From Alphaproteobacteria bacterium (lineage in GTDB: Bacteria > Pseudomonadota > Alphaproteobacteria > UBA7887), in NCBI GenBank assembly GCA_965216755.1, contig CBDCGL010000011.1:3328001-3392000 (forward strand): a stretch of DNA of 64,000 nt, given 5' to 3'. The stretch's first letter is position 1. Every line of letters begins with the position of its first letter. The notes beneath the pieces were generated by a model that worked only from the letters and a program-made list of their open reading frames with translations, was not told where the DNA came from and did not search any database. A program made the translations under genes and the position numbers. Below, piece after piece: positions 1 to 64,000 of this stretch.

Positions 1-265
1 GGTTCGCGTCTCCAAATACCCGCATGAGGGCAACCAAGAACCAGAAATAGGCCGGCATGTAGCTGGTGTCGGGAAGGCTGGCGGTGCCCGCCATGATCGG
101 ATAAGCAGCCCCAGTTTCGCGCATCAACCGTGCGGCGGCGATATAAGCGCCCGAATCCTCGATCGACAAACCAGCATCACCCAGGCCGATGTAAAGGACC
201 AAGCTATACGTCCATCGGACAGCCAGGGCACCGCAAAAAATCAACAACAAAGGATGTCGGGCCAT
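1..265 (-). CDS. Membrane-bound GT-C (ArnT/PMT-like) glycosyltransferase, N-terminal part; runs off the left edge
   Basis: Not in the ORF track. Hand translation from ATG at 265 gives MARHPLLLIFCGALAVRWTYSLVLYIGLGDAGLSIEDSGAYIAAARLMRE...YMPAYFWFLVALMRVFG. It has a first TM helix, a D-S-x-x-Y acidic loop and a P-x-Y-x-x-FL second helix, as in GT-C proteins. The frame is open to the window edge. Confidence 0.6.
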   Translation of the reverse strand, partial: MARHPLLLIFCGALAVRWTYSLVLYIGLGDAGLSIEDSGAYIAAARLMRETGAAYPIMAGTASLPDTSYMPAYFWFLVALMRVFGDAN

Positions 266-550
266 CAGAGTCGCGGCCCATGGACTCACGCCGCGCGCGC
301 ATCTATTCGGTGTTGTTGGTTGTGAGGAAACGGAAGACATGGGTTGGCTCTGATGTACCCGATCGCCAGCCATCCGAACAGGGGGGCCGCCACGTGGATT
401 ACATTGTGTCGGATGGCGCGTGCCGCGCGTGATTTATGTTCTTCGTCATTTCCTGGTTACTCATGGCTCCGATTTATGCCTCTATGTCGATGCATAGAGT
501 TTCTTCAGACATTTGACTGTTGCTATAGCCCCGCATGACATTGCTTGCTG

Positions 551-2041
551 CTAGACGGTTTTCATTTTGCGCCAAGCTAAGAGGACCATGCGAATCAAGA
601 GCCAGCCATCGCGAAACCTAGAGATTTGTGTTTCCCCATAGGAACGTGCCAAGTAACGAATAGGAACTTCTACGATTTTCAAATTCATTTTCGCTGCGCC
701 AAGGATCAAATCGAAATCTCCGAAAGGATCTAGGGCACCGAAATAGGAACGCTGCGCGGAAAGACGATCATAGTGTTCTTTGGTCAGCGCTTTCGTGCCG
801 CACAATGTATCTGTCAGCCTTTGATTCAACAGCCATGAAAACAAACGAGAAAATGTTCGATTCGCAAGCAAATTAAGGAACCGCATGGCATAGGTATCCA
901 TCGGATAAACCAATCGCGTGCCATTGACAAAATTTCCTTTTCCCGAAACCAAGGCATCATAAAACTTCGGTAAATCTTCTGGTGGGACCGTCAGGTCCGC
1001 ATCCAATATGATCAAGATATCTCCGTTTGCATTGGCGAAACCCTTGCGCACGGCGTCGCCTTTGCCATGCCCGTCCTGCCGCAAGACGCGAATGTTCCAT
1101 TGCGGATAGGCATCGATGACGCGTTCGATTTCTTCGTATGTGCCGTCTGTCGAATTGCCCTCGACAAACAGGATTTCCAAGTCGCGGCAAAAGCGCGGCA
1201 TGCGGTGTACGGCTTGTTCGATATTGCCGCGTTCGTTGCGGCACGGCACCAACACGGTCGCGGATGGTTGGCCCAAGGCGACGTCGCGCAGCGGACGCGC
1301 GACAATGTAGTTGCGCAACGAAAGGCGGCGCAACCCCGGCAGCGGCCCCAGAAAACGGTTGATTATCGCACCCAGTCCGAATAGCCGTTTCGGCACCAAT
1401 TGCCGCCACTCGCGCTTGATGACTTCAAAGTCGGCCAGCCGAAGCAGCCCTTCCATATCGGCCGTCGACAGCCAATTCTGTGGCGCTTGTTGTTGCTTTG
1501 CGCCGACTCTCGCCGCAGCGATCAAAATCGGCTCCCAAAGCCGCGAGTAATAGGACACGATCAGCCGGGTTTCGCGTGTGCACAGGCCGTGCAGAGCCTC
1601 CAACGTCGATTCGATATCTTCCAAGCTGCCGATGGTGTCGGACAGAATTATGATGTCAAACGGGCCGCGCACCGCGGCCAACACCTGCGGATCCTCGATA
1701 TCGCCGCAAATGAATTCGAACTCAGGATGATCGGCTTGCGCGCGCGCGATGGTCTTGCGGCTTAGGTCGACACCGACGCCGCGCATCGGCTTAACGGCGG
1801 CGAGCAAACCGCCGGTGCCACAGCCCAAATCCAAGACACGCGCGCCCTCGGGCACCAAAAAACGCATATAGGCATAATGGTTGTCATAGTAAAAACGGTT
1901 GCGCGCGATCCATTGTGAGCGTACCGGCGCAATTTGATCGGCAAGCGCTTGGATTGTAGCCTTGCGTTGCGACAGCGGCCGCGACACGGCGATCGGCGAG
2001 GATGATGCGTGTGCCTGGGCTTGCGACCTTGCACTCCTCAT
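551..2041 (-). CDS. Bifunctional class I SAM methyltransferase / GT2 (polyprenol-phosphate glycosyltransferase-like) fusion
   Basis: N-domain VLDLGCGTG; C-domain VLVPCRNERGN, GKGDAVRKG, ILDADL (DxD), DTLCGTK. Start placed at ATG 2041, which overlaps the upstream stop (ATGA); the ORF-track extension to 2278 overlaps the upstream gene. Confidence 0.85.
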   Translation of the reverse strand: MRSARSQAQAHASSSPIAVSRPLSQRKATIQALADQIAPVRSQWIARNRFYYDNHYAYMRFLVPEGARVLDLGCGTGGLLAAVKPMRGVGVDLSRKTIARAQADHPEFEFICGDIEDPQVLAAVRGPFDIIILSDTIGSLEDIESTLEALHGLCTRETRLIVSYYSRLWEPILIAAARVGAKQQQAPQNWLSTADMEGLLRLADFEVIKREWRQLVPKRLFGLGAIINRFLGPLPGLRRLSLRNYIVARPLRDVALGQPSATVLVPCRNERGNIEQAVHRMPRFCRDLEILFVEGNSTDGTYEEIERVIDAYPQWNIRVLRQDGHGKGDAVRKGFANANGDILIILDADLTVPPEDLPKFYDALVSGKGNFVNGTRLVYPMDTYAMRFLNLLANRTFSRLFSWLLNQRLTDTLCGTKALTKEHYDRLSAQRSYFGALDPFGDFDLILGAAKMNLKIVEVPIRYLARSYGETQISRFRDGWLLIRMVLLAWRKMKTV

Positions 2042-3237
2042 GCCGCCCACCCATCGACCGCGCCGGGCGACGCGGTGTGAACCACGGCATCGAAGGCCGG
2101 CCAGGCCACGGCCGGATCGAACCGATGGCCGCCCGCAATTTCGACCGCCTTGATCCGGTCCGGCGCGCCATAGGCGGCATAAGCGGATTGGGCGCCGGCA
2201 ATCACCCGGCGTGCGCCCGCAAACGGAAAAATGTGGTCGTCGGTGCCCGACATGCCAACGAACGGTCGCGGCGCGCACATCGCCACCACATCATCCAAGT
2301 CGAGCCAATTGAGAATACCCGGGATCGTGTTTTGACCGCCGCTGTCGCGCCGTGCGCCAAGGGTATCTGCAATCGGGCCCAAACAGCCGGACGCCATAAC
2401 CGCCGCGATGCGTGGATCCAAGGCCGCGGCATGTAAAGCTGTGGTCCCGCCTGATGAATGTCCAACGATCGCAATCCGGCTGAGATCCAGATATTTGAGC
2501 TCGGTCACGGTGTCACGCGCACCGCCGGCCTGCAGCCAATCGATCACCGCCGAAACATCGCTGGCGCGATCGCCGACCAATGTACGTCCGACCAATAGGG
2601 CTTGGTGAAACGCATCCACGCACGGATCGGCCGAGCGCGGTGTCAAGACTTGCTCGCGCCGTTCCCCGAAACAGATTTGTTCGAGACACAGCGCGACATG
2701 GCCGCGCGCGACGGCCTGTCGGGCAAGGTCCAAGCCGGCCGCGATCTTGACCGGGTCCGGCGGCATGCGCAGCGCTCCCCAGCTTAGATGGGCGCCGGCA
2801 TTGGTGCCCTGCAAACAAATCACGACCGGCGTCGGCCCGGCCAACGGCGATTGCCAAAGAACATCGATCGGGATATCGCCGTTCGGTTCGGCGCGCAGAT
2901 AGGCCCGCCAATGGCGCAGGCCACGGCTGTCGACGTCGTCGGCGAACCAGGTCGCCAGGGTTTCGCAACGGGCCGCTGGTCGCCAACCGCTTAGCGTCGC
3001 CAGCTTGTCCCGTGCCCGCCTTTGCCAAGCCGCGACATCGTCAGGGTGATGTGCCCAGGCCAGGGCTTTGGGCGCATCCACACACGCGCGACCGTAGGCT
3101 AAGCTCGGGCTCAGCCGCGCCCCGGCGGGTGGTTCCGGATAGGGGTCGTAGCCACCCTTGCGGCGGATCGCCAAGCGCCGCCTTATCGCCAGCGCGTACA
3201 TGGCCGCGCGCGGCCAGCGCGAAAGCGCAGATATCAC
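2038..3237 (-). CDS. Alpha/beta hydrolase (dienelactone hydrolase / acetyl esterase-like)
   Basis: Nucleophile elbow GHSSG, acid in SGTDD, His in GGHRF. Confidence 0.8.
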   Translation of the reverse strand: MISALSRWPRAAMYALAIRRRLAIRRKGGYDPYPEPPAGARLSPSLAYGRACVDAPKALAWAHHPDDVAAWQRRARDKLATLSGWRPAARCETLATWFADDVDSRGLRHWRAYLRAEPNGDIPIDVLWQSPLAGPTPVVICLQGTNAGAHLSWGALRMPPDPVKIAAGLDLARQAVARGHVALCLEQICFGERREQVLTPRSADPCVDAFHQALLVGRTLVGDRASDVSAVIDWLQAGGARDTVTELKYLDLSRIAIVGHSSGGTTALHAAALDPRIAAVMASGCLGPIADTLGARRDSGGQNTIPGILNWLDLDDVVAMCAPRPFVGMSGTDDHIFPFAGARRVIAGAQSAYAAYGAPDRIKAVEIAGGHRFDPAVAWPAFDAVVHTASPGAVDGWAA

Positions 3238-3419
3238 GTCTGTATTCGCCGGCCCACCATGGTCGACGCCCCGCCATCAATTCGTCGTCCGCATGCGGAT
3301 GTCCACTAACATCGCACACGCATGCGCCATCTCGGTCTGCCTTACTCCTGGTCGCCGCCGCCGCATCGCGGGGCCGTCCGGGCCAGATAGAGTGACCGTT
3401 CGTGTGACTGTAGCACGAA

Positions 3420-4316
3420 TTACCAATGGGAAGGATCTACGACCCCTTCAGGCAGATCGCGGCCGATGGTCAAGGCCGTGGCGATCAGGTTCGAGTCGAG
3501 CCGCGTGCCGGTGTCCGTCGATGCCGGCAACTGGTCTTTGCTATCGACTCCAACCACAATCGATGCCACCCCCGGCACCGCCCGCACAACGCCTATGGCC
3601 AATTGCCATGGCGACAAACCGGCGTCGCTGGCCAAGGCGTGCAAGCGCGCGACCGGTTCTTTAAGAGCGGCCAACCGTGCGGTGATCGCGTCCGGTTGTG
3701 CCAACAGCAGGCCCTGCAGAAACACGCTGCGCGCCCACACGAAGACCCCGGCCGTGGCCGCCTCTGCAATCACGTCGGAGCGGATAAAGGCCTGATTGAA
3801 AACATTGATGGGAATCTGCAGCAGACGCAGATTTGGCACGGCCAGCGCAGCACGGGCCTGCGCAACGGTATAGACCGAGGCGCCGAACGCCCCAACTTGA
3901 CCTGTCTCGGCGGCGCGGCACAGCGTGTCGACGATGTCGTTGCGCGCCAAATTGTCGGGCCGATGGGCAAGATAGCCGTCGATTCGCGCCGCTCCAAGCC
4001 GGCGTCGAGATTGGTCCAATTGGCGGTGGAGTTCCGCAGCGTCGCCGCAGTCGCCGAATTTACTGATCAACAAAGGCGTGTGGGCGCGCGTCCGGCGCCA
4101 GGCACCGATCCGCATTTCGGCATCGCCATAGGCGTGGGCGGTGTCAAAACAAGTCATTCCCGCCGCCCATGCGGCATCCAAGACCGCCAGGGCAGCCGCC
4201 TCTGTCGGTTTGCCTTCGCGGTTGGCAATACCATAGGCCATGCCGAGCTGGGCCGTCCCCAAGGTCAGCGTTGGGATCGATCGTTTGCCGGGGCCGGGGA
4301 ATAGCTGATCTGCCAT
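3420..4316 (-). CDS. Aldo/keto reductase
   Basis: LGTAQLG, FDTAHAYG (D,Y), ISKF (K), LAHR (H) tetrad, GASVY, RSVFLQG. Confidence 0.9.
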   Translation of the reverse strand: MADQLFPGPGKRSIPTLTLGTAQLGMAYGIANREGKPTEAAALAVLDAAWAAGMTCFDTAHAYGDAEMRIGAWRRTRAHTPLLISKFGDCGDAAELHRQLDQSRRRLGAARIDGYLAHRPDNLARNDIVDTLCRAAETGQVGAFGASVYTVAQARAALAVPNLRLLQIPINVFNQAFIRSDVIAEAATAGVFVWARSVFLQGLLLAQPDAITARLAALKEPVARLHALASDAGLSPWQLAIGVVRAVPGVASIVVGVDSKDQLPASTDTGTRLDSNLIATALTIGRDLPEGVVDPSHW

Positions 4317-4394
4317 GATCGTGATTTATGCGAAAGGTGTATCCTGCACCCGCGCCGCCGCAGGCGCGCACATAGAATAGGGTCGCCATCGTCG

Positions 4395-5156
4395 ATGATG
4401 CGCGCGATTTTTGAACAACTGCTGTTGGTGCCGACGGTGCTGGTGTGGATTGCCGTGTTCGGTTTGCTGGTGTGGCGCTGGCGGCGTCTGAGCCTTGCGT
4501 GTCTAATCGCCGCCATTGGCGGCTTGTTTGTTTTGAGTTTGCCCATTGTCGCACGCGCGCTGCTGCTGCCGCTATTGGCGACGGTGACCTTGTATGACGG
4601 TGCCGATCTGGCCGGTGATATCATATTGGTTCCGACCGCCGGCATATTTCGCGATGTCGAAGGGACGCCTTGGCCGTCGGCCGAAAGCATTCGCCGTGCC
4701 AGCCAAGGCCGGCGGATCCAAGTCCAGACCGGTTTGCCGTTGGCAATTATCGGCGGTGATCCGCAGGGAATCGGTGTCGCAGAGGCATTCGTCGTCGCCG
4801 ACGCGCTCGGCGAAACGCCGGGGCCAGTCGTGATCGACGGTGCCGCCGACAACTCGATCGAAACGGCATTTGCACTGGCGCGCATCGTCCGCGAGATCGG
4901 CGGTCGCGAGGTCATACTTGCGACCACGCCGACCCATGTCGCGCGCATGGCGGCCAGTTTACGCCGGGTCGGCGTGGTCGTTTTGGCCGATTTGTCCGCC
5001 CATCCGGCGCGGCAGCCCGTGGCGATCACGGACTTCCTCCCCAGCGCCGGTGGCCTCGCGCAAAGTCGCCATGTGATCCGCGAATATGCTGCGATTCTGT
5101 GGTATTTGTTCGACGGCTCCATTCGCGTTGGCGATCTGCGGCCGGCAGCGGGCTAG
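4395..5156 (+). CDS. YdcF/ElyC (DUF218) family membrane-anchored protein
   Basis: Two N-terminal TM helices; GG...EA, NSIETA, LATTPTHVARM, PSAGGL...REY motifs. Confidence 0.75.
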   Translation: MMRAIFEQLLLVPTVLVWIAVFGLLVWRWRRLSLACLIAAIGGLFVLSLPIVARALLLPLLATVTLYDGADLAGDIILVPTAGIFRDVEGTPWPSAESIRRASQGRRIQVQTGLPLAIIGGDPQGIGVAEAFVVADALGETPGPVVIDGAADNSIETAFALARIVREIGGREVILATTPTHVARMAASLRRVGVVVLADLSAHPARQPVAITDFLPSAGGLAQSRHVIREYAAILWYLFDGSIRVGDLRPAAG

Positions 5157-5171
5157 TAAGGACGTGACACG

Positions 5172-5672
5172 GTGAAGCGCTGGTTTGTGGTTCATACGCG
5201 CGCCCATGGCGAACAGCGCGCCTACGAAAACCTCTGCCGCCAAGGTTTCGACGCTTGGTTGCCGCGCTACCGCAAGAAGCGCCGCCACGCAGGTCGCCTG
5301 GAAACTGTTTTGCGACCTCTCTTCCCCAGATATCTGTTTGTGTCCGTGGATTTGGCGGCCGAACGTTGGCGCGCCATCCTATCGACCTTTGGGGTCGCCG
5401 GGTTGGTGGGCGCCGTAGATGGCCCAGAGCCGGTGCCCGACGGCGTTGTCAACGCCTTGCGTGCGCGCGCCGACGCCGATGGCTGTTTCACGTTGCATCG
5501 GGCGGCGACGATGAAACCGGGCCAGCCGGTGCGTATCGGCGCCGGCCCCTTTCAAGACATCGAAGGGATTTTTCAAGCCCCTAGCGACGCCGAGCGGGTG
5601 GTTATTCTGCTGCAACTGATGGGGCGCACGGTTTCGATCACCGTGCCGGCATCGGATATCGACGCGCTCTGA
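5172..5672 (+). CDS. rfaH: RfaH-type (NusG paralog) transcription antiterminator
   Basis: WFVVHTR..EQRA..NL.RQG, PLFPRYLFV, STFGV NGN domain; KOW motif GQPVRIGAGPF; 166 aa. Confidence 0.85.
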   Translation: MKRWFVVHTRAHGEQRAYENLCRQGFDAWLPRYRKKRRHAGRLETVLRPLFPRYLFVSVDLAAERWRAILSTFGVAGLVGAVDGPEPVPDGVVNALRARADADGCFTLHRAATMKPGQPVRIGAGPFQDIEGIFQAPSDAERVVILLQLMGRTVSITVPASDIDAL

Positions 5673-5682
5673 TGTTTCGGTG

Positions 5683-5788
5683 TTTCGGCATTTCGGTGAC
5701 AGTTTACTAAATACACCATATTCAGCGTATTCTCGGCAGGCACTACAGCTTGTGGTGTATTTAGTAAACTGTCACCGAAATGCCGAAA
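5683..5788. repeat. Perfect 36-bp inverted repeat with 34-bp spacer (MITE/REPIN-like; probable bidirectional terminator)
   Basis: TTTCGGCATTTCGGTGACAGTTTACTAAATACACCA (5683-5718) is the exact reverse complement of 5753-5788; fills the gap between convergent rfaH and cysQ. Confidence 0.9.
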
Positions 5789-5790
5789 TA

Positions 5791-6564
5791 TCAGGCGCCG
5801 CGGGCGATGAAAAAGCCGTTGCGGAAATCCGTCTTGCCGTAAAGAAACGGTTCGTCGTCTGGCGTACGTACGCTGCCGCCTGCGGCCAACAATACCGCAT
5901 GACCGGCCGCGGTGTCCCATTCCATGGTTGGTCCGAAACGAGGATATAGATCGGCCTCGCCCAGGGCGACCACACAGAATTTGTAGGACGAGCCGGCCTG
6001 GTGCAGACCGGCGACACGAACGGATTTGAGCCAGGCTTCGGTTTCGGCGCTGAAATGGGAGCGACTGGCGACCACCGTCGCCCCATCCGCCGGGGCGGCC
6101 CGAACATGTATGGGTTCGATCGGGCCGTCGCCCTGCCGGCGAAATGCCTGACCGGGCGTATAGCCCCAGACCAAAACATCTTTGGCCGGCAGCTGCACGA
6201 CCCCCAGAACCGGCAGGCTGTTTTCGATCAACGCGATGTTCACCGTGAATTCGTCGCGGTTCTTGATGAACTCCTTGGTGCCGTCCAGCGGGTCGACCAG
6301 CCAAAACAAATCATTGTCCGGAATGCCGGCGGCCACCGACTCGGTACTTTCCTCAGACACGATCGGGATATCCGGGGTCAAGGCCCGCAGGCCGTCGACG
6401 ATGACCCGGTTAGCGGCCAGATCCGCCTCGGTCACCGGCGAGCGGTCATCCTTGGTCTCGACGGTGATGCCACGCGCGCGCACGGCCAGGATTTCGCGTC
6501 CGGCGCGGCGCGCGATATCGCAAATGGGCGGCGCCAACGCCGCCAGATCAATGGTATCTGTCAT
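5791..6564 (-). CDS. cysQ: 3'(2'),5'-bisphosphate nucleotidase CysQ
   Basis: [35 protein letters not shown]. Confidence 0.95.
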
Positions 6565-8462
6565 ACCGTGTACTGAAACCGCTGGTCGATATACGTCAAG
6601 ATTTCACGGGCGCAGTCATCGACCGACCGCGCGGCCGTGTCGACGACCAAATCCGGCGTCTCGGGCAATTCATAAGGTGCACTGACGCCGGTGAACTCGC
6701 TGATTTCGCCCTTGCGCGCGCGCTTGTACAGGCCTTTGGGGTCACGCGCCTCACAGGTTGCCAAATCAGCCTTGATATAGACTTCATGAAAACCACCCTC
6801 CAAAGACAGCCGGTCGGTGGCTTCGCGGGCACGGTGGCGGTCGGCGCGATAGGGCGAAATAAACGCCGTCAGAACGATCATGCCGGCATCCGCGAACAAG
6901 GCGGCAGCTTCGCCAACCCGGCGAATATTCTCGGCGCGATCTTCCGGCGAAAAGCCGAGATTGGCGTTCAGGCCCATCCGGACATTATCGCCGTCCAGCA
7001 CATAGACATGGTAGCCGCGGGCGAACATCAAGCGCTCGACCGCGCGCGCCAGGGTCGATTTGCCGGCGCCGGACAGGCCGGTGAACCACACCACGCCGCC
7101 GCCATGGCCGTTCCGCTTGCTTCGCGCGTCCTCGTCGATCGTGCCGCGTTCTTCATAGACATTGGTCGACTTGACCGTGATCAACGAGCGCTGATCCGGA
7201 TAGCCTTCCATGCTGACAATGCCGCCGCCGGCGATCTCGTAACCGTCGACCAAGACAAAGCGTCCGGTGCGCGGATTGCGGGCATATTCATCCAAAGCGA
7301 GCATCGATCGCGCTCGCAGCACGACTTCGCCGACGGTGTTTTGCTCCATGCGGTCGGCGGCGACATGGTCGAGGGATTCGGAATCGATCGCATGTTCAAT
7401 CGACTGCACGGTGACCGCCGTTTCGATGGTGTTGAGCTTGAGCTTGTATTGGTTGCCCGGCGCCAGCGCCCGCTCGCCCAGCCAAAACACACGCGCTCGA
7501 AACACGTTTGACTCAACCGGCGGGCGGTCGATATGGCTGGCAATTTCGCCACGCTCGACAAACAGCTGCTCGTCCAGCGTCACGCCGACCGATTGGCCGG
7601 CGCGCACTTCGATCGGTGGGTCGGCGTGCCAGGCCTCAATCGAGCGGACCCGCGCGGTCTTGTTCGACGGCGAAAACAACAAAGTATCGCCGACGCGCAC
7701 AATGCCACTTTCGATACGGCCCGCGAAAATGCGCCGTTCGTCGAATTTGTAGACGTCTTGGACGGCAAATCGCAGCGGCAGATCGGTCGGTGGCGGCAGT
7801 GGCTCGAAGCCGTCCAACGCCTCGAGCAGGCCCGGGCCCTCGTACCACGGCGTGCGTTCGGAATTGACGACGATATTGTCGCCTTCCCGGGCCGACACCG
7901 GTAAAACATGTCGCGGTGTCACGCCCAGTTCGCTCAAATAAGCACAGAATTCCTTCTCGACTTGCGCGAAACGGCCGGCGTCATAATCGATCCGGTCGAT
8001 CTTGTTGATCACCAGGATCACCTGCGTGATGCCCAAAAGGTGCAGCAGGTAACCATGTCGGCGCGACTGCTCGCGCACGCCTTCTTCGGCGTCGATCAAC
8101 AACACCGCGGCGTCGGCGGCCGCGGCGCCGGTGACCATGTTGCGCAGGAATTCTTTGTGGCCGGGCGCGTCGATGATGACATAGTCGCGCAAGGCACTGC
8201 GAAACCAGATGTGGGCGGTATCTATGGTCACGCCCTGATCGCGTTCACCCTGCAAGGCATCGGTCAGAAACGCCCATTCGAAAGGCATGCCGCGGCGTCG
8301 ACACATCTCTTGTATGGCCTCGAACCGACCCTCGGGCAAACTGCCGGTGTCGTGAAATAACCGTCCAACCAAAGTCGATTTGCCGTGGTCGACATGGCCG
8401 ACAATGACGATCCGCAATGGATCGCCCAACGGCGCCACGGGGTGTGTTTTGCGCGCTGCCAT
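6561..8462 (-). CDS. cysNC: Bifunctional sulfate adenylyltransferase subunit 1 / APS kinase (CysNC, NodQ-like)
   Basis: [18 protein letters not shown] GTPase motifs; C-terminal [25 protein letters not shown]. Confidence 0.95.
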
Positions 8463-8468
8463 GGCGTT

Positions 8469-9266
8469 CTACATATAGCCATCGGCGCGCAAGCGCTCGA
8501 AGGCATCCTCTGCTTCGTGGTCCATTGCGCGCCCCGACCGTTCCGGGACCCGCGTTGTCTCGAGTTCCGCGATGATCTCCTCGACCGTGCTGGCGTCGCT
8601 GTCGATCGGCGACGTGATGTCCTCGTCGCCCAGCGAGCGATAGCGCTTGCCGTCTTTCGAGAAATACAGATCGACGATCGGGATGTGTTCGCGGGCGATA
8701 TAGCGCCAGATATCGATTTCCGTCCAATGCAACAAGGGATGCACGCGGACATGCGTGCCCGGTGGGAAATCGACGTTGTATTGATCCCAGAATTCGGGCG
8801 GCTGCTTGCGCACATTCCAGGCGGCATCGATGCCGCGCGGACTGAACACGCGCTCTTTTGCGCGGGTGCCTTCCTCGTCGCGGCGAATGCCGGCGATAAG
8901 GCCCGTATAGCCTTGGCGTTCGATCATCGCCTTCAGGCCGCCGGTCTTGCGCGCCGCCGAACGGGCCGCGGGCGGTAGCGAGGGATCGATCTCTTCAATC
9001 GGCGGACAATCGCCGGTGACCAGATCCAATTCCCATTCGCGCGCGTAGCGTTCGCGAAAGGCATACATTTCCGCAAATTTCTTACCGGTGTCGACGTGGA
9101 CAACCGGGAACGGCACCCTGCCGAAAAACGCCTTTTTGGCGAGCCAGACCAGAACGTTGGAATCTTTTCCCAACGACCACAGCATCGCCAGATTGTCGAT
9201 GCGGTTAAAGGCCTCGCGAAAAATATAGACGCTTTGGCTTTCCAGCCGGTCTAAATGTGATGTCAC
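8469..9266 (-). CDS. cysD: Sulfate adenylyltransferase subunit 2
   Basis: LESQSVYIFRE, WSLGKDS, GIRRDEE..RAKER, RVHPLLHWTE, YRSLG; GTG start. Confidence 0.95.
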   Translation of the reverse strand: MTSHLDRLESQSVYIFREAFNRIDNLAMLWSLGKDSNVLVWLAKKAFFGRVPFPVVHVDTGKKFAEMYAFRERYAREWELDLVTGDCPPIEEIDPSLPPAARSAARKTGGLKAMIERQGYTGLIAGIRRDEEGTRAKERVFSPRGIDAAWNVRKQPPEFWDQYNVDFPPGTHVRVHPLLHWTEIDIWRYIAREHIPIVDLYFSKDGKRYRSLGDEDITSPIDSDASTVEEIIAELETTRVPERSGRAMDHEAEDAFERLRADGYM

Positions 9267-9525
9267 GCCTTGCCACCGCCCTTTTTGGGGCGGCGCCCTT
9301 GGTTCAATTTATCGGAGGCCCCCGGCTAAGCCGGACGGGCCTTATACGGCGATGTCACGCGCCGCGCAACCGCAATGGCGCGCAGACTAAGGGCGGCCGC
9401 TTAAGTCTTTCCTAATGGGTCGCCGGCGAGCACCGAATTTGATGACATCGGCGGGCGATGCCTGGCGCCGTGGTGACCGCGCTGGCGTCCTCAGCGTACG
9501 CAAAAAATGATCCGCGTTCAAAACG

Positions 9526-10545
9526 TTACAGAACGTAGTCCGAACTGGCCCGGACATCCCCGCGCTGCAAGCGCCGTCGCCACCAGTCGATGGTTCGCGC
9601 CAAGCCATCGCGCAAGCTGGTCTCAGGTTGCCATCCTGTATGAGATGAAAAACGCTGCCAATCGGCGAGCAGAGCGCGCACTTCCGATCCCGGCGGTCGC
9701 TGTCGTCGCGGGTCCTCTCGAATCGGCTTGGTGGTGCCGGTCAGTTCGCGCACCATTTCGACCATTGCGCCGATGGTCACCGCGACGCCGGTGCCGGCAT
9801 TGTAGGGCATGCCATGGTCCAATCCCGTGGTGGCGCCGGCAGCGAGAAAGGCGGCGGCGGTGTCGCCGACAAAGGTGAAGTCACGGGACGGGCTTAAATC
9901 ACCCAATGCGATGCTGTCGCAATCGGGATCCAAGGCCTGGCGGATCGTGCTGGCGATGACGGCGCGCTCGCTTTGACGCGGACCGTAAGTGTTGAACGGG
10001 CGCAGCACGACGGCCGGTACTTCAAAGCTCAGGGCGTAAGCCTGGGCCATCATATCGGCCGCGATCTTACTCGCCGCATAGGGCGATTGGCCGGTCAACG
10101 GATGGTCTTCATCAATCGGCGTGCGCCGCGCCGTGCCATAGACCTCGCTGGTCGAGGTCATCACGACCCGTTCGGGACGGTGATTCCGTGCCGCTTCCAG
10201 CAAGTTGACGGCGCCGCCGACATTGACGTCAAGGTAGCTCTGGGCCGCCCGATAGGAATACGGGATCGCGATCAACGCCGCCAAATGAAAGATGATCTCC
10301 TGATCGGCGCACAGACGTCGCACGAAGTGGGCGTCGCGCATATCGCCGCGCACCAGCGTTAATTGGGCGCGGATGCCAGAGTCGAGACTGTCCAGCCAGC
10401 CATGGCTATCGCCGGCATTGTAAAGCGCCAACGCCGTCACCCGCGCCCCTTGTCCGACCAATGCCTCGGCCACATGAGAGCCAATGAAGCCGTCGGCGCC
10501 GGTCACCAAAATGCGGCGACCTTGATAGCTGCTTGTCTGGGTCAT
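9526..10545 (-). CDS. legB: NDP-GlcNAc 4,6-dehydratase, LegB-like SDR
   Basis: VTGADGFIGSH, LYN...GWLD, HLAALIAIPYSY, TSTSEVYG, YAASK, RPFNTYGPRQS. Confidence 0.8.
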   Translation of the reverse strand: MTQTSSYQGRRILVTGADGFIGSHVAEALVGQGARVTALALYNAGDSHGWLDSLDSGIRAQLTLVRGDMRDAHFVRRLCADQEIIFHLAALIAIPYSYRAAQSYLDVNVGGAVNLLEAARNHRPERVVMTSTSEVYGTARRTPIDEDHPLTGQSPYAASKIAADMMAQAYALSFEVPAVVLRPFNTYGPRQSERAVIASTIRQALDPDCDSIALGDLSPSRDFTFVGDTAAAFLAAGATTGLDHGMPYNAGTGVAVTIGAMVEMVRELTGTTKPIREDPRRQRPPGSEVRALLADWQRFSSHTGWQPETSLRDGLARTIDWWRRRLQRGDVRASSDYVL

Positions 10546-10707
10546 GTGCGCCTGACTTGCTGAACCAAAACTGCGCCCGGCACCTTAACCGAAAATCGAC
10601 ACCGGTCCAGACGTGCGGCTTAGGCTTTCCTTAAACCCGTGTTGGTAGGGTGGTCATCGCGATATCCACGCCCGGCGCAGAGGCGCCCAAGTCCAACGGT
10701 GACTGTC

Positions 10708-11421
10708 ATGACTGTCGAACCCATCCGCGTTTTTGTCGGCTACGACCCCCGCGAAGCGGTGACCTTCAGCGTCCTTGCGCACAGCATCCATCGTCATGCC
10801 AGCGTACCGGTTTCAATTACGCCGCTGATGCTGTCGCAGCTGGGCGGTGTGATGACCCGGCCGCGCGATCCCTTGCAGTCCACCGACTTCTCGTTTTCGC
10901 GCTTTCTGACGCCCTATCTGTGCGGCTTTCAGGGTTGGTCGTTGTTTACCGACTGCGACATGATCGTGTGCGACGATATCGCCAAGCTATGGGCGTTACG
11001 CGATGATCGTTATGCCGTGATGTGCGTTCAGCACGACCACAAGCCGACCGAGTCGGTGAAGTTCTTGGGCGCGGTCCAAACCAAATATGACAAAAAGAAC
11101 TGGTCCAGCGTGATGCTATTCAACAATGCCAAATGCGCCGCGTTGACGCCTGAGTATGTCAATTCGGCCAGTGGCTTGGAACTGCACCAGTTCAAGTGGC
11201 TCGACGACGACTCCTTGATCGGCGCGGTGCCGCAAGACTGGAACCACCTGGTCGACGTGAATCCCGCAAACGCCGATGCGAAGTTGGTCCACTACACGCT
11301 CGGCGGGCCGTATTTTAACGAATATATGAACTGCGAATTCGCTGCCGAATGGTTCGATGAATATAGCCAAACCGTGCGGTGCGACCAACGGGTTGCCGAA
11401 AAACCAGCCAAGACCGGCTGA
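10708..11421 (+). CDS. GT-A fold glycosyltransferase (GT8-like, plant CDI-like)
   Basis: FVGYDPRE, STDFSFSRFL, TDCDM (DxD), KKNWSSVMLFN, WNHLV, HYTLGGP; start moved to ATG 10708. Confidence 0.8.
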   Translation: MTVEPIRVFVGYDPREAVTFSVLAHSIHRHASVPVSITPLMLSQLGGVMTRPRDPLQSTDFSFSRFLTPYLCGFQGWSLFTDCDMIVCDDIAKLWALRDDRYAVMCVQHDHKPTESVKFLGAVQTKYDKKNWSSVMLFNNAKCAALTPEYVNSASGLELHQFKWLDDDSLIGAVPQDWNHLVDVNPANADAKLVHYTLGGPYFNEYMNCEFAAEWFDEYSQTVRCDQRVAEKPAKTG

Positions 11422-11439
11422 TTCGGCCACCGCGGCGCA

Positions 11440-12378
11440 CTATTCCGTGGCGATCATGTCGCGATAGGTTTGGTCGAGCCGTTCAAATAGCTCGTCGCAC
11501 ATTTGTTGAATGCGTGGATCGCGTGCCGCGAACGGGCTTTTGCGCACCGATGTGGCGAAGATCGACGACAGGAATCGTGGTGACAGCTTGCAACCGATCG
11601 CTTCAAAAATGCGCGCGAAACTGGTTTCTGGTTGGGCGACCAGATCCTCGTATTTGACCAGTAACACGCGCGGATTGCTGTCCAGCGCTTGGGCGAAATA
11701 GAACTGATTGCGCAAATACCAAAACACCGCCGCGGCGTCTTCGGCGGGCATATCGTCGGCATATAATTCCGAGACGCGCGCGATCAGCGCCGGTGTCAAC
11801 CGTTCCGCGCGCCAGCCGAGCTTGGGCCACGCGCCGTCGCGGATCCATCGCAGAACGTCTTTTTGATGTTCGCCCCAATAGCGCACCGCCGAATTCGCCA
11901 CATCGCCGTAATGGCGAAAAATCCAGATAGCGACGGCGCGCGAATCCAGTTCCAAGATCCGATCCGCCGCTTGGGAATTCATGATCGGCTTAAACGCGAT
12001 GGTCGGCGCATGGCTGTGCGCGATCAGACCCTTAATGGTGTCCGCATCGCGCAGCAGTCCGTATTTCAAGGCCGCGTTGGTGCCTTCCGGATAAACCCAA
12101 ATCTCCGGCGATTGATCCAAGATCTCGCCCAGCATTGTGGTGCCTGATCGTTGGCAACCCAGAATGAAGACGGGTGTTTTCGGTTGGTTGGCCCGATAGC
12201 GCAGGCGTTGCCACAGATATTTGCGCGCCAATTTCAGGCGCGTGGCGGCCGCGCGCCAAGCCCGCCCCATGGTCATCGGGTCAGGTTCCGGGCCCTGAAT
12301 GCGCAAATCATAGTTGCCGAATTCAGATTGCGGGCGCGTCTCGTGTCTGTCGTCCGAATCCGAGACCTTGATGTTCAT
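11440..12378 (-). CDS. Sulfotransferase (PAPS-dependent)
   Basis: 5'-PSB loop GCQRSGTTML, 3'-PB IFRHYGDVANS, VKYEDLV; start uncertain (ORF open to 12450). Confidence 0.85.
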   Translation of the reverse strand: MNIKVSDSDDRHETRPQSEFGNYDLRIQGPEPDPMTMGRAWRAAATRLKLARKYLWQRLRYRANQPKTPVFILGCQRSGTTMLGEILDQSPEIWVYPEGTNAALKYGLLRDADTIKGLIAHSHAPTIAFKPIMNSQAADRILELDSRAVAIWIFRHYGDVANSAVRYWGEHQKDVLRWIRDGAWPKLGWRAERLTPALIARVSELYADDMPAEDAAAVFWYLRNQFYFAQALDSNPRVLLVKYEDLVAQPETSFARIFEAIGCKLSPRFLSSIFATSVRKSPFAARDPRIQQMCDELFERLDQTYRDMIATE

Positions 12379-12514
12379 GGTCGGGACGTTTTTTGGGATC
12401 CGCTGTTTGGTGCGGCGAAGGGCGAAGTTGGTCCAGAATATAGAGGCCACACCGGTGAAGACAACGCCGCTTTGCGGGCGCCGAGTCGGACGCGCGCGAG
12501 CTTTTGTTTGAAGC

Positions 12515-12563
12515 TTGACCTGGCGTTCAAATTATGAACACCTTTCGCGTTCATAATGTGAAC
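12515..12563 (+). promoter_or_regulatory. Two GTTCA-N5-TGAAC palindromic operators next to a TTGACC -35-like hexamer
   Basis: GTTCAAATTATGAAC at 12525-12539 and GTTCATAATGTGAAC at 12549-12563; TTGACC at 12515-12520; AT-rich island in a divergent intergenic region. Confidence 0.7.
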
Positions 12564-12612
12564 GCATTGCCGCGCCCCGGCGCGGCAGGGTTTGCCTCAG
12601 ACGCTCTAACCT

Positions 12613-12646
12613 GGTGAAGCCTTTCACCCGGAATGGCGGTAGCGTG
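12613..12646 (+). promoter_or_regulatory. ops element (RfaH loading site) with upstream stem-loop, JUMPStart-like
   Basis: GGCGGTAGCGTG at 12635-12646 matches the ops consensus GGCGGTAGnnTG, 21 nt before ATG 12668; hairpin GGTGAA-gcct-TTCACC at 12613-12628. Confidence 0.8.
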
Positions 12647-12667
12647 CCCCGCGGCCGTCAATTGTTC

Positions 12668-13807
12668 ATGATACCCAGCTCGCAAACAACCTATGTTCGG
12701 CAAACGCCATTGCCGGCAACGGGTGCGCCGTGGCCGCGTCGCGCGGCGACCGACTTGTGGCGGCATTTCGTCCGGCGCCTCTATCGGAGCCCGCGTTTGG
12801 CGGTGACCGAGGCCGACGTGGTGCAGGCCGCGCGGCCGCGCGATGTCGGGGCGGAAAGCATCAATATTTGCAATGCCCGGTGCACGTTTTGCGGCTATGG
12901 CAAGGGGCCTGACGGCAAGGCCGCGGACGCGCGGCGCAAGGGCAAGTTATCCGCGGACGTGTTTCGTCACACTTTGCGGCTTTACTCTGCCGCGGGCGGC
13001 GGTGTCTTCGCCCTGTCGCCGATCTTGGGTGAAGTGTCGGCGGACCCGCGCTGGCTCGACATGGTGCGCGAGGCGCGCAGCTTCGACAACATCACCGGTG
13101 TCAGCTGTTTCACCAATGCCATCCTCCTGCATCGCTTCGGCGCCGATGCCATCGTCACCGCGGGCATCACCCATATGGCGTTGTCAACCTCGCTTGGCTC
13201 GGCGGAACAGTACCGGCGGCTCTATGGGGTCGACAAATATGATCAGGTGGTGGCCAACATTCTGGACCTGTTGCGTGCCAACCAGCGCCATGGCGCGCCG
13301 GTCGATATCAGCATTCATTTGCGCATCGACAAGCCGTTTTCGAGATTCTTTCGCTCGGACATTTATGCCGAACTGCTGAAATATGTGCCGGCGTCGCGTA
13401 TTCAAATCTTGGATGATGGCTGGGACGATTTCAAAGGCCTGATTGGTTCGGACGGCCTGCCCGGTGGTCAACAGTTCAAGGTTCAATATCCAGACAAATC
13501 TGTGCCGTGCTATGCGATTTATAGAAAGTTGCAGGTGCTGAAGGACGGCACGATCCAAGGCTGTTCGTGCCGGATCGAACCCGATCTGTGGGTCGGCAAC
13601 ATCATGGACTTTGACAGCATGGAAGCGGCGTGGCGCAACCCGGCCTTTGAAGCGCTGCGGGCAAACTGGCATGCGGGCACGATCCCAAACAGCTGCAAGA
13701 ATTGTAGCCATTACGAGCCCTACACCAATTTGCTGCGCGCGGCACGACCCGTCACCGTGGCACGGGCGATTGTCGGCAAGCTCAAACGCGTGCTGGGACG
13801 GGCCTGA
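12668..13807 (+). CDS. Radical SAM protein with SPASM/Twitch domain
   Basis: CNARCTFC (CxxxCxxC); C-terminal PC...DGTIQGCSC...VGNI...CKNC. Confidence 0.85.
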   Translation: MIPSSQTTYVRQTPLPATGAPWPRRAATDLWRHFVRRLYRSPRLAVTEADVVQAARPRDVGAESINICNARCTFCGYGKGPDGKAADARRKGKLSADVFRHTLRLYSAAGGGVFALSPILGEVSADPRWLDMVREARSFDNITGVSCFTNAILLHRFGADAIVTAGITHMALSTSLGSAEQYRRLYGVDKYDQVVANILDLLRANQRHGAPVDISIHLRIDKPFSRFFRSDIYAELLKYVPASRIQILDDGWDDFKGLIGSDGLPGGQQFKVQYPDKSVPCYAIYRKLQVLKDGTIQGCSCRIEPDLWVGNIMDFDSMEAAWRNPAFEALRANWHAGTIPNSCKNCSHYEPYTNLLRAARPVTVARAIVGKLKRVLGRA

Positions 13808-14434
13808 ATGGCGCGCGAACCGACCGCGCGCGACGGTCGCGAACAAGCGATTGTTCGCGAAGTTCTTGAACGGATCGACGAATCGCAAGAGATCAGTCAG
13901 CGGCAATTGGCCTCGGATTTGGGGATCGCCTTGGGCATGGCCAACGCCTATATCAAGCGCTGCATTCGCAAGGGCTGGATCAAGGTCAACGAGGCGCCGG
14001 CCCGCCGCTATCGCTATTACCTGACGCCAAAAGGGTTCGCCGAAAAAAGCCGACTGACGGCGCAATACTTTTCTGATTCCCTGCGTTTTTTCGGCCGCGC
14101 CCGGCAAAGTTACGATGCCTTGTTCGCGCAATTGGTGCGGCGCGGCGCGCGCCGCGTGGTGCTGTGCGGTGCCGATGAGCTGACTGAAATCGCGGCACTG
14201 TGCGCCCTGAAACACGATGTTAAGGTGGTCGGCGTGCTGCGCGGCGATGGGCGCGATGATCCGCTTGCCGGGCTACCGGCGATCGGCGAAGCATCTGCGG
14301 GCAATGTCGACTATTGGGTGATCGCCAGCTCCAGCGACGCCGCGCCGCTCTATACGCGAATTGGCGCCGCCAAAGGGCTTGATCATGTTGCCTATCCAGA
14401 GCTGTTGCGCCGGGTGGTGGGCGCGGCGCAATGA
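13808..14434 (+). CDS. Winged-helix MarR-like regulator (EPS-associated type) with C-terminal Rossmann-like domain
   Basis: SQRQLASDLGIALGMANAYIKRCIRKG, YYLTPKGFAEK; C-terminal VVLCGADE. Confidence 0.85.
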   Translation: MAREPTARDGREQAIVREVLERIDESQEISQRQLASDLGIALGMANAYIKRCIRKGWIKVNEAPARRYRYYLTPKGFAEKSRLTAQYFSDSLRFFGRARQSYDALFAQLVRRGARRVVLCGADELTEIAALCALKHDVKVVGVLRGDGRDDPLAGLPAIGEASAGNVDYWVIASSSDAAPLYTRIGAAKGLDHVAYPELLRRVVGAAQ

Positions 14435-15564
14435 GCGTGCCATCTGCGCGGCGGCCCTTGCACATGTTTGAACCCGATTTGGGTGATGCCGAAGAGCAGG
14501 CGGTCGTGGCGGTTTTGCGGTCTGGCTGGGTTGCCATGGGGCCCAAGGTCGAGGCCTTTGAAGAACGATTTGCTGCGTTGACCGGGTCCGGCCACGCGGT
14601 TGCAGTGGGGTCGTGTACCGCCGCCCTACATTTGACCAATCTGGCCCTGGACATCGGACCAGGCGACGACGTGATCGTGCCGTCGCTGACCTTCGCGGCG
14701 ACCGCCAACGCCGTCCACATGACCGGCGCGACCCCGGTGTTCGCCGATGTTGTCGGGCCTGACGATTGGACGATCTCCGCCGATGACGTGGCGCGAAAAT
14801 TGACCGACCGGACGCGGGCGGTCATCGCCATGCATTATGCTGGCCACGCGGCTGACATGGATCGCCTGGCGGCGGTGTGCCAAAAGGCTGATGTCGACTT
14901 GATCGAAGACGCCTGCCACGGTCTGGGTGGGCAGCTTGGTGATCGCGCGCTCGGCGCCATCGGTCGAGCCGGATGTTTTAGTTTCTATAGTAATAAATTG
15001 ATCACCACCGGCGAGGGCGGCATGGTGACCACCGATGACCAAGCGCTGGCGGAACGGATCAAACGCTTGCGTTCGCACGGCATGACCGCGACGGCGATCG
15101 ATCGCGTGCGCGGTGCCATGATCTATGACGTGACCGAACCTGGCCTCAACTATCGTCTGGATGACCTGCGCGCGGCCCTGGGCCTGGCACAGTTGGATCG
15201 GATCAATGACAAATTGGCCCGTCGGCACGAATTGGTCGCCCGATACGAGTCGCGCTTGGCGGTTATGGACGGCGTCGCAACGCCCGATTGCGGCCGGCGC
15301 GGTCGCTCGGCCCACTATCTGATGCCGGTGCGGCTGACGCAAGCCGATCGTGATGCGGTGCGTCGCCGATTGCAGGCCGATGGCATTCAAACGTCGGTGC
15401 ATTACCGCCCGGTCCATCAATTTGCACACTATCGTGATCAGGCCACACCTTTGCCGCTGACCGAGGACATCGGCGCCAAGACTCTCAGTTTGCCACTCTA
15501 TCCAAGCATGACTTTGGACCAAGTCGACCGCGTCTGTGACGCCCTGGCCGAGGCCGCGGGATAA
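14431..15564 (+). CDS. DegT/DnrJ/EryC1/StrS PLP sugar aminotransferase
   Basis: SCTAALHL, TFAATANA, IEDACH, FSFYSNKLITTGEGG. Confidence 0.92.
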   Translation: MSVPSARRPLHMFEPDLGDAEEQAVVAVLRSGWVAMGPKVEAFEERFAALTGSGHAVAVGSCTAALHLTNLALDIGPGDDVIVPSLTFAATANAVHMTGATPVFADVVGPDDWTISADDVARKLTDRTRAVIAMHYAGHAADMDRLAAVCQKADVDLIEDACHGLGGQLGDRALGAIGRAGCFSFYSNKLITTGEGGMVTTDDQALAERIKRLRSHGMTATAIDRVRGAMIYDVTEPGLNYRLDDLRAALGLAQLDRINDKLARRHELVARYESRLAVMDGVATPDCGRRGRSAHYLMPVRLTQADRDAVRRRLQADGIQTSVHYRPVHQFAHYRDQATPLPLTEDIGAKTLSLPLYPSMTLDQVDRVCDALAEAAG

Positions 15565-15588
15565 ATCGTCGAGGCACCCGTAAATCGC

Positions 15589-16185
15589 GTGTTGGTATTT
15601 GGCTATAGCGTCGAAGCGATGGTCCTGTTGCGCGGCTTGGGTCATCATGTGGTTGCCGTCGCCGATCCGATACCGCGAGCGGCGCACGCGCGCCCGGCGG
15701 CCGATGACGCGCTTGTTTGGCATGACGATGACGACGCCGCGCTGGCCGCGGGCGGCTTTGATCGGGTTGCCGTGATGATCGACGATCCGACGGCGCGCGC
15801 GCGGGTGCATGGCAGGCTTGCTGCCCGTGATTTGGCACCGCTGGACGTCGTCGCCGGCATCGTCGACGCGGGCGTTGACCACGGGCCCGGGTTGTGTGTG
15901 CAACGCTTGGCCAATGTTTCGGCCGGCACAAGCTTTGGCGCCGGCGGCCGGCTCAATATCGGCGCGAATGTCATGCATGATTGCCGGATCGGTGATTTCG
16001 TCACCGTCGCCCCGGGGGCCGTTGTGCTGGGCCATGTGACGATCGGCGCACAAAGCTATATCGGTGCCAATGCAACCATATTGCCGACGCGCACAATCGG
16101 TGACGGTTGCGTGGTCGGTGCCGGCGCGGTGGTCACCCGTGACGTGCCCGACGGCGCCGTTGTCAAAGGCAACCCGGCGCAATGA
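15589..16185 (+). CDS. NeuD/PglD-type hexapeptide sugar acetyltransferase
   Basis: MHDC catalytic His, hexapeptide repeats, GAGAVVTRDV...GNPA. Confidence 0.85.
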   Translation: MLVFGYSVEAMVLLRGLGHHVVAVADPIPRAAHARPAADDALVWHDDDDAALAAGGFDRVAVMIDDPTARARVHGRLAARDLAPLDVVAGIVDAGVDHGPGLCVQRLANVSAGTSFGAGGRLNIGANVMHDCRIGDFVTVAPGAVVLGHVTIGAQSYIGANATILPTRTIGDGCVVGAGAVVTRDVPDGAVVKGNPAQ

Positions 16186-17174
16186 CGCACCTGATCCAGG
16201 CGTGCGACGTTTTGTTTGTCGTCGATGCGTCGGCGGATGTTGGGTTCGGCCACGCCGCGCGGTGCTTGCACCTGGCAGATCTGGTGCGGCAGCGCCGGCC
16301 GCGCGCAGGTATCGCGTTTCAGGGGTCATTCACCGATGCGGCGCAGGTGCGCATCGCCAGGGCCAAGATTGACATTGTCGCGACAGACCATCGCGTTAAC
16401 GCGCCGATTTGTTTCGTCGATCGATTGGCCACGCCGGACAACGCGGACATTTGTGATCCGGCGCAAATTCGTGACCTGCAACAACGCTGTGGCCGGGTGG
16501 TCTACATGGCGTCTGGTGTCCGGGCACCAGAGCTTCCTGACGGCGTGATCTGTATCGGTTATCAACCAGGCGGGCCACCTGAGCGGCCGCCGTGGCTTTT
16601 GTGGGGGTGGCGCTTTGCGCCAGTGCCCGAGGGGTTTTCGCGGTTGGCTGAAACCCCGCCTGAGCACGGGTCGGTGCTGATCGCGCTCGGCGGTGGCGCG
16701 GACGCGGCCACGCTGCGCCGCGTTGTCGACGCTGTGCGCGCGACGGACCAGGCTGCAAAGATCGATATTCTGGGGTCGCCGGTATGGCGGAGCGATCTTG
16801 TGGACGCGATCGGCGCAGACCGGATTTTGTGGCACAAAGATGTGCCCGACGTGCGCCCCTTGTTGGCGGGCGCAGCGTTGGTCGTTGCCAGCCAGGGCAA
16901 CTTTGCCTATGAAGCGATGGCCGCCGCGCGACCGTTGGTAATTCTGGGGCTCAAGGCATTTCAAGCCAATATCGGGCATCGTCTGGCTGAGGCCGGCCTT
17001 GCGGTCTATGGCGGCACCGGTACGGCACAAGACAGTGCGCGTTTGGCGTCGGCGTTGGCGCGGGGTCGTGCAGACGCGGCGGCGTTGCGCGCGACCATGC
17101 GCGAGACGATTGATGATCGGGGCTTTGTGCGCATCGCCGATCAACTTCTGGAAGATCGTAGGGTGACCGTGTGA
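16182..17174 (+). CDS. PseG/SpsG-like UDP-sugar hydrolase (GT-B fold), divergent
   Basis: DASADVGFGHAARC motif, LIALGG, AYEA. Confidence 0.7.
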   Translation: MTHLIQACDVLFVVDASADVGFGHAARCLHLADLVRQRRPRAGIAFQGSFTDAAQVRIARAKIDIVATDHRVNAPICFVDRLATPDNADICDPAQIRDLQQRCGRVVYMASGVRAPELPDGVICIGYQPGGPPERPPWLLWGWRFAPVPEGFSRLAETPPEHGSVLIALGGGADAATLRRVVDAVRATDQAAKIDILGSPVWRSDLVDAIGADRILWHKDVPDVRPLLAGAALVVASQGNFAYEAMAAARPLVILGLKAFQANIGHRLAEAGLAVYGGTGTAQDSARLASALARGRADAAALRATMRETIDDRGFVRIADQLLEDRRVTV

Positions 17175-17875
17175 CGGCGTCGGTGGTCGCGGTTATTCAG
17201 GCGCGCATGGGATCGAAACGATTACCTGGCAAAGTGCTGGCGCCGCTGGCTGGCGCGCCTCTGCTGCAGCACTTGGTCGCGCGGGTGCGGCGTTCCCGGC
17301 GCCTTGACGACGTGGTTGTCGCGACCAGCGATCAGGCCGCGGACGATGCCATCACCGCGCTGTGCGCGACACTTGGCGTCGCGTGTTTTCGCGGCAGTGA
17401 ATGGGATGTCTTGGATCGGGTGTTGGCGGCGGCGGGCAACGCCGAGATCGTTGTGCGGTTGACGGCCGACAATCCGTTCGTTGATGGCGCCTTGATTGAT
17501 TATGTGTTGGCCGCGGCGCTGCCGACCATGCCGCCGGCGGTCTATGCCAGCAATATTGCGTGCGGCGACTTCCCGGTGGGACTCTATGTGGAGGTCGCCG
17601 CCAAAGCGGCGTTGCTGGTGGCCGCTGAGAGTAGCGATCCCGCCGATCGTGAACATGTCACCTGGTATTTGCGCCGCCAACCTGAACGATTTCCGGCGAC
17701 CGATGTTGGCGCGCCAGGCCGGTTTCCCGATATGCCGCTGACCATCGACACGGCGGCGGATCTCACAAGGGTCGGCGGGTTGTTCGCCGCGTTCCATGGC
17801 CGCGATCCGAACTTCAATTATCGCGATCTTATGGCCCTGGCCATACCCAAACAGGAAAGGCAAGCGGCGCCATGA
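17171..17875 (+). CDS. SpsF-type cytidylyltransferase (CMP-NulO synthetase-like)
   Basis: IQARMGSKRLPGKVL, RGSEWDVLDR, RLTADNP, REHVT, LTIDT. Confidence 0.85.
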   Translation: MTASVVAVIQARMGSKRLPGKVLAPLAGAPLLQHLVARVRRSRRLDDVVVATSDQAADDAITALCATLGVACFRGSEWDVLDRVLAAAGNAEIVVRLTADNPFVDGALIDYVLAAALPTMPPAVYASNIACGDFPVGLYVEVAAKAALLVAAESSDPADREHVTWYLRRQPERFPATDVGAPGRFPDMPLTIDTAADLTRVGGLFAAFHGRDPNFNYRDLMALAIPKQERQAAP

Positions 17876-18879
17876 CCGATGCGCTGATGATTAGCCAAAC
17901 AAAGATTGGTGACGGTGCGCCACCCTATTTGATCGCCGAAATCGGCATCAATCACGGTGGCGACGTTGGTTTGGCGGCGCGCATGATCAAAGAGGCGCGG
18001 GCTGCTGGCGCCCAGGCCGCCAAGTTGCAAGCGTTCCGCACCGCTGCTTTGGTGGCGCGCACCAGCCCCTATTTTCAGGTGCTTGACGATGCCGCGCTCA
18101 GCAAATCGGCGTTGGCGCAACTGGTGGGAGTCGCGCGCGACGCGGGCGTTGCCATGTTCGCCTCTGTCTTCGATGAAGACAGTGCAGACACCATGGCGGA
18201 TCTGGATGCGCCGGCGTTCAAGATCGCGTCCGGCGACATCAACCATTTGCCCCTGTTGCGCCATGTCGCGGCGTTCGGACGGCCAATGATCATCTCGACC
18301 GGCGGCGCGACCATGGGTGATATCGAACGCGCGCTGTCGGCCGTGTCCCAAGGCGGCGCTGCGCCCGTGGCGTTGCTGCATTGTGTGTCGCACTATCCGA
18401 CTCCGGCGGCGCAAGCCAATTTGGCTTGCTTGCCGACCATCAAGGCGCAGTTCGGTGTCCCGGTTGGCTTTTCCGATCACACAATGGGCGAAGCGGTGGC
18501 CCTGGCGGCCGCCGCGTTGGGCGCCGACATCATCGAGAAACACTTCACCTTCGATCGCGACGCGCCGGGCCCGGACCATGCCTTGTCGTCGGATCCGGCC
18601 GGTTTGACGCGCTTGGCTGAAGGGCTGCAGACGGTTTGGCAAGCGGTCGGCCACAGTCAAAAAATGCCGGTCGAGACCACAGATCACGTCACTCAAATTC
18701 GCCGCTGTGTCACGGCGGACGTGGCCATCCCGGCAGGCACCGAGGTTCGCGCCGACATGCTGGCGGTGAAACGGCCGGGCACGGGTCTCGCGCCGGACGC
18801 CCGCGACCTGGTGGTCGGCCGCCGCGCGCGCCAAGACATCCCGGCCGAAACCGCCATCGACTGGTCTATGATCGATTGA
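17872..18879 (+). CDS. neuB: Nonulosonic acid synthase (NeuB family), copy 1
   Basis: IAEIGINHGG, KIASGD, LHCVSHYP, GFSDHT, IEKHFT, GPDH; SAF domain KRPGTG. Confidence 0.92.
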   Translation: MTDALMISQTKIGDGAPPYLIAEIGINHGGDVGLAARMIKEARAAGAQAAKLQAFRTAALVARTSPYFQVLDDAALSKSALAQLVGVARDAGVAMFASVFDEDSADTMADLDAPAFKIASGDINHLPLLRHVAAFGRPMIISTGGATMGDIERALSAVSQGGAAPVALLHCVSHYPTPAAQANLACLPTIKAQFGVPVGFSDHTMGEAVALAAAALGADIIEKHFTFDRDAPGPDHALSSDPAGLTRLAEGLQTVWQAVGHSQKMPVETTDHVTQIRRCVTADVAIPAGTEVRADMLAVKRPGTGLAPDARDLVVGRRARQDIPAETAIDWSMID

Positions 18880-19508
18880 TGACGACGGCGGCGGTCAGTG
18901 TCGTTGATTACGGAATTGGCAATATCGGCTCGGTGGTCAACGCGTGTCGGCGTGTTGGCGCCGCGGCGGCCGTGGCCGAAACTGGTGCGGACCTTCGCGG
19001 CCAAGCGCCGGCGGCAATCGTGCTGCCTGGCGTCGGCGCGATCAAATCAGCGCTCCAGGCGTTGCGCGCACGCGGTTTCGAATCGGCCCTGCAGCATCTT
19101 GTCCGCGAAAATGGCACACCCTTTCTGGGTATTTGTGTGGGTATGCAGATCCTGGCAGAACGTTGTCATGAGTTTGGCGTGCATCAGGGTTTCGGCTGGA
19201 TCGCCGGCCAGGTCGAACGGATCGTGCCACCGTCGGACAATGTACGCGTGCCGCATGTCGGTTGGAACGACGTGGCGGTGAGGGGGGCTGATCCGGTGCT
19301 TGATGGTCTCGACGGTGCCCACTTCTATTTCGTCCACTCTTGCGCGTTGCGTTGCAATGGGTCGGTTACCACGGCGAGCGCGGACTATGGCGGCCCGTTT
19401 GCGGCGGCGGTGCGCGACGGGGTCGTACGCGGGGTCCAGTTTCATCCGGAGAAAAGTTCGGGCGCCGGCGAACAATTGCTGGCACAGTTTTTTGCGACCT
19501 GTCATTGA
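18879..19508 (+). CDS. hisH: HisH-like glutamine amidotransferase (glycan-associated), copy 1
   Basis: DYGIGN, LPGVG, GICVGMQ, PHVGWN, QFHPEKS; ATG overlaps the neuB stop. Confidence 0.9.
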   Translation: MTTAAVSVVDYGIGNIGSVVNACRRVGAAAAVAETGADLRGQAPAAIVLPGVGAIKSALQALRARGFESALQHLVRENGTPFLGICVGMQILAERCHEFGVHQGFGWIAGQVERIVPPSDNVRVPHVGWNDVAVRGADPVLDGLDGAHFYFVHSCALRCNGSVTTASADYGGPFAAAVRDGVVRGVQFHPEKSSGAGEQLLAQFFATCH

Positions 19509-19514
19509 GAACCT

Positions 19515-20306
19515 ATGCTCAAACGACGATTGATTCCGGTGTTGCTTTTGCAGCATGGTTGGATGGTGCGCAGCGAACTGTTTCGAACCCATCAGGTGAT
19601 CGGCAATCCCGTGGTGCATGTCGAACGGATGGTGCAATGGGATGTCGACGAACTGATCGTGTTGGATATCAGCGCTGGCGCCGCCACGGATTTCGGTCAC
19701 AATCGCGACGACTATCGCGAACCGGGGGCGACCGACTTGCTGGCGTTCATTCGCAAGATCGCCGCCGAATGTCGTATTCCGCTGACCTTTGGCGGTCGTA
19801 TTCGGTCGCTTGACGATATGGGCCTGCGGATCCAGAACGGTGCGGACAAGGTCACCCTGAATACCGCGGCGCTCGACGACCCGGAATTAATCCGTCGGGG
19901 CGCGGAAACCTTCGGCGCCCAGGCCGTGGTGGTGAGTATCGATTATCGCCACGGCTCTGACGGCGCCGTCGTCTTTCGCGACAATGGTCGGGTCAATACC
20001 GGGCGTGCGCTCGCCGATTGGGCGCGGTCGGCCGAAGACCATGGTGCCGGCGAAATCCTGGTTAACGCCATTGACCGAGATGGGGTTGCGAACGGTTATG
20101 ATTTGGAAACCATTGCCGCGATCGCAGACACAGTCCGCATTCCGGTGATCGCCTGTGGCGGTGCTGGCCATATGCGCCACTTTGCCAAATGCTTTGAAAG
20201 CACCGATGCGAGCGCGGTTGCCGCAGCCAACATTTTCCATTTTACGGAAAACGCCTATCCGCGCGCGAAAAGATATTTGCGAGGCGAACGTGACGATATC
20301 CGCTGA
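19515..20306 (+). CDS. hisF: HisF-like cyclase homolog (WbuZ-type), copy 1
   Basis: RLIPVLLL, DELIVLDI, PLTFGG, GADKV, GAGEI, IDRDG, PVIACGG. Confidence 0.88.
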   Translation: MLKRRLIPVLLLQHGWMVRSELFRTHQVIGNPVVHVERMVQWDVDELIVLDISAGAATDFGHNRDDYREPGATDLLAFIRKIAAECRIPLTFGGRIRSLDDMGLRIQNGADKVTLNTAALDDPELIRRGAETFGAQAVVVSIDYRHGSDGAVVFRDNGRVNTGRALADWARSAEDHGAGEILVNAIDRDGVANGYDLETIAAIADTVRIPVIACGGAGHMRHFAKCFESTDASAVAAANIFHFTENAYPRAKRYLRGERDDIR

Positions 20307-21465
20307 AGTAAGGGCGTCGACGGGAATAGCGGACTTGCCGCCCCTTCGCTGGTGTACGCGCTGCGTCTATCCATCCAGTTCGGCGGTTGCGCTGGTGTTT
20401 GACGATAATGGCGTGTGCAGCGGCTGCCGGGTCCACGACCAGAAAAAGACCATCGACTGGGATGAACGGCTGGCGTGGCTTTTGGAAGAGATCGAACCCT
20501 ATCGGCGCCCGTCGGGTTATGAATGTGTGATCGGCGTCTCCGGCGGCAAGGACAGCTACTATCAGGTGCATTTCGTCAAGGAAAAGCTCGGTCTCAATCC
20601 GTTGCTCGTTACATATAACGGCAACAATTATTTGGATATCGGCTGGCAAAACCTGATGCGGATGAAGGCCGTTTTCGGCGTCGATCACATGATCATATCG
20701 CCTTCGGAAGAACTATTAATTCGCATGAATCGCTTAGCGTTTCGCATGATGGGCGACATGAATTGGCAAAACCATGCCGGAATCGCCACGGTGCCCATGC
20801 AGATGGCCGTGCGCATGGGCATTCCCCTGGTGTTTTGGGGCGAACATGGTTGGACCGATCTGGGCGGCATGCATTCGATGCATGATCTGGTCGAATATAC
20901 CGCGCGCTATCGAAAGGATCAGCTGCTGCGTGGTTACGATTGGCACGACATGATGGGCGATGAAGAGGACCCGATCGCCGCGCACGAACTCGAGTGTTTC
21001 AAATATCCGCGCGATGCCGAAATCGAGTCGGTCGGCCTGCGCGGGATATTCATTGGCAATTACGATCCCTGGGACGCCAATGCCCACGCCCAATTGGTGA
21101 TGGAACGCTATGGGTGGCTACCATCGCCGGTGCCGTTTGAACGCACCTATCGGCGCATGTCGAATTTGGACGACCGCTATGAAAACGGTGCCCACGACTA
21201 TTTGAAGTATATCAAGTTCGGTTATGGCCGGGCGACCGATCACGCCTGCAAAGACATCCGCAGCGGCTATATGAGTCGCGACGAAGGCATCGCCATGGTG
21301 AAACGGTACGATCATGTGCGGTCGTCGGATTTGACCTATTGGCTCGACTATGTCGATCGCGGCGAACAATGGTTTGACCAAATCGCCGACGGGTTTCGTA
21401 GCCCGAAGGTGTGGCGGCGGGACAGCGCCGGGCAGTGGCACAAACGAAATTTGTGGGACCAATGA
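20290..21465 (+). CDS. N-acetyl sugar amidotransferase (WbuX/WbpG/PseA family), copy 1
   Basis: CTRC...GVCSGC Zn site, PP-loop VSGGKDS, KFGYGRAT, DIRSG.MSRDE; GTG start at 20290. Confidence 0.9.
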   Translation: MTISAEVRASTGIADLPPLRWCTRCVYPSSSAVALVFDDNGVCSGCRVHDQKKTIDWDERLAWLLEEIEPYRRPSGYECVIGVSGGKDSYYQVHFVKEKLGLNPLLVTYNGNNYLDIGWQNLMRMKAVFGVDHMIISPSEELLIRMNRLAFRMMGDMNWQNHAGIATVPMQMAVRMGIPLVFWGEHGWTDLGGMHSMHDLVEYTARYRKDQLLRGYDWHDMMGDEEDPIAAHELECFKYPRDAEIESVGLRGIFIGNYDPWDANAHAQLVMERYGWLPSPVPFERTYRRMSNLDDRYENGAHDYLKYIKFGYGRATDHACKDIRSGYMSRDEGIAMVKRYDHVRSSDLTYWLDYVDRGEQWFDQIADGFRSPKVWRRDSAGQWHKRNLWDQ

Positions 21466-22484
21466 CGGTCGCCGCCGACCGCCCGGGTTTTTCAGTCGAT
21501 GATATCCGCCCCGCCGCGGTCATGGCCGATCAGCAGGCGGCCATGCAGCACGATATTGATTGGCTGGCGCAGCATCGCAACCAATTCGAAGCCGTGTCAT
21601 GCCCGGCCTGTGGGCAAGCGGATGCGGTGGCGCTCTACGAAAAATATGGCATGCATCATGTGCGTTGCGGCGCATGTGTGACCCAATATGTATCGCCGCG
21701 GCCCAGCCAACCCCTGTTGGCGCGCTTTTATGCGCAGTCCGCGAACTATGCCTATTGGGCGCAGCATATCTTTCCGGCCAGCGCGGACGCCCGGCGCGTA
21801 AACCTGTTCCGCCCGCGCGCGCGGCACGCCGCGGCGCTAATGCGAGCGGCGAACGTCGATGGTGGCACATTGGTCGAAGTTGGCGCGGCATTCGGCTTGT
21901 TTTGCGACGAAGCGCGCGCGACCGGCGCCTTCGATCGGGTGGTGGCGATTGAGCCGACACCGGACTTGGCTGCGATCTGCCGCGACCTGGGCCTGGAAAC
22001 CCACCAATGCCCCTATGAAAAGGTGACCATCGACCACGGCGCGCACATGGTTGCGGCGTTCGAAGTGATCGAGCACCTGCATACACCTGTCGATTTTCTA
22101 CATTGGTGCCACGGGATATTGCGCCCCGGCGGGCTGGTGATGCTGACCTGTCCGAACAGTCGCGGTTTGGAAACCTTGGCGCTCGGCAAGGCCGCCGGCG
22201 CCGTCGACCATGAGCACCTCAATCTGTTCCATCCGGACTCATTGCGCGCCTTGGCGGCGCGCTGCGGCTTTGTTGATGTCGCCATCACGACCCCGGGCGA
22301 ACTCGACGTGGAGTTGGTGGCGGCTGCGCTTGATGACGGTGCTATCGACGAAAAAGCGTTGGGGCCGTTCATTGGCGCAGTCATGGCGGATCGCGACCCG
22401 ATTGTGTTGGCCAAGCTGCAGGCGTTCGTTCGCGACGCCGGCTACTCGTCGCACATGATGATGGTGGCGCGGCGCGTGCCATGA
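21462..22484 (+). CDS. Class I SAM methyltransferase with N-terminal Zn-ribbon
   Basis: CPAC...CGAC, VEVGAAFG, FEVIEHL, LRPGG, HLNLF. Confidence 0.88.
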   Translation: MTVAADRPGFSVDDIRPAAVMADQQAAMQHDIDWLAQHRNQFEAVSCPACGQADAVALYEKYGMHHVRCGACVTQYVSPRPSQPLLARFYAQSANYAYWAQHIFPASADARRVNLFRPRARHAAALMRAANVDGGTLVEVGAAFGLFCDEARATGAFDRVVAIEPTPDLAAICRDLGLETHQCPYEKVTIDHGAHMVAAFEVIEHLHTPVDFLHWCHGILRPGGLVMLTCPNSRGLETLALGKAAGAVDHEHLNLFHPDSLRALAARCGFVDVAITTPGELDVELVAAALDDGAIDEKALGPFIGAVMADRDPIVLAKLQAFVRDAGYSSHMMMVARRVP

Positions 22485-23683
22485 TCGCGGTTTTTCTGGG
22501 TAACAAGCTGGTCAGTTGCGACACGGTGCTGCCGATCATGATGACGGTCAAGCGCCGCCATCCGGGCGAAGCTATCAATATCTATTGCATCGGCCGGGCG
22601 ACATTCGATGTTATCCACCGCAATCAAGTGTTGTGGGATGGTATTCACAAGATTGGACGCCTCTACAATCTGGGCCGCGTGGGCCACGGCCGCGGGTCGT
22701 GGCTCGTGCACCGCGCCAAAGCATTTGCGTTTTTGTTGCGTTTGTCTTGGTTGGGGCTGATCGGCCGCGCGACATTTGTTCATTTCGGCCGCTTGAATGC
22801 CTGGCCGTTTCGCCTACTGTTTTTCAGCAATCCTCGCAACACGGTCTTGATGCAGCAGGTCTCCGCCGGGCACGGACCACTGGAAGCGGGGATCGATGCC
22901 TTGAAGCGTGCGCGCCGCGATCGCACGTCCGACCAAGCGGCGGGAAGACTGATGGGGTTTGGGCCAAACTGGCCAGCATTCGCGCAAGCCGGGGTGCCGC
23001 AAAGTCGTTGCCACGTCTTGGGCGTGCCCCACTTGGCGCCGGCGTGGCGCGACTATATCGATGGACGCGCGGCGCGGGATTTCGACGGCGCCGGCCATGG
23101 CGAGAGCGCCGAGATTTTGGCCTTCATGCTGGGTTTTTTTGGACCGCTCGATTTCTTACCGAGCGCAGACACCGTGCAACAACTGTTCGAGGAATCCCTG
23201 GATATATTGGTTGCCGCCGGGGGCGGCCGGCCGGTGTTTATCAAGCCCCATGCCATTACCGACTTGAAGATTGTCGACACCGCGCTGAAGGCACGCGCCG
23301 GTGCGCCGTTGGTGGTCAGCCATTTGCATCCCAACGTGCTCGCGACGCGGGCGCGGCTGTGCATCGCGAATTATTACAGCGCGACACTGTATACAATGCG
23401 TGCCTTGGGTGTGCCGACGATCGAATACACGGATTATACCGAACAGGCTTTGGTCGCGACCGATGACGGCTCGATGCGTCCGGACGCCGTGAGCCACTTT
23501 GTCCAACGGGACCGTGCGGGGCTCGATCGTCTTGTTCGCGACCTCGTGCAACGGCCGCGCAACCATATCGCGCCACGTGACTTGGACCCAAGCGCCATCG
23601 ACGCATTGGCGCGTCGCCCTTATCCTCGTGGGACGGGTTCCGTTCGTGGCGCCGACCTTGAACACATGGTGACCAAGCCATGA
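22481..23683 (+). CDS. Uncharacterised protein, candidate GT-B NulO transferase
   Basis: Coupled ORF; central GVP and C-terminal FIKPH...YYSAT...ALGVPTIEY resemble a GT-B nucleotide-binding domain. Confidence 0.55.
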   Translation: MIAVFLGNKLVSCDTVLPIMMTVKRRHPGEAINIYCIGRATFDVIHRNQVLWDGIHKIGRLYNLGRVGHGRGSWLVHRAKAFAFLLRLSWLGLIGRATFVHFGRLNAWPFRLLFFSNPRNTVLMQQVSAGHGPLEAGIDALKRARRDRTSDQAAGRLMGFGPNWPAFAQAGVPQSRCHVLGVPHLAPAWRDYIDGRAARDFDGAGHGESAEILAFMLGFFGPLDFLPSADTVQQLFEESLDILVAAGGGRPVFIKPHAITDLKIVDTALKARAGAPLVVSHLHPNVLATRARLCIANYYSATLYTMRALGVPTIEYTDYTEQALVATDDGSMRPDAVSHFVQRDRAGLDRLVRDLVQRPRNHIAPRDLDPSAIDALARRPYPRGTGSVRGADLEHMVTKP

Positions 23684-24747
23684 GCGTACAAAGGATCGAT
23701 CGATTCGAAACCATGGTGTGCCCGCCGAACATGTCGTTGCGGGGCGTCATGGGCCGGATGACTGCAACCGGGCATTTATTCCAGGTCGTGTTGGATGGCG
23801 GGGGGCGGGTTCTGGGCACGGTGACCGACGGCGATCTGCGCCGGGCGATTCTCAACGGTGTCGGCGTCGAATCGGATATCGCGGTGTGCATGCAAAAGAA
23901 TGCCGTAATCGGCAAGCTGGGCGCCCAGGATCACAATCGACGGCTGCTAGAAAATCTTCAACAAATCAGTCCGAACGCGGCGTTGTTGCCGGTCACCGAC
24001 GACGATGGTGTCCTCAATGAGATTCTTTTGTTGGCCGGCGATGTGGTCGAGGCCCCGGCGGCGCTGGTGATGGCGGGCGGCATGGGCCGCAGACTTGGCG
24101 CGCGCACGCGCAATACACCAAAACCGCTGTTGCCAGTTGGTGGCAAAGCGATTTTGGAACACATTCTTGGCCGCCTGGAGACCGCGTCGATAACCCGCAT
24201 TCTGATTTCGGTGCACTATCTGGCGGAACAAATCGAAGCATTTGTCACCGCACGGAGCAATACGGCGCATGTCGATTTGGTCCGTGAAGAGCAACCGTTG
24301 GGGACGGCGGGCGCGATTGGGGAAATCGACGATGTGCCGGGCGGTGGCCTGATGGTCTTGAACGGCGATGTGCTGACACAAGTCGATTTCGACGCTCTGA
24401 TCAGTTTTCATCGGCGCAGCGGCCACGACGCCACCCTTGCCGTTGCGCAGTATGAAGTGGCCGTGCCTTATGGCGTGGTCAAGCACAGCGATGACGGCTT
24501 GTTCCAGGGGATCGAGGAAAAACCGCGCATGCGCCAATTTGTCGCCGCGGGGATCTATTTGTTGTCACGCGAATTTTGTGCTTTGCCGCAAGCCGGCCAG
24601 CGTATCGACATGCCGGAATTGATCAATATGGGGCGGAGCATAGGTCTTAAAGTCGGCTTGTTTCCGATCCACGAATATTGGAAGGATGTCGGACAGGTCG
24701 CCGATTTGGAATCGGCAGAACGCGACCACAATGGTGGGCCGGCTTAA
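23680..24747 (+). CDS. CBS-domain nucleotidyltransferase (LegX/PtmE-like GlcN-1-P guanylyltransferase)
   Basis: GTVTDGDLRR CBS; MAGGMGRRL..TPKPLL, PLGTAG, NGDVLT, EEKP, YWKDVG. Confidence 0.88.
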   Translation: MSVQRIDRFETMVCPPNMSLRGVMGRMTATGHLFQVVLDGGGRVLGTVTDGDLRRAILNGVGVESDIAVCMQKNAVIGKLGAQDHNRRLLENLQQISPNAALLPVTDDDGVLNEILLLAGDVVEAPAALVMAGGMGRRLGARTRNTPKPLLPVGGKAILEHILGRLETASITRILISVHYLAEQIEAFVTARSNTAHVDLVREEQPLGTAGAIGEIDDVPGGGLMVLNGDVLTQVDFDALISFHRRSGHDATLAVAQYEVAVPYGVVKHSDDGLFQGIEEKPRMRQFVAAGIYLLSREFCALPQAGQRIDMPELINMGRSIGLKVGLFPIHEYWKDVGQVADLESAERDHNGGPA

Positions 24748-25903
24748 GGTGGAGCGGCGCTACGATATCCCTTTGAGCGTGCCGGATTTGCGCGGCCGCG
24801 AACGCGAGTATCTGACTCGTTGTGTCGACGAGAATTGGGTGTCGACCGCCGGGCCATTCGTCGATCAGGTCGAAGATGGTTTGGCGGCCATAAGTGACCA
24901 AGACCACGCCGTGGCGACTTGTACGGGGACCGCGGCGCTGCATTTGGCGTTATTGGCGGTGGGGGTCAAGGCCGGCGACCTGGTCATCGTGCCGGATTGG
25001 ACATTCGGGGCAACAGCGAACGCGGTGTATCATGCCGGGGCGACGCCGCTTTTGGTCGATGTGCAATCAACCTGTTGGACCTTGGATCCGGCGCGGGTCG
25101 AAGATGTGCTCAACACGCGCGCAGTGGCGGCGGTCATCGCCGTTGACGCGCTCGGGCATCCGGCTGACATGGACGCGCTTGGCGCCGTGTGCCGCGACCA
25201 CAATGTGCCGTTGATTGAAGATGCCGCTGGTGCCATTGGCGCGCGCTACAAGGGGCGCCCGGCCGGCGGCTTGGCCGATGTCGGCATCTATTCGTTCAAC
25301 GGCAACAAGACCATTACCGCGGGTGGCGGCGGCGCGGCGGTGACCAATCGCGACGACTATGCAACGCTTATGGCTCAACTGGCGGTGCATCGGGTCAGCG
25401 ACGCCAGCCGTGCGCCCGGCGGGTTCTATCGCTATGACGTGATCGGCTTCAACTATCGCATGACCAATATCAGCGCCGCGCTGGCGTTGGCGCAATTGGA
25501 GCGGTTGGATCAGATGTTGGCGCGCAAAAGGGCGATTGCAGCCTGTTACGACCAGGGCCTGGCCGGACGCGACGACCTGCGGCCCATGCCGCGGGCGGCG
25601 TGGGCGGACCCGAACTGCTGGATGTATTCGGTCATGTGCGGGTCGGCGGATGATGCGGACCGCCTGGTCCGCCATTTGGAACAGCAGCGCGTGCAGGCAC
25701 GGATATTTTGGCAGGCCCTGTCCTCACAAACGGCGTACGATTCGGCGCCGCGCGACATTGGCGGGGTGGCACAAGCGATCGGTGCCCGAACGGTCGCCTT
25801 GCCATGCAGCAGCAATCTTACCGAAGATCAACAGCACTATGTGCTCGGGTTGCTCCGCGAATGGCAGGGCAACCCGGTGGCGGAGCTGGCGCAGGCTTCA
25901 TGA
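24731..25903 (+). CDS. LegC-like PLP aminotransferase
   Basis: LSVP, WVSTAG, GTAALH, FNGNKTITAGGGG, GFNYRM, LPCS. Confidence 0.85.
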   Translation: MVGRLKVERRYDIPLSVPDLRGREREYLTRCVDENWVSTAGPFVDQVEDGLAAISDQDHAVATCTGTAALHLALLAVGVKAGDLVIVPDWTFGATANAVYHAGATPLLVDVQSTCWTLDPARVEDVLNTRAVAAVIAVDALGHPADMDALGAVCRDHNVPLIEDAAGAIGARYKGRPAGGLADVGIYSFNGNKTITAGGGGAAVTNRDDYATLMAQLAVHRVSDASRAPGGFYRYDVIGFNYRMTNISAALALAQLERLDQMLARKRAIAACYDQGLAGRDDLRPMPRAAWADPNCWMYSVMCGSADDADRLVRHLEQQRVQARIFWQALSSQTAYDSAPRDIGGVAQAIGARTVALPCSSNLTEDQQHYVLGLLREWQGNPVAELAQAS

Positions 25904-26922
25904 CGTCGACGCCGCCAACGGTGATCGCCGAAGCCGGAGTCAATCACAATGGCGATTTGGCACGCGCCCGCGAAATGGTGGCCGCGGTCGCCGCGACTGG
26001 GGCCGACATTGTTAAGTTCCAGGCCTTCCAGGCTGATCGCCTGGTCACCAAGACCGCCGCAACCGCTGCCTATCAACACTCCAACACCGGCTTGCGCAAC
26101 CAGGTCGATATGTTGCAAGCCTTGGAATTGACTCTGTATGACTTCGCCGTCTTGGCGGATGATTGCCGTAACAACAAAATTGAATTTCTGTGCACGCCAT
26201 TCGATATCGATTCTCTGAACGGCCTGATGGCGATTGGCATGGCGCGTGTCAAGGTGGCATCGGGCGAACTGACCAATTTGCCATTGTTGCGCGCGATTGG
26301 CGGCTACGGCGTGCCAGTGATCCTGTCCACCGGCATGGCGAATGTGGATGAGGTCGCGGTGGCGCTGGCTGCCTTGCGCGACAACGGCGCCGGCCCGGTG
26401 ACTTTGTTGCATTGCACGTCGCAATATCCGGCGCCGATAGACTCGCTCAATTTGCGCGCGATCGTCAGCCTGCGTGACCGGTTTGGCGTTTCGGTTGGCT
26501 ATTCCGATCATAGTGTGGGGAACATGGCGGCGATCGCGGCGGTCGCGCTCGGCGCGACAGTGATCGAGAAGCACTTTACTTTGGATCGGTCGTTGCCGGG
26601 CCCGGATCACGCGGCATCGCTGTTGCCGAATGAAGTCGCTGACTTGGTAGCGGCCGTGCGTGACGCGGCGCGTGCATTGGGCAACGGCCGTAAACAACCG
26701 ACAGCCGCGGAACTGGAAACCGCGCGCTTGGTGCGACAAAGCTGGCATGCCGCGCGCAATTTGGCGAGAGGACACGTGATTGGCGATGGCGATGCGGTGC
26801 TAAAAAGACCAGACACCGGCTTAGCGCCGGCTATGTCGCCGGTCGGGCGCAGTTTGCGCGTTGATGTGATGGCAGACATGCCCCTGCGGGCCGACGATTT
26901 GGTCGAGGACGTGCGCCCATGA
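25900..26922 (+). CDS. neuB: Nonulosonic acid synthase (LegI-like NeuB), copy 2
   Basis: IAEAGVNHNGD, VKFQ, TPFD, ILSTGM, LHCTSQYP, GYSDH, EKHFTLD, GPDH. Confidence 0.92.
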   Translation: MTSTPPTVIAEAGVNHNGDLARAREMVAAVAATGADIVKFQAFQADRLVTKTAATAAYQHSNTGLRNQVDMLQALELTLYDFAVLADDCRNNKIEFLCTPFDIDSLNGLMAIGMARVKVASGELTNLPLLRAIGGYGVPVILSTGMANVDEVAVALAALRDNGAGPVTLLHCTSQYPAPIDSLNLRAIVSLRDRFGVSVGYSDHSVGNMAAIAAVALGATVIEKHFTLDRSLPGPDHAASLLPNEVADLVAAVRDAARALGNGRKQPTAAELETARLVRQSWHAARNLARGHVIGDGDAVLKRPDTGLAPAMSPVGRSLRVDVMADMPLRADDLVEDVRP

Positions 26923-28085
26923 CACGAGTCATGAGCGTCACGTCTGGCCGCGCCGATGTGGGAATCTTGGCGTCGGTCTGGCACGCCTTGGCCGCGCGTG
27001 ACGGCGTCGATCTCGAGATTTTCGTGACCGGCATGCATTGCCGCCACGGCGCCGCGTGTGAATTGCCGTTGCCACATGGCGCGACTGTCCATGCCGGGGG
27101 CGCGGATTTGGCCGGCACTAGATCGGGCGCGGCGTCTGCCATGGCAAGGATTTTGGACGACGCGGCGCGGGCTTTCGAACGGGCGGCGCCGGATATCGTC
27201 TTGGTCGTCGGCGACCGGCTCGACATGATGCCGGCGGCCATGGCAACGCTGGCCGGCAACATCCCGCTTGCCCATGTGCATGGTGGTGAATTGACCTTGG
27301 GGGCCGTCGACGACCGGATCCGCCATGCCGTCACCAAGATGGCGCATCTGCACATGGTGTCGTGCCACAGTGCCGCCGACCGGGTCGTGCAAATGGGTGA
27401 AGAACCGTGGCGCGTGCACGTCACCGGCGCACCGGGCCTGGATACCTTGCGTGCCCAACCGTCGATGACGGCCGCTGCGGTGGCGGCGGCGCTTGGGCTG
27501 GTGAACATTGACGGTCTGCGCGTCGTCACCGTTCACCCCGAAACCAATGCGCCGAATCCGTCGGCGCCACTTCAGGCGGTGCTCGGCGCTTTGGCGGCCC
27601 AGCCGGCGCCGACCGTGATCACCGCGCCCAACACCGACCCCGGTAGCACGGCCATGGCCGCGCCAATCGCCGCATTTGTTGCGGCACATCCGTGGGCCCA
27701 GTTTCACGACACGTTGGGCACGCGCCTTTATGCCAATGTTTTGCGCCAGGCCAGCATGATGGTTGGCAATTCCTCGAGCGGATTGATCGAAGCACCGCTG
27801 GTCGGCTTGCCCGTCGTCAATGTGGGCGGCCGACAGGACGGACGCGAGCGCGCGCCGACGGTGATTGACTGTGCGCCAACAGCCGCGGCCGTTACGACGG
27901 CAATGACCCGTGCCGCCGCCTTGGCGCCGCCAACCGATCCGGCCAGTCCTTATGGTGATGGTCAGGCCGCCGAGCGGATTGCCGATATCCTGGCTGACTT
28001 ACCATCCCGCGAATCTTTGCTGTACAAACCATTCTATGCCACCGGCACCGATCAGGCCAATGTGGCTGTGCGGGCGCGCGCGTGA
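26919..28085 (+). CDS. neuC: Hydrolysing NDP-sugar 2-epimerase (NeuC/LegG)
   Basis: TSGRAD, TGMH, GDR, HVHGGE, DDRIRHAVTK, HPET, GNSSSG, RQDGR. Confidence 0.92.
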   Translation: MTRVMSVTSGRADVGILASVWHALAARDGVDLEIFVTGMHCRHGAACELPLPHGATVHAGGADLAGTRSGAASAMARILDDAARAFERAAPDIVLVVGDRLDMMPAAMATLAGNIPLAHVHGGELTLGAVDDRIRHAVTKMAHLHMVSCHSAADRVVQMGEEPWRVHVTGAPGLDTLRAQPSMTAAAVAAALGLVNIDGLRVVTVHPETNAPNPSAPLQAVLGALAAQPAPTVITAPNTDPGSTAMAAPIAAFVAAHPWAQFHDTLGTRLYANVLRQASMMVGNSSSGLIEAPLVGLPVVNVGGRQDGRERAPTVIDCAPTAAAVTTAMTRAAALAPPTDPASPYGDGQAAERIADILADLPSRESLLYKPFYATGTDQANVAVRARA

Positions 28086-29461
28086 CCGGCACCGTTTATA
28101 TCGTGCATGCTGTCGATGCCGAGGGCCCGCTCTACGAATCCCTTACTGCCAAGTTCGAACGGCTGCACGACCTGTTCGGCGTGACCGATATCGCGCCAAC
28201 CGCCGATAATCTTGCTCGGTTGCAGCGCCAAGAGCTTGACTTGGGCGGCCAAGAAGTGGCGGTGGCCCGGGCGCTGTCTGCCCACCGCAATCGCTACATG
28301 GAAAGTTGGGATCAGGTCGACGGCATGCTCGATCGTGTCACCACGCCCGACTTTCGCGATCGAATGATTGACAGTGACGGACAGGGCTGGGTCTTCAACT
28401 GGTTTTGTCTAGACCATGTCGACTTTGCCTACAATCCGCGCCGGCGCGATATGGGCTACCATAATGTGTCCGATCACTATGCGGCGCGGCGTGCACAGAC
28501 GCCATCGCCCGACGAATTGCATTGGCATTTCCATCCCATGTCGACCTATGGCGATGCCCATCGGTGCGCGACACACTATTTTCGCACGGACCATGTCTTT
28601 CAGATCTTGTGCCGCAAGATCATCGAACGGGGCTGGTTTCCAAGCGTCTTTCGGGCCGGTTTTCAAACCGAGCGCCCGGATAGCCATTGGTTTCTGGAGC
28701 AATGGATTCCCTTCGACATTTCGAACATGGCGCTTGATGATAATCATGAGCTCGACAATAGTATAGATTTTCGTTATGGTCGCTCGGGTGACTGGCGGCG
28801 CGCACCGGCGGATTGGTCGGTATATCACCCGAGCCATGACGACTATCAGGTCCCGGGTCGTTGCCGGCGCTGGATCGGCCGGGCGCTGAACGTGTTGAAC
28901 CGATTGGCGGATATCGACCAGCGTGAAATGGACAAGGCGTTCGCGCGCGCGGCAGATGGCGCCGACGCCCTTGTTGGTTTGGCAAGCCACGATTTTCGTG
29001 ATCTTGGGCCAGAGGTCGACCATGTCCGCGCTTTGGTCGCCGCGGCCAGCACCAAACATCCGGGGGTTCGGTTTCGGTTTTGTGGTGCCCTGGACGCCTT
29101 CCAGAACGTTACCATGGCAACCGATACCGCCGCCTTGGATTTGGATGTGATTTTCCATCCGGCGGCCGATGGCGATGTCGCGCGTATCGAAGTGGTGACC
29201 CGCGCCGGCCGGGTGTTCGGTCCGCAGCCATTTCTTGCCATCGAAACACGGTCGCGGCGATTTCTGCATGACAATTTCGATTTCGCGCCGTGTGGCACGC
29301 GTTGGCACTACGCGTTTCACGGCGATACGTTGCCGATCGAAGACGTTGCCGGTATCGGCATCGCCGCCAATGATGTCCAGGGGCGCAGCTGCGTGCGCCG
29401 GTTGGCGTTCCCGGCGGTGGCACCACTTAGTGCGGCACCGGTTCCCGTCGCCGCACCGTGA
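28082..29461 (+). CDS. Uncharacterised protein, putative polysaccharide-deacetylase-fold metallohydrolase
   Basis: N-terminal VHAVDAEG, HWHFH, FRAG and SHDFR motifs in CE4-like order; GTGA-coupled on both sides. Confidence 0.55.
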   Translation: MTGTVYIVHAVDAEGPLYESLTAKFERLHDLFGVTDIAPTADNLARLQRQELDLGGQEVAVARALSAHRNRYMESWDQVDGMLDRVTTPDFRDRMIDSDGQGWVFNWFCLDHVDFAYNPRRRDMGYHNVSDHYAARRAQTPSPDELHWHFHPMSTYGDAHRCATHYFRTDHVFQILCRKIIERGWFPSVFRAGFQTERPDSHWFLEQWIPFDISNMALDDNHELDNSIDFRYGRSGDWRRAPADWSVYHPSHDDYQVPGRCRRWIGRALNVLNRLADIDQREMDKAFARAADGADALVGLASHDFRDLGPEVDHVRALVAAASTKHPGVRFRFCGALDAFQNVTMATDTAALDLDVIFHPAADGDVARIEVVTRAGRVFGPQPFLAIETRSRRFLHDNFDFAPCGTRWHYAFHGDTLPIEDVAGIGIAANDVQGRSCVRRLAFPAVAPLSAAPVPVAAP

Positions 29462-30216
29462 CGCCAGCCCGAATTGTCGCGCGCCTGGACATCAAGGGCG
29501 AAAACGTCATCAAAGGCGTGCATCTGGAAGGCTTGAAACTGGTCGGCAAGCCGGGCGATCTGGCGCGCCGCTATTATGCCGAGGGCGCCGACGAACTGAT
29601 CTATATGGATGTCGTCGCTTCGCTCTATGGGCGCAACAACATATTGGCGGTGGTCGAAGAGGCCGCCCGCGATGTGTTCATCCCACTCACCGTTGGTGGT
29701 GGCCTGCGCGGCCTTGATGACATTGTTGCCGCGCTCAGAAGTGGCGCGGACAAGGTGGCGATCAATACGGCGGCGATCGCGCGACCGGCGTTTCTGGACG
29801 AGGCGGCCAAAGCATTTGGCAGCCAGTGCATCATGTTGTCGGTTGAGGCCAAACAGCGCGCTCCGGGCCGGTGGGAGGCATTGACCGACAATGGCCGCGA
29901 ACGCACCGATATCGATGTTCTGGCTTGGGTGGCCGAGGCCGAGCGGCGGGGTGCGGGCGAGATCTTGCTGACCTCGGTGGATCAGGAAGGCACGCAAAAG
30001 GGATTTGATGTCGAACTGATACGGGCCGTGCGCGAGCGCGTGCGCATTCCGGTGATTGCCTGCGGGGGCGCTGGATGCGGCGATCATGTCGGCGCCATGT
30101 TGGCGGAAACCGCGTGCGACGCGGTCGGTTGCGCGTCACTGTTTCATTACGATCTGTGCGCGATCCCTGATTTGAAAAACACGCTTTCGGCCAGAGGGCA
30201 GCGCGTGCGCCGATGA
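29458..30216 (+). CDS. hisF: HisF-like cyclase homolog, copy 2
   Basis: RLDIK...IKG, GADEL, PLTVGGG, GADKV, GAGEILLTSVD. Confidence 0.9.
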   Translation: MTPARIVARLDIKGENVIKGVHLEGLKLVGKPGDLARRYYAEGADELIYMDVVASLYGRNNILAVVEEAARDVFIPLTVGGGLRGLDDIVAALRSGADKVAINTAAIARPAFLDEAAKAFGSQCIMLSVEAKQRAPGRWEALTDNGRERTDIDVLAWVAEAERRGAGEILLTSVDQEGTQKGFDVELIRAVRERVRIPVIACGGAGCGDHVGAMLAETACDAVGCASLFHYDLCAIPDLKNTLSARGQRVRR

Positions 30217-30827
30217 TCGCCATTGTCGATTATGGCCGTGGCAACTTGCTCAGCATCGCCCAAGCCGTGCGCCACGTTGGCGGCACATGCGAAGTGACAT
30301 CGGACAGTGATCGGCTGTGCGCGGCACGGCACGTTATCCTGCCGGGGGTCGGTGCTTTTGGCGATGCCATGCGCGGCTTGGTGGACCGCCGGTTGGCGGC
30401 GCCCTTGCGCGACATCGTTGGCCGCGGCACGCCGCTGTTGGGTATTTGCTTAGGGATGCAAGTGTTAACCGATTCGAGCACCGAATTTGGCCGCCATGAT
30501 GGTCTCGGCTTTATGTCGGGCCATGTTGAGCGGCTGCCCGAAGGCGCTATGCGCATCCCCAACGTTGGCTGGCGGCCGTTGCACTGCAACCGCGCGGACG
30601 ACTTCACGGCCGGCCTGCCGGACGGGGCGATGATGTATTTCGTTCACTCCTATACCCCGGTTATGGCGAATGTCGCCGACGTCACGGCCACGATTGCGAT
30701 CAATGGTCGCGACATAGCCGCGATCATCCGCAAAGAGCGTGTCATCGGCTGTCAGTTTCACCCGGAAAAAAGCGGGCCGGAGGGACTCAACCTGATCCGC
30801 AATTTCGTCAATCTCCCGGCTGATTGA
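30213..30827 (+). CDS. hisH: HisH-like glutamine amidotransferase, copy 2
   Basis: DYGRGN, LPGVG, GICLGMQ, YFVHSY, QFHPEKS. Confidence 0.9.
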   Translation: MIAIVDYGRGNLLSIAQAVRHVGGTCEVTSDSDRLCAARHVILPGVGAFGDAMRGLVDRRLAAPLRDIVGRGTPLLGICLGMQVLTDSSTEFGRHDGLGFMSGHVERLPEGAMRIPNVGWRPLHCNRADDFTAGLPDGAMMYFVHSYTPVMANVADVTATIAINGRDIAAIIRKERVIGCQFHPEKSGPEGLNLIRNFVNLPAD

Positions 30828-30849
30828 CGGCCGGCCTGTTAGGAAATCC

Positions 30850-32097
30850 ATGGCAAACAAAGTAACGACGACGGTTGACGACAACGGGGAAACGCTAGAG
30901 GTCAAATATGGCCTGCCGGCGGAGGTGCGGTTTTGTAAGAAATGTGTCATCTCCAATCAACGGCCGGCGTCAGCTGTCGAGTTTGCCCACCGCCGCGATT
31001 CGAAAAAGACCACCATTCGATTTGATGCCGACGGCATTTGCGACGCCTGCCGCTATGCGGAACAGAAAGACGCCGGCATCGATTGGCAGGACCGTGAACG
31101 GGAACTGATGGCGCTGTGCGACAAATTCCGCTCGCGCAACGGGTCTTACGACTGCTTGGTCCCTGGATCGGGCGGTAAGGATTCGGTCTACGCCTCGCAT
31201 ATTCTCAAGGCCAAATATGGCATGACGCCGCTGACCGTGACATGGGCGCCGCATCTTTACACCGACGTCGGCTGGCAGAATTTCCAGAACTGGTTGCATG
31301 TCGGCGGTTTTGACAACTACCTGTTTACGCCCGACGGCCGCGTGCATCGCATATTGACTCAACTGGCGTTCCGAAATTTGCTGCATCCGTTTCAGCCGTT
31401 CATTTTTGGGCAGAAGAATTTTGCCCCCAAAATGGCCATGCGGTTTGGCTTGCCGTTGGTGTTTTACGGCGAGAACGAGGCTGAGTATGGCAATCCCATC
31501 GACGAGAATGTCAGCGCACGTCGCGATGCCGACTATTTCGCCCGCCATGAGGGCGACAACAAAGCGCTGTTTTTTGGTGGGGTCGCCATGGAAGATTTGC
31601 CCGCGCACGGTATCGCGCGCGGCCAGATCGAGCCCTATTTGCCGGCCGATATCAGCGCCATGCGCGACGCGCAAATCGAGGTCCATTACCTTGGCTACTA
31701 TCTCAAATGGACACCCCAACAGAACTACTACTATTCGGTCGAACATGCCGGCTTTCGAGCCAATGATGAACGGACGGAAGGCACCTATTCCAAATACAAC
31801 AGCATCGATGACAAGACCGATCCCTATCACTATTGGACGACGTTGGTGAAGTTCGGTATCGGTCGGGCCACTTACGACGCGTCTCAGGAAATTCGCAACC
31901 ACCACATTACGCGCGACGAAGGCGTCGCCTTGGTACGGCGTTACGATCAGGAGTTTCCGCGCAAATATTTCGCCGCGTTCTTGGATTATCTGGCGATGGA
32001 CGAGGCCGAGTTTTTTGCCATAGCCGATTCGTTTCGCTCGCCACATTTGTGGCGGCTGACGCCCGATGGATGGCAATTGCGCCATGTGGTGACGTGA
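30850..32097 (+). CDS. N-acetyl sugar amidotransferase (PseA/PtmG/WbpG family), copy 2
   Basis: CKKCVISNQRP, CDAC, PGSGGKDS, SIDD, KFGIGRAT. Confidence 0.92.
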   Translation: MANKVTTTVDDNGETLEVKYGLPAEVRFCKKCVISNQRPASAVEFAHRRDSKKTTIRFDADGICDACRYAEQKDAGIDWQDRERELMALCDKFRSRNGSYDCLVPGSGGKDSVYASHILKAKYGMTPLTVTWAPHLYTDVGWQNFQNWLHVGGFDNYLFTPDGRVHRILTQLAFRNLLHPFQPFIFGQKNFAPKMAMRFGLPLVFYGENEAEYGNPIDENVSARRDADYFARHEGDNKALFFGGVAMEDLPAHGIARGQIEPYLPADISAMRDAQIEVHYLGYYLKWTPQQNYYYSVEHAGFRANDERTEGTYSKYNSIDDKTDPYHYWTTLVKFGIGRATYDASQEIRNHHITRDEGVALVRRYDQEFPRKYFAAFLDYLAMDEAEFFAIADSFRSPHLWRLTPDGWQLRHVVT

Positions 32098-32804
32098 CCG
32101 CGGCGGGTGGACTTCTCATTGTGGTACCCGCCCGTGGCGGTTCCAAGCGCTTGCCTGGCAAGAATCTGGCGCGGATCGCCGGACATAGTTTGCTGGCCCA
32201 TACGGCGGCGGTCATACGGGTCGCCGGCCTGTCGGCGCCGGTCGTGTTGAGCACCGATGACGACGACATCGCGGCAGAAGGAGCACGGCTCGGTTGGCAC
32301 GTGCCTTTTCGCCGGCCGGCGCGTTTGTCGGACGATCAGGCGACCACTGTGGATACGGTGCGTCACGCGGTCGATTCCTATCGTGCGGCAACAGACTATA
32401 ACCCTGACACCGTCATGGTGTTACAAGCAACATCGCCGTTTCGCCCGCCAAACTTGCTGTCCGAAGCGGTCGACATCCTGCGGTTGCGGCCCGCCGTGGA
32501 TGCGGTCGTCGCCATCAGTCCGTTGGCGCGCAGCCCGCGCACTGTGTTCCGGTGCCAAGACGGCGATTCCCTGGTGCCGGTTGGCGACGACACTGCGCCG
32601 CTGTATACGCCCAACGGCGCTTTGTACCTGATTCGTTCAACTGTTCTCTCTGTGTACCAAGATTTTTTTCCGCCGCGCACCGTTGGGGTGCCGGTGACGC
32701 GCGATCGGGCGCTCGATATCGATACGGTCGACGACCTTGCTTTGGCGGCGCTGATGGCCGCTGACCGACCGAACTTGGTCGCCGCTGCGGGGCTGACGCC
32801 GTGA
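32094..32804 (+). CDS. neuA: CMP-nonulosonic acid synthetase (NeuA/LegF type)
   Basis: PARGGSKRLPGKN, STDD, RRP, LQATSPFR, NGALY, DIDT; GTG start 32094. Confidence 0.88.
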   Translation: MTAAGGLLIVVPARGGSKRLPGKNLARIAGHSLLAHTAAVIRVAGLSAPVVLSTDDDDIAAEGARLGWHVPFRRPARLSDDQATTVDTVRHAVDSYRAATDYNPDTVMVLQATSPFRPPNLLSEAVDILRLRPAVDAVVAISPLARSPRTVFRCQDGDSLVPVGDDTAPLYTPNGALYLIRSTVLSVYQDFFPPRTVGVPVTRDRALDIDTVDDLALAALMAADRPNLVAAAGLTP

Positions 32805-34645
32805 AGCGCGTGCTGCCCTACTTGTTGCCGCCGGAATGGCGCAATCAGCTGCGCACATTGCGGCACCTGAATCTGATCTTTTGGCCCGACGCGCTGATTA
32901 TTGGTGCCAGCGGCGTAGCGGCGTTGGCGTTCGAAGTGTTCAGCGTCGCGATGATCTTGCCATTGCTGGACTATATCGAAGCGGGCCGCGACATAGCGGT
33001 GTTGACCGCGCGATCGCAGTTATGGCGCATGATCGCCGACGTTGCCGGCGTGCTAAACGTGCCGATATCTTTGGCATCGCTGTCGGCGACCATCGTTGTT
33101 CTGGTGGTGCTGCGCCAAATCGCCAATTACATCCATATGCTGCAGGTCATTCGGATCAAGCAACGCGTTGGCCGCGATTTGTCGGCGACGTGTTTTCGCG
33201 CGGTTCTCGAGAGCAGCGCGGCATTCATGAAAGATGTTAATTCGGGCAAATTCGTCAATTTGCTTAACAATCAGTGCCAGCATGTGGCGTCACTGATCCG
33301 CAGCTATGCGGCGATCGTGCAGACATTGTTGTCGTTCTTGGCCTATGGCACGGTCATGGTGGTGACCGCGCCCGGCGCCAGTTTGTTGGCACTGGCCGTG
33401 GCGGTATTGGTGGTGTTGAGCTTGAGCCGCTATATCCGCATGTCGCGGCGAATCAGCCAGCGTACCATGCAGGTGCGCCGTGAATTCTGTGGCTTTATGG
33501 CCGAACGCCATCAAGCGTGGCCGGTCATCAAATTGTCCGACACGCTGCCCACCGAGACCGAGAAATTCATCGCGTGGGCACAGCGGTTCTTTCATCTCAG
33601 CGTCGATTTGCAACGGGTCGCCGGGCGCATCCAATTGATTGTGGCGCCGCTGATGACGGCATGCGCGTTGGCCGCGCTCTATGGCGGTGTCGAATATTTC
33701 GCTCTCAGCCTATCGGTTGTCACGCTTTTTGTTCTGATGATCTTGCGTTTGGTGCCGGTCGCCCAAGGCTTGGCCAACCAACGGCAGGCCTTGGCGACCC
33801 ATGGCGCTGCGCTTGACGAGGTGGTCGAAACACTCGCGGCGGCGCGCCAACATCGCGAGCGGGATACCGGAACCGCGCAGTTCGAAGGTGTGGCTAAAGC
33901 CATTACCTTCCGCAATGTCCATTTTCGCTATGCAACCAGTGACCGCGCTGCGATCAATGGCGTCGATGTCACCATCCCGGCGGCGGCGATGACCGCGGTG
34001 ATGGGCCCATCGGGGGCCGGCAAGTCGACCCTGGTTGATATGATCCCGCGTCTGGTGGGGCCCGACAGCGGCACGATCTTACTCGACGGCCAGCCGCTTG
34101 AGTCTTTCACATTGTCCAGTTTGCGCCGCGGTATTTCCTATGCCCCGCAACAGCACTTTGTATTCAACGCTTCGGTGACCGAGAACGTGCGCTATGGCCG
34201 ACCGGACGCCGCCGAAGCCGACGTTAGGGCGGCGTGCGAGGCCGCGCACGCGGCGTCGTTTATCGAACGATTGCCGCAAGGCTACGATACCCTGTTGGGC
34301 GAAAGTGGCGGGCGGCTGTCCGGAGGGCAACGCCAGCGGATCGCGCTGGCGCGGGCGTTTGTATCGCGCGCGCGCATTTTGATTTTGGACGAGCCGACCA
34401 GCGAGTTGGACTATGAGTCGGAGCGGGAGATCCGCGCGGCACTGGAAACCATGGTGCGCGCCGCGGGCATGACCGTGATCGTCGTCGCCCATCGCATGAG
34501 TACGGTGCGCAGCGCCGACCACGTCGTCGTTTTGACCGACGGACGCGTGCTGGAACAAGGACCGCCGGCGGCGCTTGGTCATGACGATCAGTGGTACGGC
34601 GCCATGTTGGCGCTGGACCGCGGCGCGTCGGCAGCGGCTGAATGA
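32801..34645 (+). CDS. ABC half-transporter (TMD+NBD), PglK/MsbA-like glycan flippase
   Basis: N-terminal TMD with extended first external loop; [27 protein letters not shown]. Confidence 0.85.
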   Translation: MKRVLPYLLPPEWRNQLRTLRHLNLIFWPDALIIGASGVAALAFEVFSVAMILPLLDYIEAGRDIAVLTARSQLWRMIADVAGVLNVPISLASLSATIVVLVVLRQIANYIHMLQVIRIKQRVGRDLSATCFRAVLESSAAFMKDVNSGKFVNLLNNQCQHVASLIRSYAAIVQTLLSFLAYGTVMVVTAPGASLLALAVAVLVVLSLSRYIRMSRRISQRTMQVRREFCGFMAERHQAWPVIKLSDTLPTETEKFIAWAQRFFHLSVDLQRVAGRIQLIVAPLMTACALAALYGGVEYFALSLSVVTLFVLMILRLVPVAQGLANQRQALATHGAALDEVVETLAAARQHRERDTGTAQFEGVAKAITFRNVHFRYATSDRAAINGVDVTIPAAAMTAVMGPSGAGKSTLVDMIPRLVGPDSGTILLDGQPLESFTLSSLRRGISYAPQQHFVFNASVTENVRYGRPDAAEADVRAACEAAHAASFIERLPQGYDTLLGESGGRLSGGQRQRIALARAFVSRARILILDEPTSELDYESEREIRAALETMVRAAGMTVIVVAHRMSTVRSADHVVVLTDGRVLEQGPPAALGHDDQWYGAMLALDRGASAAAE

Positions 34646-35613
34646 ACACCGGCACGGGTTCTGAAGACCTGGCCCAGTGGGGTGAGACCGACACCGCGTT
34701 TCATCCTTTGGTTGTCAGTGGGCCGCCGCGTTCGGGCACGACTCTGCTCTATAGTTTGTTTGATCATCATCCCGATGTGTTCTGGTTGGTGACGGAAGGT
34801 TATCTGTTCGAATATCTCTATGACATGCCGCAGCAGGCGACGGCACAGTTTGTCGATGCTCTATCCCTCTCCGTGCCGGCGATCATCGATGGCTTGCGCG
34901 CCAAGCATGTCATGCCGCCTTTGCATCAAAACGTTCGCTTAGGGACCACCAATCCCGTCATCGCCCAGGAAACGGTTGCCCCGGCGTGGTCGGATACGGC
35001 GTTCGAAGCTGCGTTCGCCGGCGCGCCGGTCCGCGATGTCGCCGAGCTGTGGTATCGGTTGGCGCGTGCCTACGCCGCCGCGCTCGACAGCCCGCCGAAA
35101 AGGTTTTGTTGCATCAAAGCGCCGGACTATGGCCGATCCGCCGTGGTTGCCACGACACATATCGCGGCGGCCAAGGCGATCATTATTGTGCGCCATCCGT
35201 TGCGGGCGTTGGACAGTCTCAAGCGCGTCCGCGAACTGCGCGACGACGAGGCAAAGCGCTTGACCTGGCCGGTCTTGGCCCGTTGTGTCGCCGACATGAA
35301 CGCCATGGCCGCGCGTCTGGCGGCGTGCGACCCGGACCGCGTGACATGGTTACGCTACGAGGGTTTGACCGCCGATCCGCAGTCGACCATGCGCGGCTTG
35401 GCACAGTGGGCGGGATTGCAGTATTGCGAGACGCTGGCACGGCCGAGCGCGTTCGGCCGCGACACGCCAAGCAATTCAAGTTTCGCGGCTGTTCACGGCA
35501 TCCGCAACGACGGCGAGGACCGGGCATTACAACGGCTCACCGATGAAGAGGTGGATTATATTTTGCGTAACACCGAAACGTTTCGCCGTTTTTTCGCCTA
35601 TCCAGACACTTAG
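34642..35613 (+). CDS. Sulfotransferase (PAPS-dependent)
   Basis: SGPPRSGTTLL..LFDHHP, IKAP, IVRHP....S, LRYE. Confidence 0.85.
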   Translation: MNTGTGSEDLAQWGETDTAFHPLVVSGPPRSGTTLLYSLFDHHPDVFWLVTEGYLFEYLYDMPQQATAQFVDALSLSVPAIIDGLRAKHVMPPLHQNVRLGTTNPVIAQETVAPAWSDTAFEAAFAGAPVRDVAELWYRLARAYAAALDSPPKRFCCIKAPDYGRSAVVATTHIAAAKAIIIVRHPLRALDSLKRVRELRDDEAKRLTWPVLARCVADMNAMAARLAACDPDRVTWLRYEGLTADPQSTMRGLAQWAGLQYCETLARPSAFGRDTPSNSSFAAVHGIRNDGEDRALQRLTDEEVDYILRNTETFRRFFAYPDT

Positions 35614-35631
35614 CCGCATGGAGCCTTAGGC

Positions 35632-37212
35632 GTGGAACAAGATATTAAAGAGCCGGCGACGGATACGCGCACGGCCATCGAAGACCAGCCGCCGCCGCCG
35701 CGATGCGTCATGATTTCCGCCTTGACGCTTTACGAATGGCTGAATACAGCGATCAGCGACGTGATGCGGCGCCGTTATGGTACGCGCTTCGTGGTGTTGG
35801 TGGGCAGTCCGCGTCAGGCACAGACCGTGGCGCGCTGGTGCCGCGAGGACGATCGGATCATCCAAATGGATGACATCGCGGCCGACAGCCGCGCGTTGTC
35901 GGGGACGCTCTCAGACGACGATGTCTTCGCGCAAGCGCGCGCCATCGAGGCGCGCTATGAAATCGCTTACTTTCGCGACGTGGTGCAACAGGATCGCACC
36001 ATCTATGGCGGGTACTTGGCGTATGCCGATGGGCCTTTGGCGGACGTGAAACCGCCGGCCGCGGTCGATCTGTGCCGCCAAATCAACGGCTACTTTGCCA
36101 TGTTCGAAAAGCTGTTCGCGGCGCACGGCGTCGATTTGGTATTGAGCCGCCCGGGCAGTCTTATGGACACCAGCGCTCTATACGTGGCCATGGGCCAAGG
36201 ACTACCGGTGACCATGGCCCGCCATGCCCGGATCGGTTCAAAGGTCACCTGGACGTTTGGGCCCTACAGCAACGGATATTTGGCGCAGCAACGTTACGAA
36301 CAGACGCCGGAGACCGCGGCCGTGCCATTGGATCAGGTGCGACCGCCCAGCAGCGCAGCCAAGGTTTTCGCCGCATTTACGACGCGCTATGGCTGGCGGG
36401 GCGTGGCCAAGGAACTGTTGGTGATGAGCCACACCTATTTGGTGAAGTATTTTATTCCGTTTTTGAAGACAGGGCGTTTTAATGCCATGCGGCCCTATCG
36501 CAAGGCGATCTTCGGCATTCTGAAAACCGCCCGCGCGGCCCGCTGGATGAAGGGTGTTGCGATCGCGGATTTGGATCGGATCGCGGAACAACCATTTGTT
36601 TTCTTTCCTTTGCCCAAGGAACCGGAATATACCGTGCAGTCGTTGGCACGGAATTTCAGTAACGTCCAAGCCATGATCGAACAACTGTCGCTGTCATTGC
36701 CGGCCGGCTTTCGTCTGGTCGTCAAGGAGCATTCGCGGCTCGGCGACCGGCGGCGGACGTTTTATCGTGACCTTTTGAAGTTGCCCAACGTCGTATTTGC
36801 AGACCCGACTCTGCCGGGCGTTGACGTCAGCGCGCGCGCATGTGCCGTCGCCACGGTCGCTGGCACCGCGGCCTTTGAGGCCTTATCGCTGGGCAAACCG
36901 GCGATTGTTTTCGCCAGCGACGTCGAATACGGTTTTCTCCCAGATATTTATTTGGTGAGGCAATTTGCCGACCTGCCGATGATCGTACGCCACGCGGTTG
37001 CCGAACGTAGCGCGGCCAAGGCGTTGGCCACGCGCCAGGCCGCGGCGCGCTTTCGCGCCGCCTATGGTCAGTTGTCTTTCGACGCTGACGGCACCAAGGC
37101 TTTTGGTGGCACGGCGGCGTTGCCCATGGACCAAGCCGAACGCGCGGTCGATTTATTGCTGGAGACGGCCAGCGCCGCGCGCGCTTATCTCGCCGCCGGC
37201 AACAAGCTGTAA
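35632..37212 (+). CDS. KpsS/Capsule_synth-like glycosyltransferase, candidate NulO transferase
   Basis: FVFFPLPKEPE, LVVKEH, TVAGTAAFEAL.LGKP. Confidence 0.7.
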   Translation: MEQDIKEPATDTRTAIEDQPPPPRCVMISALTLYEWLNTAISDVMRRRYGTRFVVLVGSPRQAQTVARWCREDDRIIQMDDIAADSRALSGTLSDDDVFAQARAIEARYEIAYFRDVVQQDRTIYGGYLAYADGPLADVKPPAAVDLCRQINGYFAMFEKLFAAHGVDLVLSRPGSLMDTSALYVAMGQGLPVTMARHARIGSKVTWTFGPYSNGYLAQQRYEQTPETAAVPLDQVRPPSSAAKVFAAFTTRYGWRGVAKELLVMSHTYLVKYFIPFLKTGRFNAMRPYRKAIFGILKTARAARWMKGVAIADLDRIAEQPFVFFPLPKEPEYTVQSLARNFSNVQAMIEQLSLSLPAGFRLVVKEHSRLGDRRRTFYRDLLKLPNVVFADPTLPGVDVSARACAVATVAGTAAFEALSLGKPAIVFASDVEYGFLPDIYLVRQFADLPMIVRHAVAERSAAKALATRQAAARFRAAYGQLSFDADGTKAFGGTAALPMDQAERAVDLLLETASAARAYLAAGNKL

Positions 37213-37247
37213 CGTTAGTCCCCGATGCGATCCCTGGAGCATAAACT

Positions 37248-38261
37248 GTGACCACATCCACCCGCCCGTCGCTTGACGACAAATCGATCCTTGTCACCGG
37301 CGGGACGGGGTCGTTCGGCCAGCGTTTTGTCGATACAATTGTGTCACAGCATCGGCCACGCCGCTTGATCGTGTTCTCGCGGGATGAAGCCAAGCAATAT
37401 GAAATGGCGCAGCGTTTTGATATGGTGCGCTATCCGTTTCTTCGCTATTTTATTGGCGATGTGCGCGATGCCGATCGGCTGGAGATGGCGATGCGTGACA
37501 TCGATATCGTTATCCATGCGGCGGCGCTGAAGCATGTCCCGGTGGCTGAATACAATCCGTTCGAATGCATCCACACCAATGTGCTGGGGGCAGAGAATGT
37601 GGTGCGGGCGGCGATCCGCAGCGGCGTCAAACAGACCTTGGCCCTGTCGACCGACAAAGCCTGCAGTCCGATCAATCTTTATGGCGCGAGCAAATTGGCG
37701 GCCGACAAGATATTTGTCGCCGCGAACAATCTTAGTCCGAAGGACGGCACGCAATTTTCGGTCGTGCGCTATGGCAACGTTCTCGGCTCGCGCGGCAGCG
37801 TCGCGCCTTTGTTCCAGCGCCTGGTGCGCGAGGGCGCCGATCACTTGCCGATTACCGATGCGCGCATGACCAGGTTTTGGATCACGCTGCAAAACGGTGT
37901 CGATTTCGTGCTCAGTTGCATTGACCAAATGGTTGGCGGCGAGATTTTCGTGCCTAAGATCCCGAGTATGCGCGTGGTCGACTTGGCGCGCGCGATCGGG
38001 CCGAGCCTGCCCCACAAGATGGTCGGGATTCGGCCCGGCGAGAAGCTGCATGAAGTCTTAATCACCGAAGACGACGCGCGCAATACGTTGGAGTTAGAGG
38101 ACCGCTATATCATCCAGCCGGTGTTTCAGTATTGGACACGCCAACGTTTGGCGAGCGATGCTGCCAGAGCCGTTGACGAATCGTTTCGTTATGCCAGCGA
38201 CACGAATGAAAATTGGCTCGATCCGGCGCAATTGGCGCGCCTGATGGCGCAACCACAATGA
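37248..38261 (+). CDS. pseB: UDP-GlcNAc 4,6-dehydratase (inverting) PseB
   Basis: TGGTGSFG, SRDE, AALKHVP, LSTDKA, YGASK, RYGNV.GSRGS, MTRFWI, GIRPGEKLHE. Confidence 0.95.
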   Translation: MTTSTRPSLDDKSILVTGGTGSFGQRFVDTIVSQHRPRRLIVFSRDEAKQYEMAQRFDMVRYPFLRYFIGDVRDADRLEMAMRDIDIVIHAAALKHVPVAEYNPFECIHTNVLGAENVVRAAIRSGVKQTLALSTDKACSPINLYGASKLAADKIFVAANNLSPKDGTQFSVVRYGNVLGSRGSVAPLFQRLVREGADHLPITDARMTRFWITLQNGVDFVLSCIDQMVGGEIFVPKIPSMRVVDLARAIGPSLPHKMVGIRPGEKLHEVLITEDDARNTLELEDRYIIQPVFQYWTRQRLASDAARAVDESFRYASDTNENWLDPAQLARLMAQPQ

Positions 38262-39301
38262 TGCACGCAATTGGCGCACAACCCGCGGCACCCAACGTGA
38301 CACCACGCTGGGGATTTCGCGTCGCCTCCAGCCCAACAGTCGGTGCTGGCCACATGGTCCGCAGTCTGGCTGTGGCGCAGGCGATCGGGGCGCCGGTCCA
38401 TTTTTTTGTCGATCCCGATAGTCAGTGGGACACCGCCTTGGCCGCTGGCGATTTCGCGTCGACCAAGGAAAACGCGACGCATAGCGTTGCCGCGTTATTC
38501 GAAGCGGTCGTGGCCGGCCAAGTGAATGCGGTTTTGTTTGATGGCTATGGATTTCGCGAACGCGTGATCGAAACCGTCAGCCGCAAGGCTTTTACGGCGG
38601 CCTTCTCCGATGATGGTGTCGGCCGGCCAGCGACATTGCTGATCAATCCATGCCCGGACGGACGCCGCGACGATCGAACCCTGACCGGTTTGGAATACGC
38701 ACCCCTGGCCGCCGCCTATGCTGACATGCACAGCCGCGCCTATCGGCGCAGCGACGCCGAAGCACCACATGTGCTGATCGCATTCGGCAGCCGCGACAGC
38801 AGCAACTGTACGGGCCTCGCTTTGGATGCCCTGACCGCGGTCGATGCTCCGCTTCCCGTGACCGTTGTGCTCGGCGCGCGGGCGCCGCACCAGGCTGAGG
38901 TTCGGCGCCAAATCGCCGCCCTGCCGCAGGCGCAGTTGTTGATCGATTGCGACGATATGGCAAGCCTCTACATGTCGGCGACGTTGGCCATCGGTGCGCC
39001 CGGCGTGTCATTTTTCGAACGCATGTGTTGTGGTCTGCCGTCGATCTTGGTGTTGCAGAACGCCACCCAGCGACCGGTGGCGCGCTGGGCGCGCGACCGG
39101 GATGTCGCGGCCGTGGCGGAAACGGATAGCGCCGCAGTTGCAACTGTTCTGCGTCGGGTGATGGACGATGCAACATGGCGCCGGGCGGTACGGCGGCGGG
39201 GCCTTGAGTGGGTCGATGGACGGGGCGCCGATCGGCTCGCCGCGGCGTTGAATGCGCGCGCGGCAGGGGCGGCGCGGAGTGCGTCGTCGTCAACGGGATA
39301 A
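38258..39301 (+). CDS. pseG: PseG-like UDP-sugar hydrolase
   Basis: FRV....VGAGHMVRS, FDGY, LIAFGSRD, GAPG...ER...GLP, VDGRGA. Confidence 0.75.
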   Translation: MMHAIGAQPAAPNVTPRWGFRVASSPTVGAGHMVRSLAVAQAIGAPVHFFVDPDSQWDTALAAGDFASTKENATHSVAALFEAVVAGQVNAVLFDGYGFRERVIETVSRKAFTAAFSDDGVGRPATLLINPCPDGRRDDRTLTGLEYAPLAAAYADMHSRAYRRSDAEAPHVLIAFGSRDSSNCTGLALDALTAVDAPLPVTVVLGARAPHQAEVRRQIAALPQAQLLIDCDDMASLYMSATLAIGAPGVSFFERMCCGLPSILVLQNATQRPVARWARDRDVAAVAETDSAAVATVLRRVMDDATWRRAVRRRGLEWVDGRGADRLAAALNARAAGAARSASSSTG

Positions 39302-39314
39302 TCTCGTCATCGCC

Positions 39315-41207
39315 ATGATGACCCTGTGTTTCGTCGATAGTCTGGACGGTGTGCATCGGGCCCAGGCCATCGCCAAGGACTGCGTGCTTGCCAGCGATAA
39401 TCCACTTCTGGCGCATGATCCCGCCGTGGCTGGGCGCATCGACGATACCAGCCGATATCTGGATCAGCGTGCCGCGACGCGGCTGGGCCATCGCGCCATA
39501 GATATTTTGTTGGCTATCGATGAGGCGTTAGAGAAGCATGATGCGGCGGCTCGGTATGGCGGACGAACCAGCCCCGTCAATGTCACAATCGTCATGCGCG
39601 CATTGTTGGCCACGTTGATGCAGCGGGGCACCATGGCCGCGGCGGCGGCGCGCGCCAACGGCGATGGCATGCTCCACATCATGGGTCTTGACGCGCCGCG
39701 CTGGATGGTGCGCCATCCGTGGACTCTACCGCGCTTTGCCTCGCCCTTGCGGCCGTTGGCCGAACACGGCTTCTTCGGCAATCGCCGATGGCGGTTCGAC
39801 CCGGTGGCCACGACCGTGCCGGCGGCGGTCAATGACACCGCCGTCGACGATCCCTTGTTGCGCGCGCGCGTATTGCCCATGTCGGTGTTGGCCTATGAAG
39901 CCGCGCATCGTATCGGGTTGACTCGCATCGGTTGGCGGCGCGGCGTGGCGGTCGGCAAATCCAGCGAAGCGTTGCGCGAGACGTTGCCGTGGCTTGCCCT
40001 GCGCGGCCACCGGTTGGCCCGTTTCAACGTGCCGGATTACGCAGGTGCCGCGCCCCCCAGTTACGATGTCGAACCGACGATCGACCCATGGTTGAACAGA
40101 CTTGTCGCCCCCATCGTGGCGCGTGGTGCCACGGTTGACGGTTTGCTGTCAGCGGCCGAAGGTCATGCGATCGGCCGCACTTTTATGGTCTATTTGAGTG
40201 CCGGTATGGCGTCATTGGCGCAGACGGTCGCGCGCTTGGACCAAGCCCTGGAAAACAGTTTCAACGGTTACGATCGTCGTCGGGCTTTGGTGACCAGCGG
40301 CATCTATGGTCCCATGGGCACGCAGCTTCACGCGCTTTGTCGATCGCGTCGCGTGCCTGTGATCGATTTCGAGCATGGCGCCACGACGGGCTTGGCCCAT
40401 ACATCTGAACGTCGCCTGCGAGTTTCGGAAGCCAGCAGTTGTGACTTGTTGGCGGTGTCTTCGGATCGCGCGGCGGGCTCGTTTCGCAAAGCGCGCCGCG
40501 ATGATAGGCCGCGCATCCAGGTGATCGGTTTGGCCGATCAGACCAGGCGGGTTTTGGGGCGTGGTCTACAGCGCCAGCGCGCGCGCCGGCGCCTGGGACT
40601 TGGACCCCGTGATGTTGCGGTCATGCATATCTCGACATTGCTGTATGGCGGCAACATGCGGCCGGGCGATGACAGTCCCACGGAAAGTTATGTGTTTGAA
40701 ACGGAAAAAACGCTGTTAACCGAGGTCTATGGCGATAACGGCAAATCGGTTCTATTCAAACCCTATCCGACCCAACGATTCGTTCACCAACCATCATATG
40801 ACATGCTGTTCGATTTGCCGCCTGGTGTGCGATTGATCGATTGGGCGGACTTCCGTTATGTGCGCGCCGCCGCCGATATCATTGTCACCGGGGCCAACAG
40901 CAGCACCATCGGGTGGTGCGTTGGCGCGGACGTCCCGTTGGTGCATCTCGGTTCACGGATCGTCCACCGCCTGGTCGATGATGCCTTGGCAGATGCATTC
41001 CGCGCGGCGTTTTTTTGTGTCGATATGGATGCGGCCGACTGGCCGACACGGCTGCGCGACCTGTTAGGGCACGAGCTGTCGTGGTTTCAGGATGGCTGGC
41101 GGGAAATGCGCGCGGCGCGGCGGGCGCTGTTAACCGAAGGGATCGTTGGTCCGCAAGGGTCGGTGGGGCGCCGCGCGGCGCGGTTAGTCGAGGCAAGTCT
41201 TGCCTGA
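39315..41207 (+). CDS. Uncharacterised ~630 aa protein, candidate GT-B NulO transferase
   Basis: FEHG, IG...RRRLGL, FKPYP, ADIIV...SSTIGW features in the C-half. Confidence 0.55.
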   Translation: MMTLCFVDSLDGVHRAQAIAKDCVLASDNPLLAHDPAVAGRIDDTSRYLDQRAATRLGHRAIDILLAIDEALEKHDAAARYGGRTSPVNVTIVMRALLATLMQRGTMAAAAARANGDGMLHIMGLDAPRWMVRHPWTLPRFASPLRPLAEHGFFGNRRWRFDPVATTVPAAVNDTAVDDPLLRARVLPMSVLAYEAAHRIGLTRIGWRRGVAVGKSSEALRETLPWLALRGHRLARFNVPDYAGAAPPSYDVEPTIDPWLNRLVAPIVARGATVDGLLSAAEGHAIGRTFMVYLSAGMASLAQTVARLDQALENSFNGYDRRRALVTSGIYGPMGTQLHALCRSRRVPVIDFEHGATTGLAHTSERRLRVSEASSCDLLAVSSDRAAGSFRKARRDDRPRIQVIGLADQTRRVLGRGLQRQRARRRLGLGPRDVAVMHISTLLYGGNMRPGDDSPTESYVFETEKTLLTEVYGDNGKSVLFKPYPTQRFVHQPSYDMLFDLPPGVRLIDWADFRYVRAAADIIVTGANSSTIGWCVGADVPLVHLGSRIVHRLVDDALADAFRAAFFCVDMDAADWPTRLRDLLGHELSWFQDGWREMRAARRALLTEGIVGPQGSVGRRAARLVEASLA

Positions 41208-42237
41208 AACCCGCGCCATCCGGATCGGCGACCGGGTGATCGGGCCAGGACGTCCCTGCTTCGTCATTGCCGAGATCGGCATCAATCATGGCGGGGATGA
41301 ACATGTCGCGGCGGCGCTGATCGAGGCGGCGGCCGGGGCCGGCGCCGATGCGGTGAAGTTTCAAACCGTGTTGCCCGACGAAAGTTATCAGCCTGGCACC
41401 GACTCGTACGCCGCCTTTCAAGGATCTGTGCTGAGCGTAGCGGCGATGCAGCGGCTGAATGCGCGCGCCGAGTCACTGGGTATTGTGCCGTTTTCGACAC
41501 CCGGCGGATTTGGCGCCTTGGATTTGATGGTCGAATCGGGCATGGCGGCGATCAAGATTTCGTCGGGTCTGTTGACCAATGGTCCATTGATCGAACGTGC
41601 CGCCGCCACGGGGTTGCCGCTGGTCCTGTCGACGGGTATGGCCGCCTGGGACGAAGTTGAGGCTGCGATCCGCACCGCGGAACAGGCCGGCGCCCACGAA
41701 TTGGCCGTTCTGCAATGTACGTCGCTTTATCCGGCAGCGGCCGAAACACTCAACCTCCTTGCTATGACAACAATGGCGCAATCAATCGAATATCCGGTTG
41801 GCTATTCGGACCATCATCCCGGTCACCTGGCTGTCGTGGCGGCGGCCGCGCTGGGCGCCAACGTGATCGAAAAGCATTTTACCTTGGATGCCGCGCGATC
41901 CGGGGCGGACCATGCGATTTCCGCTGAACCCGACGCATTCGCTAATATGGTCGCGGCGTTGCGTCAAGTGGAGGTGATGCGCGGCGATGGCGTGAAGGAA
42001 CCGCGCGCCGCAGAGCGGGCATTGCGCGATGCGCGCCATCGCTACTTGGTGGCCGCGCGTGGAATCGTTGCTGGCGCGGAGTTTGCCGCAGAGGACATCG
42101 CCTTGTTGCGTTGCCGGCCCGGAGTCGGCCGGCTTCCGGCCAATGCCTATCACACGGTCATCGGTGCGCGTGCACGCGCCGCGATCGCCGCCGGCACGGC
42201 CCTGGACGCGACGATGATCGAACGGCGCGGCGGCTGA
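41200..42237 (+). CDS. neuB: Nonulosonic acid synthase (NeuB family), copy 3
   Basis: IAEIGINHGG, VKFQ, LSTGM, QCTSLYP, GYSDH, EKHFT, GADH; TTG start. Confidence 0.9.
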   Translation: MPETRAIRIGDRVIGPGRPCFVIAEIGINHGGDEHVAAALIEAAAGAGADAVKFQTVLPDESYQPGTDSYAAFQGSVLSVAAMQRLNARAESLGIVPFSTPGGFGALDLMVESGMAAIKISSGLLTNGPLIERAAATGLPLVLSTGMAAWDEVEAAIRTAEQAGAHELAVLQCTSLYPAAAETLNLLAMTTMAQSIEYPVGYSDHHPGHLAVVAAAALGANVIEKHFTLDAARSGADHAISAEPDAFANMVAALRQVEVMRGDGVKEPRAAERALRDARHRYLVAARGIVAGAEFAAEDIALLRCRPGVGRLPANAYHTVIGARARAAIAAGTALDATMIERRGG

Positions 42238-42239
42238 CC

Positions 42240-43274
42240 GTGCGCGTGATGATCACCGCCGCCGGCGGCGCATTGGCAACCCAGACGATTGCGTGCGCCA
42301 AGACCAGTCAGCGTTATGCGATCGATGTGGTTGCGGTGGATTTGGATGACATGGCCCTTGGTCGTTACGCGGCGGATATTTTCGCCACGGTGCCGCGCGG
42401 CGATGCGCCTGGCTATGTTGACCGGGTCTGCGCGTTGGTCGCGGCGCACGACGTCGAATTGGTGCTGCCCTGCTCGGATGAAGAAGCCCTGGCCTTGGCG
42501 GCCGAACGCGCGCGCCTGACCGCATTGGGATGTGCGCTCGCCTGCGCCGATATCGAGACCTTGCGCCTGATGGCCGACAAAGGGCGCGCCTATCAGCAAT
42601 TGCGCGCCGCGGGCCTGCCGGCACCGGACGGCCGCTTGGTCAAAACCGCAGCTGCGCTTGATGATGCGATTGATGTCTTTTTCCGCCGCGAAGGTGCGTT
42701 TGTTGTCAAACCGCCGTCCGGCTCGCGCGGCGGCCGCGACACGTTTATCATCCACCAAGACGTGCGCGGCGCGCGGCCGTTTTTCGGCGCGCGCGAATTG
42801 GAGATGGATTTCGATACATTTCGAAGCGATTTTCGATCCCGGGCGTTGGAACGCTTGCCGGTCTTGGTCTGCGAACGCTTGGTGCCGCCGGCTTACGATG
42901 TCGATGTGCTGGCACGCGACGGGGTTGCTTTGCGCGCCGTGCCGCGACGGCGCCTAAATCCGGCCGGCGTCCCCTATCGCGGTTATGTGGTCGAAGCGCG
43001 GGACGATCTGGTCGATTTGGGCCGGCGCACGGCGGCGGCGCTCAACCTGTCATGGTTGTATGATTTCGATGTCATGCTCAGGACCGACGGCACGCCGGCC
43101 ATTCTGGAACTCAATCCGCGCCCAAGCGGCAGCTTCGCGACCGCGATCGTCGCCGGACAACCGTTGATCGACGATTTGGTGGCTTTGGTCAAAGGCGACG
43201 AGATTGGCGCCGCGCCACCGCTGCCACACAGCCTGACCATTGTTCCCGAGACGCTGTTGAAGGTGGTCAACTGA
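42240..43274 (+). CDS. ATP-grasp ligase (PylC/CarB-like)
   Basis: ITAAGG, LPCSDEE, DK, VVKP..SRGGR, ILELNPRPSG. Confidence 0.85.
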   Translation: MRVMITAAGGALATQTIACAKTSQRYAIDVVAVDLDDMALGRYAADIFATVPRGDAPGYVDRVCALVAAHDVELVLPCSDEEALALAAERARLTALGCALACADIETLRLMADKGRAYQQLRAAGLPAPDGRLVKTAAALDDAIDVFFRREGAFVVKPPSGSRGGRDTFIIHQDVRGARPFFGARELEMDFDTFRSDFRSRALERLPVLVCERLVPPAYDVDVLARDGVALRAVPRRRLNPAGVPYRGYVVEARDDLVDLGRRTAAALNLSWLYDFDVMLRTDGTPAILELNPRPSGSFATAIVAGQPLIDDLVALVKGDEIGAAPPLPHSLTIVPETLLKVVN

Positions 43275-45295
43275 CCCACACTGTTGGCATCGTTCAAGCT
43301 CGCATGGGATCGACCCGACTCCCCGGCAAGGTGTTGGCCGATATCGGCGGCATGCCGGCGATCGGGCACCTGCTGCGCCGCGCCGGGCGGGCCCGGCAGG
43401 TTGACGCTTTGTGGCTGGCCTGTAGCACGGCCGCGGCCGATGATCCGTTGGCGGATTATGTGCGTGGCCTGGGTGTCTCGGTTTTTCGCGGCGACGAACA
43501 CGACGTGTTGAGCCGCTACGCCGCGGTCGCGGCGGAGACTCGTGCCGATGTCATTGTGCGGCTGACCGGCGATTGCCCCTTGATTGATCCGGCCGTGATC
43601 GATGCTGTGGTGGCACGTTTTCACAGTGCCGATGTCGATTTCGCTTCGAATACACTCCAGCGCAGCTATCCCGACGGTCTCGATGTCGAGGTGTTTGGCC
43701 GTGACGCTTTGGCGCGCGCCGATCGCGAAGCGCGTGATCCGTTCTTGCGCGAGCATGTCACGCCCTATATTCATGGTCGCCATAAAGAACGCCTGCCGTG
43801 GGGCTATTTCAGCCATGACCAGGTTGTTTTCGAAGCCGACTTCAGTCACCTGCGGTGGACGCTGGATACGGCCGCCGACTTGTATTTTTTGCGCCGTTTG
43901 GTCGAACGCGCCGGTGCCAAGGCCAGCTGGCTGACATTGCTCGCCGCGTCGAGCCAGTCGCCGCCGCTCTATCACAGTGTGCCGGCCGTGCCGACCGCAG
44001 TCCGCCAACCACGCACATTCGAACAGTCCAACCGAATGTTCGAACAGGCCTCGCGGGTCATTCCACTTGCCAGCCAAACTTTTAGCAAGAGTCACCAGCA
44101 ATGGGTGCGCGGCGCCGCGCCGCTGTTTCTGACCCGTGGCGACGGCTGCCGCGTGTGGGACATCGACGACAATAGCTATATCGATTTCGTCCTCGGCTTG
44201 CTGCCCGTGGTGCTTGGCTATCGCGACCCAGACGTTGACGCTGCGATCCGCGATCAGCTCAACCAGGGCATCACGTTTTCGTTGCCCCATCCGCTCGAAG
44301 CCGAGGTTGCCGCGCGTTTGGTTGATCTCATCCCGTGTGCGGACATGGTGCGCTTCGGCAAGAACGGCTCGGACGCGACGACGGCGGCCGTGCGCCTGGC
44401 GCGTGCCCATACCGGCCGCGACAAAGTCGCCTTATGTGGCTATCACGGCTGGCATGACTGGTATATCGGCACGACCACGCGCGGCGATGGCGTGCCCGCC
44501 CCGGTGCGGGCGCTCTCGCATGTCTTTCCCTACAACGATCCGCAGGCCCTCGACGACGCTCTGGCGGCGGACCCGGACGGTTTCGCGGCGGTGATATTGG
44601 AACCCGTTGGTGTGCAGACGCCGGCGCCGGGATTTCTTGATCATCTTCGCGCCGTGACCGCTCGCTATGGCGTCGTGCTCATTTTCGACGAGATCATCGC
44701 CGGATGTCGTGCCCACATGGGTGGCGCCCAGGCTGTTTATGGGGTGACGCCGGATCTGGCCGCGTTTGGCAAAGCCATGGCCAACGGCATGCCGCTGTCG
44801 GCCGTTGTCGGCCGTCGCGATATCATGATGGGCATGGAAGAAATATTTTTCTCGGCAACGTTTGGTGGCGAAACTTTATCCCTGGCCGCCGCGCGCGCGA
44901 CACTGGACAAACTCGTGCGGCTGGACGGTCCCGATCGGCTGGCGCGCTTGGGCACCGACTTGGCCGACCGCGCCAATGCCCATTTCGCTGCGCACGGTCT
45001 AAATGAATGGCTCGGCATTGCCGGCGCCGCGTGGTGGCCGCGTTTGGCCATCACGGCGCCACCGGTGCCCATGAATGTGATGGTCAGCCTGCTGCGTCAG
45101 GCGTTCGTCGCCAATGGTCTGTTGCTCGGCGCCAGCCTTAATCTGTCGCTGGCGCACGACGACACAGTCGTGATCACGCATGTGGACCAGGCGTTCAACA
45201 GTGCGTGCGCGCAAGTGCGGGCCGCGCTCGACAGTCGCGACCCGGCCACGCAGGTACACGGCGCGTTGGTGCAACCGACCTTTGCCGTGCGATGA
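43271..45295 (+). CDS. SpsF cytidylyltransferase - class III aminotransferase fusion
   Basis: IVQARMGSTRLPGKV, RLTGDCP, REHVTPY; then SQTFSK, KNGSDAT, YHGWHDW, FDEII, FGKAMANG. Conserved first strand lies upstream of ATG 43304, so start placed at CTG 43271. Confidence 0.85.
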   Translation: MTHTVGIVQARMGSTRLPGKVLADIGGMPAIGHLLRRAGRARQVDALWLACSTAAADDPLADYVRGLGVSVFRGDEHDVLSRYAAVAAETRADVIVRLTGDCPLIDPAVIDAVVARFHSADVDFASNTLQRSYPDGLDVEVFGRDALARADREARDPFLREHVTPYIHGRHKERLPWGYFSHDQVVFEADFSHLRWTLDTAADLYFLRRLVERAGAKASWLTLLAASSQSPPLYHSVPAVPTAVRQPRTFEQSNRMFEQASRVIPLASQTFSKSHQQWVRGAAPLFLTRGDGCRVWDIDDNSYIDFVLGLLPVVLGYRDPDVDAAIRDQLNQGITFSLPHPLEAEVAARLVDLIPCADMVRFGKNGSDATTAAVRLARAHTGRDKVALCGYHGWHDWYIGTTTRGDGVPAPVRALSHVFPYNDPQALDDALAADPDGFAAVILEPVGVQTPAPGFLDHLRAVTARYGVVLIFDEIIAGCRAHMGGAQAVYGVTPDLAAFGKAMANGMPLSAVVGRRDIMMGMEEIFFSATFGGETLSLAAARATLDKLVRLDGPDRLARLGTDLADRANAHFAAHGLNEWLGIAGAAWWPRLAITAPPVPMNVMVSLLRQAFVANGLLLGASLNLSLAHDDTVVITHVDQAFNSACAQVRAALDSRDPATQVHGALVQPTFAVR

Positions 45296-45768
45296 CCGTG
45301 ACCCTACGCCGCGCCCTGGCCACGGATCGCGATCAGCTCTTGGCTTGGGTCAACAGTCCGGATTCCTTGGCTGGCAAGCTACGAACCATGGGCCCCATCG
45401 CGGCAGCCGACCACGCACAATGGTTCGCGGCGCGCCTCGCGGATGACGACTGCATGATTTGGATTATCGAGCGAAACGATACCGCCGTTGGCCAAATCCG
45501 CCTGGAAAAAGATGACGTGGGCCATGCCGTTGACATCTATGTCGTAGCGGCCGCACGGCGCCATGGCTGTGCGGTGTCGGCACTGCGCCAAGCGCTCGAC
45601 ATGCATTTCGCGGGTCGGCCGGACAGTCGTGTGGTTGCGCGGATCAAACCGGACAACATCGCGTCACGACGCCTGTTTGAACGCGCCGGGTTTCAGCTGA
45701 CGGCGGATGGCGACGATCATCTGATTTACGCGCTACGGCCGCCCAAGATCGCGGGGGATGTCCCATGA
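45292..45768 (+). CDS. GNAT N-acetyltransferase (PseH-like)
   Basis: W.N, H..WF, GQIR, RRHG, N.ASRRLFERAGF. Confidence 0.85.
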   Translation: MTVTLRRALATDRDQLLAWVNSPDSLAGKLRTMGPIAAADHAQWFAARLADDDCMIWIIERNDTAVGQIRLEKDDVGHAVDIYVVAAARRHGCAVSALRQALDMHFAGRPDSRVVARIKPDNIASRRLFERAGFQLTADGDDHLIYALRPPKIAGDVP

Positions 45769-46439
45769 CCGCGGCCGTGATTGTCGCCCATCCCGACGAC
45801 GAGGTTCTGGGCTTCGGTGGAGTCATGGCTCGCCATGCCGATGCGGGTGAGGCGGTGCATGTGATGTTTTTGGCGACCGGCCTCGCGGCCCGTCATGAGA
45901 CCAACACGGTTGACGCTGGCGCCCTGGCGGCGCTGCGCGATCAGGCTCGTGCGGCCGCAACAGTATTGGGCGCACACCCACCTGACTTCGCTGATTTTCC
46001 GGACAATCGCATGGACAGCGTCCCATTGCTCGACATTGTCCGCGCCGTCGAAGGTTTTCTCACCGCGCATACGCCAACCACCGTCTACACCCATCACGGC
46101 GGTGACCTGAACATCGACCACGCTGTTGTTGCGCGCGCGGTACTGACCGCCTGTCGGCCGCTGCCCGGTGGGTCGGTTCGTGCGCTCTACGCGGGTGAAG
46201 TGCTGTCTTCAAGCGAGTACGGTCACCCTGACGCCCGGTTTGTGCCCCAGCGTTATGTCGACATTGATGCGCAATTGACGCGCAAATGTCAGGCCCTGCA
46301 ATGCTACCATGACGAGCTGCGGTCATGGCCGCATCCGCGATCCGTCGCGGCCGTGACCCATTGCGCGCGGCTGCGTGGCAGCGAATGCGGTGTGCCGGCA
46401 GCCGAAGCATTTCAACTTATCCGTGCGGTCGAGATTTGA
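45765..46439 (+). CDS. PIG-L/LmbE family N-deacetylase
   Basis: AHPDDE, DLNIDH, AEAF. Confidence 0.92.
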   Translation: MTAAVIVAHPDDEVLGFGGVMARHADAGEAVHVMFLATGLAARHETNTVDAGALAALRDQARAAATVLGAHPPDFADFPDNRMDSVPLLDIVRAVEGFLTAHTPTTVYTHHGGDLNIDHAVVARAVLTACRPLPGGSVRALYAGEVLSSSEYGHPDARFVPQRYVDIDAQLTRKCQALQCYHDELRSWPHPRSVAAVTHCARLRGSECGVPAAEAFQLIRAVEI

Positions 46440-46556
46440 ACCTTTGCATGTTGCGCTGCCGCAAATCCTCTGGGCAATTTGGTCGGGACCGAGTAGGGTG
46501 CGCGGCTGTCCGATGACTTATTTGTCTAGTCAGAGCCGTCGAAGAGGATTGTCAGC

Positions 46557-47477
46557 GTGATTGGTTTGGGGCCAATCGCGTATGAAATCCCGCGCCGGCG
46601 TATCGCGAATATCGATCGCCTAACGGCGTTGAACGCGTCGGAGCAGCTGCTGCATGACAAGATCGGCGTTATGGAAGTAGCGCTTAAAGAGCCCGATGAC
46701 GAGTCGTCCGATCTGTGTGTCAAAGTCGCGGACAAGCTATTCGCCAGCGGCGTGATCGAACCAGCAGACGTCGAATGCGCGATCGTTGTCACCCAAAATC
46801 CGGATGACCACGGCTTGCCACACACCTCGGCGGTGGTTCACGACAAGGTCGGTTTGCCGGACCGTTGCGCCGCCTTCGACATTTCACTGGGATGCTCCGG
46901 GTTTGTTTATGCGTTGTCGGTGATGCGGGCGTTCATGGTCGAGAATGACCTGCGCCGCGGTCTGCTGTTTACCGCCGATCCCTATTCCAAGGTGATCGAC
47001 CCGACGGATCGCAATACGGCGATGCTGTTTGGCGATGGCGCGGCGGTGACGCTGATTACGGACGAACCGACATGGATTCCCGGCAAGTTTGATTTCGGCA
47101 CGCGCGGCGCGGCGCGCGACACTTTGCGGGTGCAGCCGGATGGCAAGCTTTTTATGAACGGCCGGGCGGTGGCGCAGTTCAGTGCCACCGAAGTCCCCCG
47201 CAGCATCGAACGGGCGATTACCGCCAACGGTCTGACATTTGACGATATCGACCGGTTCGTGTTGCACCAGGGGAGCCGTTACATCGTTAACGCCATTTCC
47301 AAGCGCCTGGGGATCGAAGACCGCACGGATTTCACCGCGCAGGAATTTGGCAACACGGTGTCGTCGTCGATTCCGATCGCCCTGGCGCGGGATTTGAAAG
47401 CCGAAGACCGGCGCGTTCTCATTTCCGGTTTCGGTGTCGGCTTGTCGTGGGCGACAACTGTTCTTGAGCGGGTCTAG
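46557..47477 (+). CDS. FabH-like ketoacyl synthase III / acyltransferase
   Basis: Cys-His-Asn triad LGCSG, LHQG, FGNTVSSSIP; FGDG, GFGVGLSW. Confidence 0.9.
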   Translation: MIGLGPIAYEIPRRRIANIDRLTALNASEQLLHDKIGVMEVALKEPDDESSDLCVKVADKLFASGVIEPADVECAIVVTQNPDDHGLPHTSAVVHDKVGLPDRCAAFDISLGCSGFVYALSVMRAFMVENDLRRGLLFTADPYSKVIDPTDRNTAMLFGDGAAVTLITDEPTWIPGKFDFGTRGAARDTLRVQPDGKLFMNGRAVAQFSATEVPRSIERAITANGLTFDDIDRFVLHQGSRYIVNAISKRLGIEDRTDFTAQEFGNTVSSSIPIALARDLKAEDRRVLISGFGVGLSWATTVLERV

Positions 47478-47501
47478 GCGCGATCCGTCAATCAACCTGA
47501 A

Positions 47502-49346
47502 ATGTCCGGTTTGTGTCTTGTGGCGGGTGCGGCCGATGCGGCGACACGCATTCGTGGCCCGTTGGCGCGCTTGGGGGCGGATGGGACACCGTCGACCCAC
47601 GTCGGCGCGCAAATCGCGATCGGCGTCGTCAACCGGAACCGCCTGGGCGTTGGCGCGACACTCGAAACATTCGCGGATGGCTTGGTCGTCGCGCTCGACG
47701 GTGAGATTCTGGATGATGGGCTGGACGGTCAAAGTCCGTCGGCGCATGTGGCAGAACTCTATGCGGCCCAGGAGCTGGACAAGTTGGCGTGGCTCAACGG
47801 TTCTTTCGCGGTGGCGATCTATGATCCCGCCCGCGCGACCGTGGTGGCCGCGAGCGATCGATTCGGGTCCCGGAGTTTGTTCATTTGGCATGACGGCGTC
47901 CGACTATCGATCGCCAGCCGTCTGGCCGTTTTGCTGGCCGACGACCGCGTGCCACGGCGGCTGAGCGGCCAGGGGATCACGGAACTGCTGCGCTTTCAAC
48001 GCACGGTCGGCGACCATACCCAATATGCCGATATTCGCGCTTTGCCGGCGGCCGCCGTGTGGTTGTTCGCCGACGGACGTGTAACCCGGCGGCAATCTCG
48101 ACGTTTGGCTTGGCGGCGGCCCGACTTTGATCAACGCGAAGGCGCCCAGCTCTTGGCAGCGGCCATGCGTCGGGCAACCGCGCGCGCGGCAACGGCGGCC
48201 ATGCCGGGGCTGCTGCTGTCGGGGGGCCTCGACGCCCGTTGGGTGATGGTCTGTGCACGCGCCGAGGGGCGCACTTTGTCATGTCTCACCACGGCCACCC
48301 ACGACAACGACGAAGTCGCGATCGCGCGCGCCAGCGCGGCGCGCGCGCGCATGTCGTTTCGGTTTGTGCGCACGCCGCCGGATTCGCTACCGACGGTTTT
48401 CGACGCGGCAACGGTCGCGTCCGACGGTCTGTTTCAGGCGCCGATCAACCTTTACGGATTGCTGCCGGCGGCGGCGGCCGAACATGATGTCTTGTTGTCC
48501 GGTCACGGGCTCGATTATACGTTCCGTGGCTATTATTTGCCATGCAAGTCGATTCGTTTGGGTCGTTCGACGACACGTTTGCCAATGTTGCAGCCGGTGC
48601 CGGATGGCAGGCCGGCGACCGTGCTGGCGTCGTTGCGCGTGTCGCCGGCGGCGGCGGTGGCGGGGCGCCTGTTGCGCGGCGCCATGGCCGAGGCCTGGGA
48701 CGACCGCGCCGAAAGTGCAATGGCAACGGCGTTGGCCTATGCCGACATCGAGGATCCGTACAACGCCTGGGATGCTTTTATCCTTCATTGCCTAGGCCGG
48801 CACTATGCGTACTCGGATTTCGTTGCGATGCAATCGGTGGTCGGCCATCGCGCAGTGTGTTTTGATCATGCGGTGTTCGATCTCTATTTGGCGATGCCGC
48901 CGGCCTGGCGCGCATCGGGGCGCATGGCCCATGCCGCGATGATGGCGGTCGGCGCGGATTTGATGGGGTTGCCGGATGCCAACAGCGGCGTCGCCGCGCG
49001 CCACCCCTTCGGCACCCAGTTGGCACTGGCTTATGGCCGCGCGGCGTTGCGTCGCCTGGGTCTGCTGCGCACGGGGCCGCTGGGCGCGGCGGCGGAGACG
49101 CGGGGCTCGTGGGCGGACTATGGGGTCTTGCTCAGGGCTAACGCGGACATACGCGCGCGGGCGGAAAACCTGGCAACCAACGCCGCCCTGTTGGACAGCG
49201 GCATGTTCGACGCCGCCGGTGTGCGGTCGGTTGTCGCCGACCACATGGCTGGGCGGGCCAATCATAAACGGGTGCTGTTTCAACTGATGACGCTGGCGTC
49301 ATGGCTGGGGACCCACGGTTATGACCGCGCCGATCTCGCCGCCTGA
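47502..49346 (+). CDS. Asparagine synthetase-like amidotransferase lacking the N-terminal Cys
   Basis: N-terminus MSGL (not MCG), LNGSFA, SDRFG, LSGGLDAR, LSGHGLD. Confidence 0.8.
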   Translation: MSGLCLVAGAADAATRIRGPLARLGADGTPSTHVGAQIAIGVVNRNRLGVGATLETFADGLVVALDGEILDDGLDGQSPSAHVAELYAAQELDKLAWLNGSFAVAIYDPARATVVAASDRFGSRSLFIWHDGVRLSIASRLAVLLADDRVPRRLSGQGITELLRFQRTVGDHTQYADIRALPAAAVWLFADGRVTRRQSRRLAWRRPDFDQREGAQLLAAAMRRATARAATAAMPGLLLSGGLDARWVMVCARAEGRTLSCLTTATHDNDEVAIARASAARARMSFRFVRTPPDSLPTVFDAATVASDGLFQAPINLYGLLPAAAAEHDVLLSGHGLDYTFRGYYLPCKSIRLGRSTTRLPMLQPVPDGRPATVLASLRVSPAAAVAGRLLRGAMAEAWDDRAESAMATALAYADIEDPYNAWDAFILHCLGRHYAYSDFVAMQSVVGHRAVCFDHAVFDLYLAMPPAWRASGRMAHAAMMAVGADLMGLPDANSGVAARHPFGTQLALAYGRAALRRLGLLRTGPLGAAAETRGSWADYGVLLRANADIRARAENLATNAALLDSGMFDAAGVRSVVADHMAGRANHKRVLFQLMTLASWLGTHGYDRADLAA

Positions 49347-50511
49347 TAACCGCAGCGCGCGTGTGCTGCACGTCGACATCGAAGGCGGCTGGGGCGGCTC
49401 GTCGCGCAGTTTGTACGAACTAATTCGCTGCCTCGATCGGCGGCGGATCGTACCGCTGGTCGCACACCGTCAGCGCGGACCGATCGAGGCACGGTACCGG
49501 GCCTTGGGCGTCCCGACCGCGCATGTTCCGACGATCGGCTCGTTTGTGCCCCGGGCCGAGAAATGCGCGCGCAATTTTGTCGCGTCGCTGCCGCGTTTGG
49601 CCAAACTGCCGACGGCCGCTGCGCAACTGACGGCGCTGGCCCGGTCGCACCGGGCGGACCTGATACATCTCAACTATGAAGGTTTGTTCTTGTTGGCACC
49701 GAAGCTCAAACGCCGCCTTAACCTGCCGATCGTTTGTCATTGCCGCGCCTTGTTGCCGACCAATCCCTGGGGCCGTTGGCTTGCTAACAAATTGCGCCAA
49801 TGCGCGGATCATCTGTTTTTTATATCGCCGCAAGAGGCTGAGCGTTTCGCCGAATTGGTCGATCATCAACCGCATCGCGGCACGGTGGTCTGGAACATCG
49901 CCGGCGGCGTCGATACGCCGCAAACCATGGCGACGCCGCCGGAAGCGGTTTATCTGGGCAGTATCGATCCGTTCAAAGGCACCGACCGCTTGATCGATAT
50001 TGCGGTCGCTTTGGCGCGCGCCAAGTCGCCCCCATTGATCATTGCGGTCTATGGTGAAAATCGCGCGCGGCCCGGCTATCGCGCCGCCCTGGAACGTCAA
50101 GCGCGCGATGTTGGCGTCGCCGACCGGATCGTGTTTCGTGGGCATACCGCCGAACCGGAACGCGCGATTGCCGGTGCCTTGGCAGTGATCCGGCCGTCGC
50201 GCGGCAATGACCCCTGGGGGCGCGACGTGATTGAGGCGACGGCGTTGGGTGTGCCGGTTCTGGCCACCGGCAGTTATGACGGCGTCGTCGCACCAGGTCG
50301 CACGGGTTATTTATATGATCCGTTTGATGCCGACGCCATGGCTGCGCAGTTAGTGCGCATGGCCACGAATCCGACACATCGCGCGCAGCTATCGCAGGCC
50401 GCGCGCGCCAAAGGGGCGGCACGGTTCGGCGGCGGCGCCCAGGCCCGGACGGTCACGGATATATTTCTTGAACTCGCCGCCTTGCGCGACACGGATAAGG
50501 CTGCGGCATGA
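49321..50511 (+). CDS. Glycosyltransferase family 4
   Basis: GG..RSL, FKG, DPWGRDVIEA (D/E-x7-E), TGYL. Confidence 0.85.
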   Translation: MTAPISPPDNRSARVLHVDIEGGWGGSSRSLYELIRCLDRRRIVPLVAHRQRGPIEARYRALGVPTAHVPTIGSFVPRAEKCARNFVASLPRLAKLPTAAAQLTALARSHRADLIHLNYEGLFLLAPKLKRRLNLPIVCHCRALLPTNPWGRWLANKLRQCADHLFFISPQEAERFAELVDHQPHRGTVVWNIAGGVDTPQTMATPPEAVYLGSIDPFKGTDRLIDIAVALARAKSPPLIIAVYGENRARPGYRAALERQARDVGVADRIVFRGHTAEPERAIAGALAVIRPSRGNDPWGRDVIEATALGVPVLATGSYDGVVAPGRTGYLYDPFDADAMAAQLVRMATNPTHRAQLSQAARAKGAARFGGGAQARTVTDIFLELAALRDTDKAAA

Positions 50512-51515
50512 GTGAGGAGGTGGCGCGCGTCGGCGTGATTGGGGTTGGGCATTGGGGCCGCAACTTGGTGCGCAACTATGCCCAGCTGCAGGCGCTGGCC
50601 GGTTTTGCGGAAGCCGATCCGGAGAGGCAGGCGTGGACACGGCAGAACTATCCACGTGCGACGTGCTATGAGTCGGTGGACGCGCTGCTCGGCGATGAAG
50701 ACCTCGACGCCGTGGCGATCGCGACGCCGGCGGCAAGCCACGGTGCTTTGGTTTCGCGGGCACTGGACACGAACAAGCACGTGTTTGTTGAAAAACCGTT
50801 TTGTTTGGATGTTGCCGAAGGTCGGCAATTGGCGGACCGGGCCGTCGCGCAAGGCCGGGTTTTGATGGTTGGCCATTTGTTGCTCTACCATCCAGCTTTT
50901 TGCGCCTTGCAAAGCACCGTGACCAACGGGCATTTGGGACGCTTGCGTTATATCTATTCGAACCGTTTGAGTTTGGGCAAAATCCGTCGCGAGGAAAACG
51001 CGTTGTGGTCTTTTGCGCCACATGACATCTCGATGATTTTGGCGCTGACCGGTCGCATGCCGACGCGCGTCGTCGCCAACGGCGGCGCCTATTTGTCCCC
51101 ATCGGTTGCCGACACGACATTGTCGCACCTGACGTTTCCTGACGATGTGCAAGCGCATATTTTTGTCTCGTGGTTGCACCCCTACAAGGATCACCGTCTG
51201 ATTGTGGTCGGCACCGACGCGATGGCCGTATTTGATGACGTGTTGTCCGGCGCCGACAAATTGCGGCTTTATCGTCATGACGTCGGTTGGAACGGCAACC
51301 TGCCGACGGTCGATCGCGCCGCTGCCGAACCCATTGATTATGACGCGGGCGAACCGCTACGCGCCGAATGCGCGCATTTCTTGGATTGTGTTGGCAGCGG
51401 TGCCACGCCGCGATCCGATGCCAACGAAGGGCTGCGTGTGCTCGCCGTTCTAACCGCGTGCCAGCGGGCGCTGGCGCAAAACATGCCGGTCGCCCTTGGA
51501 CCCGAGGTAACATGA
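50508..51515 (+). CDS. Gfo/Idh/MocA oxidoreductase (WbpB/WlbA-like UDP-GlcNAcA 3-dehydrogenase)
   Basis: GVGHWG, VEKP, MVGH, SFAPHD, SWLHP; context next to WbpD/WbpE homologs. Confidence 0.8.
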   Translation: MSEEVARVGVIGVGHWGRNLVRNYAQLQALAGFAEADPERQAWTRQNYPRATCYESVDALLGDEDLDAVAIATPAASHGALVSRALDTNKHVFVEKPFCLDVAEGRQLADRAVAQGRVLMVGHLLLYHPAFCALQSTVTNGHLGRLRYIYSNRLSLGKIRREENALWSFAPHDISMILALTGRMPTRVVANGGAYLSPSVADTTLSHLTFPDDVQAHIFVSWLHPYKDHRLIVVGTDAMAVFDDVLSGADKLRLYRHDVGWNGNLPTVDRAAAEPIDYDAGEPLRAECAHFLDCVGSGATPRSDANEGLRVLAVLTACQRALAQNMPVALGPEVT

Positions 51516-52081
51516 ACGCCGCACGGATTCATCCGACCGCCGTGGTTGCCGATGAGGCCGTTATCGGCGACGGGACGCGGGTTTGGCATTTTAGCCATAT
51601 CATGGCCGGCGCCCGCATCGGCGCGCGCTGCGTCATTGGCCAAAACGTGATGGTCGCGGCCGGTGTCAGGGTTGGCGATGGATGCAAACTACAGAACAAT
51701 GTTGCGCTTTATGCAGGCGTTGAACTGGAAGACGACGTGTTCTGCGGTCCCAGCATGGTGTTCACCAATGTGTTGACGCCACGCGCGTTCGTCGACCGCA
51801 AACAGGAATTTGCCACCACGCGCGTCTGCCAAGGCGCCACGATAGGTGCCAATGCAACCGTTATCTGTGGCGTGACCATCGGCCGCTTCGCGATGATTGG
51901 CGCCGGTGCGGTGGTCACCAAGGATGTGTCCGCCTATCAACTGGTTGTCGGCAACCCGGCCCACCCGGCCGGCTGGGTGAGCCGTACCGGCGATCGTCTC
52001 GGCGACGATCTGGTCTGTCCACGCACGGGCGCGCGTTATCGTCTCGACGATGGCGTTCTCTCGCCTCTATCCACCGACTGA
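51512..52081 (+). CDS. wbpD: WbpD/WlbB-like N-acetyltransferase
   Basis: VWHFSH, GQNV, QNNV, FCGPSMVFTNV..PR, GNPA...GW. Confidence 0.85.
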   Translation: MNAARIHPTAVVADEAVIGDGTRVWHFSHIMAGARIGARCVIGQNVMVAAGVRVGDGCKLQNNVALYAGVELEDDVFCGPSMVFTNVLTPRAFVDRKQEFATTRVCQGATIGANATVICGVTIGRFAMIGAGAVVTKDVSAYQLVVGNPAHPAGWVSRTGDRLGDDLVCPRTGARYRLDDGVLSPLSTD

Positions 52082-52082
52082 A

Positions 52083-53228
52083 ATGGGACCGCATATGGTG
52101 GCCGACCCGATTCCCTTTGTTGATCTGAAAGCCCAATATGCGGCTTTGAAACCGACGATCGATCAGGCCATTCAAACGGTGCTCGATCACGGCCGCTTCA
52201 TCTTGGGGCCGGAAGTTGCCACCTTGGAACGTGCGTTGGCCGAATTCAGTGGTTGCGATCATGTCGTCACCGTCGCCAACGGCACCGATGCGCTGATCAT
52301 TGCTTTGCTGGCCGAGGGCGTCGGGCCGGGCGACGCGGTCTTTCTACCCGCCTTTACATTTCCGGCGACCGCCGAGGCCCCGCTTCTGCTGGGCGCGACA
52401 CCTGTGTTTGTCGATGTGTGCGCGGATAGCTTCAATATCGACCCGGTCGATTTGACGCAAAAAGTGGGCGCCGTGGCCGCCGGCGGCCGTTTCAAGCCGC
52501 GCGCCGTCATCGCGGTCGATTTGTTTGGACACCCGGCCGATTATGCGGCGATCAACCAAGTGGCTGTTGAGCATGGTTTGTTTGTGCTGGCCGATGCCGC
52601 GCAAAGCTTTGGCGCCCGGTGCGGTCACACACAGGTCGGCCGTTTGGCGTCCGCCACGGCCACCAGTTTTTTTCCCGCCAAACCGTTGGGTTGCTATGGC
52701 GATGGCGGCGCGCTGTTGACCGAAGACCCAGATCGCGCCGCGGCATATCGCGCGATCCGCGTTCATGGGGCTGGCCGTGAAAAGTATGAAATCGCACGGC
52801 TCGGTATGAATAGCCGCTTGGATAGTCTGCAAGCCGCGATTTTGTTGGCCAAACTCAAGGTCTATGACGCGGAATTGCGACGTCGTGATGAAATTGCCAA
52901 GCGCTATGACGCGGCGCTTGGCGATGTGGTCAAATTGCCGCCCCGCGCCACTGGAGTCGCGGGCGCGTGGGCGCAATACACGATCCGCGTTGACGACCGT
53001 GACGACCTGGCCACGCGTTTGCGCGATGTGGGCATCCCGACGGCGATCTATTACCCGGCTCCCCTGCACATGCAAAAGGCGTATGCTAGTTTTGGCGGCG
53101 GCCCTGGCAGTTTACCGGTCAGCGAACATTTGGCACGGCATGTGCTGAGCTTGCCGATGCATGCCTATTTGAAAGCCGCGACGCAACAACGCATTATCGA
53201 TGGCATTCGTGACGCGGCGCATCGGTAG
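52083..53228 (+). CDS. wbpE: WbpE/WlbC-like DegT aminotransferase
   Basis: FVDLKAQY, NGTDAL, DAAQSFGA, SFFPAKPLGCYGDGG, NSRLD; start 52083 or 52095. Confidence 0.82.
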   Translation: MGPHMVADPIPFVDLKAQYAALKPTIDQAIQTVLDHGRFILGPEVATLERALAEFSGCDHVVTVANGTDALIIALLAEGVGPGDAVFLPAFTFPATAEAPLLLGATPVFVDVCADSFNIDPVDLTQKVGAVAAGGRFKPRAVIAVDLFGHPADYAAINQVAVEHGLFVLADAAQSFGARCGHTQVGRLASATATSFFPAKPLGCYGDGGALLTEDPDRAAAYRAIRVHGAGREKYEIARLGMNSRLDSLQAAILLAKLKVYDAELRRRDEIAKRYDAALGDVVKLPPRATGVAGAWAQYTIRVDDRDDLATRLRDVGIPTAIYYPAPLHMQKAYASFGGGPGSLPVSEHLARHVLSLPMHAYLKAATQQRIIDGIRDAAHR

Positions 53229-53372
53229 CGACATTGCGTTACGTGTACCGCGCGTCACGGCCAAGTTCCGATCTGCACGTTGGGCGTAAAGGGTTGTCGG
53301 CCTTGGCTATTTCGGGGTGACACAGCGGCTTGCATTCGATGTGCTCAACTTTGCCGGCGGCGGCGCGGCGGG

Positions 53373-54320
53373 TCAGGAGTTTGGCTTGGTGGCGACCAAG
53401 ACGCAGCCGCTGACGGCCAGGTCTTCGTCGCGCAATGGTCGCAGCGACGCCGCCAATCGCGGCCGAATCGTGCGCACCGCCGCCAACGCGAGGGCGCGCT
53501 TATCGGCATCGATGTCGCCCCATCGCGCCGGTGGCAGTTCGTCAGGCACGCCGGCCAACCGGGTAATGCGCAGCGATCCATGCAAACCACTGTGTTCGAG
53601 CCATTGGCGCCATGCTGGCCACAACACCCGGTTGGGGCGCCCCGCGCCACGGGTCATCGCCGTATAGAGCCGATCCGTGACGGTAAGAAAAGTCAGCGGA
53701 TGGCGGCCGGCAAACATGCCGTGGTCGCGCATGTCGATGCGATGGACGAGCGTGCCGCCGGGCTGCAAGGCCTTGGCCATATGGTCCAGCGCCGCCAGCG
53801 GATCATAGAGGTGCTCCAGAACGGCGCGCGACAATATCGCCGCGAACGGTTCCGGCGGTCGGAGAAAAAACGCTTCCGCCGGTATGCCATCGTGATAGTG
53901 CAAATTTCTGATCGTTGTTTCATCGGGCGGCCCGTCGAACAAATCGGGACGCCCCATCCGCTGTGCCAAGGCCACGTAAATCGGCCGTTGGCGCGCGCTG
54001 TCGCGCGCCGGCCGGTAACGATCTATGGCATGAACCGTCGTCGCACCGCCGGCGAGCAGCATTGTGGCGACGCCGAAATTGTCGCCGGGCCCGATTTCGG
54101 CCACCGCACCGGTGAAACGCGTACGGTCGGCATAGGCCAGATAGTCGCCGTAAACCCGCTCGATGTAGGTTAGCGACGCCGCAACGTCCAAATCCGCGTG
54201 GCGGGTCCCGGATCGGGTGGTCAAGCGGCCATGCGCCAAGCGTCGGCGCGCGCGCCAGTCGTCAACCAGATAGGCGGCGCAGGTCAACGCAATGCTGCGC
54301 CGGATCAGCGTTCGGATCAT
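53373..54320 (-). CDS. Class I SAM methyltransferase
   Basis: EIGPGD, SRAVLEH, LQPGG..H.ID.RDH, NR; start moved to ATG 54320. Confidence 0.8.
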   Translation of the reverse strand: MIRTLIRRSIALTCAAYLVDDWRARRRLAHGRLTTRSGTRHADLDVAASLTYIERVYGDYLAYADRTRFTGAVAEIGPGDNFGVATMLLAGGATTVHAIDRYRPARDSARQRPIYVALAQRMGRPDLFDGPPDETTIRNLHYHDGIPAEAFFLRPPEPFAAILSRAVLEHLYDPLAALDHMAKALQPGGTLVHRIDMRDHGMFAGRHPLTFLTVTDRLYTAMTRGAGRPNRVLWPAWRQWLEHSGLHGSLRITRLAGVPDELPPARWGDIDADKRALALAAVRTIRPRLAASLRPLRDEDLAVSGCVLVATKPNS

Positions 54321-54487
54321 GGCTCGGTTCTCGGCGGCATCTTGATTCTGTGTGACATGGGCGGAAGCCGATCTACAAACACGCAAAATGTGACAACGCG
54401 TCGGGCCTTTGCGCAGTGAAATCGGAGCGACAGGTGGACCGCCCGGGCGCACCGGTCACGCAACCGGCGGCCTGTCGCCGTGATGCC

Positions 54488-55576
54488 ATGGACGCCGGGC
54501 CGGTCGATGTCATGCATGTCGTCACCGGTCTCGATATTGGCGGCGCCGAGCATCAATTGACCTTGCTTGCCGAGGCAAACATACGCGCCGGCAGGCGTGT
54601 CCGCGTGGTCAGCCTGTTGGCCGGCGGCGACTATCGCGCGCGGTTGGAACACGCCGGCGTCGCGATCACAGACCTCGGCATGCGCCGCGGTCGCCCGTCG
54701 CTCACGGCCTTGACGCGGCTCATCGGACTGATCCGTCGGCAGCGGCCCAAGGTGCTGCAAAGTTGGTTGTATCATGCCGACCTCTATGCGACGACCGCGC
54801 TGCTGTTGTCGGGACGGCGCCGGCGCACGCGGCTGCTGTGGTGCGTGCGCTGTTCCGATATGGATGCCACCCGCTATGGCGCGCCGCTGCGCCTGGTCAT
54901 GGGCTTGTGCGCGGCTTTGTCGCGCGTCCCCGATGCGATCATCGCCAATGCCGTTGCCGGGCGCGACGCCCACCGCCAGCGCGGTTATCGCGCCCGATCA
55001 TTTCCGGTCATCGCCAATGGTATCGACACCGACATTTTTCGTCCGGATCCTGTGGCCCGTGCCGCGGTGCGCGCGCAATTGGGCATCGACGCCACGGTGC
55101 CCGTGTTGGTGCATGTGGCCCGCGTCGATCCGATGAAGGATCACGCGACATATCTTGCCGCGCTCGATCGCATGCCAAACATCATCGGACTGGCGATCGG
55201 CGACAACACGCGAAATCTGCCCGATCATCCACGATTGCGGCGCCTCGGCGCGCGCACCGATGTTGCGCGGCTGATGGCCGCGGGCGATGTGATTGTCTCC
55301 AGTTCCGCCTTTGGCGAGGGGTTTTCGAACGCGATTGCGGAAGGCATGGCGACGGGCTTGCCGGCCGTAGCGACCGATGTCGGTGACACGGCCATGATTG
55401 TCGGCGACTGCGGGCGGGTGGTGGCGCCAGGTGATCCGGTCGCCCTCGCCGACGCGGTGACGGCTCTTTTGGGCGACGATCCGGCTGCACTGGGGGCGCG
55501 TGCGCGCCACCGCATCAAGGCGCAATTCGGCATTGCCGCCATGGTCGCGGCCTACGATGAAATAGCTACGGTCTGA
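54488..55576 (+). CDS. Glycosyltransferase family 4
   Basis: GGAE, WLYHA, IANGID, PMKDH, EGFSNAIAEGM, TDVGD. Confidence 0.9.
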   Translation: MDAGPVDVMHVVTGLDIGGAEHQLTLLAEANIRAGRRVRVVSLLAGGDYRARLEHAGVAITDLGMRRGRPSLTALTRLIGLIRRQRPKVLQSWLYHADLYATTALLLSGRRRRTRLLWCVRCSDMDATRYGAPLRLVMGLCAALSRVPDAIIANAVAGRDAHRQRGYRARSFPVIANGIDTDIFRPDPVARAAVRAQLGIDATVPVLVHVARVDPMKDHATYLAALDRMPNIIGLAIGDNTRNLPDHPRLRRLGARTDVARLMAAGDVIVSSSAFGEGFSNAIAEGMATGLPAVATDVGDTAMIVGDCGRVVAPGDPVALADAVTALLGDDPAALGARARHRIKAQFGIAAMVAAYDEIATV

Positions 55577-55579
55577 CCC

Positions 55580-57487
55580 ATGTGCGGGCTGGCGGGGTTT
55601 GTCGATCTGGGTGGTTTGGACACGGATTTGATATTACCGAGGATCGACGCGGCGGTTGCGCGGTTGCGGCCGCGCGGACCGGACGGCGAGGGGCGTTGGC
55701 ACGACCACTATTGCGCGCTGGGTCATACCCGCCTGGCGATCATCGATCTCAGTTCAAATGGCGCCCAGCCCATGGCCGGCCATGGCGGCGTGATCGTCCA
55801 CAATGGCGAGGTCTACAACCATCAGTCCCTGCGCGCGGATCTCGCGCGGGCTGGACACCGCTTCCGCAGTCGCTCCGACACCGAAGTATTGCTGGCCGGT
55901 TGGCGTCACTGGCATGACGACCTTTTCGACCGTCTGCGCGGCATGTTCGCGTTTGCCTTGTGGGATCCGAATCGCCGCGCACTGGTGTTGGTGCGCGATC
56001 GTTTCGGAAAGAAACCTTTGTTGTTTTGGCATGCCAATAACCGCTTGGCGTTCGCGTCTGACTTGGTGGCCCTGGATCACGTACGTGGCGAACGCGCGCC
56101 GATCGATCCTGTGGCGTTGCGGCTGTTGTTTACATTGCGTTTCTTGCCCGACCCGGTCGCCATGCGCGCGGGTGTACAGAAACTGCCGCCGGGCCATCTG
56201 GCTATCTTCACAGAAGATGGCTTGACGATGCGCCGGTGGTATCAGGGCCCGGACACAACTGCGGCGACCGAGCCCGACGTGGCGGCAGATCAGGCATTGA
56301 AGGCCGATTTTGACAGCGCGGTGGCGGACCGGCTGGTGGCCGACGTGCCGGTCGGGGTTTATTTGTCGGGCGGTATCGATTCGGCGCTGGTCGCTGCCTC
56401 GGTGGTCGCGCAAGGTGCGCCGGCGCGCAGCTTCACGGTCGGTTTTCGCGGGGCGGCGGCCTATTTCGAAGAACGACCGGCGGCCGCTCATGTCGCGCGT
56501 CATCTGGGTTGTGACCACACCGAAGTCGAAGTCGGTGCCGACGACGCATTGGCCGCCATGGATGCCGTGTTCGAGGGTTTGGATGAACCGTTCGGCGATT
56601 CATCGGCCCTACCCAGCTATGTGCTGGCGCGGGCAACCCGGGGTCATGTCAAAGTTGTTTTGTCCGGCGATGGCGCCGACGAAGTGTTTGGTGGTTATCG
56701 CCGCTATCGGGCCGAACTCTATGCAGACGCGTATCGACGATGGCCGGGCTGGCTCCGCCATGGCGTCATCGAACCGCTTGTCGGCGTTTTGCCCGAGAGT
56801 AAGACCTCGCCGCTATTGGAGCATGCGCGCCGCTTGCGGCGGTTCGTTGCCCATGGCGCCAAGCCCGCCGCGGCCCGGCAAGCTGGGTTCTATCGGCTGC
56901 TTGATGAAACGGCCCTCGACCAGCTGCTGGGGCCGGCCGAGTCGGTGCCGTTGATCGAACAGACGATGGCGGGGTTGCGCGCGTCAGCGGGCACAGACGA
57001 CTCGATAAACGCCATGTTGGCCGCCGATATCGCGTTGGTTTTGCCGTCCGATATGCTGGTCAAGGTCGACCGCATGAGCATGGCCAATAGTCTAGAGGTG
57101 CGTTGCCCGTTTCTCGATCACCGCGTGGTCGCGCGCGCGGCCGGGCTGCCCGGGCACCGCAAGGTCTCGCGGCACGGCCTGAAACGGGTCTTGCGCGAGG
57201 CATTTGCCGACCGCTTGCCGGCGGCGGTGTTTCGACGACCGAAAAAGGGCTTTGAACTGCCCATCGCCGAATGGTTGACCGGCCCATTGGCCGAGCGCAC
57301 CCGCGCCGCCATTGATCCCGGGCGCCTGCGCCGCCAGGGCTTGTTCAATCCAAAGCTACCGAACGATTGGTATGATGATCTGGTTGCCCGGCGCCGTGAC
57401 ATGTCGGAGGCCCTGTGGACTTTGGTCGCGTTTCAGGCCTGGTGCGACCACCATGACTCGCACGCCACCGCCGTCGCCGCGCAGTGA
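55580..57487 (+). CDS. asnB: Glutamine-hydrolysing asparagine synthase-like amidotransferase (glycan amidation)
   Basis: MCGLAG, RGPD, RLAIID, NGE.YN, SDTE, LSGGIDS, SGDGADE, KVDR.SM. Confidence 0.93.
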   Translation: MCGLAGFVDLGGLDTDLILPRIDAAVARLRPRGPDGEGRWHDHYCALGHTRLAIIDLSSNGAQPMAGHGGVIVHNGEVYNHQSLRADLARAGHRFRSRSDTEVLLAGWRHWHDDLFDRLRGMFAFALWDPNRRALVLVRDRFGKKPLLFWHANNRLAFASDLVALDHVRGERAPIDPVALRLLFTLRFLPDPVAMRAGVQKLPPGHLAIFTEDGLTMRRWYQGPDTTAATEPDVAADQALKADFDSAVADRLVADVPVGVYLSGGIDSALVAASVVAQGAPARSFTVGFRGAAAYFEERPAAAHVARHLGCDHTEVEVGADDALAAMDAVFEGLDEPFGDSSALPSYVLARATRGHVKVVLSGDGADEVFGGYRRYRAELYADAYRRWPGWLRHGVIEPLVGVLPESKTSPLLEHARRLRRFVAHGAKPAAARQAGFYRLLDETALDQLLGPAESVPLIEQTMAGLRASAGTDDSINAMLAADIALVLPSDMLVKVDRMSMANSLEVRCPFLDHRVVARAAGLPGHRKVSRHGLKRVLREAFADRLPAAVFRRPKKGFELPIAEWLTGPLAERTRAAIDPGRLRRQGLFNPKLPNDWYDDLVARRRDMSEALWTLVAFQAWCDHHDSHATAVAAQ

Positions 57488-58611
57488 AGGTTCTCCAACT
57501 GAGCGCGGTTGACTTTACCGTTACCCGGTTTTTGCTGCCTCTTATCACGCGCCTGCAAGACGCCGGCCACGAGGTAGTCGTCGCCTGCGCCGACGGGCCG
57601 CTATTGGCCCCGGTGCGCGCAGCCGGTGTGGCCGTGGCGCCGGTCCCATTCAGCCGCCACATCGGTGCGCTGGCTAGCCATTGGCGGGCATTTCGCATGC
57701 TGGTCGCACTCATGCGTCGCGAGCGATTTGACATCGTCCACGTGCACACGCCGTTGGCGGCCTTTATCGGTCGGCTGGCTGCCTGGCGGGCCGGTGCCCC
57801 GTGCATCGTCTATACGGCCCACGGCTTTTACTTTCACGATCGCATGGGGCGCTGCCGGTGGGCCGTCTTTGTCGCCTTGGAATGGTTGGCGGGGCGGGTC
57901 ACCGACGTGTTGTTCACACAATCTCTGGAAGACGCCGCCGTCGCCCGGCGCTATCACCTGTGCCGCGGCGCAACGATCGAGGCGATCGGCAATGGCGTCG
58001 ATCCGAACACATTCTATCCCGAGACCGACGAAAAGACACGGTGCGCCACCCGGGGTGCCGTCGGCAGCCGTCCCGGTCGGTGCGTGATTGCGGTGATCGG
58101 TCGTTTGGTGGCGGAGAAGGGGTATCCCGAATTGTTTCGCGCCATCAAACATGTCGATGCGGATTTGTGGGTGATCGGCGCGCGATTGGAAAGTGATCAC
58201 GCCGCCGGCATCGATCACGCTTTGGTCCAACTGGAGTCCGATCCCGATCTCAACGCACGGGTGCATGTGTTGGGCGCGCGCGACGACGTGCCCAACTTGC
58301 TGCGCGCCGCCGATTTGTTTGTGCTGCCGTCCCACCGCGAAGGCATGCCGCGCTCGATCATCGAGGCGATGATGACCGGCCTGGCGGTGGTGGCGACCGA
58401 CATCCGGGGCAGCCGCGAAGAAGTGGTCGATGGCGAGACCGGGTTCTTGGTGCCGGTCGACGACGCTATCGCGCTGGCCGAGGCCCTCAATCGCCTGGTG
58501 GCGGACTCAGATTTGCGCGCGGCAATGGGAGCCGCGGGTTACGCCCGGGCGCGGGCACTTTACGACGAAGCTACGGTTATTGACCGGCAAATGGAGATCC
58601 TCCGTCTATAG
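57484..58611 (+). CDS. Glycosyltransferase family 4 (CapM-like)
   Basis: HVHTP, YTAHGF, GRLVAEKG, REGMPRSIIEAM. Confidence 0.9.
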   Translation: MKVLQLSAVDFTVTRFLLPLITRLQDAGHEVVVACADGPLLAPVRAAGVAVAPVPFSRHIGALASHWRAFRMLVALMRRERFDIVHVHTPLAAFIGRLAAWRAGAPCIVYTAHGFYFHDRMGRCRWAVFVALEWLAGRVTDVLFTQSLEDAAVARRYHLCRGATIEAIGNGVDPNTFYPETDEKTRCATRGAVGSRPGRCVIAVIGRLVAEKGYPELFRAIKHVDADLWVIGARLESDHAAGIDHALVQLESDPDLNARVHVLGARDDVPNLLRAADLFVLPSHREGMPRSIIEAMMTGLAVVATDIRGSREEVVDGETGFLVPVDDAIALAEALNRLVADSDLRAAMGAAGYARARALYDEATVIDRQMEILRL

Positions 58612-58648
58612 GGCTCAAATCAATGCGCCAAGGATGAAAAGGAATTTC

Positions 58649-58671
58649 AGGGCCGCCGCGCGGCCCTTTTT
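58649..58671 (+). terminator. Intrinsic terminator hairpin
   Basis: AGGGCCGC-cgc-GCGGCCCT followed by a T-run, between convergent GT4 and pseC. Confidence 0.7.
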
Positions 58672-59894
58672 CATAGGTTCAATGCCGCGGCCAGGGCGAC
58701 GACGACGCGGTCGACATCGCTGTCGGCCATGGCCGGAAAGAGAGGCAAACTCAAAGCCCGATCATAATAGGTATGGGCGCCGGGCAGAACCGCCGCGCCA
58801 TATAGCCGGCGGTAGTAAGGGTGCAGGTGTACCGGCATGTAATGCACCATGGTGCCGATTCGGGCGTCGCGCAGCGTGCGCATCACGTGGCCGCGCTCGA
58901 TCCCAAGGGCGGCGAAATCGATCAGGGCCACATAGAGGTGCCAGGCTGGACGGCAGTCCGCGACGCGCGTGAGCGGCCGCACATGGGGGCCGAAGCGCGC
59001 CAATGCCGCGTCGTAGCGGTTCGCCAACGCGGCGCGGCGCGCGACAAAACGGTCCAATTTTCCGAGCTGGCTCAACCCCAACGCGCATTGCATGTCGGTG
59101 ACGCGATAGTTCCAGCCCAACTGATCGATCTCGTAGTACCAAGGATTCTCGCGACCACCGCTATCGAACGCCAGATCGGCCTGCTGCAGGGCGTCCGCAT
59201 CGCGCACCATGCCGTGATGGCGCAGGCGGCGCAGGGCCGCGGCGTGGGCCGCGTCATTGGTCGTCACCGCGCCGCCCTCCCCCATGGCAATGGTCTTGAC
59301 CGGGTGAAATGAAAACACGCTCAGGTCCGCGTGATGGCCGTCGCCAACCTGATGGACCGTGCTGTCACAGACATAGGCTGTACCGATGGCATGGGCGGCG
59401 TCCAGAATGACGGCCATATGGTGTTTGCGGGCGATCGCGGCGATGGCGGACAGGTCGCTCGCTTGGCCATTCAGTTGCACCGGCACAATCGCGCGGACCG
59501 GCGGGCCGCCGTCGCTGGCACTGCGGGCAATGGCCTCCGCCGCCGTTGTCGCCGTCATCAGACCAGTGTCCGGCGCGACATCGGCAAAGACGACGTCGGC
59601 GCCAACAAAACGCACGGCATTCGCTGTCGCGGCAAAAGTGAGTGTCGGCACGATGACCCGATCGCCGCGACCGATGCCGAGCGCAGCCATGGCCAAATGC
59701 AGGCCGGCAGTGCCGCTGGCGCAGGCGACCGCGTGTTCGGCTCCAACCTGGCTGGCTAAGGCGGCTTCGAACTGCGCCACCATCGGTCCGGTGGTCAGCC
59801 AATCGCCGCGCAACACAGCGACCACGGCGGCGATATCGTCGTCTTCGATGGTCTGGCGACCATAGGGCAGGAAATCAGGCGTGGGCGCGGCCAT
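58671..59894 (-). CDS. pseC: PseC aminotransferase
   Basis: LPYGRQTI, WLTTGP, FSFHPVKTI..GEGG, PWYYE...LGWNYR, VHYMP; start moved to ATG 59894. Confidence 0.9.
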   Translation of the reverse strand: MAAPTPDFLPYGRQTIEDDDIAAVVAVLRGDWLTTGPMVAQFEAALASQVGAEHAVACASGTAGLHLAMAALGIGRGDRVIVPTLTFAATANAVRFVGADVVFADVAPDTGLMTATTAAEAIARSASDGGPPVRAIVPVQLNGQASDLSAIAAIARKHHMAVILDAAHAIGTAYVCDSTVHQVGDGHHADLSVFSFHPVKTIAMGEGGAVTTNDAAHAAALRRLRHHGMVRDADALQQADLAFDSGGRENPWYYEIDQLGWNYRVTDMQCALGLSQLGKLDRFVARRAALANRYDAALARFGPHVRPLTRVADCRPAWHLYVALIDFAALGIERGHVMRTLRDARIGTMVHYMPVHLHPYYRRLYGAAVLPGAHTYYDRALSLPLFPAMADSDVDRVVVALAAALNL

Positions 59895-59905
59895 GTCGAA
59901 ACGCG

Positions 59906-61630
59906 TCAGCGCGGCGCCACTTGCCGAAAGCTCCACTTCACCGTGGCGCCGTCGGCGCCGGCGCGGCCGGTAATCATGATCTGTTCGCAGCGTCTTTGGA
60001 TTCCGCCGGCGCCGAAATAAACACTGGGGTTGACACCCAGGCTGCCACCGGCGGCGCGAAACTGCCAGCCGCCGCCGCTGGGCAAGCGCAGCAGAGCCAT
60101 TTGGCCATTCTGCGCCATGGACACCTGGACCGTGGGGTGTAGGTGAAAGCGAATTGTGAACGGCCGCCCCGGGTCGGATGGCGGCGGCTGGTCGCCGACC
60201 GGCTGCAGACTGTCTTCGCCCCGCAGGTCATGGCCTTCACTATCGATGTAGAGGCGCCGCCGATGGGTGAAGCCGAAATTGGCGACATAGCCATCATGCG
60301 CCATGTCCAGCCACACCGAGCCGTCCTGTTCATGCCGATCGCATGTGACTCGTCGGGGTTGGCGACCAATTCGCCCATCGCGGCCGAATTGACAGGAATT
60401 GGTGTCATCGATGGTCAGGGTCGAATGCGCCGCGGTCGACCGCAAGGCGTTTGCCCAAACCTCTGGCTGCCCCCAGGACGGGCCGCAATTGACGATCACC
60501 CGATCCTTGCCGACACACATTTCGAAACTCAAGGTGCCGGCATGAACATGTTCCGGAAGAGCCGCTGGCCGGCCACTGTCGACCAAAAAGCTTGTACGGC
60601 GGGCCGCGATTCGCTGATAGCCAAAATGGGGCGCATTCGACAGTGGTTTGCCCTTGGCATCGGAAATTGCCAGGGTCGCGGTGACCATGGTGGCGTCGTC
60701 TTCACCTGAGTCATTGAAATTGCCAAGCCCGCCGTCGGCGTAGCGCATCATCCGCAGCATGGGCGCGCCACGATCGATGGCGCGAATCAGCGCCTCGGGA
60801 ATCGGGTGTTTGATGACCTCCAATAGCCCGCGAATGTCGGCGAGATCAGCCAGCACGCGCCGCAAAATACGCGGCGATCGCTCCACATGTCCGCCATCGC
60901 TCAACAGCTGTTGTTCCACCTCATGTTCAACCAGGCGCAGGGTCGCCGTCAGATGCCGTTGGCGCCGCGCCAGTCCCAAGATACCGAACAATAAGCCGCG
61001 CAATGCCGCGATACGACGGGCGCCGGCCACGTCATTTTTGGCCACGCGCAACAAATGTCGCTCCTGTCGCGCCAGCGACTCCAGGAATGCCCGATGAAAC
61101 GCGTGGTCGGCACCGCCCAGGATGAAATTGGCGTTGGTGATCCACGCGGCGACTCGCCGACCAAGGATGTCGGCACGCCATATCATCGGTTGCCAGTCGC
61201 TGAATGTTGTCAGCCAGTCGGCCACCATGGCGCGGGCGTGGCGGCGCGCCGCCTCACCGCCGCTGGCCTTGAAGTCGCGGAGCCATTCGAAGGCATGAAG
61301 TTCCTCGCGCCACGCATCGGTGGCGTTGGCGGCCAGCCACGGTACGCGATTGGGTGCGACGATGGACTGGCCGGCAAATTCGTACTGACCTTGAAACAGG
61401 GCGTTGCCGTGACCGGGATCACCCGGCCACGGGTCGGGCGGCGACAGCGACACCCGTTGCGGTACGCGCCCCGCCAATGTCCAGCGATACAGTTTGCTGC
61501 GGAATACCGTGCCACGTAGCGAACGCGGCGCGCCAGAGGCAATCCGTGTCGGTTGCGGTAACGGCGCAAGACCATCGCTGGTGGTCGGTTGCGGTGTGAG
61601 CGGTTGTTCGTTGCTGTCGGGTTCAGCCAT
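59906..61630 (-). CDS. Heparinase II/III family protein
   Basis: LH.F.WLRD, SDGGH, DGG..FN, HAG.LSFE, NCG, R.TAAHST, HDGY, RFHLHP. Confidence 0.9.
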   Translation of the reverse strand: MAEPDSNEQPLTPQPTTSDGLAPLPQPTRIASGAPRSLRGTVFRSKLYRWTLAGRVPQRVSLSPPDPWPGDPGHGNALFQGQYEFAGQSIVAPNRVPWLAANATDAWREELHAFEWLRDFKASGGEAARRHARAMVADWLTTFSDWQPMIWRADILGRRVAAWITNANFILGGADHAFHRAFLESLARQERHLLRVAKNDVAGARRIAALRGLLFGILGLARRQRHLTATLRLVEHEVEQQLLSDGGHVERSPRILRRVLADLADIRGLLEVIKHPIPEALIRAIDRGAPMLRMMRYADGGLGNFNDSGEDDATMVTATLAISDAKGKPLSNAPHFGYQRIAARRTSFLVDSGRPAALPEHVHAGTLSFEMCVGKDRVIVNCGPSWGQPEVWANALRSTAAHSTLTIDDTNSCQFGRDGRIGRQPRRVTCDRHEQDGSVWLDMAHDGYVANFGFTHRRRLYIDSEGHDLRGEDSLQPVGDQPPPSDPGRPFTIRFHLHPTVQVSMAQNGQMALLRLPSGGGWQFRAAGGSLGVNPSVYFGAGGIQRRCEQIMITGRAGADGATVKWSFRQVAPR

Positions 61631-61638
61631 GCGCCGGC

Positions 61639-62298
61639 TCAGCCCCGCAACGCGGCAATATTGGCAGCATAGGCACTGCTGCCGCCGGCAAATGTCGCCG
61701 TTCCCGCCACCAAGACGTTGGCGCCCGCCGCGATCGCCTTGGGCGCTGTTTCCGTGGTGATGCCGCCGTCGACTTCCAAATCGATGACGCGGCCACTGCT
61801 GTTGATCATGCTGCGCACGGTGCGAATTTTCTCGACCTGGCTCTCGATAAACTGCTGGCCGCCAAAGCCGGGATTGACGGTCATCACCAAAATCAGGTCA
61901 ACCATGTCAATCACAGGCAGTATGGCATCGGCGGGTGTTCCCGGATTTAAGGATACGCCAGATTTCTTGCCCAGCGCATGGATCATTTGCAAAGTTCGGT
62001 GCAGGTGCGGTCCAGCCTCGACATGGACGGTGATGATGTCGGCGCCGGCGTCCGCGAACGCCGGGACCATTGCATCGACCGGCGCAACCATCAAATGAAC
62101 ATCAAACGGCAAGGCACTGTGGTCGCGCAACGCCGCGACGACCGCCGGTCCGATGGTCAAATTGGGCACGAAATGCCCGTCCATAATGTCGACATGAATG
62201 AGATCAGCGCCGGCCTTGGATACCGCGCGCACGTCTTCACCCAGCCGAGCAAAATCTGCCGCCAGAATCGACGGGGCAATGCGCACCGCTGATGACAT
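61639..62298 (-). CDS. rpe: Ribulose-phosphate 3-epimerase
   Basis: IAPSIL, HVDIMDGHFVPN, DVHLM, MTVNPGFGGQ, VDGG; start ATG 62298. Confidence 0.96.
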   Translation of the reverse strand: MSSAVRIAPSILAADFARLGEDVRAVSKAGADLIHVDIMDGHFVPNLTIGPAVVAALRDHSALPFDVHLMVAPVDAMVPAFADAGADIITVHVEAGPHLHRTLQMIHALGKKSGVSLNPGTPADAILPVIDMVDLILVMTVNPGFGGQQFIESQVEKIRTVRSMINSSGRVIDLEVDGGITTETAPKAIAAGANVLVAGTATFAGGSSAYAANIAALRG

Positions 62299-62315
62299 TA
62301 GAAGGAAGTACCAGC

Positions 62316-63611
62316 TTACGAGATGCGCTTCAAGCGGGCCGCGTAGAAGCCGTCCATACCGCCCATTTCGGCCCAGTGGCATGGCAAAGTACGCAAACAT
62401 CCGTCGGCCGCGATCAGGCCCTTGAGACCGTCGATCTCGCCCAGCCGAATCGGGTCTCGGGCGAGTCGCGGTTCGGTCGCGCACAGGGCATCGATTTGCA
62501 TCGGGCCCTCTTCGGGCTGTAACGAGCAGGTCGTGTAAACGAGTGTGCCGCCGGGCGCCACCATCGCCGCCGCGGATCGCAACAAAACACGCTGTGTGTC
62601 GGCCAGTTGGGCGACGTCGCCGGCCGACTTGTTGTACGCGATGTCCGGGTGTCTACGAATCGTGCCGGTCGCCGTACAGGGCGCGTCAAGCAACACAAAC
62701 TTGGCTGGCCGTGTCGGCCGCCAATCCGCGATGTCGCCAATCACGATCTTGGCGTCAAGCCCCAACCGGTCGAGATTCTGCCGCAAGCGCGCGCCACGGG
62801 ACGGCGATCGATCGACCGCCACGACGTGGCCGCCGGCGGCCGCCAATTGCGCGGTCTTGCCGCCCGGCGCGGCGCACAAGTCAAGCACGGTCTCGCCCGC
62901 CGGTATGTGCAGCAAGCGCGCTGGAATGGCCGCGGCGGTGTCTTGAACCCACCAAGCACCGGCTGCAAATCCCGGCAGGTTTTCGACCTGCCCGGCATCG
63001 ACCAAACGCAAACTCCCGGTCGGCAATCGCACCGCGTCTGGAAATAACGCCGCCGCCTCGGCCGGCGCGCGCGGTGTCAAATCCATCGGTGGCTCGCGCA
63101 TGTGCTGCGTTGCGATCGCGCGCGCGTGGTCGTCGCCATACGCGGCCGACCAGGTTTGCCAAAGCCACGCCGGCGTGTTCAGCCGCGCCGCGTCTTGCGC
63201 CGCCACCCAACCGGGACCATCGTGGCTGATCCGGCGCAACACCGCGTTGACAACGCCCTTGAACCGGTCGGCACCGCGCGACGTCACCAGATCGACGGCG
63301 GTCGAGATCGCGGCGTGGGCCGGCGTATCAAGAAACAGCAATTGAGCTGCGCCCAGGCGCAACGCCGCGTGCGCGGTTCGCGCGCGGGCGGGCAGCGGTT
63401 TCGACAGGCAGTGATCGAGAACCGCATCGATTTGACCGCGCCGGCGGAGCACCGTGGTCACCAACAAGCGGGCGAACGCCCTGTCGCGTGGGCTCAGTTG
63501 GGTGAGATCACCATGGCCTGATAACGCCTCGCCCAACGCCAGGCGGCGGTGGCAAACCGCGTCGAGTACGTTCACTGCAATCCGGCGCGCGTCCGGCGTG
63601 CGCCCGTTCAT
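62316..63611 (-). CDS. rsmB: RsmB/NOP family RNA m5C methyltransferase with NusB-like domain
   Basis: VQD, DLCAAPGGKT, DAPC.ATG..RRHPD, Y.TCS..PEEG, DGFY. Confidence 0.92.
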   Translation of the reverse strand: MNGRTPDARRIAVNVLDAVCHRRLALGEALSGHGDLTQLSPRDRAFARLLVTTVLRRRGQIDAVLDHCLSKPLPARARTAHAALRLGAAQLLFLDTPAHAAISTAVDLVTSRGADRFKGVVNAVLRRISHDGPGWVAAQDAARLNTPAWLWQTWSAAYGDDHARAIATQHMREPPMDLTPRAPAEAAALFPDAVRLPTGSLRLVDAGQVENLPGFAAGAWWVQDTAAAIPARLLHIPAGETVLDLCAAPGGKTAQLAAAGGHVVAVDRSPSRGARLRQNLDRLGLDAKIVIGDIADWRPTRPAKFVLLDAPCTATGTIRRHPDIAYNKSAGDVAQLADTQRVLLRSAAAMVAPGGTLVYTTCSLQPEEGPMQIDALCATEPRLARDPIRLGEIDGLKGLIAADGCLRTLPCHWAEMGGMDGFYAARLKRIS

Positions 63612-63642
63612 GGGCGCATGTGGGTAAACACGTCAACCGCCG

Positions 63643-64000
63643 TCATCCCCACGGTCCGGCCGCGCCGGCCATCTCGCGCAAGCGGCGAATGCGGTTCTCT
63701 GTGCGCGGATGGGTCGAAAACAAGCCATCCATTTTATGCGCGTGCAGGGGGTTGATGATAAACATATGGGCGGTCGCCGGGTTGCTTTCGGCGGCGTGAT
63801 TGTCAATCCGCGCAGCGTGGCCATGGATCTTTTCCAGCGCGTTGGCCAGCCACAGCGGTTGGCCCGAGATCTCGGCCCCGATCCGATCCGCTTCATATTC
63901 CCGCGCCCGGCTGATCGCCATTTGCACCAGTGCGGCCGCCATCGGAGCCAGGATCATGACCAATATCACACCCACAATTCCCAGCGGATTGTTGCGGTTG
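63643..64000 (-). CDS. htpX: Zinc metalloprotease HtpX, C-terminal part (5' end outside window)
   Basis: [33 protein letters not shown]. Confidence 0.92.

What the first reader, a model, noticed from the sequence alone, without database searches (positions are those of the whole stretch)
12668..59894. One locus with three parallel nonulosonic-acid pathways plus sulfation and amidination: candidate new, heavily decorated glycan system
Seen: a 3:3:3 set of NeuB synthases (17872, 25900, 41200), cytidylyltransferases (17171, 32094, 43271) and NDP-sugar hydrolases (PseG-like 16182, NeuC 26919, PseG 38258). They fall into three consecutive modules, each with one large orphan GT-B-like ORF (22481, 35632, 39315). 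There are also three DegT aminotransferases besides the WbpE homolog (14431, 24731, pseC). Established: LegB/LegC/LegG/LegI/LegF/PtmE make CMP-legionaminate and PseB/C/H/G/I/F make CMP-pseudaminate; most loci hold one or two such pathways. Inference: the cell builds three different NulO sugars and modifies them with acetamidino, methyl, acyl and sulfate groups.
Basis: partly seen in the sequence, partly recalled or inferred. Interest (0 to 1): 0.88.

Follow-up and report, generated by a model that had tools for sequence, protein, structure and literature searches.

The report
Three-pathway sialic-acid-like sugar locus
A bacterium keeps three separate gene sets for sialic-acid-like surface sugars in one cluster, which is uncommon but recurs, and one set uses an unstudied synthase with an altered active site plus extra tailoring enzymes, so it probably makes a sugar that has not been described.

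Summary
There are three intact NeuB synthases (36-39% identical to each other), three cytidylyltransferases, three NDP-sugar hydrolases, four DegT enzymes, two amidination sets and three transferase-like orphans, mostly in one tightly packed run. The locus extends upstream to a PglF-type dehydratase and a WecA-like initiator. Three NeuBs in one locus is uncommon, not unique: 3 of 300 same-class genomes. NeuB2 is LegI-like. NeuB1 and NeuB3 fall in two separate non-PseI clades, each in a module conserved in another genus. NeuB3 is the unusual part. Its clade replaces proposed catalytic Glu134 with Leu or Gln (0 of 119 relatives keep an acid) and Phe112 with Gly or Ala. It has an ATP-grasp ligase directly downstream in 15 of 19 loci, against 1 of 173 other NeuBs. 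The cassette also carries PseB/C/G, a PIG-L deacetylase and a class-III aminotransferase fused to the cytidylyltransferase. Best reading: three differently decorated nonulosonates for a lipid-linked surface glycan, one a re-acylated, possibly extra-aminated pseudaminic-type sugar. All chemistry is inferred. New variant of a known kind.

The parts
3420..4316 (-). Aldo-keto reductase; candidate oxidase partner of the class-III aminotransferase
   Evidence: PF00248; homologs lie beside module-3 cassettes elsewhere; found with the aminotransferase in 6 of 15 loci vs 3 of 83 without it
5791..9266 (-). cysD, cysNC, cysQ: PAPS supply and PAP removal for sulfation
   Evidence: NCBIfam hits
9526..10545 (-). 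LegB-like 4,6-dehydratase for module 2
   Evidence: TIGR04180 366 bits, cut-off 475
11440..12450 (-). Sulfotransferase 2
   Evidence: PF13469
12668..13807 (+). Radical SAM/SPASM protein, role unknown
   Evidence: 57% homolog in the related locus of G324
13808..14434 (+). MarR-type EPS-associated regulator
   Evidence: TIGR04176 below cut-off
14431..18879 (+). Module 1 core: DegT aminotransferase, NeuD-like acetyltransferase (15589), weak PseG-like hydrolase (16182), cytidylyltransferase (17171), NeuB1 (17872; Asp at the Glu134 position)
   Evidence: same order in G004 at 45-67% identity
18879..22484 (+). Module 1 tailoring: HisH, HisF, WbuX amidotransferase, methyltransferase
   Evidence: same order in G004 at 60-80%
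22481..23683 (+). orfA: GT-B-fold protein, candidate NulO transferase
   Evidence: model pLDDT 93.6; Z 18.9 to UDP-GlcNAc 2-epimerase and 16.4 to polysialyltransferase; K255, H257, H283 kept in 90% or more of 130 aligned proteins
23680..28085 (+). Module 2 core: PtmE/LegX, LegC, NeuB2 (LegI-like, 25900), NeuC/LegG
   Evidence: tree with NeuC/LegB/PtmE-context synthases
28082..29461 (+). orfB, 459 aa, unassigned
   Evidence: no significant Pfam or NCBIfam hit; no homolog in the fetched loci
29458..32804 (+). Module 2 tailoring and activation: HisF, HisH, WbuX, LegF/NeuA-like cytidylyltransferase (32094)
32801..34645 (+). MsbA/HepA/PglK-like ABC half-transporter, candidate flippase
   Evidence: all below cut-offs
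34642..35613 (+). Sulfotransferase 1
   Evidence: PF13469 E 4e-20
35632..37212 (+). orfC: KpsS-like candidate ulosonate transferase
   Evidence: hhalign to E. coli KpsS E 2e-5; PF05159 in 7 of 17 family members; E 1e-18 to a PF05159 protein near a Klebsiella pseI
37248..39301 (+). Module 3 front end: PseB, PseG-like hydrolase (38258)
   Evidence: TIGR03589 514 bits passes; TIGR03590 124 below cut-off
39315..41207 (+). orfD: candidate transferase tied to module 3
   Evidence: Atlas feature look-alikes carry LIC12162, Glyphos_transf and Capsule_synth families on part of their members; homologs near NeuB3-clade genes in 7 loci and in G196
41200..42237 (+). NeuB3: non-PseI synthase with Leu at the Glu134 position and Gly at the Phe112 position
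42234..43274 (+). PylC-like ATP-grasp ligase coupled to the NeuB3 clade
   Evidence: PF15632 and PF21360; 15 of 19 vs 1 of 173; reciprocal search
43271..45295 (+). Cytidylyltransferase fused to a class-III aminotransferase (probable CTG start)
   Evidence: PF02348 + PF00202; same fusion in 6 other loci and G196
45292..47477 (+). GNAT (weakly PseH-like), PIG-L de-N-acetylase (45765), FabH-like acyltransferase (46557)
   Evidence: PseH score 26 vs cut-off 93
47502..58611 (+). Two AsnB-like amidotransferases, three GT4s and WbpB/WbpD/WbpE-like genes: amino-uronate backbone module; a methyltransferase lies on the minus strand at 53373-54452
58671..59894 (-). PseC aminotransferase
   Evidence: TIGR03588 464 bits passes

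Best explanation
The locus (about 62 kb, between purH and a heparinase-II/III-like gene) builds a lipid-linked surface glycan. A WecA/WbpL-like enzyme starts it, GT4s add amino-uronates, an ABC half-transporter flips it, and three CMP-nonulosonates are added by orfA, orfC and orfD. Shown: gene content, intact frames, separate synthase clades, conserved module order. Inferred: the chemistry and the acceptor. Module 2 follows the GDP route (PtmE, LegB, LegC, a borrowed acetyltransferase, LegG, LegI-like NeuB2, LegF) to an acetamidino-legionaminic acid. Module 1 (DegT, NeuD-like, PseG-like hydrolase, NeuB1) borrows a dehydratase, most simply the upstream PglF-type one, and adds an N-methyl-acetamidino group. 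Because a PseG-type hydrolase does not invert C2, its backbone may differ from Leg and Pse. Module 3 makes the L-altro precursor with PseB, PseC, the GNAT and PseG. PIG-L removes one N-acetyl and the ATP-grasp enzyme ligates another acid to the freed amine. NeuB3, with Phe112 and Glu134 replaced by Gly and Leu, accepts that altered hexose. The aldo-keto reductase and class-III aminotransferase either turn a free hydroxyl (C8 most likely) into an amine before CMP activation or make the acyl donor.
For: Three NeuBs at 36-39% identity with E25, K53, Q55, K129, S132, S154, S213, H215, E234, H236 and D247 equivalents kept. Separate clades with bootstrap 100 (NeuB3), 88 (NeuB1) and 100 (PseI). Sister-copy trees rejected, p-AU 3e-9 and 5e-70. 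Three dehydratases and three non-Wbp DegT enzymes are available. Modules 1 and 3 are conserved in G004. The NeuB3 clade is fixed for non-acid 134 (L 101, Q 15, M 2, S 1 of 119) and small 112 (G 106, A 13) while metal and PEP residues stay invariant, which argues for selection, not decay. The ATP-grasp gene is directly downstream in 15 of 19 vs 1 of 173. A search run from the ATP-grasp side found G196, whose neighbour has the Leu motif and the window's gene order. The aminotransferase occurs with the reductase in 6 of 15 vs 3 of 83 loci. An 8-amino manno-nonulosonate exists in Flexibacter maritimus (PMC3210612).
Against: No chemical or expression data. Only two N-acetyltransferases serve three modules, and the GNAT is a very weak PseH match. 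Module 1's hydrolase scores only 53 bits and its dehydratase is not linked to it. Glu134 is a proposed catalytic residue (PMC8208679), so NeuB3 could be slow or need another partner. A non-acid residue there is not unique: 72 of 206 locus-derived NeuBs in my biased sample have one. orfA's best structural matches are 2-epimerases, not transferases. orfD has no fold evidence. Deep branches of the synthase tree are unresolved, so the tree does not predict the products. The T. maritimum O-antigen paper gave no gene link to the 8-amino sugar. TPR proteins beside the flagellins offer another acceptor route.
Confidence: 0.55

Rival explanations
1. Three modules but only two ordinary backbones. Module 1 is a UDP-linked, Sps-type route to legionaminic acid (or feeds on the PseB product and makes Pse), and NeuB3 is a divergent but ordinary Pse synthase. 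The cell then shows Leg and Pse with different N-substituents.
For: B. subtilis SpsM/C/D/G/E/F was reported to make Leg from UDP-sugars (PMC7439481, passages). SpsE is NeuB1's best PDB match, though also NeuB2's. PseB and PseC pass their cut-offs. A Vibrio cluster with an SpsF-aldo-keto-reductase fusion gave a PseAc2 mass (PMC7371886).
Against: NeuB3 lacks the Phe of the PseI motif (41 of 46 PseI-clade sequences read KIASFE) and is coupled to a ligase that the PseI-clade loci lack. The Vibrio product differed from the M. viscosa PseAc2 in retention time and fragments.
Confidence: 0.3
2. The modules serve different acceptors. One or more CMP-NulOs go onto flagellin through FlmG-like TPR proteins beside the flagellin genes, and only part of the output goes on the flipped glycan.
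For: Four flagellin-family matches. TPR proteins of 453-804 aa lie directly beside three of them, two with weak GT9-like C-terminal hits, E 0.09 and 0.28. FlmG is a TPR plus GT-B protein (PMC7591256).
Against: The GT9 hits are not significant and FlmG itself was not compared. The locus has one transferase-like orphan per module plus an initiator and a flippase-like transporter. No Maf-family match. This reading is compatible with the best one, not exclusive.
Confidence: 0.25
3. One or two synthases are redundant or decaying, so only one or two NulOs are made.
For: NeuB3 lacks Glu134; two acetyltransferases for three routes; no expression data.
Against: The Leu is fixed across a wide clade, the frames are intact, the modules are conserved in another genus, and sister-copy trees are rejected.
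Confidence: 0.1

Closest known systems
C. jejuni CMP-legionaminic acid pathway (PtmE, LegB, LegC, LegH, LegG, LegI, LegF; amidination and methylation by PtmG/PtmH, recalled)
   Same: Module 2 has PtmE/LegX, LegC, LegG, a LegI-like synthase and LegF, with LegB nearby and a WbuX/HisH/HisF set.
   Different: No LegH inside the module; LegB on the other strand 13 kb away; unassigned orfB; LegB, LegC and NeuB2 score below their curated cut-offs.
CMP-pseudaminic acid pathway (PseB, C, H, G, I, F)
   Same: PseB and PseC pass their cut-offs; PseG-like and weak PseH-like genes are present.
   Different: The synthase is not PseI (score, motif, tree). The cytidylyltransferase is of another type and fused to a class-III aminotransferase. 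ATP-grasp, PIG-L, FabH and reductase genes are added.
B. subtilis Sps pathway (SpsM, C, D, G, E, F; PMC7439481)
   Same: Module 1 has the same enzyme classes: DegT, acetyltransferase, hydrolase, synthase, cytidylyltransferase (SpsF-type label recalled).
   Different: NeuD-type rather than GNAT acetyltransferase, no dehydratase in the module, added amidination and methylation; orthology to SpsE not shown.
Multi-synthase organisms: C. jejuni 11168 (three synthases) and Leptospira interrogans (two synthases, two CMP-synthetases and two aminotransferases in one cluster, PMC3438082 Table 1)
   Same: Several NulO routes in one genome or cluster.
   Different: Here a full 3:3:3 set lies in one locus and two of the three synthases are non-canonical.
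Shewanella sfmABCDE (PMC3765264)
   Same: PseB/PseC front end with a non-PseI NeuB-domain protein and extra tailoring enzymes.
   Different: SfmA is 290 aa and comes with a TPP enzyme and a reductase; NeuB3 is 345 aa with a SAF domain and other partners. The sequences were not compared.
8-amino ulosonates: Flexibacter (Tenacibaculum) maritimus 8-amino manno-nonulosonate (PMC3210612) and Shewanella Kdo8N (KdnB/KdnA oxidation-transamination, recalled)
   Same: A precedent for the product and for the chemistry proposed for the reductase and aminotransferase.
   Different: No gene link was found for the F. maritimus sugar; KdnA and KdnB belong to other enzyme families (recalled).
KpsS, KpsS1 (GT118) and WbbB (GT99) retaining ulosonate transferases (PMC12887879)
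   Same: orfC aligns with E. coli KpsS over 86 columns and with PF05159 proteins beside pseI genes.
   Different: Similarity is limited to the C-terminal domain; donor and linkage unknown.

Membership tests
NeuB-family NulO synthase (all three) | PF03102 + SAF domain; metal His215/His236, Glu25/Glu234, PEP-binding Lys/Ser residues | tested here: met
NeuB-family NulO synthase (NeuB3) | Acidic residue at proposed catalytic position 134 | tested here: not met
   Leu in NeuB3; 0 of 119 relatives acidic; NeuB1 has Asp and NeuB2 Glu
PseI (pseudaminic acid synthase) | TIGR03586 cut-off 340; Phe in the K-I-A-S-F-E motif; membership of the PseI clade | tested here: not met
   scores 255, 246, 222; Gly in all three; outside the bootstrap-100 PseI clade
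CMP-Pse pathway (module 3) | PseB and PseC | tested here: met
   both pass their cut-offs
CMP-Pse pathway (module 3) | PseH, PseG and PseF orthologs | tested here: inconclusive
   PseH 26 of 93, PseG 124 of 154; the module-3 cytidylyltransferase is 23% identical to an annotated PseF
CMP-Leg pathway (module 2) | PtmE/LegX, LegB, LegC, LegG, LegI, LegF homologs | tested here: met
   homologs present; LegG passes its cut-off, LegB, LegC and NeuB2 fall just below; groups with LegI-context synthases at bootstrap 80
CMP-Leg pathway (module 2) | Dedicated LegH N-acetyltransferase | tested here: inconclusive
   none in the module; the NeuD-like gene at 15589 could be shared
Any NulO pathway | Product identity and stereochemistry | not testable with these tools
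   needs LC-MS and NMR
KpsS-like ulosonate transferase (orfC) | PF05159/KpsS C-terminal domain | tested here: inconclusive
   hhalign probability 77%, E 2e-5; 7 of 17 members hit PF05159 weakly and orfC itself does not
GT-B fold (orfA) | Two Rossmann-like domains | tested here: met
NulO transferase (orfA, orfD) | CMP-NulO transfer activity | not testable with these tools
   orfA's fold is shared with epimerases; the orfD model failed
FlmG flagellin glycosyltransferase (TPR genes elsewhere in the genome) | TPR plus FlmG-type GT-B domain | tested here: inconclusive
   TPR clear, GT9 hits not significant; no direct comparison with FlmG

The most novel reading that the evidence does not exclude
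Module 3 is an undescribed fourth kind of bacterial nonulosonate route. A synthase clade without catalytic Glu134 works with a dedicated ATP-grasp ligase, deacetylase and aminotransferase-cytidylyltransferase fusion to make an amino-acylated 5,7,8-triamino sugar, which would supply the missing genes for 8-amino nonulosonates. Module 1 makes a further epimer (5-epi-Leg or 8-epi-Pse type). One glycan would then carry three different backbones plus amidino, methyl and sulfate groups.
Probability: 0.2. Interest if true: 0.75.

Novelty: new variant of a known kind. Interest (0 to 1): 0.5.

Why it matters
NulO products are routinely predicted as Neu, Leg or Pse from the synthase sequence. This locus holds two conserved synthase clades that fit none of these labels, and one has lost a residue thought to be catalytic while gaining a fixed ligase partner. 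That gives a small, testable enzyme set for how nonulosonates get unusual N-acyl or extra amino groups, and three candidate transferases for rare donors, which would be useful for glycoengineering. The three-in-one arrangement itself is a modest extension of what is known.

Tried and rejected
Single-sequence fold of orfD failed (pLDDT 34) and was not used. Profile searches of orfA and orfC against PDB sequences gave nothing significant. No Pfam or NCBIfam family fits orfB or orfD; orfB is not similar to PIG-L. orfA, orfC and orfD show no significant pairwise similarity, so they are not recent paralogs. The FastTree grouping of the NeuB3 clade with PIG-L-associated synthases was not recovered by IQ-TREE and is dropped. 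Recent mosaic transfer is not supported: GC 0.61-0.63 and GC3 0.70-0.71 in all three modules, and no long near-identical repeats in 9000-60000. The NeuB3 scan of genome contigs returned only distant relatives, 31-42%. The NeuB1 search of 400 class genomes found none at E 1e-80, and the viral scan only distant ones. DegT1's PDB matches at E 1e-50 or better are ArnB and perosamine-synthase types, which do not fix its product. A link between the T. maritimum O-antigen genes and its 8-amino sugar was not found in the passages, section 12 or the 4 supplementary files searched; the supplement store gave no answer, so other files may exist. The NeuB transition-state paper holds no E134 passage. No RNA holder was listed. 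Complex prediction for NeuB3 with the ATP-grasp protein was not available, so binding is untested. Two reviews that I wanted were not held in the library.

Full report
Observation. The three NeuBs are the only ones in a 5.0-Mb, 99.8%-complete genome. With starts that I chose, 28 of 36 junctions from 13808 to 53228 overlap and no frame is broken. A short-read contig covers 16500-36400 without a difference (possibly the source DNA), and three runs of the same study hold all sampled words of 36000-45500. The host is probably an alphaproteobacterium; this is inferred from the named close relatives of NeuB1 and NeuB3.

Extent. The locus is larger than the finding. Upstream of the window lie a PglF/WbpM-type dehydratase and a WecA/WbpL-like initiating transferase, then purH. 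Inside the window but before 12668 lie an aldo-keto reductase, cysD/cysNC/cysQ, LegB and a second sulfotransferase. The far end is pseC, a heparinase-II/III-like gene, rpe and rsmB. An initiator, GT4s, WbpB/D/E-like genes and an MsbA/PglK-like transporter point to an undecaprenyl-linked surface glycan (established pathway logic; acceptor inferred). The genome has LpxC and UDP-sugar dehydrogenases elsewhere. None of its 10 Wzy_C/ligase matches or 3 Wza matches is in this locus.

How unusual is three? Of 300 same-class genomes at least 95% complete, 135 had a NeuB and 15 had three or more. In 3 of those 15 (G136, G191, G224) three lie within 45 kb on one contig (which also covered two family members). 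That is about 1%, a lower bound because most assemblies are fragmented; I did not check those loci for a full 3:3:3 set. In print, C. jejuni 11168 has three synthases, called a rare example (bioRxiv 2022.03.25.485807, passages). L. interrogans has two synthases and two CMP-synthetases in one cluster (PMC3438082, parts 1-2 of 5).

The synthases are not recent copies. Pairwise identity is 36-39%. In a 62-sequence IQ-TREE tree, taken from the 246, the NeuB3 clade has bootstrap 100, the NeuB1 clade 88 and the clade with annotated PseI proteins 100. NeuB2 sits with NeuC/LegB/PtmE-context synthases at 80, and deep nodes are unresolved. AU tests on 26 sequences reject NeuB1+NeuB3 and NeuB2+NeuB3 as sisters; the third pair was not run. 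G004, another genus of the family, has module 1 in the same order (45-80% identity) and NeuB3, ATP-grasp and the cytidylyltransferase (58-72%) on another short contig. Equal longest-contig lengths (82,095 and 486,304) suggest that NeuB1-type and NeuB3-type proteins share contigs elsewhere too (inference).

None is a PseI. TIGR03586 scores are 255, 246 and 222 against a cut-off of 340. A Gly/Phe position separates Neu and Leg synthases from Pse synthases (PMC7371886, parts 2-3 of 7). All three have Gly, while 41 of 46 PseI-clade sequences read KIASFE. So module 3 has a true PseB and PseC but a different synthase.

NeuB3. Against N. meningitidis NeuB, Glu134 is Leu and Phe112 is Gly. Glu134 is one of three proposed catalytic glutamates (PMC8208679, section 13). 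Among the 119 best-listed relatives (46-69% identical, of 770 hits), position 134 is L 101, Q 15, M 2, S 1 and position 112 is G 106, A 13, while K53, Q55, K129, S132, H215, E234, H236 and D247 equivalents are invariant. Against the uniqueness of this change, 72 of 206 locus-derived NeuBs in my sample have a non-acid residue there, most in other clades. An ATP-grasp gene lies directly downstream of 15 of 19 clade members with room on the contig (window included; 2 more sit at contig ends), against 1 of 173 other NeuBs (12 more at ends). Detection used the window's protein as query, so other ATP-grasp subfamilies are missed, and kin are not independent. As a reverse test, the ATP-grasp protein searched over 400 phylum genomes found one, G196. 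Its neighbour has the Leu motif, in the order PseB, PseG, PseC, orfD, NeuB3, ATP-grasp, fused cytidylyltransferase-aminotransferase, GNAT, PIG-L, amidotransferase. The cassette recurs in G110, G324 and several metagenome contigs. The clade is rare: 2 of 400 class genomes at E 1e-75. The class-III aminotransferase occurs with the reductase in 6 of 15 loci against 3 of 83 without it, among 98 loci of 15 kb or more.

Mechanism, inferred. A PIG-L deacetylase and a PylC-like amide ligase suggest swapping one N-acetyl for another acyl group, with the opened NeuB3 pocket accepting it. A reductase plus aminotransferase suggests turning a hydroxyl into an amine; fusion to the cytidylyltransferase suggests action on the free or activated nonulosonate. 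An 8-amino manno-nonulosonate is known from Flexibacter maritimus (PMC3210612 and PMC4052302, passages), but PMC9796276 (passages, section 12, 4 supplementary files) gave no gene link. The pair could instead make the acyl donor. For module 1, a PseG-type hydrolase leaves C2 unchanged (established), so a PglF-derived D-gluco or D-galacto precursor would give a 5-epi-Leg or 8-epi-Pse backbone. Against this, the B. subtilis Sps route was reported to give Leg from UDP-sugars (PMC7439481, passages). The WbuX/HisH/HisF sets and the methyltransferase match amidino and N-methylamidino tailoring (PseA, PtmG, PtmH; recalled). Only two N-acetyltransferases are available to three modules, so one must be shared or replaced. 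What the sulfotransferases modify is unknown.

Orphans. orfA folds confidently as GT-B (pLDDT 93.6 with 130 aligned sequences). Its best matches are UDP-GlcNAc 2-epimerases (Z 18.9, rmsd 4.3, 327 aligned), with polysialyltransferase at Z 16.4 (rmsd 6.1, 300 aligned), so the fold is shown and the function is not. orfC is KpsS-like and resembles PF05159 proteins near pseI in Klebsiella and Acinetobacter records; KpsS1 is a retaining Pse transferase (PMC12887879, passages). orfD resembles LIC12162/Capsule_synth-type clusters by language-model features and travels with NeuB3. The three are not detectably related to each other. TPR proteins beside the flagellins, two with non-significant GT9 hits, leave flagellin open as a second acceptor (FlmG architecture from PMC7591256, passages).

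Novelty. Paper searches (listings only) showed no description of this synthase clade or cassette; the library lacks most subscription journals. Non-canonical Pse-like clusters are known in outline (Shewanella sfm, PMC3765264, passages), wide unmapped NulO diversity has been reported (PMC8157484, passages), and PseG, class-III aminotransferase and cytidylyltransferase genes sit together in Legionella LPS loci (PMC3694923, passages). Unchecked AI notes of this scan report ATP-grasp ligases in other NulO operons, which lowers the novelty of ATP-grasp acylation as such. Verdict: a real, intact locus and a new variant of a known kind. The headline of three pathways merits less than 0.88; the Glu134-less, ligase-coupled module is the part worth testing. 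Interest 0.5.

Noticed in passing
L195:8912-19972 and L196:585-4992 (G000:C11 about 2,164,900-2,181,000): Seven TPR proteins lie next to the flagellin genes: two with GT41 domains, two with weak GT9-like C-termini, three with unassigned C-termini. A possible flagellin glycosylation island apart from the NulO locus.
   Followed up: partly
window 28082-29461: orfB (459 aa) inside the Leg module has no family hit and no homolog in the fetched loci; His/Asp-rich motifs suggest a metal hydrolase (impression only).
   Followed up: partly
window 12668-13807: A radical SAM/SPASM gene heads the operon; a 57% homolog lies beside WbpB/D/E in G324, and distant ones beside other aminotransferase-cytidylyltransferase NulO loci.
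   Followed up: partly
window 1-5672 and L002:18871-20000: A PMT_2-family membrane transferase, a methyltransferase-GT2 fusion, an alpha/beta hydrolase, a DUF218 protein and an RfaH-like antiterminator lie in the left arm of the locus.
   Followed up: no
L120-L182 (many metagenome loci): A large NeuB clade with Trp at position 112 and Ser, Cys, Thr or Ala at 134, mostly without Pse or Leg neighbours: a second non-acid-134 group.
   Followed up: no
L088 (G224:C369), L083-L085 (G191:C7), L086-L087 (G136:C6): Other same-class loci with three NeuBs, with synthase types different from the window's.
   Followed up: partly
P0210: A NeuB1-type synthase fused to a cytidylyltransferase (572 aa, named Magnetospirillum sp. 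by its source), which supports pairing NeuB1 with the 17171 enzyme.
   Followed up: no
window 42234 and 43271: Two consecutive genes appear to start with CTG in 4-nt overlaps; for 43271 the first ATG would cut off the conserved N-terminal motif.
   Followed up: partly
window 10639-11421: A lone GT8-like gene on the plus strand between LegB and sulfotransferase 2 (PF01501, E 8e-4).
   Followed up: no
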